IMG/VR virus record: IMGVR_UViG_3300010273_000008
Coordinates: 1 to 32,590 of that record
Direction: 5' to 3' (one strand)
Length of the DNA: 32,590 bases
Source: a virus
Lineage: Duplodnaviria; Caudoviricetes
Positions 1-32,590 of the stretch are shown here, piece after piece. Both the position numbers and the translations under genes were made by a program. Positions within the stretch are counted from its first letter, which is position 1; each line of letters begins with the position of its first letter. The notes beneath the pieces are model-generated. The model made no database searches. It saw only the letters and a list, made by a program, of their open reading frames with translations, and was not told the DNA's origin.

Positions 1-216
1 AAACAAAAACAAGAAACGAATATCTTCTTCTGAATCGGTTAATGTATTTAAGTCCAAATTCTCAGAAAAAACCCAAGCAGCTCTTAGACTGCTAAGATTT
101 CTTGACTTAAACTCATTACCAATTTCTTTTTTAATATCGTTTCTATGTCCAACTTCACGTATTATATTTTTAAGTTTTTCTTTTAATTGAATTTCCTTGT
201 CTTTTATCAAACCCAT
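1..216 (-). CDS. 5' part of a hypothetical phage protein (runs off the window)
   Basis: Hand translation MGLIKDKEIQLKEKLKNIIREVGHRNDIKKEI...; GAAGGAG RBS; open to position 1. Confidence 0.7.
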   Translation of the reverse strand, partial: MGLIKDKEIQLKEKLKNIIREVGHRNDIKKEIGNEFKSRNLSSLRAAWVFSENLDLNTLTDSEEDIRFLFLF

Positions 217-257
217 CGACTCCTTCAAAATCAATATGTATTATATTATACTAATAA

Positions 258-569
258 TTATATCGCTAAGTCAATAGGTTTATTCATTATTTCCTTAATA
301 TTTTTAATATATTTATATTTTCTTTCCCCAATGGGTAGTTCATCAGGACTTATTTGATTAATACATAATTTCCTATTTGCATTAGATTCTACATTGTATT
401 TCTCTAATTTATTTAATGCTATTTGAGCATTTTCTTTTGTAGTATAAAATCTAGTTCCAATTAGTCCAGTATATGTAGTATATAACCACATATTTTCTTT
501 TTCATCCAGTAATTGAAACGAAAAAGATGATAAAAAATTCCCTGTTTCTGCATCTTTAATTACATACAT
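258..569 (-). CDS. hypothetical protein, probably SOS-regulated
   Basis: 103-aa ORF with AAGGAG RBS; LexA box and promoter directly upstream. Confidence 0.75.
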   Translation of the reverse strand: MYVIKDAETGNFLSSFSFQLLDEKENMWLYTTYTGLIGTRFYTTKENAQIALNKLEKYNVESNANRKLCINQISPDELPIGERKYKYIKNIKEIMNKPIDLAI

Positions 570-597
570 CTAACAACACTCCTTTTTAAAAAAGTTA

Positions 598-609
598 GAA
601 CATATGTTC
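598..609. promoter_or_regulatory. Firmicute LexA (Cheo/SOS) box
   Basis: GAAC-ATAT-GTTC matches GAAC-N4-GTTC; lies between the -10 (622-627) and the RBS. Confidence 0.7.
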
Positions 610-621
610 GGCACATAATAA

Positions 622-650
622 ATTATAATTCAATATTTTTATTATGACAA
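622..650 (-). promoter_or_regulatory. sigmaA promoter
   Basis: TTGTCA-17bp-TATAAT on minus strand. Confidence 0.6.
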
Positions 651-653
651 GTC

Positions 654-788
654 TTATTTTGAAATTATGCTATTATTAACCCATAATCCCATCTGAATTG
701 CAATCGCATTATTAATTTTACTCATAATATTTTCATTTAATTTACCCATATATTTTATAAGTCTAGATTTGTCTATAGTCCTAATTTG
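654..788 (-). pseudogene. mazF: 3' fragment of a second MazF/PemK gene interrupted by the IS
   Basis: QIRTIDKSRLIKYMGKLNENIMSKINNAIAIQMGL aligns with the C-terminus of the MazF at 2222-2593; begins exactly after the IS right end. Confidence 0.85.
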
Positions 789-897
789 GTGAACCTCCCA
801 CGACTGAAGTCGTAGGCTTCTTCCTGCTTCTTCGTCCTCGTAACCTACTAACTCCACAGGCGTAACTTCGGATAGTTCCTACCCTAGTTATATTAAT
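789..897 (-). ncRNA. TnpB omegaRNA/reRNA scaffold (guide extends into flank 788 to ~769)
   Basis: GC-richer structured segment between the tnpB stop and the IS end; established architecture of IS605 right ends. Confidence 0.7.
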
Positions 898-2010
898 TTA
901 TATAGTCATACTTAATTCTCTTAATCCTCGATGTAATATATTTTTAGCAGCATTTTCATCCCTTTGATGAATAGTACCACAATTTTCACATACCCATTCT
1001 CTTATTGATAATAATTTTACTTCTTTGTTTATATAACCACATTTTGAACAAGTCTGTGATGATGCAAACCATCTATTAATTTTATGATATATCCTACCAT
1101 ACCATTGTGCTTTGTATTCTAATTGTCTGCAAAATTCACCCCACGCTACATCTGATATTCTCTTAGCAAGATGTGGATTTTTTATCATATTCTTTACAGC
1201 TAAATCTTCGCTGATTATCACTTGGCTTTCGTTAATAATCTTTGAAGATAATTTATGCTGAAAATCCTTTCTAATGTTGCTTATTTTCTCATGTAACCTT
1301 GCTATTTTAATTCTTTGCTTATTCCAGTTTTTACTCCCTTTTTTCTTTTTAGCGATTTGTCTTTGTAGTTTTGCTAATTTGTTTTCATATTTTGATATTG
1401 CTTTAGGGTCTTCTATATGGTTATCATGATTATCTATTAGAAATTCTTTTAATCCTAAATCAAAAGCATATACATTGTTATTCTTTGGTAATTGTTCTAT
1501 TTCAGTATCAACTAATATAGATACAAAATATTTTCCACTAGGTACTTGACTTATAGTAGCTGATTTAATTTTACCATTAAATTTTCTGTGCAACTTACAT
1601 TTTACCCATTTAAGTTTAGGTAGTTTTATTTTATTATTATCAAAGTCTACTTCTATATTGTTGTTAGTAAAATTAGTTGTATAACTATATTTATGTGATT
1701 TTTTGCTTTTAAACTTAGGAAATCCAGAATGTTCTTTAAAAAACTTCTGAAAAGCATTATCCAAATCATAAATAGTATTAGTTAAGGCAAATTTATCTAC
1801 TTCTTTAAGCCATACAAATTCGTTTTTTAGTTCTTTATTACAATGATTATTACAATCTATCTTAGATATATGTTTTTGTTCTGTTTTATATAATTCTATC
1901 TTTTTAGTAAGATAATAATTATATACAAACCTAACACAACCAAATGTCTTAGATAGTTGTATTTTTTGTTCTTCGTTAGGATATAAACGGTATTTGTATG
2001 CCTTTAACAT
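898..2010 (-). CDS. tnpB: RNA-guided endonuclease TnpB
   Basis: N-terminal [12 protein letters not shown]; RuvC-I AFDLGLK, Ruv[12 protein letters not shown], Zn finger CSKCG/CENCG, Ruv[13 protein letters not shown]; D/E/D all present; ATG at 2010 after AGGTGAG. Confidence 0.95.
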
Positions 2011-2018
2011 AGATAAAC

Positions 2019-2220
2019 TCACCTACCTTTCTTTTGAGAATTAATATAGTTTCTTCAGTATTTTCACTAACAGTTGCTACGAAATAAGACGGATTCCATA
2101 AATGCCCGCCCCAAAGTTGTTTCTTTAATTCTGGGTATTGTTTAAGCAATAACCTTGCACTTACACCTTTTAATGCCTTAATAATATCTGGTATATAGTG
2201 TTGTGGATTACATTCTATAA
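2019..2220 (-). pseudogene. tnpA: IS200 transposase TnpA (Y1) C-terminal remnant, frameshifted
   Basis: FIECNPQHYIPDIIKALKGVSARLLLKQYPELKKQLWGGHLWNPSYFVATVSENTEE, then YINSQK in another frame; HUH motif lost. Confidence 0.9.
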
Positions 2221-2221
2221 A

Positions 2222-2593
2222 TCATATAATCGCAACATCTTTTAGTCCAACCTGAATTGCGATAGCTTCGTTAATTTGATTCATAATACTTTCGCTTATT
2301 CTACCAATATGCCTTATTAGTCTGCTTTTATCTATTGTTCTAATTTGCTCTACTAAAGTAATACTTCTACTTGGTAAACAAGGTTCATTCAATATAACGT
2401 GAGTAGGCAAATTGTTTTTTATACGACTTGTTAAAGGTACAATTGTAACAGTTGGAGAAAATTTATTACCTATATTGTTTTGTACTACCACTACTGGTCT
2501 TATCTCTCCTTGTTCACTACCAATTATACCTATCCTTAAATCTGCTATCCAAATATCTCCACGTCTAATTGTTGTATTCGCTGTTGCTGTCAT
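2222..2593 (-). CDS. mazF: MazF/PemK-family endoribonuclease toxin, no adjacent antitoxin
   Basis: RRGDIWIADL..GSEQGEIRPVVVVQNNIGNKFSPTVTIVPLTS..EQIRTIDKSRL; ATG at 2593 is 8 nt after AAGGGGG. Confidence 0.92.
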   Translation of the reverse strand: MTATANTTIRRGDIWIADLRIGIIGSEQGEIRPVVVVQNNIGNKFSPTVTIVPLTSRIKNNLPTHVILNEPCLPSRSITLVEQIRTIDKSRLIRHIGRISESIMNQINEAIAIQVGLKDVAII

Positions 2594-2692
2594 TACACAC
2601 ACCCCCTTGCTTTATATTTACATCATATCGCCCCCCTTTTATGTTTCATTATTATATTGCTATTTTTATGCATTATTGTTTTGGCTATAAAT

Positions 2693-2721
2693 ATTATAGC
2701 ATACTATGTCTTTTTTGTCAA
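2693..2721 (-). promoter_or_regulatory. sigmaA promoter for mazF (and now tnpB)
   Basis: TTGACA-17bp-TATAAT with extended -10 TG. Confidence 0.8.
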
Positions 2722-2776
2722 CATATTTTTTATACTAATATTATATAAATTATCGTTTTTATCTAAAGTTTTACAA

Positions 2777-3376
2777 TTACAGATTCCTGTTATATTTTAC
2801 TGGATTTCTTAATTTATAGTCTACATCTTGCCAATATTTGCTGTTATACGGTTCACCAGTTAGCCAAGTGAATATTGCTGTTATTTCATCTAAAGCAGTA
2901 TATTGTACATAAGCTGTTTTGTTGTTGTGTACATATTGTATAGATTTAGGTTTAACCTTACATTGTTCTGCTAATATATTGTTTACTGATTGAATCAATA
3001 TATAATTACCATATAGTCTTAACCTAAGCCTATAGTATTTCTCTTTATTTTTGCTAAAATTATTGTATGTTGTGCAATAATCTAAATAAGAATGTATTTC
3101 AAAATATGCTCTCATAAAATCTTTATAATCATCGAGCATAGGAATATCTCTTTGTTCTGAATTTCTTTCTGTCCATCCTGGCAAATCATCTGGAGTAATA
3201 GACGATGTTTTCAAAACATATTGCACCTTTCCACTTGTGCCAAGTTGCTCATATATACTGTTATTGCAATATTTTTGTATTTGCTCAAGAAAATATTTGT
3301 CTTGATGCCTAAATACAAATCTGTTATCTTGAAAACTGCCTATATTCCAAATGATACCCAATGCATAGTTATCCAT
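2777..3376 (-). CDS. degenerate LAGLIDADG (DOD) endonuclease-fold protein
   Basis: Two helix motifs YALGIIWNIGSF and FMRAYFEIHSYL resemble YxLGxxxADG and FxRGxFDGDG but lack the acidic catalytic residues. Confidence 0.55.
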   Translation of the reverse strand: MDNYALGIIWNIGSFQDNRFVFRHQDKYFLEQIQKYCNNSIYEQLGTSGKVQYVLKTSSITPDDLPGWTERNSEQRDIPMLDDYKDFMRAYFEIHSYLDYCTTYNNFSKNKEKYYRLRLRLYGNYILIQSVNNILAEQCKVKPKSIQYVHNNKTAYVQYTALDEITAIFTWLTGEPYNSKYWQDVDYKLRNPVKYNRNL

Positions 3377-3419
3377 AGATTATATTGTACCATAATTCTC
3401 TTGAATTTTCTCTACTAAT

Positions 3420-4304
3420 TTATTTACGTATCTCATATAATATTCTGTTATGCTCTATAGCTTCTTCTTTTCTACCTAGCATTTCAGCTACACCAACTGA
3501 AACACCTTGCATTTTATTAGACATTCTGTTATTGAAATCGTCTTCAATCCATTTTAGCAAATCAATATTTTTATTCTTTATTTCTTGTACTGCATCATCT
3601 ATTCTGGATATAGAACATATTGGATATACATATTCATTTATTTGAACATAGGCTTTATCATAATCTTGAGTCTTGTTTTTTATCGCATAAAACTTATATC
3701 CATCTACTTCTTTCAGAAACGTCATTCGTTTACGCTGTATTCCATCACTATGAACGCATTTACCTAATATGTTATTTTTATTCTGCTCTTTTTTCTCTTT
3801 GCTTTTTTGTTTCTGTTCTGTTATATAATAATTATAATCAATAGCATTGTTTATATCTTCTGGTTTAACTTTTACTCCACACACTAAACCAACAATATTA
3901 TTTTCTTTATCATATATTACAAGCGGAGCATACTTTGAGGCCTTTGTATCATAATATAATTTACACTTTAATGATGTAAAGAAATTATAATATTCTTCTC
4001 TAATTGCAATTTCATTACTGTTAATTACTATATTATATTTTTCACCACTTGAAGAAACAAAATTTATATTAATAGACTTAGGAATGTATTCTTCAACATC
4101 CATGTCAGGCTCTCTTTTTATTATATCATTCAATATATTAACCACGCTTTTTGCCAATTGTTCATTTGTTTCAAAAGTATCAATAAATTCATTCTGCTTT
4201 TTAGTTAACAATGAACGTTTAATTATAAAGTGTGCATTTGAAACATATTCGCTGTTATGCACCTTTTTATCTTTGAAAAAATTTTTAAAATTGTATCCTG
4301 CCAT
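3420..4304 (-). CDS. hypothetical protein (294 aa)
   Basis: Long ORF with GGAGG RBS. Confidence 0.8.
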   Translation of the reverse strand: MAGYNFKNFFKDKKVHNSEYVSNAHFIIKRSLLTKKQNEFIDTFETNEQLAKSVVNILNDIIKREPDMDVEEYIPKSININFVSSSGEKYNIVINSNEIAIREEYYNFFTSLKCKLYYDTKASKYAPLVIYDKENNIVGLVCGVKVKPEDINNAIDYNYYITEQKQKSKEKKEQNKNNILGKCVHSDGIQRKRMTFLKEVDGYKFYAIKNKTQDYDKAYVQINEYVYPICSISRIDDAVQEIKNKNIDLLKWIEDDFNNRMSNKMQGVSVGVAEMLGRKEEAIEHNRILYEIRK

Positions 4305-4306
4305 TG

Positions 4307-4651
4307 TTATTCCTCCAATCCTAGTTTCTCAATTTGTTTTTTGTAGTACCATTTGCCACCCTTATACCCTTCTTTTAGGTATTCGGCTCTATGTGTTCTG
4401 TATATGAGCAAAAATCCTTTAATTTGTTCTTCCTGCTCTTGTGTTATTTCTTCTGGACTCTTACCATATACCATACTGTATATTTCATGTGCTTTTTGCG
4501 TGTCTATTGATAGCGAATATGGTATATGCTTTTTGCTTTTTCTTTTACCATTCGGATGAAAATTTGCATTATAATAATCCTGGTATGAGTGATTAGATAA
4601 TATATTATATATATCTATTTTAGCTTTTAATAGTGCTTGTTCTGTGAACAT
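4307..4651 (-). CDS. hypothetical protein
   Basis: ORF with GGAG RBS, co-oriented with neighbours. Confidence 0.75.
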   Translation of the reverse strand: MFTEQALLKAKIDIYNILSNHSYQDYYNANFHPNGKRKSKKHIPYSLSIDTQKAHEIYSMVYGKSPEEITQEQEEQIKGFLLIYRTHRAEYLKEGYKGGKWYYKKQIEKLGLEE

Positions 4652-4705
4652 TATATCAACTCCATTTTATATTTTTATTCAGGGAAGTTTTTTAGGCTTC
4701 CCCTG

Positions 4706-4909
4706 CTACCAATCCATTCCTTCGGCATCCTGCACTGCCGAAACCAAACCATCAAACAATTCGGATTCGCCTAATAATTGATAAAGACTAACTACTACTG
4801 AATATGGTACATCATATTCGTCTGCTAAATCTTGTAAGTATTCTTTTAAGCTGTTATAGCCGTTTTCCCTTAATGCTTCCATTGTTTCAGGTTTTAACAT
4901 TGTTATCAA
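4706..4909 (-). CDS. small acidic hypothetical protein
   Basis: ORF with AAGGAG RBS; probable start ATG at 4900. Confidence 0.75.
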   Translation of the reverse strand: MITMLKPETMEALRENGYNSLKEYLQDLADEYDVPYSVVVSLYQLLGESELFDGLVSAVQDAEGMDW

Positions 4910-4963
4910 CTCCTTTTGATTTTATGAATATATTGTAACAAAAATATGTCGTTATTTATTGTT

Positions 4964-5251
4964 TTATTTAATTTTAATCCTATATCTTTTGTCTATCCCA
5001 TATATAACTTCTTTAACTGTATAATTTTCTAGTATTAAAGCCAAATCTTTATACATTCTGGGAGATACTTCAATTTCTGCTCCATTTATTATTTGATTGT
5101 ACACTTGCTCTAATTTTTGCTGGTATTCCTGTTCAATAATATCACTGAATGTTAATTTATATCCTCTCATACTCTCTGTGCTATCTGCATAACTTTTTGC
5201 AAAATTAATTAACGCATTTACATTTTTTGTTGACACTGTTTGCCTTGACAT
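4964..5251 (-). CDS. hypothetical protein
   Basis: ORF with AAGGAG RBS. Confidence 0.75.
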   Translation of the reverse strand: MSRQTVSTKNVNALINFAKSYADSTESMRGYKLTFSDIIEQEYQQKLEQVYNQIINGAEIEVSPRMYKDLALILENYTVKEVIYGIDKRYRIKIK

Positions 5252-5296
5252 TTATATATCTCCTTTCTATTTACCATAAAATAATAATTTTATTGC

Positions 5297-5491
5297 TTAA
5301 AAATATGGTTTTTTACTAAATTCCTTCAACAAATCTTTTTCGCTAATTTCATGAGTTAACAACTTAACCATATCATCATCGGCTTCTTTTTTGTTGTCAT
5401 ATTCATTTAAAACCTTGCAAATCATATATTTACCCGTTGTTGTGCTGTGCATTATATAACATTTTTTTAACCCTTTGCTTATTATCTCCAT
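5297..5491 (-). CDS. hypothetical protein
   Basis: ORF with AGGAGG RBS, bounded by junction sites 5276 and 5516. Confidence 0.75.
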   Translation of the reverse strand: MEIISKGLKKCYIMHSTTTGKYMICKVLNEYDNKKEADDDMVKLLTHEISEKDLLKEFSKKPYF

Positions 5492-5533
5492 ATTAAAATC
5501 CTCCTTATAACTTGAATGAAAAATTGTTTTATT

Positions 5534-5836
5534 TTAACTACATTTCCTTTCAATAAACCAATCTATAGGCTTATTACATAGTTCAATATTACTCGGCTTA
5601 CTATTAAGATGTTTAATACTACCATCAAACATTGAATTACAATCTAAATCCAAATCATTGTAATTCTGTTCACATTCTAACCTTATAAATATAGCAAACA
5701 TATCGCCAGTACATTTTTTCCATATTTCTACTCTACTTTCAGGATACATTATAAGATATTCCTTTAAGTTTTGCCATTGTTTCTTTTCACAATCTATCGA
5801 ACATTTAATTCCACCAATTTGCAACCAATGAACCAT
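5534..5836 (-). CDS. hypothetical protein
   Basis: ORF with GGAGGTG RBS. Confidence 0.75.
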   Translation of the reverse strand: MVHWLQIGGIKCSIDCEKKQWQNLKEYLIMYPESRVEIWKKCTGDMFAIFIRLECEQNYNDLDLDCNSMFDGSIKHLNSKPSNIELCNKPIDWFIERKCS

Positions 5837-5851
5837 TTCACACCTCCAAAT

Positions 5852-6004
5852 TTATTTTATTTGTTTAATCCATGCTTTGGGAATCCATTGTTTTTTAGTA
5901 TACAATTTATAGTAACAATTACCATGATATTCTCGTATGTCAAGAATTTCATACCATACATCTCCTACCAATGCTAATTTGCCAATTTCATTTTTATTAA
6001 TCAT
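5852..6004 (-). CDS. small hypothetical protein (50 aa, not in ORF track)
   Basis: MINKNEIGKLALVGDVWYEILDIREYHG...; AAAGGA RBS. Confidence 0.65.
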   Translation of the reverse strand: MINKNEIGKLALVGDVWYEILDIREYHGNCYYKLYTKKQWIPKAWIKQIK

Positions 6005-6036
6005 AGTTACATCCTTTCTAAATAAAATTAATTGTT

Positions 6037-6210
6037 TTATATTGTTTTAACACAATCAGGATGACAACCCTCATATAACCCAAATTTCGTTTTTACATCT
6101 ACACGTTCAAAATCTTCGTTTACATCTCCTGCCCTGTATCCTATTATAACACCATCAATCCATTCATTTTCTTTTGTTTTGCTGTTATAAACCAATAATT
6201 TACATTTCAT
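6037..6210 (-). CDS. small hypothetical protein (57 aa, not in ORF track)
   Basis: MKCKLLVYNSKTKENEWIDGVIIGYRAGD...; AAGGAG RBS; stop inside junction site 6022. Confidence 0.7.
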   Translation of the reverse strand: MKCKLLVYNSKTKENEWIDGVIIGYRAGDVNEDFERVDVKTKFGLYEGCHPDCVKTI

Positions 6211-6241
6211 TTTTTAAACTCCTTTCAATCAAATTGTTATT

Positions 6242-6427
6242 TTAAACAAAAACCCAATAATATGGAGCATCAAACTTATTTAAAAACTCTTTTGATACTT
6301 CTCCTGCATAATTTTCAGTATCACACCATACTATTTTATATTTATCTTTTGTTTCATCAATTATTCTTGCTTCTCTGTAATAATCTCCCTTTCCATTTGG
6401 ATATACTAATATTTTTTTACCTATCAT
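6242..6427 (-). CDS. small hypothetical protein (beta-rich, possibly SH3/Tudor-like)
   Basis: AGGAGG RBS; stop inside junction site 6228. Confidence 0.7.
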   Translation of the reverse strand: MIGKKILVYPNGKGDYYREARIIDETKDKYKIVWCDTENYAGEVSKEFLNKFDAPYYWVFV

Positions 6428-6599
6428 TTTTATATACCTCCTGCAATTCCCAAATTTTAAACTCTAATTCTTGAAATTTATTTGCACAAATATCAATTGT
6501 ACTGTTTGAATAATCTAAACTGCTATAAACTTCTTGAGATAGTAATTTACATGTATTTACTATCTGCTCTAAAATATCTAAAATAGATTTATCGTTCAT
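6417..6599 (-). CDS. small hypothetical protein
   Basis: AGGAGG RBS. Confidence 0.7.
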   Translation of the reverse strand: MNDKSILDILEQIVNTCKLLSQEVYSSLDYSNSTIDICANKFQELEFKIWELQEVYKNDR

Positions 6600-6624
6600 T
6601 TCGTAATCCCCCTCCTATAAAGGA

Positions 6625-6969
6625 TTATTTTATGAAAAACTTATCTGTTCGTTTACAATATAATCTTTTGTCTGTTATACCTTTGCCGATAAATTTATTG
6701 TTTTGCTGATATTCTGACTTTTCACTAATATACATACTAGCTGAATATTTAAAATTTGTTGCAGCTTTAGAATGGTTTTTCCCTCCTAAATAACACATTA
6801 CTGCTTCTTTCAAAGAATCATATCCATAATTATATTCATTATTTGTCTTATTTCTAAATCTCCATCCATAATCTTCATCCTTCCAAAACATAACTTCTTC
6901 ATTTTCCCACATTCCTGACTTTGAGTTTTTTGTTAAAATAATTTCAGATGTTATTTCTTTATAATTCAT
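6625..6969 (-). CDS. hypothetical protein flanked by near-identical junction sites
   Basis: ORF between ataaaggattattttat (6617) and ataaaaggattattttat (6998). Confidence 0.75.
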   Translation of the reverse strand: MNYKEITSEIILTKNSKSGMWENEEVMFWKDEDYGWRFRNKTNNEYNYGYDSLKEAVMCYLGGKNHSKAATNFKYSASMYISEKSEYQQNNKFIGKGITDKRLYCKRTDKFFIK

Positions 6970-7011
6970 TATTACACCATCCTTCCTGTTATTTTGAATA
7001 AAAGGATTATT

Positions 7012-7200
7012 TTATATCAAATCAAGACTACTTTCATAAAAGGCTATTTCCTTGTCTAAAAATGCCCAATAACATATAACAAGCGTTTTCCCAGGAATTA
7101 GTTCTGTGTCTGTTATAATTTTTTTTACTATCCCTACATGTCCTTGAAAATCATCTACAGGATAATTTACTTCAACTCTATCGCCTATTTTAAAACCCAT
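7012..7200 (-). CDS. small SH3/KOW-like protein
   Basis: FKIGDRVEV..G.VG.V pattern; AGGAGG RBS. Confidence 0.65.
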   Translation of the reverse strand: MGFKIGDRVEVNYPVDDFQGHVGIVKKIITDTELIPGKTLVICYWAFLDKEIAFYESSLDLI

Positions 7201-7201
7201 A

Positions 7202-7393
7202 TTATAACCTCCTTATATTATAAATATCAATGTTTTTTTTTTTTATTTCTGTTATATTATTATTTTCTTTCCCAAATGCTTTCCTAAATTCTTCAATTAT
7301 ATCAGGTATCATCACTTTTGGTATTATGTAGAAAATTTCTGCTAGAAAAATTATTAATATTATCGTCCTTACAATTATATCCAAGTATTTCAT
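7202..7393 (-). CDS. small membrane protein
   Basis: One N-terminal hydrophobic helix; AGGAGG RBS. Confidence 0.7.
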   Translation of the reverse strand: MKYLDIIVRTIILIIFLAEIFYIIPKVMIPDIIEEFRKAFGKENNNITEIKKKNIDIYNIRRL

Positions 7394-7501
7394 CTTTATT
7401 ACCTCCTGTTATAGTTTCTTCCGGTTTTGGAATTTTACATCCACATTTACAACATATCCAATATTCGCTGAACGTATCAACGGCTTTATTGTGTTTTTAT
7501 C

Positions 7502-7577
7502 TGGTGACCCACCGGAGACTCGAACTCCGGACACCTTGATTAAAAGTCAAGTGCTCTACCGCCTGAGCTAGTGGGTC
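7502..7577 (-). tRNA. tRNA-Lys (UUU)
   Basis: GACCCAC acceptor stem, anticodon arm CTTGA-CTTTTAA-TCAAG, T loop GTTCGAG, encoded CCA. Confidence 0.97.
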
Positions 7578-7582
7578 ATATT

Positions 7583-7658
7583 TGGCTGGGATGGTAGGAC
7601 TCGAACCTACGAATGCTAGAGTCAAAGTCTAGTGCCTTACCCGCTTGGCTACATCCCA
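7583..7658 (-). tRNA. tRNA-Gln (UUG)
   Basis: TGGGATG acceptor stem, anticodon arm CTAGA-CTTTGAC-TCTAG, GGTTCGAG, encoded CCA. Confidence 0.97.
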
Positions 7659-7684
7659 CCATTAAAAAAGTAGTTATTTTATTT

Positions 7685-7828
7685 TTATACTCTACCCAAA
7701 AAACAATATCCTGCTTTATAACAAAATTCATATGCTTTTTGTCTTGCGTTTAAAAAATCTGTACTTTTTACTTCTAATATAAATATTTTGCCATCACTAT
7801 TATTTATCTTAAACTTAAATATTTCCAT
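7685..7828 (-). CDS. small hypothetical protein (47 aa, not in track)
   Basis: MEIFKFKINNSDGKIFILEVKS...; AGGAGG RBS. Confidence 0.65.
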   Translation of the reverse strand: MEIFKFKINNSDGKIFILEVKSTDFLNARQKAYEFCYKAGYCFLGRV

Positions 7829-7845
7829 TCTATTAACCTCCTATA

Positions 7846-8019
7846 TTAATCATTCCAATACTTATCAGCACATTTATTACAATATTGTTTACCGTTTATA
7901 ATGTTTACATTAGGCTGTTTTTTACCTTTTAGCCTGGAATATTTATCACCTAAATATTTTCCACATTCGCAACATTGATATTGTGTATTTGGAAAACTAC
8001 TTACTGATGAACCAATCAT
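7846..8019 (-). CDS. small zinc-finger protein (57 aa, not in track)
   Basis: CCECG...YCNKC; AAGGAGG RBS. Confidence 0.7.
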   Translation of the reverse strand: MIGSSVSSFPNTQYQCCECGKYLGDKYSRLKGKKQPNVNIINGKQYCNKCADKYWND

Positions 8020-8042
8020 ATTAATTATAACCTCCTTTTATA

Positions 8043-8387
8043 TTAATATTCTTCATTTCCAACATCCATACCTAAATAATACATATCCCTTTTGCCATAC
8101 CAAAAATGTTCTGATAAATCCTCTAACTTTTTTCTGCCTGCTTTTAGTGCTTCAAAATCATTTTTTATATCATCATTTGTATAATTCATATAACGATTAG
8201 TTGAAATAGTCAACCTAAATTCTCTTCTGCTTTGTATAAGCCCGTTTTTGCTTGTATTTTTTGCAATAGGATATGCTCCAATTGTTAAGCCATAAACATT
8301 TGGATATTCTGCTGTATTATGTTCACTCCAATCTTCCAGTTGAATTTTTGTTCCGTTCGGCATTATTGCACGCTCTAATATTTTCAT
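8043..8387 (-). CDS. hypothetical protein
   Basis: AAGGAGG RBS. Confidence 0.8.
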   Translation of the reverse strand: MKILERAIMPNGTKIQLEDWSEHNTAEYPNVYGLTIGAYPIAKNTSKNGLIQSRREFRLTISTNRYMNYTNDDIKNDFEALKAGRKKLEDLSEHFWYGKRDMYYLGMDVGNEEY

Positions 8388-8407
8388 TGTTACAACCTCC
8401 TTTTATA

Positions 8408-8713
8408 TTAACATTTACAAACTATTTGCATATTTCCAATTACACCATTTCTTTTATCATTTGTTAAATAAAAAGTTTCTTTTTTATATTCATATTTACA
8501 TGGTTTAATACTATTAATCAAGTCAATTATGTCATCCCATTTCTTACCACTTCGCCTTACTGTAAATTCTGCTGGATGATAACCATCGCTAAAATATCCA
8601 ACAAAATCAATATCATTATCAATAAATAAGTTAGCAATTTTACAAACAATGCTTGTCGTTATATCGCCATATACCTTGAATTTTAAACAACGTTCTGTTA
8701 TATAATTATTCAT
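8408..8713 (-). CDS. hypothetical protein
   Basis: AAGGAGG RBS. Confidence 0.75.
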   Translation of the reverse strand: MNNYITERCLKFKVYGDITTSIVCKIANLFIDNDIDFVGYFSDGYHPAEFTVRRSGKKWDDIIDLINSIKPCKYEYKKETFYLTNDKRNGVIGNMQIVCKC

Positions 8714-8743
8714 AAATTTAAACCTCCTTATATTGATATAAAA

Positions 8744-8920
8744 TTATGTTCTCGTTATTCTTACGTTCTTCTCAATCTCTTTTGCTTGTTTAATAAATAT
8801 CTTCTGTTTTGATTCAGGCAACATATCAAACATATCCCAAAACATTTCCATAAGATACATATCTCCAATACGCTCTGCAATTTCTTCTAGTTCTTTACGA
8901 TTCTTTTGTTTGTTTGTCAT
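8744..8920 (-). CDS. small hypothetical protein (58 aa, not in track)
   Basis: MTNKQKNRKELEEIAERIGDMYLMEMFWDMFDML...; AAGGAG RBS. Confidence 0.7.
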   Translation of the reverse strand: MTNKQKNRKELEEIAERIGDMYLMEMFWDMFDMLPESKQKIFIKQAKEIEKNVRITRT

Positions 8921-8939
8921 GCTGTTATACTCCTTTCTG

Positions 8940-9188
8940 TTATACTTTCTTTTTTATTGGATCATATGGTAACCTATACATACAATCTTCATTCCATTTA
9001 TACCCTGCCATTTCTGGATGCTGTTCCTCTATAATTTGTTTTACATTATTCCAATCTATAACATTACAATTGTTAAAAAGAATTCTTCTAAGAATTATTT
9101 CATTTGATTTATCTTCTTGAGGAAGTATATATTGACTAAGATATTCAAAAATCGTTAAATTATTTTTCTCGTTTAGCATTATAAACAC
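8940..9188 (-). CDS. hypothetical protein
   Basis: AAGGGAG RBS; probable start ATG at 9179. Confidence 0.7.
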   Translation of the reverse strand: MFIMLNEKNNLTIFEYLSQYILPQEDKSNEIILRRILFNNCNVIDWNNVKQIIEEQHPEMAGYKWNEDCMYRLPYDPIKKKV

Positions 9189-9240
9189 TCCCTTTCAATC
9201 AAATTATACTTTTATCTAATATTTGCTGTTATGGTTGTTA

Positions 9241-10104
9241 TTAATAACAATGTATTCTTTCGATTTTTCTCGTTCCATCTGGCATAGCATATTCTATTAT
9301 ATTATCAAAAATACAATCTAAATCTTTTTCGCTACATTCATCCATCCACTCACGAATTACTTGTGGTTCACCTGTTTCTTTTGCTTTTGCAAAAATAGCA
9401 TCAAGTTTCTTTTTATACGCTTCTCGTTTTTCTAAAATTGGCTGGAGAATATCAGATAATTTCATTTCAAAGCCAGTCACAATTGTTTCCTTAAACCCAT
9501 GATATTTTTGAACTTCGCTGTTATATTCATGGTTTAAAACTTCTCCAAGGTCTTCAATAGTACCTATAGATTTTTTAACTATTCTTTGGATATAATCACA
9601 AGGGTTAGACACAAACTCATTTTCACCCACGATTTTTTTAATCGCTCTTTCCATAATGTTTTGTTCTAATCCTTGCAAATCTTCAGGTAAATTTCTTATC
9701 CATGCTTGATAATGTGGAAAATCACAACCAACAATACTAAAATGAATATTTCTTTTGCCTTCTACCAATTCATTAACCACTTGATTTATATTACTTTCTC
9801 TTTCAATTTCAAATTGTTTTAAAAGACTTTTAACTTCTTTTAAAATTTCTTCAGGAAGTCCAACACCTCCAAAAGTTTTACCTTTTATCTTTACATTATA
9901 GAAAGTCATAGCGTTTTTATCTGGCAAAAATTCAGAATTATAGAAATAACCATCATTATCTTTATTCTCTTTTATACCTGGTATTTTATATTCCATAACT
10001 AACTTCCCATATTTATTAAGTTTGGGATTTCTGAATACAAATTTAATTCCCTGTTTTTCAAATTTTAAAGCTGCAACCATACCTTTAAATTCTTTATTAT
10101 CCAT
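9241..10104 (-). CDS. hypothetical phage protein (287 aa)
   Basis: Long ORF with AAGGAGG RBS; C-terminal Cys/His cluster. Confidence 0.85.
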   Translation of the reverse strand: MDNKEFKGMVAALKFEKQGIKFVFRNPKLNKYGKLVMEYKIPGIKENKDNDGYFYNSEFLPDKNAMTFYNVKIKGKTFGGVGLPEEILKEVKSLLKQFEIERESNINQVVNELVEGKRNIHFSIVGCDFPHYQAWIRNLPEDLQGLEQNIMERAIKKIVGENEFVSNPCDYIQRIVKKSIGTIEDLGEVLNHEYNSEVQKYHGFKETIVTGFEMKLSDILQPILEKREAYKKKLDAIFAKAKETGEPQVIREWMDECSEKDLDCIFDNIIEYAMPDGTRKIERIHCY

Positions 10105-10237
10105 GATAACCTCCTTGTTTTCTGTAAGTATTTTTATTCGCCCTTACAGTAGCGATATTTGTAGAATGAGGCTGTTTATTTTATACCGCCAACCTCATTA
10201 GAACGGCTGTTATTTGTTTTTCAATCAAAACCTTGTT

Positions 10238-10468
10238 TTATACAAACGTTTTGGCAGTATTGAAAAGCAATCCTTCCCATGAATAACCCGTTACCACTTC
10301 TTCACCATCTTGATTTTTCAATATATAAATTGCTCCAGCCTTTACTGCATAATAACCTTGTTTCATTAATCTTTTCATTAAATCACTAGTGTATCCTTTG
10401 CAATGTTCCCAATATATCTTCCCTTCCTCATAACTAATCTGATCATTTAATAAATAATCCTTCTTCAT
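10238..10468 (-). CDS. hypothetical protein
   Basis: AAGGCGG RBS; own promoter at 10522-10550; stop inside junction site 10224. Confidence 0.75.
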   Translation of the reverse strand: MKKDYLLNDQISYEEGKIYWEHCKGYTSDLMKRLMKQGYYAVKAGAIYILKNQDGEEVVTGYSWEGLLFNTAKTFV

Positions 10469-10521
10469 ACTATCAACCGCCTTTCAAATTATTAATATAA
10501 TTTATTTACCTTACATATTAT

Positions 10522-10550
10522 ATTTTATCACGGACTTTTTACATTGTCAA
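10522..10550 (-). promoter_or_regulatory. sigmaA promoter
   Basis: TTGACA-17bp-TAAAAT with extended -10 TG. Confidence 0.7.
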
Positions 10551-10812
10551 TATTAATATTTCTCAAAAATTCTTTTATATCAAAATGAAACTCTACTGCT
10601 ATATTTAATGCCTGGTTAAACATCGGTATATTTTTCGTGCCTTTGTTAGTCCATGCATACACATTACATGGACTATAACCTAAAGATATTATATCGGCTG
10701 GTTTAATGTTGTAAATATCCATAATACGTTTTAGATTAGCCTTTATAACCTTACGGTCTGTGCTGTTATACTGCTGTATCAATTGCAAAAATTGTGCCTG
10801 TGTATATTCCAT
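10528..10812 (-). CDS. XRE/Cro-like helix-turn-helix protein
   Basis: NLKRIMDIYNIKPADII..SPCNVYAWTN..IP.FNQALNIA pattern. Confidence 0.6.
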   Translation of the reverse strand: MEYTQAQFLQLIQQYNSTDRKVIKANLKRIMDIYNIKPADIISLGYSPCNVYAWTNKGTKNIPMFNQALNIAVEFHFDIKEFLRNINIDNVKSP

Positions 10813-10879
10813 TATATCACCTCTGTTATTCTGTTATAGTAATATTTTACTTTAAATAATTTACACTATCAATATTAAA

Positions 10880-11611
10880 TTATGCATTATCTTTTTTAAT
10901 TAAATCAATAATTGTTTTTATATCTTCAGCACTCACTCCCATGCAAACACCTGCATGTAACTCCAAATCTGTTATAATACCGTTTTTATCCCATCTAAAA
11001 TATGCCTTACAATCTTCTTTCGGAATTTGTCCCCATTTTGATTGGTTTTCAAAATATTTTTTCATGTAAGACAACTTTAGCAAGCTGTTATAGCTGATTT
11101 TATATACAGCATACCAATCTTTAGCATGAATAGGCCTTACTCCGTCCAGTTCGCTTATATTTACTTCAATATCTTTGTATGGTATATAATTTCCATCACT
11201 GGAATCGCATAATGGCTCTTCGCTCTTATGCACTTGTACTTCACCATTATTGTAAACCATCATATTATTAAATGAACAGTTTAAATTGTCATTCACAAAT
11301 TTTAAAATATTGTCTTTGTTATATTCAAAATGTATGTTGGTTAATGGCTGTAATTCCCTTGAAAAATTCCTATTATTATCCCAATTGCTATCACAATAGA
11401 ATAAATGGTCAATATGTGTAGCATAATTTAAGCCTTTCGCATACTCAGGAGTAAATTTTGGATTTTCAAAATGACAACATCCCATTTCTAAATATATAAC
11501 CCTTCCGCTGTTATTCCTTAAACGTGTTCTTATTCTGCAATTTGTAACATCTGTTGCCTTGCTTATGTCTGCACCTGCCCATCCTGCACCTTCAAAAACT
11601 AATGTTTTCAT
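10880..11611 (-). CDS. hypothetical protein (243 aa)
   Basis: Long ORF with AGGAGG RBS. Confidence 0.85.
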   Translation of the reverse strand: MKTLVFEGAGWAGADISKATDVTNCRIRTRLRNNSGRVIYLEMGCCHFENPKFTPEYAKGLNYATHIDHLFYCDSNWDNNRNFSRELQPLTNIHFEYNKDNILKFVNDNLNCSFNNMMVYNNGEVQVHKSEEPLCDSSDGNYIPYKDIEVNISELDGVRPIHAKDWYAVYKISYNSLLKLSYMKKYFENQSKWGQIPKEDCKAYFRWDKNGIITDLELHAGVCMGVSAEDIKTIIDLIKKDNA

Positions 11612-11746
11612 TTTCTTATGCCTCCTGTTATATTATTATTTCATAATTTCATTGTTGGATAGATGCACCTGCTAGAGCGTAAAACCCTAGCAGATACATC
11701 AATATAATTCTTCTGACTATTAATTGCTCCTGCATTTCCAATCCAC

Positions 11747-12919
11747 CTATATTGTGTTAGCATATGCATCCATTACATTGTCAGGAATATATGACGCGGC
11801 GAATTCTTCATCAAAACTGCTTAAAAATTCGTCAACATCTTCTGTGTTTACATCGTCAATTTCTACTTCTTCCTTTTTGGTATCTGTTTTATTTACCTTT
11901 TGATTTTTGCTATTTATCTGTACAAATCTGTTATATGCTTCTGTTATGGCTTGCGTCCTCTTCTTAATGCTTTCAGGTTTTGCAGATCCAGCACCTGCAA
12001 ATGCATTATAGGTTTCATCAATGCTTGCAGATCGCTTGCCTGCAAAGAAATACTTTACGAATTCGATAAAGGTTTCTAGCTGAATATTGTTATTCATAGA
12101 GCTTAGTGCTAATGGTACAAGGCTTAATAGATGGGTGCGTGTTACAATTCTTTTTGCTATCCTGGCATCCTGCTTCTCTCCTGTTGATATGATGTTCTGA
12201 TAGGTTTCTAATATTCTATCATATGCTTTAGTTAGTTCTGCGATTTGGTCATCTGTTACATCTGCATGTTCCATGAGTGGTCTAATAACCTTTGTTTCAA
12301 ATGATGGATTTTCAACGTTTAATAATGCCCATGATTTAATAACTAGTTCTTCATTCACGTATTTATTTAACATTTTTTCTGTTAATGCAGAAGTAAAAAG
12401 TGGATGGTTTGCAAGTTGCCGAATTTTTTCAATGCTTTTTGCACGAATGCGTGTAAGCTCAATCGAAGATAGAGGCTTTCCGTTGTTTAACCTAAAGAAA
12501 ATGGAATTAATTTCTTCATCGTCTAATTCTTCAAAGTAATAAATCGTTAATGAATAATCCTTAATCCTATCTTGAAATTCTTCGTCTAATTCATCAAAAG
12601 TTAATCCGTTAATATCTACCAATTCTCCTGATTCGGCTGTTACATCTGGTATATTTGCTAGCATAAACCTGTTATTCATAAAATCTGCAATTGTGGTGAT
12701 ACGCTGTCGCCCATCAAGCATTGAATATCTTTCGTTGTCTTTACTTGCAAACATCGGTGGTATGGGGAAATTCTCAATAAGACTGTGAATTAGTAATGAT
12801 TTCCTGTCATCGTCCCAACAAAAATTTCTCTGGATAGCATTGTCAAATACAATGTTACCCTTCTCCAGCATCTTAACAATCTGTTTGACTGTCCATGTAA
12901 TGTTAGCTTTTTTAATCAT
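11747..12919 (-). CDS. DUF262 (GmrSD N-terminal, ParB/Srx-like) domain protein with acidic tail
   Basis: IQRNFCW..RKSLLIHSLIENFPIPPMF..LDGRQRITTI..FFRLNNGKPLS motifs; no HNH/DUF1524 recognisable. Confidence 0.85.
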   Translation of the reverse strand: MIKKANITWTVKQIVKMLEKGNIVFDNAIQRNFCWDDDRKSLLIHSLIENFPIPPMFASKDNERYSMLDGRQRITTIADFMNNRFMLANIPDVTAESGELVDINGLTFDELDEEFQDRIKDYSLTIYYFEELDDEEINSIFFRLNNGKPLSSIELTRIRAKSIEKIRQLANHPLFTSALTEKMLNKYVNEELVIKSWALLNVENPSFETKVIRPLMEHADVTDDQIAELTKAYDRILETYQNIISTGEKQDARIAKRIVTRTHLLSLVPLALSSMNNNIQLETFIEFVKYFFAGKRSASIDETYNAFAGAGSAKPESIKKRTQAITEAYNRFVQINSKNQKVNKTDTKKEEVEIDDVNTEDVDEFLSSFDEEFAASYIPDNVMDAYANTI

Positions 12920-13009
12920 TATACATAACCTCCATAATATTATTTTTTGCCTGTTATGGCATGGGATAGGATTTTTAAGGCTGGAAAATCCTTCAAAAAC
13001 CTGTTATAC

Positions 13010-13285
13010 TCAATTATAAGCATTTAAAACAATTTCCATTTTGCAACAATCTATATTCAATGCTTCAAACCACACTCCCTCAATCTGAAAATCAAATATC
13101 CAATGCTTAGTTGTTATATCACTAAAATATATAGGCTTGTTAAATTGTTTAAGCTGGTTTATTATAGCATCATTAAGTAAATTATTGTTGTCTATTACTT
13201 TAAACATCCAAGTCCCTGCTGTTGTGCCTTCTAGTTGATAATTATTTGTTCCTTTTACTGTTATAACATTATCGGTTTTTATCAT
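13010..13285 (-). CDS. hypothetical protein
   Basis: AAGGAGG RBS. Confidence 0.75.
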   Translation of the reverse strand: MIKTDNVITVKGTNNYQLEGTTAGTWMFKVIDNNNLLNDAIINQLKQFNKPIYFSDITTKHWIFDFQIEGVWFEALNIDCCKMEIVLNAYN

Positions 13286-13466
13286 TGTTTTACCTCCTTT
13301 TTATATTAACTGTTTTATAATTTCCGTTCTGTTGAAATTCCTGCCCATGATCCAACCATGCACTTCAACTAAATATTTTTGTCCTGCTTTCATTTCCAGC
13401 ATTTTAAAACCTCCAATATTATATTGATATTTTGGGCATTTTAAGCGGATGCCCTAACCGCTGTTG

Positions 13467-13955
13467 TTATCTTTGTATGAAATTATATCCCCAGGTTGAC
13501 TTGTCTGTTATATCAACTATTTTATGGTAATATTTACCTGTCTTTTTTTCGTGTAAATATTGAGACGTATAAGAACCCGTTAAAAATTCAGACATACAAA
13601 ACATTTCAATATTGTTTATAGTACACCATTTAAGCGGAGGCAATATGTTTAACATTTCTTCGTATTTTTCCGCTGTTATTTCTGTTAATGGTTGGTTAAT
13701 GTAATAATCTTTTTGCTTTTGCAAAAATTCTTCAAATGTCATTATTTCATACTTCTTATTTTGTGCTTGTTTTAAGTAAGCCTTAAAGCTATCAACATCA
13801 GGGTAATTTTTACAATGGTTTTCCCATGTCTCAATATCTTCCTTATTTGTCCTAATAGCTTTTTGTAGCTTACGTTCTGCATCTTCTTGACTGTCTGCAA
13901 AATCGTAAATACTAAAATTTACAGTATCAGCTATACATAATTTGTTGTTATTCAT
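13467..13955 (-). CDS. DUF1419-like protein
   Basis: EITAEKYEEMLNILPPLKW..FCMSEFLTGSYTS motif; family recalled from memory, not searched. Confidence 0.55.
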   Translation of the reverse strand: MNNNKLCIADTVNFSIYDFADSQEDAERKLQKAIRTNKEDIETWENHCKNYPDVDSFKAYLKQAQNKKYEIMTFEEFLQKQKDYYINQPLTEITAEKYEEMLNILPPLKWCTINNIEMFCMSEFLTGSYTSQYLHEKKTGKYYHKIVDITDKSTWGYNFIQR

Positions 13956-13971
13956 TATAAAACCTCCTTTT

Positions 13972-14232
13972 TTATATTAATACTGTAAATAATTGGTTTA
14001 GCTTGTCCCAGTCGTTACATTCTGTTATGTCTTTTTTGTAAATATCTGGAGTAATATAACTATATGCTTTTAGGTATTCATTATAGCCTTTTACCCCTGC
14101 AATTGATAATATTTCACCTGTTATACCGTCAATAAATTGCTTTAATTCACCTTCCACATTACCCCATTTGATAGTTTTTGTATTTGTGTCAATTGTAAAA
14201 TCAAACTGATTTTTAAACCTGCATTTTAACAT
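13972..14232 (-). CDS. hypothetical protein
   Basis: GGGAGG RBS. Confidence 0.75.
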   Translation of the reverse strand: MLKCRFKNQFDFTIDTNTKTIKWGNVEGELKQFIDGITGEILSIAGVKGYNEYLKAYSYITPDIYKKDITECNDWDKLNQLFTVLI

Positions 14233-14611
14233 TTTAAAACCTCCCTTCTTACTTATTAATCATGTTACTTTTACAGAATTCAATTGCTGTCAATAAATTC
14301 TCTTCAGTTCCATATGCTTCATTATCAGATAAGAGATTATCCTCTTTAAAAATAATGTCTGTTATATAGTCGTTATCTCTAAAAACTGCAATATAAAATC
14401 TCATCATCTGATTATTAGAACCATGCAACCGTTATCGGCGGCAATTGATATTTTATATTCGCCAAACTCTAACGTCAAATTAATTAATGATCCAAATTCA
14501 TTAGCCATAAAAAATCCTGTCATTTTTTAAACCTCCTTTAGATTATAATTAATTTTACCATGATACTATAAGTACTGATTTTTAAACCTGCATTTTAACA
14601 TTTTAAAACCT
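14205..14611. repeat. 38-bp exact direct repeat (14205-14242 and 14574-14611)
   Basis: actgatttttaaacctgcattttaacattttaaaacct occurs twice; it is the 5' end of ORF 13972-14232. Confidence 0.9.
14249..14523 (-). pseudogene. frameshifted hypothetical gene
   Basis: AAGGAGG RBS; MTGFFMANEFG..ADNGC continues in another frame as GSNNQMMRFYIAVFRD..MINK*; 275 nt. Confidence 0.6.
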
Positions 14612-14644
14612 TCTAATTAACTTATATTAATTTTTTTGCAACCT

Positions 14645-14664
14645 TACGGGGATTATTCCCCGTA
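14645..14664 (-). terminator. hairpin, possible terminator
   Basis: tacgggga-ttat-tccccgta immediately after the stop of the upstream ORF. Confidence 0.45.
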
Positions 14665-14666
14665 TG

Positions 14667-14843
14667 TTATTTACTATTGTAAATTTCTTCCAATTTATCC
14701 CAATCTATTATGGCTGGTTCTCTTCCAATTTTTGTTAATGCCAATTCTCCGTCTTCGTCTTTCTTGAGCCAGTAGTAAATCTCCCTGGTAATAGCTATTT
14801 TTTTAGTCCCGTTTTTGTACTCTTGCAAAACTTTTACTTGCAT
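14667..14843 (-). CDS. small hypothetical protein
   Basis: AGGAGG RBS before ATG at 14843 (MQVKVLQEY...). Confidence 0.7.
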   Translation of the reverse strand: MQVKVLQEYKNGTKKIAITREIYYWLKKDEDGELALTKIGREPAIIDWDKLEEIYNSK

Positions 14844-14931
14844 TGTCAAACCTCCTAATATGTATTTTAGAGTGTTATTCACTCCATACAGCGCACTATT
14901 ATATTAATAATGCGCTGAAGCAACGAATAAC

Positions 14932-15150
14932 TTATGCTCTTTTAAGTAATGGTAATTCGGCTATTATTTCTTCTAACTCGTCGATCCTATCTTCCGTCAA
15001 TTCGCTATCCCAAAAAGCCATTAATTCTTGGCATATTTCATAAATCTGCCATAAATCAGCCTGGGATTCTTCCACTCCTAAAACGTTTACCGTTTCCAAT
15101 CCAGTTTCTACCAAGGTGTCAATAGTAATATACAACTTTCTGTAAGTCAT
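14932..15150 (-). CDS. small acidic hypothetical protein
   Basis: AAGGAGG RBS; own promoter. Confidence 0.75.
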   Translation of the reverse strand: MTYRKLYITIDTLVETGLETVNVLGVEESQADLWQIYEICQELMAFWDSELTEDRIDELEEIIAELPLLKRA

Positions 15151-15196
15151 TGTAAAACCTCCTTATTAATTTTTTCAATGTTCATTTTATATTATT

Positions 15197-15225
15197 ATTA
15201 TATCATATGTTTTTTATACTGTCAA
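15197..15225 (-). promoter_or_regulatory. repeated early sigmaA promoter
   Basis: TTGACA-17bp-TATAAT, extended TG, AT-rich UP element. Confidence 0.85.
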
Positions 15226-15266
15226 TACTATTTTTCAAAAATTTTTAAGTTTTTCATTGAATAAAA

Positions 15267-15461
15267 CTAACATTTTATTCCATTTTCTTGAAAAAAATTT
15301 AACAAGTCTTGTAATTCAGGAAATATATTTTTATATCTTCTTAATGTCCATCCCTTCCCCTTTAATTGACGAATAATAAAACTGTTCTCTTTATCAGAAA
15401 ATTGCTCTTTAAGATTTTTAATGTCTTGGCGTAATGTCTCATAATCATATACTTTTTTCAT
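15267..15461 (-). CDS. small hypothetical protein
   Basis: GGAAGGA RBS before ATG at 15461; stop inside junction site 15261. Confidence 0.7.
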   Translation of the reverse strand: MKKVYDYETLRQDIKNLKEQFSDKENSFIIRQLKGKGWTLRRYKNIFPELQDLLNFFQENGIKC

Positions 15462-15560
15462 AACATCATCCTTCCCATAAAATACCATCCTATAAAAAAT
15501 AGGTTGAGCGGAAGGCTGCTGTTATGCAGCCCGCCGGAATTCTCGGCTGTCTCCCTAGCC

Positions 15561-15719
15561 CTATTTTTCGCAATAATAATATTGTCCTGTTTTTTCGCTG
15601 TAATAAATTGGCTTATTAAAATTAAAAGGCACAACCTCGGCATCTCTTGGTAAACAATTAACTTCTTTTTTCTCGAATAATTTTTCCGTACCTGTAAAAG
15701 TTAATTCATAGATTTTCAT
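15561..15719 (-). CDS. small hypothetical protein (52 aa, not in track)
   Basis: MKIYELTFTGTEKLFEKKEVNCLPRDAEVV...; GGAGG RBS and own promoter. Confidence 0.7.
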   Translation of the reverse strand: MKIYELTFTGTEKLFEKKEVNCLPRDAEVVPFNFNKPIYYSEKTGQYYYCEK

Positions 15720-15750
15720 TCTTTTTTACCTCCATTTATTTTATATTTTT

Positions 15751-15779
15751 ATTTTAACATATATTTTTTATACTGTCAA
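15751..15779 (-). promoter_or_regulatory. repeated early sigmaA promoter
   Basis: TTGACA-17bp-TAAAAT. Confidence 0.8.
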
Positions 15780-15817
15780 TACTAATTTTCAAAAAATTTT
15801 AAGATAAAAGCAAAATT

Positions 15818-16042
15818 TCATTTATTCTTTTCTATAATATAAATACTTCTATATGGATAATATTCTGTTCTCTTGTTGATAGTATATTGAGGATATTTAT
15901 ATAGTCTTGCAATGTCCATTTCTAAGGCTGTTTTTGTTGAATATAGCGTTAATTCTATTGTATTTTTATCTATCTTTTTAAAATAGTATTCTTTTGTTTT
16001 AGGCTTATATAATTTTGCCTTAATCTCTGTAATTGTTAACAT
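15818..16042 (-). CDS. small basic hypothetical protein
   Basis: AGGAGG RBS; bounded by junction sites 15804 and 16066. Confidence 0.75.
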   Translation of the reverse strand: MLTITEIKAKLYKPKTKEYYFKKIDKNTIELTLYSTKTALEMDIARLYKYPQYTINKRTEYYPYRSIYIIEKNK

Positions 16043-16074
16043 ATTACCAACCTCCTGTTATTAAAATAAAAAGA

Positions 16075-16209
16075 CTATTTCATTAATTTACAATGTTTCT
16101 CAAAATAATCTGTTGTAACATATTTCCATCTGTTTTCTGTTATTGAGAATACCTCAACGCAAACAATTCCTTCTTTCACTACATAACAAAAATCTTTTAC
16201 TAATTCCAT
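16075..16209 (-). CDS. small hypothetical protein (44 aa, not in track)
   Basis: MELVKDFCYSVKEGIVCVEVFS...; AGGAGG RBS; bounded by sites 16066 and 16231. Confidence 0.7.
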   Translation of the reverse strand: MELVKDFCYVVKEGIVCVEVFSITENRWKYVTTDYFEKHCKLMK

Positions 16210-16247
16210 TGTAATCCCTCCTGTTATAGGATAAAATACCAGTTTTA

Positions 16248-16424
16248 TTAATAATACCTATGAAATAATTTCCAATACAATTCATCTAAACTATCATACG
16301 AACCCTTGGCACGGAGAAACATTTCTTTGACTTGAGGATTTTCTGAACCTCTGAAATAATCCATTTCTTTAGAATATTTTTCAAGCTGAGTTTCAAGATA
16401 TTGTTTTAATTCGGATTTTTTCAT
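16248..16424 (-). CDS. small hypothetical protein (58 aa, not in track)
   Basis: MKKSELKQYLETQLEKYSKEMDYF...; AAGGAGG RBS; bounded by sites 16231 and 16507. Confidence 0.75.
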   Translation of the reverse strand: MKKSELKQYLETQLEKYSKEMDYFRGSENPQVKEMFLRAKGSYDSLDELYWKLFHRYY

Positions 16425-16455
16425 TTTTTAATACCTCCTTAGATTTTATATTATT

Positions 16456-16483
16456 ATTATATCATATATTTTTATACTGTCAA
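16456..16483 (-). promoter_or_regulatory. repeated early sigmaA promoter
   Basis: TTGACA-16bp-TATAAT, extended TG. Confidence 0.8.
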
Positions 16484-16624
16484 TACTAATTTTAAAAATT
16501 GTTATGATAAAATCAAGTATTTATCGAATGTTATATTTACTCTTTTCTGTTATTTTTTGGATTTTTAATTATATGCTGTTATATATTTACAGTTATATAA
16601 TAAATTTTATATATAAAAACAGGC

Positions 16625-16647
16625 AAAAAAAGAGGCTCTAAGCCTCT
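16625..16647 (-). terminator. intrinsic terminator
   Basis: agaggc/gcctct hairpin followed by U-run on minus strand. Confidence 0.75.
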
Positions 16648-16668
16648 GTTATATTTGACTTACTTACT

Positions 16669-16887
16669 TTATATAGACAGTCTGATTGTGTTACCATTTC
16701 CGTCTTCCCAGCCGTCTACATCTGCCCCTGCGTCAAGATCTCTGATGATGGCATGCATATCGTCAATAGTTGCCGGGTAAATTGTACATATAAAATGTCC
16801 GTTATCAAGTATGATGTCAAATGCATGCAGGTCAAAATCAAAATGCTTCTCACATACCTTGTAACCGTTTCTTAACCAAGTTTTCAT
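16669..16887 (-). CDS. small hypothetical protein
   Basis: GGAGG RBS before ATG at 16887 (MKTWLRNG...). Confidence 0.75.
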   Translation of the reverse strand: MKTWLRNGYKVCEKHFDFDLHAFDIILDNGHFICTIYPATIDDMHAIIRDLDAGADVDGWEDGNGNTIRLSI

Positions 16888-16921
16888 GTTCTCAACCTCC
16901 ATATATTTATTTTATACTTAT

Positions 16922-16949
16922 ATTATATCATATATTTTTATATTGTCAA
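16922..16949 (-). promoter_or_regulatory. repeated early sigmaA promoter; LexA-like box AAAC-ATAT-GTTC upstream at 16985-16996
   Basis: TTGACA-16bp-TATAAT, extended TG. Confidence 0.75.
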
Positions 16950-17055
16950 TAGTAATTTAAAAAAATTATATTGCTATTTTATAAAAACATATGTTCGGTA
17001 TATAAGCAAAAAAATAAAGCCTTTACAGGCTTTAGATGAAATACCAGTATTTATC

Positions 17056-17120
17056 GGCTGTTATAACTTATTAAGGCTGTTATAACTTATCATAGCTGTT
17101 ATAATCAATTATGGCTGTCT
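17056..17120. repeat. 19-bp period tandem repeat built on GCTGTTATAA
   Basis: Cores at 17058, 17077, 17096 and a degenerate one at 17115. Confidence 0.85.
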
Positions 17121-17179
17121 CATTATTTTATATGTGCTTTATTGCTTTAATGCTTTACTGATTTAAAGTATAAAAACAT

Positions 17180-17206
17180 AAAAAAAAGAGGCTTTAAGCC
17201 TCTTTA
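17180..17206 (-). terminator. intrinsic terminator
   Basis: aaagaggc/gcctcttt hairpin plus U-run; near copy of the terminator at 16625. Confidence 0.75.
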
Positions 17207-17695
17207 AACAATAGCCAATGCGGTATTAATTGCTATGCTCACCCCTTCCTGTGACATTTCCTTTTTTATCCAATTTGCCAACTGTATAAAATTGTAAATG
17301 TCATCTTCTGTTATTGTTTCCGCATCAACGGTAATTATGGTAATATCTTCCTTGACTATATCATTTTTGTCATTACTCCACCAACTGCCTACTGTGTCAT
17401 AGTATCTTATATTATTATTGTTATACAAACTTTCTATTTTATTATAACAATAATTTACATAATATCTATTATTTATATGCTTGTCAATATTTACAGTAGA
17501 TGGTATAAATAAACTAATATTGTTTTTGTCCTTATTTATTCTTATATATTCTCCGCCTGCTATGTTACTATATATCCCATCCTCAAACTGAGTTGCCCCT
17601 CCATAAAGCCTGGCGCCTTCTTCAAGTGATGCGACTTTTTTTCTGTCGCTTAAGAAAAAGCTAAAATGGAATTTTTTGGAATCAATTTTTACCAT
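17204..17695 (-). CDS. hypothetical protein, first gene of the left arm
   Basis: GGGAGG RBS; promoter at 17731-17759. Confidence 0.8.
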   Translation of the reverse strand: MVKIDSKKFHFSFFLSDRKKVASLEEGARLYGGATQFEDGIYSNIAGGEYIRINKDKNNISLFIPSTVNIDKHINNRYYVNYCYNKIESLYNNNNIRYYDTVGSWWSNDKNDIVKEDITIITVDAETITEDDIYNFIQLANWIKKEMSQEGVSIAINTALAIV

Positions 17696-17730
17696 TTTAA
17701 GACCTCCCCTGATTATTATTTTATATTAAT

Positions 17731-17759
17731 ATTTTATCGTCTTATATTAATATTGTCAA
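17731..17759 (-). promoter_or_regulatory. sigmaA promoter
   Basis: TTGACA-17bp-TAAAAT. Confidence 0.75.
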
Positions 17760-17798
17760 TAGTAATTTTTAATTTTATATTGCAATTTTATTAACAAT

Positions 17799-17850
17799 TT
17801 ATCCACATTATCCACAGGTAAATATTAAGTTATCCACAGAGTTATCCACA
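17799..17850 (+). promoter_or_regulatory. cluster of four perfect DnaA boxes
   Basis: TTATCCACA at 17799, 17808, 17830, 17842, all in the same orientation. Confidence 0.9.
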
Positions 17851-18612
17851 GGTAAACTCTTTACCCATTCCCGCCCTGTTATTTCGATTGTTAACCTATT
17901 CGTCAACTAAAGTTAACAATTAAGTTAACAATATATTGCCAATTCTTCCCATATTCTTATTCATGGTACAATATCCCATATATACTACTATTTGATGATA
18001 TGCTGTCTACTTATATTCTGCATCTATATTATACTTATAGACAGATTATTGCATCCTATATCCTTATATCCTGCTTTATTACTGCATTCCTGGTTTATTC
18101 ATTATTCCTTATATAATTATTATTATATAAGCAATATTACTTAAATCCGGTATGTTTACAAGTTTTTGGTTACTTTTTAGCCAGCAAGTCAGGGTAGCAC
18201 TTTCATCCATCTACCCACAAAATTTTTACCGATTCAATCCATTTTCTTACAAATCCACTAAAAAATCAATCGTACATCTATCGAACAAATCTAGTGTTCA
18301 TGCATATTTCACAACATCCCAAATATTTCAATTTTACATTTATATATCTATGCCATAATCCTTCAAACATAGTAATATCAATATTTCTAAAGGTTTAATG
18401 TTTAGTATTTGTCGAATGTATTTTTTAGTATTCGTACTAAATCATATAAAATACACTTCAAACTATTATAAAATAAGCATTTATAGACAACTAACACAGT
18501 AAGGTTACGATACATAATATTAATATAAAAAATTTTCATTTTCCTATTGACTATCATAATAAAAGATAGTAATATATTATTGAAGAAAACAACTAACAAA
18601 GGAGATGTTTAT

Positions 18613-19458
18613 ATGGTTAATTTGAATGAATTTAAAAATTATCTTATATCCTGTTCTAAGTCAGAAAATACTATATCTTCTTATATATCTGATTTAGAAC
18701 AATACTTCAGTCAGTATTCTACTTTATCTAGGGAAAACATATTAAAGTATAAGAATTCTCTTTCTAATAGTAGTGCATCTACTATTAATAGAAAACTTAC
18801 TTCTTTAAAACAATATAATGAATATCTTTTATCAACTAAACAAGTAGATGGTATTTATATACTAAAAGAGGATTTTATAAAGCAACAGAGTAAAGGTAAT
18901 CCAACTGATGTAACAACTAAACAAGTAGAAAAATTTCTTGAAAGAGTATTAACTAAGGATGCTGATTATAAGTCACGTAATATAGCAATTATTTATCTTA
19001 TAGCTAACACAGGTATAAGAAGGTCTGAATGTTGTAATCTCCTTCTTAGGAATATTGATTTAGAAAATAATGAAATGATAGTTATAGGTAAAGGCAATAA
19101 AGAAAGAACTGTATTATTAACTGATAAGGTTGTAGAAATATTAAAAAATTATCTTATAGACAGAAATAAATCTAAATATAAGGATAGTCCATATTTATTT
19201 GTGTCTGAACGTGGTAATAAATTATGTCCAGAGACTATAAATGATATTTTTGATTATTATAGTACACCTAAAAATAAGATTAGGCCACATCAGTTAAGGC
19301 ATAATTATGCTTCTACTGTTGTAGAAAATAATATACTTACTTTAACTGAACTACAGAATCAGCTTGGACATAGTAGTATTTCTACAACAGGAATATATAC
19401 TCATGCTAGGAAGGATACTATAAAGAAAAAGATTAATAAATTATGTATTGGTTATTAA
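18613..19458 (+). CDS. XerC/D-like tyrosine recombinase
   Basis: SAM-like N domain (SENTISSYISDL); catalytic R (TGIRRSE), K (GKGNKER), HxxR (HQLRH), H and Y (LGHSSISTTGIY); ATG at 18613 after AAGGAG. Confidence 0.93.
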   Translation: MVNLNEFKNYLISCSKSENTISSYISDLEQYFSQYSTLSRENILKYKNSLSNSSASTINRKLTSLKQYNEYLLSTKQVDGIYILKEDFIKQQSKGNPTDVTTKQVEKFLERVLTKDADYKSRNIAIIYLIANTGIRRSECCNLLLRNIDLENNEMIVIGKGNKERTVLLTDKVVEILKNYLIDRNKSKYKDSPYLFVSERGNKLCPETINDIFDYYSTPKNKIRPHQLRHNYASTVVENNILTLTELQNQLGHSSISTTGIYTHARKDTIKKKINKLCIGY

Positions 19459-19889
19459 TATACCCTCATTTCGCAACTTGCGTTGCTCATTCCCTAAAGG
19501 GAATTATGTAAATATAAATAATATTTTTTCAGGTTGCTTTATAGTATGTTAGAAGTACAATAGTTTAATTTAGCACATAGTATAATAGAGTATATTTCTT
19601 CGTACCTGAAAAAATAAACAACAAAATACTTTGTTGCTTTAGTATGTTAGATTATTTATACCACCCCCTATGCTCAGGACTATCGTCCTTCGCTTCCCCC
19701 TCTAAGGGGGATTGATTATAAATATAATATTGTCAAAATTTATCTTTGATATATAATATAATTAGAGGTGATATTCTTTGCTTGGTTATAGAATCACAAT
19801 ATAATATTATATAATATACAAATTCCGATTTTTTAATATGTAACATGTTTTAAACATAGTATTTGCAATGCTTTTGAGATTTTTAATAC

Positions 19890-19961
19890 TTGCATGACTT
19901 TATGCAAAAATAGGCTGAAATTTGCATGAGTTTATGCAATTGACTACATGAATTTATCAAA
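19890..19961. promoter_or_regulatory. repeated palindromic operator/iteron-like sites
   Basis: TTGCATGACTTTATGCAA (19890), TTGCATGAGTTTATGCAA (19922), degenerate third copy at 19944 next to the RBS. Confidence 0.7.
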
Positions 19962-19976
19962 GGAGGCCATATATGT

Positions 19977-20513
19977 ATGTACAAGAGAATAACTTCTATA
20001 GATGAAGGTGGTGTAATACTTAATACGAAAGATTTTAAGTATACTATTTTCGATAATGAAAAAGGTTATTTATTCAGAAATCAAGCGTATTACTATAAAG
20101 GATTTAAACGTGAAAATAAGTTATCAGATATAGTTACTGATTTTAATGATTTGGGTCGTTTGCTTGTGTTGGCTGAACATACATATGCAGATACAAACAT
20201 GATTGCTTATTATAAAAATAAAAAATATTATCCTGCTGGAATAAAAGAAATATCAGAAATGATTAAATTGTGCGAAAGAAATACTAAGGATTTTCTAAAA
20301 AGAATGATGGATTTGGGAATTATTGCTAAAGCTATAATAAATACAAATGAACAAATTGAAGTTCAATATTATCTTAATCCATTGTATTTTATTTCAAGTA
20401 AATATTTAAGTCCAGGATTGTATATGTTGTTCAGAAAACAATTAGACAAAGTTTTACCTGCGTGGGTAATACAAAAATTTAATGAATGTATTAACGCTGC
20501 TAAAAAAGGGTAA
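19977..20513 (+). CDS. RepL-like winged-helix DNA-binding/replication protein
   Basis: IKEISEMIKLCERNTKDFLKRMMDLGII HTH followed by YYLNPLYF wing motif; AAGGAGG RBS. Confidence 0.6.
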   Translation: MYKRITSIDEGGVILNTKDFKYTIFDNEKGYLFRNQAYYYKGFKRENKLSDIVTDFNDLGRLLVLAEHTYADTNMIAYYKNKKYYPAGIKEISEMIKLCERNTKDFLKRMMDLGIIAKAIINTNEQIEVQYYLNPLYFISSKYLSPGLYMLFRKQLDKVLPAWVIQKFNECINAAKKG

Positions 20514-20522
20514 TACTATATA

Positions 20523-20687
20523 ATGGGAGTATATATGATTAAAAATAAAATAAATAATAAAATTTATGTTGGTAGTCCAACAGATGTTCAAAGGAGATTA
20601 AAAACCCATATCAATGATTTGAATAAATATGGTAAGAATAATTTTGAGTTTAGCGTTCTGGAAGAGTGTGATAATTCTTTATCTTAA
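20523..20687 (+). pseudogene. GIY-YIG homing endonuclease remnant
   Basis: MGVYMIKNKINNKIYVGS..RRLKTH..KYGKNNFEFSVLEEC*; internal deletion and truncation. Confidence 0.8.
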
Positions 20688-20775
20688 TCCCTACTATGTT
20701 GCTGGTAGCAGAAATATAGATCAATTTGTATACTCATTATTCAATGAAAATTTATAAAATATTAATATAAAATTG

Positions 20776-20804
20776 TTGACAAAATAAAAACTACCTGCTA
20801 TAAT
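20776..20804 (+). promoter_or_regulatory. consensus sigmaA promoter for the RNA polymerase operon
   Basis: TTGACA-17bp-TATAAT with extended TG. Confidence 0.85.
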
Positions 20805-20961
20805 AAAATTGGGAATTGACATTTATAAAAGAAAGAAGGTGATATATAACTAATACAAATTAATTTGGATAATTTTTATAAAAATATTACTTTATGAAAA
20901 TAATTTGTCTAAAATAGAATGTTTAAGCGTATGAAGGTTTTAGGAAAGGAGTTAATATATT

Positions 20962-21348
20962 ATGCCTAGAGAAAGGAAACCTGGTCAGGTTGTGAAGATA
21001 AAAGAATCGCAAAAAGGATATGTCATCATAAACGAAAAACTAAGACTGAGAGTGGAAACTGATTGTTTAACATTGGAAGAATTATTAGGAAATAATAAAG
21101 AAACTGGCGAAGATACATACGGTAATTATAAGTATTTCACTTCATGGAATGGTGTATTAGATTATTTAATAAAAAAATTTACTGCTGAAAAAATAGGTCG
21201 AAGAAAAATACTGACTTTTCAAGAAGCAAAACAAGAGATTTTGGACAGCATTAAAAAAGTAAAACAGGTTTTGCTTGGTGAAATTGAACAACAAATAAAA
21301 AGCGCAAACGATGAGATTAAAAATGTAATTAACAAATTCAATAGATAA
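20962..21348 (+). CDS. hypothetical phage protein
   Basis: AAAGGAG RBS. Confidence 0.8.
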   Translation: MPRERKPGQVVKIKESQKGYVIINEKLRLRVETDCLTLEELLGNNKETGEDTYGNYKYFTSWNGVLDYLIKKFTAEKIGRRKILTFQEAKQEILDSIKKVKQVLLGEIEQQIKSANDEIKNVINKFNR

Positions 21349-21377
21349 AATATTAATATAATATTGGAGGTTATATT

Positions 21378-21713
21378 ATGAAAATAGATTTATACGGTAA
21401 ACTTAAAATGAATGATAGTGGTGAATACATAATAGACAAAACTAATCTGACTAAAGTATTAAAAAAAATATATTATAGTAAGCGTCCTTTCTTATCTATT
21501 ACAGTCGAATCAGAAACCAGAACATTGTTTAAATCTAAAGGCGAATTATATTTTGATAAAGATGATTATGGAATTTGGTGTTGGCATGTAAACGGAGAAT
21601 GTTTAGAATCTGTATTATTCAATCACACAGAAGAAGTAGTGTATATTATCATAGATACAAATGCGGAAGCGGAGGATGCACAGGATGAAATACAGGAACT
21701 TATATATACATGA
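21378..21713 (+). CDS. hypothetical phage protein
   Basis: GGAGG RBS. Confidence 0.8.
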   Translation: MKIDLYGKLKMNDSGEYIIDKTNLTKVLKKIYYSKRPFLSITVESETRTLFKSKGELYFDKDDYGIWCWHVNGECLESVLFNHTEEVVYIIIDTNAEAEDAQDEIQELIYT

Positions 21714-21879
21714 GTTAGACAACAATGCCAATGCCATAATTACATCTCCTAAAACTCAATATTGTGTAAAGTGCGGTAAAAAACTAAATAAAAATAGTTT
21801 GGATAGATTTTGTGATAGCGAATGTCGTAAAGAATATTTTGCTGAAATAAGAAAAGATATTGATTCATTAGAAATTTAG
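21685..21879 (+). CDS. small zinc-ribbon protein
   Basis: CVKCG..RFCDSEC; GGAGG RBS before ATG at 21685. Confidence 0.7.
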   Translation: MKYRNLYIHELDNNANAIITSPKTQYCVKCGKKLNKNSLDRFCDSECRKEYFAEIRKDIDSLEI

Positions 21880-21890
21880 GGAGGCATTGT

Positions 21891-22055
21891 ATGAGAAGTG
21901 GAATATTGCCAAATGGTAAAAAAGATAGAGAACATACTCAATGGGAGATACATAACAAAAAAGAGCAGTATAAGAAATATGAGTATATAGACATTTATCA
22001 AAACGGAGAACTCCATGATTTCTATAAAACAATCAAAAATAAGCCGATAAATTAA
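21891..22055 (+). CDS. small hypothetical protein (54 aa, not in track)
   Basis: GGGAGG RBS; stop inside junction site 22047. Confidence 0.65.
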   Translation: MRSGILPNGKKDREHTQWEIHNKKEQYKKYEYIDIYQNGELHDFYKTIKNKPIN

Positions 22056-22082
22056 AAGTTTTATTTAAAGTGGAGGTTATAT

Positions 22083-22259
22083 ATGAAAAAATTCTTACAT
22101 TTGTTTGTTGGAAGTATGTGTATTATTGGATTTGTTAATAGTATGGTTTTGTGTTATAAATATGATTCAAATTGGAAAATATCATTGTTCTGCATATTTA
22201 TGGGACTAGTAAGTTGTATGGCTGCTATTTCTGAAATAAAAGAGTATTTAAAAAAATAA
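22083..22259 (+). CDS. small two-helix membrane protein (58 aa, not in track)
   Basis: GGAGG RBS; two hydrophobic segments. Confidence 0.65.
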   Translation: MKKFLHLFVGSMCIIGFVNSMVLCYKYDSNWKISLFCIFMGLVSCMAAISEIKEYLKK

Positions 22260-22473
22260 TTTAATATTGGAAGAATATTTTGTGCTACTTGCAGTATTAG
22301 TATTTACTATTTTAGTTTGTGCTACAAATAGCTTTGTGCTTGGTAGTATATTCTTTATCTTGCTACTGTTGTTGTTTTAATCAGGAACATTTGGTATGTA
22401 TTTAACATTAATTATATTGTTCTTGTTTTTAGTATATTTACTAAATCATAAATAAAATTGGAGGATTGATATT

Positions 22474-24912
22474 ATTATAGCACCAAAATTATACAAAACA
22501 TATAAGTTTAATATATCACAAATTCATAACCAAAAAATTACTATAAAAAAACGTGATTTAGATAAATATTTAGTACAAGATTTTGATAATCAGTTGTTTA
22601 GGATTATTAGAAATATAACAGGTAACCATATTAGCAATATAATCAATGAAATTATAATTGATACTAAAGGTAAAAAAGATGAATTAGAAGCAATACTAAA
22701 CAATGGTATTACTTTCAATAAGAGAAAATATTTGTATTATGGTAAAAATGCAAGTATGAGTAGAAATGGTATTATAGCTTTGATAGATGAAGCAATTATA
22801 GAAGAAGTTAATAAATATGCTATGATGGATATTAGACTTGATAAAGTTGTTTTGAGTAAATTTGAAGCACAAAAGCATTTATTAATGTCATCATGTCATT
22901 TTATTGAAAATTGGATACCATATATAGTAATCATTAAAGACTATAAAACTATAATACCTAATCAGCATATTAAATATGTTGTTGATGTAGAAAAAGAATA
23001 TGTTGATAAAGAAACTGGTGAAATAAAAAAATATATAGAAAAGACAATACAAGAAGGTTATAAAGATATTGAGATATGTCCTGCCGATGGTGCAGGTATA
23101 CATTCCCCTGAAATGTCGGAATATATACATAAACAATTGAATTTAAAGTATAAACCTTGTTTATATCAAATAAGGATGCCTTATTTAAAGGGTATTTCGG
23201 TAGAAGTAGATTTTAAAAAATATTTTAAAGAACATGGAGTAAGTGAAATAATTGATTATTGGGGTAATACTCATTCTATAGAAAAAATTGATGCGATATG
23301 GACAGATAATATGTTCAAGGGAGTAAAATATTTCAAGGACTGGAATGAGTATTTGGAAAAGTTTAAGAAGTATAATCATGTATTTGGTATTAGTAAATGG
23401 AATTATAGCGATAAAGAAGAACCTAAATACATTCAAACTAATTATCAGTGCTTACAAACATTAGACTTGCCTAAAGAAGAATTTATAAAAATTGCAGACT
23501 ATTCAAAGCAATGGGTTGAAAGAATATTGTCGGGAGATTTACTTTATTTGTTGAAATTTTTAGGCAAAGATGAAGATAGTAGCAAATATATAAAAGCAAT
23601 TAGAAAAAATCCAGATATGATTAAAGACCCTGCTGTACAAGCATATGTAAGAGGATTACTCAAAGGTTTTATTAAAGAAATGAAGTTGGGTAAGCTTTTA
23701 ATACATGGTTCATACAAATTTCTTATCCCTGATTTAGAAGGGTTTATGCAACATGCTGGCGGTTTACAAGTTACTGGCTGTTTAAAAGCAGGAGAATTTT
23801 ATAGTAAAGGCTTACATGGCGAACACTTAATAAATAGAAATCCTCACATAACACCGAGTGAACATGCAATATTAAATGCAGTAGAAAATGACTTTACAAA
23901 AAAGTATTGTAAGCATTTATCAAATGTTTGCATGTTGAATTTTCATGATATAACAAGTAAGAGATTAAACGGTGCTGATTTTGATGGGGATGGGGTTATA
24001 GTAACTGATGATAAGATAATGATGTCTGGTGTACATAGGGATTTGCCTATTGTAATTGATATAGATGATAAAATAACTGCATTGGAAGCAGAATATACAA
24101 AAGAAAATATTGTTAAATATACATTGATGTCTTTAACTTCTGATGTTGGTGAGATAAGTAATTGTGCAACAGGATATTTGAACAAAATACCAAGAAATGA
24201 AAAATGGGCTAAAATTTATAAAGACTATGTGTGTTTATTGTCAGTAATAAATGGTAAAGAAATAGATTATGCTAAAACAGGAGTAAAATGGAATATTCCA
24301 CGCAAGATTGCAAAATATTCAAAACCTCTGCCCTATTTTTTAAAGTATAAGTATGAAGGATTGAAAAAGTTTAATAATGCACCAAGTAATATGAATTATT
24401 TGTGTTGGAATATAGAACGATGGGAAAAATCCCTATATCAGATTAAAACCGAAAATACTTTTGATTTGTTGTATAACGCATATATTCCATTTGATGAATA
24501 TAAGTTTAAAAAGATTTATGCTTTATATGAAAAGTTTGTAAAAGAGCGAAACTATTTAAAAGAACAAGAAAGAATTATAAAAAATAGACAGCATCCATTT
24601 TACGATAGTTTTACATATGATTTATCTTTAGATGAAATACAAAATACCAAAATTGACTTTAGTAAGTTTTATAATACTTTTAAGAAAAAAGCATTGAAAA
24701 TATGTCCTAACAAACAAGAATTAGCCAATTATGCTGTGAAAATTGTATATGAAATGCATCCAAACAGAGATAAGTCTTTCGCTTGGGTAATAGCAGAAGA
24801 AGGTTTGCTAAAAAATTTAAAACCAAGCAATAAAATTTTTAATATAAAAGAAACTAATGAAAGAGAAGGCTGTGAATATCTTGGAAGGTGGTATAAAATA
24901 ATAGAACTATGA
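22474..24912 (+). CDS. yonO: YonO-like single-subunit double-psi-barrel DNA-dependent RNA polymerase
   Basis: ADGAG, QIRMPYLKG, INRNPH and catalytic GADFDGD motifs; frame open from 22456; start position uncertain (ATT/ATA after GGAGG versus TTG at 22594). Confidence 0.88.
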   Translation: MIAPKLYKTYKFNISQIHNQKITIKKRDLDKYLVQDFDNQLFRIIRNITGNHISNIINEIIIDTKGKKDELEAILNNGITFNKRKYLYYGKNASMSRNGIIALIDEAIIEEVNKYAMMDIRLDKVVLSKFEAQKHLLMSSCHFIENWIPYIVIIKDYKTIIPNQHIKYVVDVEKEYVDKETGEIKKYIEKTIQEGYKDIEICPADGAGIHSPEMSEYIHKQLNLKYKPCLYQIRMPYLKGISVEVDFKKYFKEHGVSEIIDYWGNTHSIEKIDAIWTDNMFKGVKYFKDWNEYLEKFKKYNHVFGISKWNYSDKEEPKYIQTNYQCLQTLDLPKEEFIKIADYSKQWVERILSGDLLYLLKFLGKDEDSSKYIKAIRKNPDMIKDPAVQAYVRGLLKGFIKEMKLGKLLIHGSYKFLIPDLEGFMQHAGGLQVTGCLKAGEFYSKGLHGEHLINRNPHITPSEHAILNAVENDFTKKYCKHLSNVCMLNFHDITSKRLNGADFDGDGVIVTDDKIMMSGVHRDLPIVIDIDDKITALEAEYTKENIVKYTLMSLTSDVGEISNCATGYLNKIPRNEKWAKIYKDYVCLLSVINGKEIDYAKTGVKWNIPRKIAKYSKPLPYFLKYKYEGLKKFNNAPSNMNYLCWNIERWEKSLYQIKTENTFDLLYNAYIPFDEYKFKKIYALYEKFVKERNYLKEQERIIKNRQHPFYDSFTYDLSLDEIQNTKIDFSKFYNTFKKKALKICPNKQELANYAVKIVYEMHPNRDKSFAWVIAEEGLLKNLKPSNKIFNIKETNEREGCEYLGRWYKIIEL

Positions 24913-25751
24913 TCATATTTGATGAAAAAGAATATGCCTTAAAATTATTACAAGGCGGATATATTAGAAAAAATAAAAAACTTAAAGATATTTTTATCTT
25001 AGCTAAATATTTTAAAAATCAAGGGATGAGTCAATTGCAAGCTTGTAAAGAAGTATTAAGATTTATAAATAAGTTTGATGATACTATTTACTCATATATA
25101 AAATATCAATTAAAAAAGTACGCAATTAAAACTGTAAAAAACGCTTATATGAATAATTACACTTTAAGATTTAATGAAAAAATTGAACTGACTGAACAAG
25201 AATTAAAGAGTATTTCAGAATTAAAAACCATTGGTGAAAAACAAATAATGTTTGTATTATTAGTATTAAATAAATTTTATAGTAATAATGTTAATAATTT
25301 TTATGTAAGTTATAAAGATATTTTTGAATTCACAAAATTAAAATATCAAACTAATAATATAAAAAATATATTTAGTAGATTAATAAATAAAAAATATATA
25401 TCTGTTGTAAACAATTATAAACAAGCTGCAATTACAAAATTAAGGCATATTAGTATTTATAAAAGGTTATACTTTCAAGTTAATATAAAACCATGTAACA
25501 ATGTAATTTATGTCATTAGAAATTTTGATAATTTAATGAGTGATTTTGCAAAATGTATGAAATTAATTGATGGTGGTACATATTGTGCAATTTGTGGTAT
25601 GCCAATCAAGCAAACATCAAACCGTAGAAAATATTGCAGTAGTTGTTGGAAGGATAAAGAATTGGAGCGACAAAGGATTAAATGGCATAAATATAAAAAC
25701 AGATATAGACCTGCTACCGCTTTAGAAAATCCCGCAAACCTGCATGAATAG
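24909..25751 (+). CDS. basic hypothetical protein with C-terminal zinc ribbon, coupled to the RNAP gene
   Basis: ATGA overlap; CAICG..KYCSSC. Confidence 0.8.
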   Translation: MIIFDEKEYALKLLQGGYIRKNKKLKDIFILAKYFKNQGMSQLQACKEVLRFINKFDDTIYSYIKYQLKKYAIKTVKNAYMNNYTLRFNEKIELTEQELKSISELKTIGEKQIMFVLLVLNKFYSNNVNNFYVSYKDIFEFTKLKYQTNNIKNIFSRLINKKYISVVNNYKQAAITKLRHISIYKRLYFQVNIKPCNNVIYVIRNFDNLMSDFAKCMKLIDGGTYCAICGMPIKQTSNRRKYCSSCWKDKELERQRIKWHKYKNRYRPATALENPANLHE

Positions 25752-26064
25752 CGGATTTTGGGCAATTTTTTTATAAAAAATAACATTTTTCTATTCTATG
25801 GAATAGAATATTAATATAATAATAAAAGTCGTTTTGACAGCTTAAATCGAGAAAGTGATGGTGAAAACCATAATACACTCGATAAGGTAGTTCTGGTAAT
25901 ACCAGACTGAAACTCTATGCACAAAAACCGCATAGACTACCTAGTATGCAGGTAGCAAAAAAACCACAACCAATCAAAATGTGGAGCTAACAAAATATAG
26001 GGTATGTCCTGTCGAGATGATAGTACCTCTACCCTACCCTATTTTATGCGAAAGGAGTATATAT

Positions 26065-26214
26065 TTGGTTAAAATAAGTAAAGAACTTTTTAAGGAATTG
26101 CAGAAACTTGGTTATATCAAATTTAGCAAGTTTAGCAAGAATTATAGCAAGTCGAAAAGGTATAGATATGTTGAAGGTTCGGTATTAAAAGAACATAAAA
26201 AATATCTCGGCTGA
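26065..26214 (+). CDS. small basic protein
   Basis: AAAGGAG RBS before TTG at 26065; the longer track start runs through hairpins. Confidence 0.6.
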   Translation: MVKISKELFKELQKLGYIKFSKFSKNYSKSKRYRYVEGSVLKEHKKYLG

Positions 26215-26254
26215 TGTTGGCTTATCAACAAATACTAACGAAGGGAACGTATTT

Positions 26255-27478
26255 ATGCAATATGAGAAAGTATTTGTAGATAGTAATGTACTTCTCTCTC
26301 CTAATTTTGATTTTAGTAAATACAAAAAAGTTTATACAGCAATAACCTGCATTGAAGAACTTGACGGATTAAAACATAATGAAAAAGTTGGGTATCAAGC
26401 AAGGCAAGTGATAAAAAACATTATTAATGCTGATAATGCGGAAGTCAAAATTAATTGTTCGTATAGTGGTGCAAATAAATTTTTAGAGCATAAAAACGAT
26501 AATATAATACTTGCTTTTGCTTATGAAACATATACTTTAGATAATGAGTGTATATTTTTAACAGATGATTATAATTTATTTTTAAAAGCTAAAACATTAA
26601 ATTTACCATGTAGTTTGTTTGAAAATAGAGATATAAAAGATAATTATACTGGTTGGAAAATAATAGAGATGGATGAAATTGAATTAGCGAATTTTTATGA
26701 AGATGAAGTAAAGGCGAATAAATGGGATTTATACATAAATGAATATTTGCTTATAAAAAGTAAAGAAGAAGATAAAATAGTTGATTCTTGGGTATGGACT
26801 GATAAAGGATTTAGACATATTGCTACCAAAAGGGTTAATTCAAATCTGCTTGGTAAATTAAGTTTAAAAGACGAATATCAAGTTTGTGCTATTGATAGTA
26901 TGTTTCACAATAAAATGACAATGGTTAAAGGCAAGGCCGGTAGTGGCAAAAGCCTGCTGTCATTATCGTATGCTATTTCTATGATTGAAAAAGGGGTATA
27001 TGATAAGTTGATTATATTTGTGAATAATCTTCCTACTCGTAATGCAGTAAAGATTGGCTTTTTACCAGGCAGTAAGGATGAAAAGCTTCTCGATTCACAA
27101 ATAGGGCATATGTTAGGATGTAAATTTGGAGATAAATCAATTATAGAACAAATGATACATCAAAATAAATTATTACTATTACCTTTTGGTGATATACGTG
27201 GTTTTGATACTACAAATTCAAAGGCAATTGTTTATATTACAGAAGCACAAAATCTTGATATTAGTTTAATAAAACTTGCTATACAGCGTATAAGTGAAGA
27301 TTGTCAATTAATTATTGACGGAGATTATAATTCACAAGTAGATTTGCAAGCATTTGAAGGAAATAACAACGGGATGAGACGTGTTTCTGAAGTATTTAGA
27401 GGACAAAGTTTTTATGGTGAAGTTGAGTTGCCTATTATATATAGGTCAAAAATGGCTGAATGGGCAGAAAATTTATAA
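26255..27478 (+). CDS. phoH: PIN-PhoH family protein
   Basis: PIN VDSNVLL..EELDGLK..NDNII..TDDYNL; Walker A GKAGSGKS; GFLPG; IRG; TEAQNL; DGDYNSQVD. Confidence 0.92.
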   Translation: MQYEKVFVDSNVLLSPNFDFSKYKKVYTAITCIEELDGLKHNEKVGYQARQVIKNIINADNAEVKINCSYSGANKFLEHKNDNIILAFAYETYTLDNECIFLTDDYNLFLKAKTLNLPCSLFENRDIKDNYTGWKIIEMDEIELANFYEDEVKANKWDLYINEYLLIKSKEEDKIVDSWVWTDKGFRHIATKRVNSNLLGKLSLKDEYQVCAIDSMFHNKMTMVKGKAGSGKSLLSLSYAISMIEKGVYDKLIIFVNNLPTRNAVKIGFLPGSKDEKLLDSQIGHMLGCKFGDKSIIEQMIHQNKLLLLPFGDIRGFDTTNSKAIVYITEAQNLDISLIKLAIQRISEDCQLIIDGDYNSQVDLQAFEGNNNGMRRVSEVFRGQSFYGEVELPIIYRSKMAEWAENL

Positions 27479-27496
27479 AATAATTTGGAGGTAAAT

Positions 27497-27697
27497 ATGG
27501 CTAAAGAAGCAATTAAGGAGACAAAGAAAATTATACATAAGCTTATTGCTGAAGGTACAATATCAATCAATGGAGATAATTCTATTGATATTGATGTACC
27601 AGAAGAAGGTATAAAGAAGTTGCATAATTTAATTAAGAATTTCAGTGGAGAATATGTAAAACTTACTATTCAAACAGAAGAACAAGAAGATATTTAA
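27497..27697 (+). CDS. YonK-like small protein
   Basis: GGAGG RBS; LIKNFSGEYVKLTIQTEE C-terminus; SPbeta-like order yonO..yonK-yonJ. Confidence 0.55.
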   Translation: MAKEAIKETKKIIHKLIAEGTISINGDNSIDIDVPEEGIKKLHNLIKNFSGEYVKLTIQTEEQEDI

Positions 27698-28032
27698 TAA
27701 TATTAATATAAAATTTTCATTTTGTCAAAACCATAGAGAGGGAGTTGATTCCTGTCCTCGCACACCAATAGGGGCTTTGCTCACTGTTGGCATAGTGGTT
27801 TTGGTTAATGGAATGTACTTTTGTTGGTCAACTGGCAAAAGATATTATTGGAATATTTAATAAATATAAAATGTTTGCTTTTGGGTAAGGCGAACAATAT
27901 AATTTTCAAAAAACAGGGAATCTGGGATAGATTTCCTGTTCGCCAATCCAATAACCGCATGAGGTTTGCGGATTGTAAATTATTAATATAAAAATATATT
28001 ATTATATTATTGTATTAGGAGGTATATTTTAT

Positions 28033-28464
28033 ATGTTAGAGAAAGGTTTTTACTCATTTAGAGCATTTGATGAATTGGACAGAATAACAAATAATATTAT
28101 GCGTACATTTTTCTTCGATAAGCCATATTCACTAGTTTCAATTAAACAGGAAAAAGAAAAGCATAATTTCAGCACACGACATTGGCAGGAAATTGTAAAA
28201 GATGATAAAGCAATTCTAGTGTATGATGTGCATGGTATTAATCCAGATGATTTGACTGTAAAAAAGATTGTGGAAGATGGTATTGCTTATATCACAATTG
28301 AAGGAAAATCTAAAAATGAAGAATTAAATTGTGAAATGGAAGTTAAAGCCAGGTGGGCTATACCGTATAAACAATTCAAGAAACCGACAAAGAAGATTGA
28401 AAATGGTTTGCTATATGTATATATTGAAAAAGACACAAATAATGAAGACGAAGAAATTATATAA
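28033..28464 (+). CDS. Hsp20/alpha-crystallin small heat-shock protein
   Basis: DVHGINPDDLTVK and IENGLLYVYIEK motifs. Confidence 0.75.
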   Translation: MLEKGFYSFRAFDELDRITNNIMRTFFFDKPYSLVSIKQEKEKHNFSTRHWQEIVKDDKAILVYDVHGINPDDLTVKKIVEDGIAYITIEGKSKNEELNCEMEVKARWAIPYKQFKKPTKKIENGLLYVYIEKDTNNEDEEII

Positions 28465-28481
28465 ACGAGTTAGTGCAGTAT

Positions 28482-28517
28482 GAGTAGGGGTATTCTCTCC
28501 CCTACTCTGCTTTTTTA
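28482..28517 (+). terminator. intrinsic terminator
   Basis: gagtagggg/cccctactc hairpin followed by T-run. Confidence 0.7.
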
Positions 28518-28543
28518 TAGAATAGAGTTGGGGAGGTAGAATT

Positions 28544-29470
28544 TTGAATAAAGAATTATTGAATATTTGCTATAAAAAGCACAATAAAGAAATTGATTTA
28601 TCGTGGGAAGAACTTGCACAACAATATGGATTTTCTTCAGGAGAAAATTTGCGTAGTTGGTTTAAACGAATACGCAGAGAAAATGGAGAAATAGGATATA
28701 AAAATAAAACAAGAATATTACATATTTCAGATAATCATTATCCTTTTAATCTTCCAAAAGAAGTTTTAAAAGGATATGTTGATAAAGTTGATGTGCTTGT
28801 CTTTGGTGGAGATGAACAAGATTGTCAATCTGTAAGTAGATTTAAAAAAAAATATAGAGTGCCTTTCGTTGATGAAATGATAGGTACTAGACAAATGATT
28901 ATTGATATTATTGAGTATATAAAACCAAAACAAGTTAAGTTAATAGCAGGAAACCATAATTATAGATTAATTAACTATTTTAGCGAAAAAGTACACGAAG
29001 ATTTACTTAATCTTATGCCGGAAACAAATCTTGATTTTATAATAGATTTAGGTTTTTGGAAACATGACCATCAATCAAAAAGTAAAACTTTTTATGAGCC
29101 ATTAACTAAAGTATTTGATGGTAAGATTGATATAGAATATATGAAAAATTGGTGGTGTAAAATAGGCAATACTATTTTTGCACACCCCAAGGCGTTCAAA
29201 AGTGGTATACTTGCGACTACAGAAAAAGCATATACATATTTCCTTCAATTAGGAGAAAAATTTGATACGCTTTGTTTAAGTCATACTCACCATCAAGGCT
29301 TTAGTAGATATGGAAAAGTATATATGTATGAAAGCGGTTGTTTGTGTGAAGAGCCATCTTATGCTTCTGAAGGTACTATGATAAGACCTCAAGATAAAGG
29401 TTTTGTCTATTTAGTGCAGGATGAACAAGGTAATCTTATATATGATGAATCAAAACTAATTTGTTTGTAG
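28544..29470 (+). CDS. calcineurin-like metallophosphoesterase (YonJ-like)
   Basis: SDNH, GGDEQD, AGNHN, FAH, SHTH motifs; N-terminal HTH-like segment. Confidence 0.85.
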   Translation: MNKELLNICYKKHNKEIDLSWEELAQQYGFSSGENLRSWFKRIRRENGEIGYKNKTRILHISDNHYPFNLPKEVLKGYVDKVDVLVFGGDEQDCQSVSRFKKKYRVPFVDEMIGTRQMIIDIIEYIKPKQVKLIAGNHNYRLINYFSEKVHEDLLNLMPETNLDFIIDLGFWKHDHQSKSKTFYEPLTKVFDGKIDIEYMKNWWCKIGNTIFAHPKAFKSGILATTEKAYTYFLQLGEKFDTLCLSHTHHQGFSRYGKVYMYESGCLCEEPSYASEGTMIRPQDKGFVYLVQDEQGNLIYDESKLICL

Positions 29471-29492
29471 AAAGGCTAACAGTGTGGTTATT

Positions 29493-29897
29493 ATGAGATT
29501 TAGGGAAGAAATTTATAAAGAAAATGGAGAAATTATTAAAAAATATTACATAGACGATAAAGAAGTCACACAAGATGTATATTTTAATCTAACAGATGAA
29601 TTATACGAGAACACAAAGTTAAAACAAGATGACCATAACGAAGAAATATGTAACTGCGAAGAATGTCAATATTTTCTTGAATTAATCAATAAAATAAGAC
29701 AATCTCCTGATAGTGAAGCATTAGCGATATTGAAAGATGAAATTGAGTTTAGAGTACAGGAAGCATATATAGAAGGGCAACATGTATTGGCTAATGAATT
29801 AGGTAATTCATTACTAAAACATGCAGTTAAATTAGAAGATGAATTGGAGAATTTGTACGAAAACGGTAGTTTAGACGAATATAACGAAGATGGTTGA
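29493..29897 (+). CDS. acidic hypothetical protein
   Basis: ORF with CNCEEC motif; start uncertain. Confidence 0.75.
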   Translation: MRFREEIYKENGEIIKKYYIDDKEVTQDVYFNLTDELYENTKLKQDDHNEEICNCEECQYFLELINKIRQSPDSEALAILKDEIEFRVQEAYIEGQHVLANELGNSLLKHAVKLEDELENLYENGSLDEYNEDG

Positions 29898-30907
29898 AAG
29901 AAGGGATAAATGTGGCAAACACAAAGAATAAGAAAGCAAACACATTAGAGCCTTTTTGTGTTTGCTGCGGGTCAACAAAAAGTAGTGATTTTTATATGAG
30001 TAGAAGTAAATTGTTTGCTGCTACAGGAAAATTGTTGGTATGCAAACAATGTATAGACAATTTATTCAATGATTATTTTGCTTTGTACGGAGACAATAAA
30101 AAGGCAATGTATTTTCTTTGTAGAAGGTTAGATGTGCCGTTTTCTATAGCTGCGTTTAATGGTGCTACTAATCATTCTATAAAAACTGGTTGGAAAATAT
30201 GGCAATCATATTTTAAAGAAATAAATTCTTTAGGTGGTACAAATAATTATGGAGATTGTTTTGACCAAAGTGATGATTTTCTTGATGATAAAAATACAGA
30301 AAATAATAATATAAATTTAGCAAAAGAAGATTTATATATTTCAGACGAATTAGTACGTAAATGGGGCAATTTACCAAAACAAGATATAATTTTTTTAGAA
30401 GAGCAATACAGAGAATGGTGTACAAGATATGATGTTTCTACTAAAGCTATGGAGTTATTAGTTCAGGAAATATGTTACCAACAATTAAATATAAAAAAGA
30501 ATAGAGAACGTGGTAACAACGTTAGCAAAGAACTAAAAGATTTACAGGATTTAATGAATTCTGCTGCTTTAAAGCCAATCCAAGAAAGTGCTGCTATGGC
30601 TGTTGATGTAAACACATTGGGTACATGGATTAAAAAATTTGAAAATGAAAAACCTATACCTGAACCTGACCCAGAATTTCAAGATGTAGATGGAATTAAA
30701 AAATATATTAGAGTGTGGTTTTTAGGTCATCTTTGCAAGATGTTAGGTATTAATAATATATATGCAAAAGAATATGAAGAAGAGCTAAGAAAATATTCTG
30801 TTGAGATAACAGAAGAAGATTTGCAAAAAAATAATATAAATGATGATATAGATGATAATGTAGAATCAGATAATACGGAAGTTGGTGGTCAGGATGGCAT
30901 GGTATAG
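29894..30907 (+). CDS. zinc-finger protein directly upstream of terL, candidate terminase small subunit
   Basis: CVCC..VCKQC; overlaps the terL start; SPbeta-like synteny; probable start GTG at 29912. Confidence 0.6.
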   Translation: MKEGINVANTKNKKANTLEPFCVCCGSTKSSDFYMSRSKLFAATGKLLVCKQCIDNLFNDYFALYGDNKKAMYFLCRRLDVPFSIAAFNGATNHSIKTGWKIWQSYFKEINSLGGTNNYGDCFDQSDDFLDDKNTENNNINLAKEDLYISDELVRKWGNLPKQDIIFLEEQYREWCTRYDVSTKAMELLVQEICYQQLNIKKNRERGNNVSKELKDLQDLMNSAALKPIQESAAMAVDVNTLGTWIKKFENEKPIPEPDPEFQDVDGIKKYIRVWFLGHLCKMLGINNIYAKEYEEELRKYSVEITEEDLQKNNINDDIDDNVESDNTEVGGQDGMV

Positions 30908-32590
30908 TAATTATGAACATCCTGATAAAAAAAACAGTATAAAAGACAATGTATTTGAACAAAGACGAAGTTTTAATAGACAAACAGATGCGATGATGAA
31001 GCAAGAACGATTTATGAATGGTCTTGCGGTATGGGTTGGCTATTGGAGAGAAAATCCGCATAGGTTCGTTTCCGAATATTTACAAATTACTCCATTTTCG
31101 TTATTTCAAAAAATATTAATATATTTAATGTTTCATGTAGATTATTTTCTTTGGTGGGCAGCGAGGGGAATTGGCAAGTCACATCTTGTTGCCCTTTATT
31201 GTATAGTAAGATGTATTTTATACCCTGGCACAAAAATATGTATAGCAGCAGGTACAAAATCACAAAGTTTAAACATAATAAGTGAGAAAATAAAAGGATT
31301 TTACGACAATTGTCCTAATTTACAAAGGGAAATATGTGAATTAAAGACAACGATAAACGATCCTATTGTTAGGTTTCATAATGGCAGTTGGATAAAAGTT
31401 GTTGCTGCCAATGATAATGCTCGTAGTGCAAGAGCAAATGTTTTAGTTGTTGATGAATTTAGAATGGTTGACATAGACGTAATAAAAAAGGTTTTAAGGA
31501 AGTTCTTGACTTCTCGTAGACAGCCAGGCTATTTAAAACATAAAGAATATGAGGGAATACAAGAGCCTAATACTGAAATATATTTGTCTTCGTGTTGGTT
31601 GAAAAGCCATTGGAGTTGGGATAGGTTTTTGGCATTTAAAGACGCTATGCTTACAGGTAGAAGATATTTTACCTGTGGTTTTCCTTATCAATTAGGGGTA
31701 AAACATGGAATAATTGACAGACAAAGAATAATAGACGAAATGAGCGAAAGCGACTTTGATCCGCTTTCTTTCCAAGTTGAGATGGAGACAATACCTTTTG
31801 GTGAGTCTGAAAAAGCATATTTTAAATTTGATGATTTGAATAAGTGCAGAAACACAACTAAACCATTGATACCATTGTCTAATTCTGATTATATTCAATT
31901 TAAAGGAGACTTAAAGAAAAATAAATTTTATAAACCCAAACATAAGAATGAGTTTAGATTATTAAGTGTTGACTGTGCTTTAATGGGCGGTCGTGAAAAT
32001 GACCAAACTGTTTTTACATTTATTAGGTGTATTCCAAATAATGATGAATACATAAAATCAGTTGAATATATAGAGACAATGGAAGGTCAGCATACAAGTG
32101 TTCAAGCGTTACGTCTTAAACAATTATTTTATGATTTAGAATGTGATATAGTTGCAATGGATACCAATGGTAATGCTATAGGCATTTATGATGAATGTAC
32201 TAAAGTTACGTTCGATAATGCACGTGGTATAGAATATCCTGCATTTACAGCATTTAATGATGAAAAAATGCAAGATAGAGCATATGATAAAGACGCCTTG
32301 CCAGTAATATATTCTATAAAAGTTACTGGTGCTAATGCCACGCAAACAAATCACGAAATGGCTATATATACTAAAACTCAATTTGAGAAACGTAAAATAA
32401 AATTGTTGGTTAATGAAATTGAAGGTCGTGAATATATTCTTGACAATGAACAATCTTTAAAATTAGATGATACTGATATTGCAAGATTAAACGCTTGTTA
32501 TTTCCAAACAACAAGATTAATTACTGAAATGATTAATCTTGAAATGGAAGTACGTAGTGGTTTTATTAAACTAACTGAACCAGCAGGACA
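30894..32590 (+). CDS. terL: terminase large subunit (YonF-like), runs off the window
   Basis: WRENPHRF, Walker A AARGIGKS, Walker B VLVVDEFR, YLSS coupling motif, nuclease SVDCALMGGREND. Confidence 0.9.
   Translation, partial: MAWYSNYEHPDKKNSIKDNVFEQRRSFNRQTDAMMKQERFMNGLAVWVGYWRENPHRFVSEYLQITPFSLFQKILIYLMFHVDYFLWWAARGIGKSHLVALYCIVRCILYPGTKICIAAGTKSQSLNIISEKIKGFYDNCPNLQREICELKTTINDPIVRFHNGSWIKVVAANDNARSARANVLVVDEFRMVDIDVIKKVLRKFLTSRRQPGYLKHKEYEGIQEPNTEIYLSSCWLKSHWSWDRFLAFKDAMLTGRRYFTCGFPYQLGVKHGIIDRQRIIDEMSESDFDPLSFQVEMETIPFGESEKAYFKFDDLNKCRNTTKPLIPLSNSDYIQFKGDLKKNKFYKPKHKNEFRLLSVDCALMGGRENDQTVFTFIRCIPNNDEYIKSVEYIETMEGQHTSVQALRLKQLFYDLECDIVAMDTNGNAIGIYDECTKVTFDNARGIEYPAFTAFNDEKMQDRAYDKDALPVIYSIKVTGANATQTNHEMAIYTKTQFEKRKIKLLVNEIEGREYILDNEQSLKLDDTDIARLNACYFQTTRLITEMINLEMEVRSGFIKLTEPAG

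Follow-up and report, generated by a model that had tools for sequence, protein, structure and literature searches.

Ordered junction palindromes with unique six-base centres in an SPbeta-like phage: possible addresses for gene cassette exchange

The gene array and its junction sites

The DNA analysed here (the window) is a 32,590-nt stretch of a tailed virus. Its late arm carries genes for a YonO-type single-subunit RNA polymerase, PhoH and terminase, and the source can be classed as an SPbeta-like (YonO-encoding) large phage of the Bacillota. On the minus strand is a hypervariable array of small genes (Table 1), which includes one protein with a GmrSD-N/DUF262 domain and one with DUF1419. 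The array has its own promoters, in the form of six coding-strand sigma-70 matches between 15150 and 17760 (three at 12/12, three at 11/12), and the promoter/terminator repeats of this segment look similar to the PeSLs of T4-type phages.

Eighteen-bp palindromes punctuate the array, and all 11 of the coordinates listed for them in a preliminary description of this DNA (2745 to 16507) fit the pattern ATNAAW-N6-WTTYAW. Across the whole window this loose pattern gives 32 strand-matches, compared with 12.1 ± 4.6 in 100 dinucleotide shuffles, one of which reached 32. It also matches several positions to the right of the recombinase gene and one at 10904; the matches at 10904, 8468 and 8151 are intragenic, are conserved together with their genes, and were rejected as sites. 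A strict form, AT[ACG]AAA-N6-TTT[TGC]AT, picked only after the sites had been seen, occurs eight times in 1–18500 and nowhere to the right of that. All eight lie inside the 5,066 bp of junction DNA, where 0.1 are expected (500 shuffles of junction DNA only; mean 0.1, maximum 2, none reaching eight), so that the anticipated enrichment at junctions is borne out and the palindromes are confirmed as real junction sites.

The conserved arms are near-symmetric and only 5–6 bp long. A centre length of six is specific, since spacers of other lengths (3–10) yield 0–2 matches each in the window, and the same specificity is seen in SPbeta, phi3T and Perkons. Most sites are positioned between a stop codon and a ribosome-binding site (RBS). 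The upstream stop codon, said to be usually overlapped, lies within the site in six of the 11 cases and touches it in one (16231), but at the other four it is 5, 16, 27 and 146 bp away. Three sites lie 24–36 bp upstream of strong -35 boxes; the remaining 8/11 do not adjoin a strong promoter match, and the spacing to promoters is not constant. As originally described, the intervals 16507-16231-16066-15804 hold one small gene each (single ORFs of 58, 44 and 74 aa). Four of the five variant sites proposed at the same time are credible as off-length forms, one base short (5516, 6616/6617) or one base long (6022, 17036), but the fifth, at 8738, has three left-arm mismatches and was discarded. A half-site absent from the earlier list is included in Table 1.

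Table 1. Junction sites and associated features of the window (centres on the coding strand).
Feature	Position	Strand	Remarks
Junction site, centre ACGATA	2745..2762	-	Upstream of promoter region of mazF-like gene
Hypervariable array, about 37 mostly small ORFans	2777..17695	-	Includes two tRNAs, own promoters and terminators
Junction site, centre TTATTA	5276..5293	-	Found in none of the other arrays compared
Degenerate CAATT-type site, 5-bp centre	5516..5532	-	
Degenerate CAATTA-type site, 7-bp centre	6022..6040	-	6-bp CAATTA in G001 and G006
Junction site, centre TAACAA	6228..6245	-	3 arrays
Degenerate second TAATCC site, one base short	6617..6633	-	
Junction site, centre TAATCC	6998..7015	-	
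Junction site, centre GTATAA	9198..9215	-	5 arrays; 5 upstream and 4 downstream flank alleles
Junction site, centre CAAGGT	10224..10241	-	4 arrays; 4 upstream and 3 downstream alleles
Junction site, centre TGTTAG	15261..15278	-	7 arrays; 4 upstream alleles
Half-site, second CTGGTA remnant, left arm lost	15470..15487	-	Left arm intact in L026
Junction site, centre TTTTGC	15804..15821	-	7 arrays
Junction site, centre TAGTCT	16066..16083	-	7 arrays; 3 upstream and 3 downstream alleles
Junction site, centre CTGGTA	16231..16248	-	5 arrays; 5 upstream and 4 downstream flank alleles; moved in L026
Junction site, centre ACTTGA	16507..16524	-	Between terminator and sigma-70-type promoter; same centre in 6 arrays (PWM at least 10)
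Degenerate site, 7-bp centre ACTGGTA	17036..17054	-	Looks like an ACTTGA/CTGGTA hybrid
XerA-like tyrosine recombinase, 281 aa, intact	18613..19458	+	At strand switch

Conservation of site centres and replacement of flanking genes

The sites were compared across 15 related arrays, which together contain 55 sites at a PWM score of at least 12. Identical centres were found in 85 of 1,338 cross-genome site pairs, against 0.76 expected, and no centre was repeated within a genome among the 55 sites; the near-duplicate centres of the window are all damaged. The order of centres between arrays was concordant in 90 comparisons and discordant in eight, all of which stem from one move (CTGGTA in array L026); one address has also moved in G003. 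SPbeta and phi3T have 18 of 28 centres in common, all in order, and 12 of these have at least one unrelated flank. Genes keep fixed addresses rather than being added beside the integrase, and each six-base centre behaves as an address. A literature search, mostly of the main texts of non-subscription papers, found neither a published description of these 18-bp sites nor a paper on yomM of SPbeta.

The 50-bp flanks of 119 same-centre pairs were then compared (9 of 128 rows having been dropped as intragenic or offset matches). One or both flanks were unrelated in 74 pairs (46 on both sides, 22 upstream only, 6 downstream only), 7 pairs had neither flank unrelated and 38 were ambiguous. Sequence identity has dropped to background by 1–2 bp from the arm edge; the left arm's variable third base segregates with the upstream gene. 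The idea that the centre always moves with the downstream gene, by a single strand exchange, was dropped because downstream flanks are swapped too, as in the downstream-only and both-flank pairs. The slot between TAGTCT and TTTTGC is occupied by one gene family in five arrays and by unrelated genes in two. Two unrelated upstream genes use the TAG of the TAGTCT centre as their stop codon, and 13 unrelated families terminate on a TAA at site position 2. Gene diversity is high, with 274 ORFs of 10 arrays falling into 190 families.

Sites make up 1.3% of the DNA and hold 36 of 204 breakpoint ends, a density of 24 per kb, compared with 10 per kb in start regions and 0.4 per kb in genes, although this enrichment is inflated because the site list was derived from shared centres, and the genome pairs are not independent events. 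The other 168 ends lie elsewhere, and start regions and promoters hold 137 of the 204; in G006, a tRNA block has been lost between two RBS repeats. An unbiased search for short exact islands of identity with unrelated flanks returned 706, of which 26 were sites. The other 680, made up of AT-rich, promoter-like and RBS repeats, show that ordinary microhomology abounds. Exchange at sites is therefore the minority route, with the remainder in RBSs, promoters and other intergenic DNA. The suggestion that breakpoints in relatives would fall at the sites holds in part: the flanks of same-centre sites do break at the arm edge, but most breakpoint ends are not at sites. On this comparative evidence of ordered centres, replaced flanks and breakpoints, the sites mark points of gene exchange between related phages.

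Candidate recombinases

The recombinase next to the array was initially put forward as the enzyme acting on the sites. It is intact and its transcription diverges from that of the minus-strand array; R136, K160, H226, R229, H253 and Y262 are invariant among 55 aligned homologs. Its best profile models are XerA, XerC and XerD, all below cut-off, and XerA is its best solved relative. The ortholog is 91–96% conserved in the closest site-bearing relatives, but co-occurrence with sites is otherwise poor, making it a weak candidate: 7 of 9 other records with an ortholog of at least 39% (G010-G016) have no excess of sites, orthologs of 52–58% occupy the same strand switch in records without site excess, and SPbeta, phi3T, BUCT082, Perkons, MT835469 and G024 have sites but no ortholog. 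The gene coincides with the GC-skew minimum and has DnaA-box-like repeats and a RepL/wHTH-like ORF as neighbours, a setting that fits a role in replicon maintenance. A sequence with some likeness to dif at about 19478–19505, just downstream, was rejected as a site: it is not conserved, being altered or deleted in all seven relatives compared. De novo dyad and junction scans of the site-less G011-G013 gave no convincing different dyad. In PMBT24, a TAAAA-N5-TTTTA dyad was rejected as an address; its centre is near-constant and it looks like an operator. A scan of genome contigs yielded 78 Xer-like loci (mostly chromosomal, from Bacteroidota) and two short phage-like contigs, without an excess of sites (148 versus 134).

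A second tyrosine recombinase, related to YomM of SPbeta and encoded in the tail operon, is the more likely candidate, judging from its distribution and sequence. YomM-like genes are present in 7/7 of the site-rich genomes for which the tail region is available, and in G001 the gene is flanked by a site on either side. The proteins retain R-K-H-R/K-H/W-Y, the SPbeta type having Lys in place of the second catalytic Arg. As a single query, a YomM-like protein found no solved relative; a profile gave weak matches to XerA and XerH, with XerA the best solved relative. Site excess is lacking in 4 of 10 YomM-bearing records, all four being fragments of 31–39% completeness, and G013 carries a YomM-like gene (55% to SPbeta YomM) with no site excess (11 versus 14).

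Possible mechanism and relation to known systems

Among relatives the centres stay almost collinear while the adjoining genes change, and for this reason we favour, with slightly better than even confidence, the reading that the palindromes are crossover points that pair by matching spacers. A phage tyrosine recombinase, the YomM-like one being the more likely, would there swap the DNA between two addresses. It would bind both arms and cut where the 6-bp centre begins and ends; strand exchange would need matching centres, as at pdif sites. In a cell shared by related phage genomes, one crossover would produce a hybrid genome and two would replace a single slot, while the unlike centres within one genome would protect it from deleting its own DNA. 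Occasional crossovers between centres that match in part would move or duplicate addresses, the duplicates then decaying. After the gene that is followed by TAATCC at 6998, G006 has TAACAA, a mismatched address with the first three bases in common.

Comparisons with published systems are drawn here from the accessible parts of the papers cited. The pdif sites and dif modules of Acinetobacter Rep_3/OrfX plasmids (PMC13141974) are similar in that short gene modules lie between two-armed, XerC/XerD-type sites with a 6-bp spacer, crossover requires spacers that match exactly or nearly so, and related replicons show replacement of single modules, for which the phage evidence is comparative only. 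They differ in having distinct 11-bp XerC and XerD arms, alternating C/D and D/C orientation, host enzymes, and spacers that repeat within a plasmid, leading to inversion and excision, whereas the phage sites have near-symmetric 5–6 bp arms, one gene orientation, unique centres and a candidate enzyme only. The sites of XerH (difH), XerS (difSL) and XerA also have inverted arms ending in A-tracts and a short centre (PMC5357621); the left arm of difH ends in ATGAAAA, and the phage 6-bp centre with inverted arms has Xer core geometry. These single-recombinase systems are described as having one site per chromosome for dimer resolution, in contrast to the tens of sites with different centres in the phages.

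Alternatives

It is unlikely, though not negligibly so, that the arms serve to dock a DNA-binding protein, of phage or host, that is not itself catalytic, and that exchange occurs by single-strand annealing or homologous recombination at islands of identity. Same-centre sites would then be the only 18-bp identity islands left between diverged arrays, and crossovers would fall there for that reason, as proposed for PeSLs. The breakpoints in start regions and promoters, the G006 deletion between RBS repeats and the preponderance of non-site islands all suit this explanation, as do the imperfect co-occurrence of both recombinases with the sites and the annotation of a Sak4-like annealing protein in SPbeta. 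It gives no account of the absence of repeated centres from any one genome, where promoter and RBS sequences do recur, and leaves the damaged near-duplicates and the exact spacing of six unexplained. PeSLs are likewise repeated intergenic elements marking insertion, deletion and replacement in hyperplastic regions, but they are promoter plus stem-loop repeats of about 100 bp that recombine with any copy, the available text naming no site-specific enzyme (PMC2839356); the 18-bp sites are neither promoter nor hairpin, are addressed, and exist separately from promoter repeats.

The preliminary description had viewed the locus as an integron-like platform, from which the divergent 281-aa recombinase would excise single-gene circles and re-insert them or capture new ones. 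In its favour, the catalytic residues are intact, the gene lies beside the densest run of sites, the intervals from 16507 to 15804 are single-gene, addresses have moved in L026 and G003, and close relatives conserve the ortholog. Integrons are defined by IntI, attI and attC, the last being single-stranded hairpins with R and L boxes and variable terminal structure (PMC4889954), and phage-borne examples are described (PMC9892861); they too have a tyrosine recombinase divergent from small, mostly unknown genes separated by palindromic sites. The adjacent divergent integrase gene is the one feature shared with the definition, as the IntI-specific extra domain, attC hairpins and promoterless shuffled cassettes are all missing. 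The IntI model TIGR02249 scores 72.7 bits against a cut-off of 265, in a match split in two, and site-region folding z-scores, used here instead of IntegronFinder's attC model, are within ±1.5 at 10/11 sites, the exception (10224) including neighbouring sequence. Address order is conserved rather than shuffled, sites occur genome-wide and far from the recombinase, among tail genes, and the distribution and GC-skew position of the recombinase described above also speak against an integron, which we consider improbable.

That the palindromes are repressor operators, the alternative offered in the same description, is more improbable still. Dyad symmetry with a free centre, the three sites upstream of -35 boxes and MrpR-like proteins in G001 and G006 would suit operators such as SPBRE, bound by the recombinase-fold MrpR of SPbeta. 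An operator function, however, does not explain why centres should be unique and ordered and their flanks swapped, and most sites are away from strong promoters at variable spacing. MrpR, a protein without the catalytic Arg/His residues, keeps three of seven catalytic positions and gave ten ChAP-seq peaks with a 15-bp motif (PMC10516654), whereas the window recombinase family is invariant at all six catalytic positions, the 16-bp N6 pattern occurs 37 times in SPbeta, and only 3/11 window sites resemble a promoter-region motif in being near a strong promoter; G017 and MT835469 have sites with no MrpR homolog detected. There is only a very slight chance that the palindromes work by forming hairpins, in RNA or in single-stranded DNA, with a processing, pausing or attC-like role. 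The arms are complementary and mostly placed between stop codon and RBS, but among 33 different site variants, 8 have a mismatch between the arms at the variable position (A.G in 6, C.T in 2) and arm changes are not compensated, on which the hairpin reading was rejected; the folding scores are unremarkable, and Rfam finds only two tRNAs in the window.

Implications for phage mosaicism

Engineered cassette exchange uses heterospecific lox or FRT sites, a laboratory design with 13-bp arms, in which identical arms carry different spacers; recombination is thereby confined to like sites, and the segment lying between two unlike sites is exchanged. Measured against that design, the phage sites would amount to its natural counterpart, in which the arms are very short and the addresses many. 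It has long been asked how phage genomes come to be mosaics whose breakpoints coincide with gene borders. The usual answers are illegitimate recombination combined with selection, or short sequences shared at the boundaries; the sites offer a concrete candidate mechanism that is testable in Bacillus subtilis with SPbeta and phi3T. Such a mechanism would also provide a function for an orphan tyrosine recombinase of these phages; the accessible part of the Perkons paper (PMC13245101) treats the roles of these enzymes as open hypotheses. The combination of very short arms and many orthogonal spacers would make the recombinase a useful engineering tool. More tentatively, and at a little under even confidence, SPbeta-like phages may possess a natural, genome-wide cassette exchange, with tens of minimal addressed sites read by a conserved recombinase of the YomM family. 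If so, related phages infecting the same cell would exchange accessory genes one slot at a time and lose none of their own by deletion, and a dedicated, programmed engine of phage mosaicism would have gone unnoticed in the model phage SPbeta.

Genome context and features of the window

The window is the entire 32.6 kb virus record. Genes for a YonO-type RNA polymerase, a PIN-PhoH protein, a metallophosphatase and a terminase lie beyond 18.6 kb, which identifies the record as part of a large phage that is SPbeta-like and belongs to low-GC Bacillota. To the left of 18.5 kb every gene is on the minus strand; apart from two tRNA genes, these are mostly small and of unknown function. The GC-skew minimum (18,840) falls within the divergent recombinase gene. 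The tRNA block is missing from the related phage record G006, where the gap is bounded on both sides by RBS repeats.

Features of the window, with coordinates
Feature	Position	Description
mazF-like, partial	654-857	75% identical to the full copy over 105 bp
tnpB	898-2022	IS200/IS605-type; lies within 654-2602, flanked by the two mazF-like copies
mazF-like, full	2222-2602	
tRNA genes	7502-7658	tRNA-Lys(TTT) and tRNA-Gln(TTG), within the accessory array
GmrSD-N (DUF262) domain protein	11747-12919	390 aa, in the array; counterpart in the related record G001 66% identical
Promoter/terminator repeats	15150-17760	strong, almost identical promoters (five to six) with terminators between them; resemble PeSLs
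Half-site	15470-15487	overlooked in the preliminary description
DnaA-box-like words	17799-17850	four, all facing the same way, close to the minimum of the GC skew
Divergent recombinase	18613-19458	plus strand, 281 aa
Near-palindromic repeats	19890-19945	TTGCATGA; precede the 178 aa ORF
RepL/winged-helix-like ORF	19977-20513	178 aa; Atlas look-alikes are RepL/winged-helix (RepL on 26-69% of members, two clusters)
GIY-YIG nuclease fragment	20523-20687	54 aa; position differs among relatives

Palindromic sites and other repeats

All 11 of the 18 bp palindromes previously reported (ATNAAW-N6-WTTYAW, two inverted arms around a 6 bp centre) are present. They were said usually to overlap the upstream stop codon; 7 of 11 contain or touch it. 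Four of the reported variants are one base long or short, while that at 8738 is not credible. A loose pattern is modestly enriched across the window, with 32 matches compared to 12.1 ± 4.6 in shuffled sequence (32 was reached by 1 of 100 shuffles). The strict pattern, which was fitted after the sites had been seen, matches eight times to the left of the recombinase gene and never to its right. All eight matches are in junction DNA; when this DNA alone was shuffled the mean was 0.1, and none of 500 shuffles reached eight. With other spacer lengths, the strict pattern gives 0-2 matches each.

Within the array (2787-17876), the coding (minus) strand carries 52 copies of the heptamer ATAACAG (7 expected) and the opposite strand none; two copies lie to the right of the recombinase gene. 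One-strand clusters are also present in G001, G006, the related records G011 and G012, and Perkons, but not in SPbeta or phi3T. Since G011 and G012 carry ATAACAG without N6 sites, it is a separate signal. The genome of PMBT24 (L246-L250) has about ten dyads of the type TTAAAA(T/A)TTA(A/T)TTTTAA with a near-constant 5 bp centre; these differ from the N6 sites and may form a family of operators. The two relatives with the best coverage each encode an MrpR-like protein (23-25% identity to SPbeta MrpR) in their early region (G001:C1:9645-10685 and G006:C1:49260-50270).

Site centres are conserved in order among related phages

Close relatives were retrieved with the recombinase (91-96% identity) and G006 with one array gene. 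Their arrays are strongly mosaic (190 families among 274 ORFs in 10 arrays), and the same slot is occupied by unrelated genes in different phages. A first impression, that a centre travels with its downstream gene, was set aside, and conservation of centres as positional addresses was then tested on the 55 strong sites of 15 arrays. Among 1,338 cross-genome site pairs, 85 have identical centres (0.76 expected), and no array carries the same centre twice. Order was concordant in 90 comparisons and discordant in eight, all eight arising from one displaced site in record L026; a second displacement, of a one-base variant centre in G003, lies outside this count. Starting from the recombinase, the consensus order is TATAAC, ACTTGA, CTGGTA, TAGTCT, TTTTGC, TGTTAG, CAAGGT, GTATAA, GGACGG, TAACAA and CAATTA. 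SPbeta and phi3T have 18 of 28 centres each in common, all in order, with at least one unrelated flank at 12 of them. Four centres are common to G001 and G006, again in order, and the recombinases of these two are 91% and 39% identical, respectively, to that of the window. The ACTTGA match between the window and G006 breaks this order and could be a coincidence.

Breakpoints and crossover position

After removal of nine intragenic or offset matches from 128 same-centre pairs, 119 were available for flank analysis; these pairs do not represent independent events. Identity was at background level in both flanks of 46, upstream only in 22, downstream only in six and in neither flank in seven, and 38 were ambiguous. 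Identity between same-centre sites drops where the arms end, and the left-arm base that varies, the third, goes with the upstream gene; together these observations place crossovers inside the site. Thirteen unrelated families terminate on the left-arm TAA, and two on the TAG of a TAGTCT centre.

Other results do not fit so plain a picture. Of 204 breakpoint ends, 36 are in sites, compared to 68 in start regions, 69 in other intergenic DNA and 31 in genes. Per base, sites are the hottest class, a value inflated by a site list built from shared centres. When short, exactly matching islands between unrelated flanks were sought without bias, 706 were returned (117 in one block-shuffle round). Of the 706, 26 are sites, and much of the exchange therefore proceeds via promoter and RBS repeats, as described for PeSLs (PMC2839356). 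In relatives, genes shift from one of the promoter/terminator repeats to another independently of the 18 bp sites. At site 6998 one shared gene is followed by the centre TAATCC in the window and by TAACAA in G006. All near-duplicate centres of the window (6617, 6022, 5516, 17036 and 15470) are damaged; rare mismatched crossovers followed by decay may explain both observations.

Candidate recombinases

The divergent recombinase is intact and Xer-like, as described previously, but it is XerA-like rather than IntI, contrary to the integron interpretation. It is a weak candidate for the enzyme acting on the sites. Orthologs and sites occur together in G001 and G006. G011, G012 and G013 carry orthologs of 52-55% identity at the equivalent strand switch, and no site excess was found there (8, 7 and 11 N6 matches compared to 10, 10 and 14 at other spacings), nor was any seen in G010 (58%) or G014-G016 (39-40%), all incomplete records except G016. 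Conversely, no ortholog was found in SPbeta, phi3T, BUCT082, Perkons or MT835469, despite 37, 40, 39, 59 and 63 N6 matches (9-18 at other spacings), and the complete provirus G024 lacks one and has 57 compared to 16. The gene adjoins the DnaA-box-like words and the RepL/wHTH-like ORF, which suggests, as a lead only, a role in replicon upkeep. A similar word cluster, possibly an origin or a DnaA sink, is present in G001, L046, L033, L004 and L007 but not in L018, L022, L026, L038, L029 or L041, and a tblastn scan of the 13 other genomes gave no match to the 178 aa ORF.

A second candidate is a YomM-like recombinase. In G001, of the close relatives examined the one with the fullest sequence, such a gene (29% identity to SPbeta YomM) lies among the tail genes and is flanked by a site on either side. 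A YomM-like gene is found in all seven site-rich genomes in which the tail region is covered, and is missing from the site-poor TR-TP1 and PMBT24. In six of ten further YomM-bearing records the site excess is roughly twofold or greater; the other four, all fragments, show none. A clear exception is G013, whose YomM has Met in the aligned His/Trp column; in SPbeta-type YomM the second Arg is replaced by Lys. The window stops short of the tail region; its phage presumably has a YomM-like gene of its own.

Proposed mechanism and relation to known systems

Our preferred reading, slightly more probable than not, is that the sites serve spacer-matched, site-specific exchange. The two arms would be bound by a recombinase that cleaves at either end of the centre, and strand exchange would be restricted to sites of identical centre, as shown for pdif sites (PMC13141974). 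When related phages share a cell, this would give hybrids in register or replacement of a single slot, and the uniqueness of its centres would guard each genome from self-deletion. The geometry of the sites, their addresses and the breakpoints are observed; arm binding, cleavage, the identity of the enzyme and the need for a matching partner are inferred. In operation this resembles pdif module replacement and engineered heterospecific cassette exchange, but the arms differ from those that define pdif.

The main rival, which we judge rather unlikely, is that the arms are the docking site of a non-catalytic protein and are used as microhomology. An integron-like system run by the divergent enzyme fits worse and is improbable, since neither the sites nor the recombinase have the defining features of integrons. 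Operators, the alternative offered in the preliminary description, fit worse too and are more doubtful still, and hairpins, another reading of the palindromes that fits worse, seem very improbable. The 18 bp sites also fall outside PeSLs and SPBRE, and no published description of them was found in the literature searched. The window's contribution is twofold: its densely sampled close relatives locate breakpoints to the single base, and they give evidence that the enzyme at work is probably not the divergent recombinase, conspicuous as that gene is.

Follow-up and report, generated by a model that had tools for sequence, protein, structure and literature searches.

What reads a seven-letter word that one arm of a phage genome repeats some fifty times on a single strand? 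The question is raised by a 32,590-nt viral DNA (here called the window; IMG/VR record IMGVR_UViG_3300010273_000008), in which a preliminary description had noticed about 52 same-strand copies of CTGTTAT (sense ATAACAG) between 2787 and 17876 and had read them as a polar cis-signal coating one genome domain. The window belongs to an SPbeta-like (YonO-family) temperate phage: it carries a YonO polymerase, a yonF/G-type terminase, a divergent early block and the 5' end of yopQ, which in the close relative L001 is followed by yopR (Table 1).

Table 1. Features of the window, with coordinates, strand and basis or remark
Feature	Position	Strand	Basis or remark
ATAACAG array, 52 words	2787..17882	-	every word in the sense direction of the early block of small genes
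Tandem of 19-bp period, three exact words	17057..17118	-	densest spot of the array
Late arm, block orientation purged	18000..32590	+	codon shuffles
Four TTATCCAC matches, DnaA-box-like, at block start	17799..17850	.	consensus match
Strong sigmaA-type promoter matches, repeated, heading the early block	15197..17759	-	motif match
DUF262/GmrSD_N protein, phrog_2598	11747..12919	-	profile and structure model
Small HTH protein	10528..10812	-	common only to four Clostridia-type carriers
Solo MazF/PemK gene with its own promoter	2222..2602	-	directly beyond the last word
IS605 tnpB (898-2022), tnpA scrap and second MazF 3' piece (654-857)	654..2149	-	
yopQ/sroE-like gene, 5' end	1..234	-	DndB-like
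Xer-like tyrosine recombinase	18547..19458	+	at the early/late divergence
RepL-like winged-helix protein	19977..20513	+	lead only
YonO-type single-chain RNA polymerase	22594..24912	+	
Probable small terminase	29894-30907	+	
Probable large terminase	30882..32588	+	runs to the window end

A one-strand array in the early block

Exact counting confirmed the 52 copies, as well as their absence from positions 1-2780, and found no copy at all of the opposite orientation in the left arm. The right arm is nearly devoid of the sense word, as first described, but holds two copies, at 22615 and 30806, rather than the single one (~30807) reported. By placement, 31 words lie wholly in genes, 20 are intergenic and one crosses a boundary; the 3,097 bp of intergenic DNA thus carries 20 words against 0.43 expected from a first-order Markov model. 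The in-gene words, already seen to occupy different reading frames, are split 15 and 16 over the two usable frames, the third being empty because a word there puts a TAA stop in frame. The copies adjoining SD sequences at 7406, 11625, 16055 and 16221 and the 19-bp tandem are as described. The word is a sharp 7-mer whose flanks are weak. SigmaA-type -35 elements lie at 17759, 16949, 16483, 15779 and 15225, with further ones at 10550 and 2721, and TTATCCAC is DnaA-box-like by its consensus.

Only a few copies had been predicted by chance; a second-order Markov model gives 6.7 against the 52 observed. The enrichment also persists under codon-preserving shuffles, which had been proposed as a check: left-arm genes contain 29 words against a mean of 7.7 and a maximum of 15 in 1000 synonymous-codon shuffles. 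Right-arm genes hold 2 against 1.7 expected from such shuffles. Neither of the two outcomes named in the preliminary description as refuting was seen, be it a loss of the enrichment under shuffling or an equal frequency genome-wide and in the host. Within the block, the 21 one-mismatch variants of the word are near expectation. Moreover, the block proteins have altered residues to host the word: tripeptides that permit it number 18 against 4.7 and 21 against 6.2 expected. This excess, the use of 31 of the 39 coding chances in the window and the survival of one in five aligned word sites in L001 show that word density counts more than exact position.

Removal of the word from the rest of the genome

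Among 21 relatives longer than 95 kb, nine have the same block, including the cultured phages Perkons and GVE3, and the five relatives tested genome-wide combine block enrichment with removal of the same orientation elsewhere. In six strong carriers pooled, the block orientation occurs outside the block 9 times against 49.6 expected, while the opposite orientation is neutral (58 against 58.9). Separated by gene class, the loss falls on the middle-gene sense (7 against 31.1) and the late-gene antisense (2 against 18.4); the middle antisense has 14 against 19.9 and the late sense 44 against 39.0. Six non-carriers are neutral in all four classes. The purge ratio of ATAACAG, 0.18, is the lowest among its 210 letter permutations (median 0.97). 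With near-matches included, five genomes, each in agreement, show the loss in both segments (72 against 163.7 and 49 against 155.2) and not in the other orientation (179 against 191.3 and 186 against 178.3). In the late arm of the window itself, TGTTAT in the gene sense occurs twice against 8.0 expected, with none of 1000 shuffles as low, and ATAACA 7 times against 6.8. The purge is absent from five weaker records pooled (G002, G003, G004, G005 and G014; 31 against 28.4 and 12 against 15.9), although the block is significant in three of them. GVE3 shows depletion of the six-letter form in the late antisense (6 against 16.0) but not in the middle sense (19 against 22.3). A test of the purged segments for gradients, which might give a direction of travel, found none of significance (p 0.05 and 0.26).

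Since the purge strikes same-strand middle genes and late antisense alike, the signal tracks the orientation of the genome and not the sense of the mRNA; RNA tags, MazF sites and stoperators are disfavoured by this. The polar cis-signal first proposed, coating one genome domain, is supported. Of the mechanisms offered with it, binding or spreading without a direction leaves a one-orientation purge unexplained, and antitermination tags or timed mRNA decay are not supported, the late sense being neutral and the late antisense purged; the class that survives is a signal for DNA entry or translocation. Very probably the reader of the word is some DNA tracker that travels the whole genome in one direction.

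The genome end and the search for a reader

In Perkons, a terminal repeat of 264 bp is found 2.1 kb upstream of YonO. Measured from this physical end, the first 5.3 kb contain no block-orientation word, 27 lie at 5,396-22,590, the first of them in an ArdA anti-restriction gene, and the remaining 114 kb hold three. In SPbeta-like phages, packaging is reported to start between yonR and yonP and to run towards yonO, and SPbeta to show almost no circular permutation (10.1101/2021.11.22.469490); given that direction, the early block is the last part to be packed. If a tracker coming from the far side has been captured by the time it gets there, the final few kb can be expected to lack the word. The corresponding end of the window's genome is placed from its relatives only.

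No protein family exclusive to carriers was found. The sole family in all nine long carriers is YopQ, which has a DndB-like domain and also occurs in five of 12 non-carriers (Fisher p 0.007, uncorrected, with six families tested and kin not independent). The DUF262 protein, for which a role had been suggested, has no solved relative by sequence, and its structure model resembles the N-terminal folds of BrxU, ParB and Noc. As a reader it was rejected: 6 of 37 loci around DUF262 relatives had at least 12 words, and Perkons and GVE3 have the block without it. The family of the small HTH protein was found in only five records. MazF, our first lead, fails both the strand test and the co-occurrence count (present in 8 of 9 carriers but also in 9 of 12 non-carriers; in GVE3, none above E 1e-20). 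YonO was likewise discarded, because a profile search finds none in GVE3 or in G004, both of which have the block, and because carriers are spread over four clades of its tree, each with non-carriers.

In 17 core-protein trees (FastTree, midpoint root, no formal clade test), among them those of both terminase subunits, portal, capsid, helicase, primase, polymerase, YopQ and YopR, carriers never cluster and non-carriers adjoin them. A reader supplied by the host would suit this mosaicism better. SPbeta shows no block, with 11 copies of the word on one strand and 10 on the other. No substitute word with the block-plus-purge pattern stood out in non-carriers, the top words being promoter parts and A/T runs. 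G014 favours AAACAG and G002 adds AGAACAG. To look for arrays in unrelated viruses, 19 of 64 parts were scanned for two words 19 bp apart; the 119 loci obtained reached at most nine copies, in a local tandem, and seven copies, in 1 kb of a family relative. Searches for hosts with a positive prophage gave a YonO match in one of 401 Bacillota genomes and a YopR match in none of 112.

Readings of the array

A broad reading, at a probability of roughly 0.55, is that this word, shared by large SPbeta-like phages of Bacilli and Clostridia, forms a distributed one-way braking zone for DNA passing the virion. It would be read on the move by the packaging or ejection machinery or by a conserved host entry-site protein, with the 130-170 kb genome and its proteins shaped so that capture falls only 5-25 kb from one end. 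Our best specific explanation, tentative and at odds below even, is a low-efficiency stop or arming signal read by the packaging machine shortly before the genome end. On its way the motor would pass through the middle and late regions, free of the word, before reaching the 15-20 kb word zone of the early genes. Each copy would catch it at low probability, many copies would make capture almost certain, and a stray early copy would halt packaging too soon. Once captured, the motor would be slowed or armed to make its terminating cut in the short terminal repeat, and the terminases in the window are candidate readers. The grounds for this are the orientation purge, the precedence of density over position, the end geometry of Perkons and the published direction of packaging. 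Lambda cosQ is a short polar element through which the translocating terminase is acted on ahead of its final cut. ATAACAG may likewise be polar, encountered by the motor ahead of the cut and missing from its earlier path; the geometry in Perkons fits, while the gradients noted above give no significant direction of travel. Unlike cosQ, a single site adjoining the cut, it comes in about 25-50 copies over 15-20 kb, several kb from the end (27 copies at 5.4-22.6 kb in Perkons). Against the packaging reading count the scatter of carriers in the terminase, portal and capsid trees, the lack of a carrier-exclusive family, the weaker records without a purge, the undepleted middle sense of GVE3, and SPbeta, which is almost unpermuted without the word. 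Packaging motors, moreover, generally grip the DNA backbone without reading bases.

The main rival, possible rather than probable, is an ejection brake: the block would be the first part to reach the cell, and the words would delay or halt further entry until early anti-defence genes have been expressed. The reader would then be a virion or host membrane protein, or programmed one-strand nicks, and later strays would stall the second phase. Such a fixed geometry accounts for the enrichment and the one-orientation purge; in Perkons the block sits just inside the end and its first word lies in an anti-restriction gene, and a host reader would fit the mosaic trees. Phage T5 is described as entering in two steps, with DnaA boxes at its stop region (10.1101/866236), and as carrying one-strand nicks (PMC10644984). 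Its stop is a cis-signal near the first-entering end, by small genes of the host-takeover type, and the window has four DnaA-box-like sites at its block start. However, the T5 stop is one structured non-coding element, not 50 scattered words, no word array or genome-wide one-orientation purge is described for T5 in the sources consulted, and two-step entry is not reported for the SPbeta-like family in the literature examined. DnaA-box clusters stand at the block start in 3 of 21 mapped records (four sites in the window, pairs in G015 and G002) and in no other carrier, Perkons included. Stronger restriction-site avoidance in first-entering DNA was not seen: in five carriers and five non-carriers, palindromes are avoided no more strongly within the first 20 kb than elsewhere. 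It is doubtful that the words serve the YopQ/YopR (SroE/SroF) lysogeny module as oriented sites for silencing, whether stoperator-like or as a loaded clamp on the early block. The YopQ association, its DndB-like domain and the strong promoters within the block favour this, but a roadblock predicts loss from the late sense with the late antisense unaffected, the reverse of what is seen; SPbeta has YopQ/YopR and no block, and neither protein's tree groups the carriers. The SPbeta repressor site SPBRE (MrpR/SroF operator) is also a repeated element near early promoters in the same family, but is reported as a 15-bp element at about ten promoter sites (PMC10516654). Stoperators of cluster A mycobacteriophages resemble the array as many asymmetric, one-orientation sites in a temperate phage; according to the source they are 13 bp, intergenic and track transcription (PMC9283540), whereas ATAACAG is 7 bp, mostly genic (31 of 52) and, in the late arm, runs against transcription.

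Unlikely, too, is a Chi-like site that stops a helicase-nuclease, either AddAB of the host or an enzyme of the phage, as it enters from the block-side end that the packaging cut leaves free. In phage LLS, 20 of 23 Chi sites are reported to be active-oriented and clustered at the terminase-opened end (PMC12315714), and the Perkons words, by the published packaging direction, likewise lie in one orientation near the terminase-freed end; both this Chi (LLS/MD8, lambdoid) and ATAACAG are short and asymmetric, and a host reader again fits the mosaic trees. Chi, though, is abundant and skewed in its host. ATAACAG is neither over-represented nor skewed in two Clostridia chromosomes (neither being the true host), sampled over 220 kb for the first, of 28% GC, and over 180 kb for the second; in the first it ranks about 1,400-1,700 of 16,384, with 39 against 30 for the leading strand. 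Across 151 Bacillota genomes, again not true hosts, the top ratio to the reversed word is ~3.5, and two high-ratio genomes have their listed places on mixed strands. Host Chi and KOPS were rejected on these counts, and the Chi-like site of the preliminary description falls with them in the two chromosomes sampled. Nor does this reading give a reason for the downstream purge, which Chi does not undergo in the rest of LLS/MD8 (PMC12315714), or for the bare first 5.3 kb of Perkons, where the zone begins ~5 kb inside the end. Type III/ISP restriction, by reasoning on head-to-head avoidance, explains the purge and not the 7-fold excess or one word across distant hosts. B. subtilis Chi, AGCGG, was tried as an SPbeta equivalent; it is polar (22 against 2 in 44 kb) but evenly spread, with no block. 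We consider it improbable that the words trap or brake, in a polar manner, a phage replication fork that sets out near the DnaA boxes and the RepL-like gene and moves in one direction. Polar barriers are a classic cause of orientation-specific avoidance, and origin-like features adjoin the block in the window; two forks, however, need the other orientation purged in one arm, where it is neutral, replication-protein trees do not group carriers, and third-position skews fail to separate carriers from non-carriers. Very improbable is an RNA tag, with AUAACAG in early mRNA as the cleavage site of the phage MazF or of some other RNase, or as the binding site of a regulator. All block words are in mRNA sense, several at SD sequences, the solo MazF follows the last word, the middle-gene sense is purged, and SPbeta-like transcripts are reported to be enriched for host MazF sites (10.1101/2023.04.27.537455). 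The late arm is left unexplained, as are GVE3 and the MazF-bearing non-carriers: selection restricted to the mRNA sense and co-occurrence with a nuclease, expected of MazF/RegB-type tags, are both lacking. The known sites, UACAU/UACAUA in SPbeta and phi3T transcripts (10.1101/2023.04.27.537455; 10.64898/2026.08.06.743204), are also short enriched words with a MazF gene nearby, but the word differs (UACAUA for Bacillota MazF), they act in mRNA sense and predict no late-antisense purge. Least credible is a YonO pause or terminator in which CTGTTAT is the strand read, similar to the class II signal of T7, TATCTGTT. The two have CTGTT in common (PMC9157156) and late mRNA sense is short of CTGTTAT, but a phage polymerase is needed, and GVE3 and G004, which have none of the YonO type, largely refute it. 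Antisense extended -10 promoters were rejected, since no more than 8 of the 52 words have the needed base two positions out.

Polar words described so far (Chi, KOPS, stoperators, cosQ) either recur along a chromosome or occupy one site; selection strongly favours ATAACAG within one zone and strongly disfavours it, in that orientation, everywhere else. That this zone-plus-purge pattern recurs in carriers with terminases, portals, helicases and polymerases from different clades points to an unrecognized sequence-reading step in packaging or DNA entry. The cultured carriers Perkons and GVE3, whose hosts are harmless, make recoding or moving the words directly feasible. Such a step would also bear on the engineering of large temperate phages, where inserts with a misplaced word could be toxic.

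Word array in the left arm

The window (32.6 kb, 28.5% GC) is part of an SPbeta-like phage. All left-arm genes are on the minus strand, so the 52 plus-strand copies of CTGTTAT read ATAACAG in gene sense, which bears out a preliminary description of about 50 same-orientation heptamers in that arm; the single right-arm sense copy that it placed near 30807 also stands, and it had missed a second. A second-order Markov model predicts 6.7 copies. Codon-preserving shuffling, suggested in that description as a check, leaves the excess in left-arm genes in place: they carry 29 copies, where 1000 synonymous-codon shuffles averaged 7.7 and never exceeded 15, and right-arm genes carry 2 (1.7 expected). 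When the gene list is made slightly more complete, 31 copies lie in genes, 20 are intergenic and 1 straddles a boundary; the 3,097 bases of intergenic left-arm DNA should hold 0.43. The word is sharp: within the block, the zone dense in one orientation, the 21 variants that differ from it by one base occur about as often as expected. The flanks are nearly uninformative, except that T is common before the word (30/52) and rare after it (2/52).

Proteins encoded in the block are adapted to host the word. Tripeptides that permit it are over-represented (18 where 4.7 are expected, and 21 where 6.2 are), and the word is present at 31 of these 39 chances. Individual sites turn over: among window sites aligned with relatives, 1/5 are intact in L001, 6/10 in G015 (a close relative, partial record) and 4/6 in L081.

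The nearest matches to the window TnpB are Clostridium plasmid copies (76%), which suggests a host in the Clostridia. The structure predicted for the DUF262 protein has a mean pLDDT of 79.6 and is similar to BrxU, ParB and Noc. The solo MazF occupies the place of the arbitrium and sroABC genes in SPbeta, and many relatives have MazF at a similar place. With G015, the window shares 97% identity in terminase, 91% in recombinase and only ~30% in YonO, a single-chain RNA polymerase; the comparison indicates that the YonO gene was exchanged between clades. DnaA-box-like sites, scored by what we take to be the consensus, also occur in L081 (six), G015 and G002 (two each).

Coordinates of features in the window and its relatives
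Feature	Record	Position	Remarks
CTGTTAT array	Window	2787-17876	52 copies, plus strand
ATAACAG	Window	22615; 30806	Two copies, plus strand
Left arm	Window		Small-gene block, repeated strong promoter matches, DUF262 protein, solo MazF, IS605, yopQ start
Right arm	Window		Xer-like recombinase, YonO polymerase, PhoH and terminase genes
Solo MazF region	Window	654-2602	MazF with own promoter, just ahead of yopQ; second MazF 3' piece beyond IS605 in this region
CGAACATATGTT motifs	Window	~597-612; 16985-16998	Upstream of small genes; resemble LexA/DinR boxes, as we presume their consensus
Possible tRNA gene	Window	7500-7640	Gap between ORFs 7202-7393 and 7685-7828; one frame (ORF 7576-7731) gives tRNA-like text
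DnaA-box-like sites	Window	17799-17850	Four, ahead of first early promoter
RepL-like winged-helix protein	Window	19977-20513	Between recombinase and YonO; absent from G015
YonO	Window	22594-24912	
YonO	G015	35464-37872	
Word block	Perkons	5,396-22,590	27 copies
DNA polymerase III beta-clamp	Perkons (L258)	6760-7854	Inside word block
DNA polymerase III beta-clamp	GVE3 (L440)	7165-7800	Inside word block
GGCAGCGG or GGCAGCAG copies	L117 (G024)	4627-30138	35-kb DUF262-bearing gut element; genome-wide, one strand

Loss of the word outside the block

Genes outside the block were divided into middle (block strand) and late (opposite strand), with synonymous-codon expectations, and six strong carriers of the block were pooled (G001, G011, G012, G013, G015 and Perkons, a cultured phage of Psychrobacillus). 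Middle sense copies numbered 7 against 31.1 expected, a class possibly biased because block limits were set after the counts had been seen, and late antisense copies, free of that bias, 2 against 18.4. The opposite orientation stayed close to expectation, with 14 middle antisense copies (19.9 expected) and 44 late sense copies (39.0). The ATAACAG ratio, 0.18, is the lowest of 210 letter permutations (median 0.97), and the near-matches ATAACAA, ATAACAC, ATAACAT and TTAACAG are depleted in block orientation only (0.30-0.65). Loss is seen in both segments in each of five genomes. From the early/late divergence, ATAACA ratios by genome tenths run 2.83, 1.51, 0.73, 0.46, 0.33, 0.18, 0.48, 0.39, 0.30 and 0.20, and the opposite orientation holds steady at 0.8-1.25. 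Window late genes contain TGTTAT 2 times against 8.0 expected, with 0/1000 shuffles as low.

Six non-carriers stayed neutral, with 23 middle sense copies for 26.2 expected and 33 late antisense copies for 26.6, and five weaker records, pooled, showed no purge (31 vs 28.4 and 12 vs 15.9). GVE3, a cultured carrier from Parageobacillus, is depleted in late antisense (6 vs 16.0), but its middle genes show no such loss of the six-letter form in sense orientation (19 vs 22.3). Selection thus acts for the word in one zone and against it elsewhere, by genome orientation rather than mRNA sense. If the reader bound locally or acted on RNA, gene direction would govern both arms alike. The signal is at the DNA level; the suggested RNA tag for antitermination or timed decay does not fit a purge of late antisense that spares late sense.

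Relatives and candidate readers

The polar signal extends to relatives: a significant one-strand block occurs in 9 of 21 whole records >95 kb (G001, G002, G004, G011, G012, G013, G014, Perkons, GVE3), gathered through MazF, DUF262, YonO and YopQ searches rather than at random; one of the 21, G020, may lie outside the family. The other 12, including SPbeta, PMBT24 and TR-TP2, have no significant block, with G003 and G005 borderline; G015 is also positive, and two 35-kb DUF262 elements have none. From pattern listings of copies only, five further cultured phages gave the same picture: CB473P1, 0305phi8-36, ES-S-0107-01 and phi3T have no clear block, nor does PhiSepi-HH3, in which 7/15 minus copies fall in 67-82 kb. 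The block covers unrelated genes and keeps its position, with the early/late divergence on one side and the yopQ/yopR module on the other. In G001 the copies again number 52 and show the flank bias of the window. Perkons has only 3 more on the same strand in its remaining 114 kb; its 264-bp terminal repeat, from PhageTerm (PMC13245101), lies 2.1 kb upstream of YonO, and short terminal repeats are described for Tyroviruses (PMC9703825).

No protein family was exclusive to carriers, no protein's similarity tracked the word, and in 17 trees carriers never formed one group. GVE3 has the block but neither YonO nor DUF262, and yields no MazF match above E 1e-20, ruling these out as needed readers, DUF262 having been put forward earlier as a ChIP target. 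YopQ (9/9 carriers vs 5/12 non-carriers; p 0.007, uncorrected) and a serine recombinase (7/9 vs 3/12; p 0.03) may merely mark an integrating lifestyle. The earlier idea of a Chi-like site, and with it host Chi as a needed reader, fails in the two chromosome stretches sampled, neither G749 (220 kb; 39 vs 30 on the leading strand) nor G469 (180 kb; 15 vs 12) giving a Chi-like signal; across 151 genomes the ratio of word to reversed word is ~3.5 at most.

Other one-strand motifs were seen. The whole L065 locus (G005) has 24 copies of ATTACATA on one strand and 1 on the opposite one, and the motif almost always stands directly 5' of an early-block SD; it includes UACAUA, the MazF site of Bacillota, so that MazF may control this group of leaders. 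The 35-kb DUF262 elements (L117 and L115-L122) carry GGCAGCGG or GGCAGCAG (27 vs 1 in G024), which contain the B. subtilis-type Chi word and are candidate Chi sites of their hosts. In L008, L009, L020, L045, L056 and L068, GGTTAGCA is followed ~16 bases on by CTGTAAT; the pair, which comes after T-rich runs, is present 8-20 times on a single strand and looks like a repeated non-sigmaA promoter.

One-way models and known systems

The simplest cause of purge plus enrichment would be a machine that travels the full length of the genome in one direction from a single starting point, with packaging, ejection, one-way replication and an end-loaded helicase-nuclease as candidates. Of the earlier proposal of a DNA entry or translocation signal, the one-way pattern is supported, and it survives as ejection or packaging. 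The SPbeta-like opening point is placed between yonR and yonP, with counter-clockwise packaging and a fixed ~250 bp block at the start (10.1101/2021.11.22.469490). On our reading of the SPbeta map this runs towards yonO, so that the early block would be packed last. The most likely reading, at a probability of roughly 0.35, is that the word zone stops or arms the packaging motor before the terminal cut. Each word would be a low-probability, irreversible capture of the motor, which would account for the many copies in the zone, the strong near-match loss on the path before it and the bare last 5 kb in Perkons. A reversible ejection brake, which we hold to be less likely, explains copy number and near-match loss equally well and fits a host reader better than the packaging reading does. 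Gradients that could give the direction of travel were not significant.

Among known systems, lambda cosQ is one of the nearest cases. Others, as described in the sources, are the Chi sites grouped at one genome end in LLS (PMC12315714), stoperators (PMC9283540), the T5 stop signal (10.1101/866236; PMC10644984), SPBRE (PMC10516654), MazF sites (10.1101/2023.04.27.537455; 10.64898/2026.08.06.743204) and T7 class II signals (PMC9157156); the array failed a defining test of each system for which such a test was decisive. Full-text literature on ATAACAG, AUAACAG or CTGTTAT with phage was incidental only, among the matches listed, by title or abstract. The main text of the Perkons paper (PMC13245101) contains neither "ATAACAG" nor "motif", and supplementary files or the original GVE3 paper may mention the word. 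New here are the strand test over four gene classes with its controls, the loss of near-matches, the adaptation seen in proteins and the dismissal of YonO, DUF262, MazF and host Chi as readers that the word requires. The word array is real, strongly selected, DNA-level and one-way, and, in the records compared, its conservation spans phage hosts in both the Bacilli and the Clostridia.
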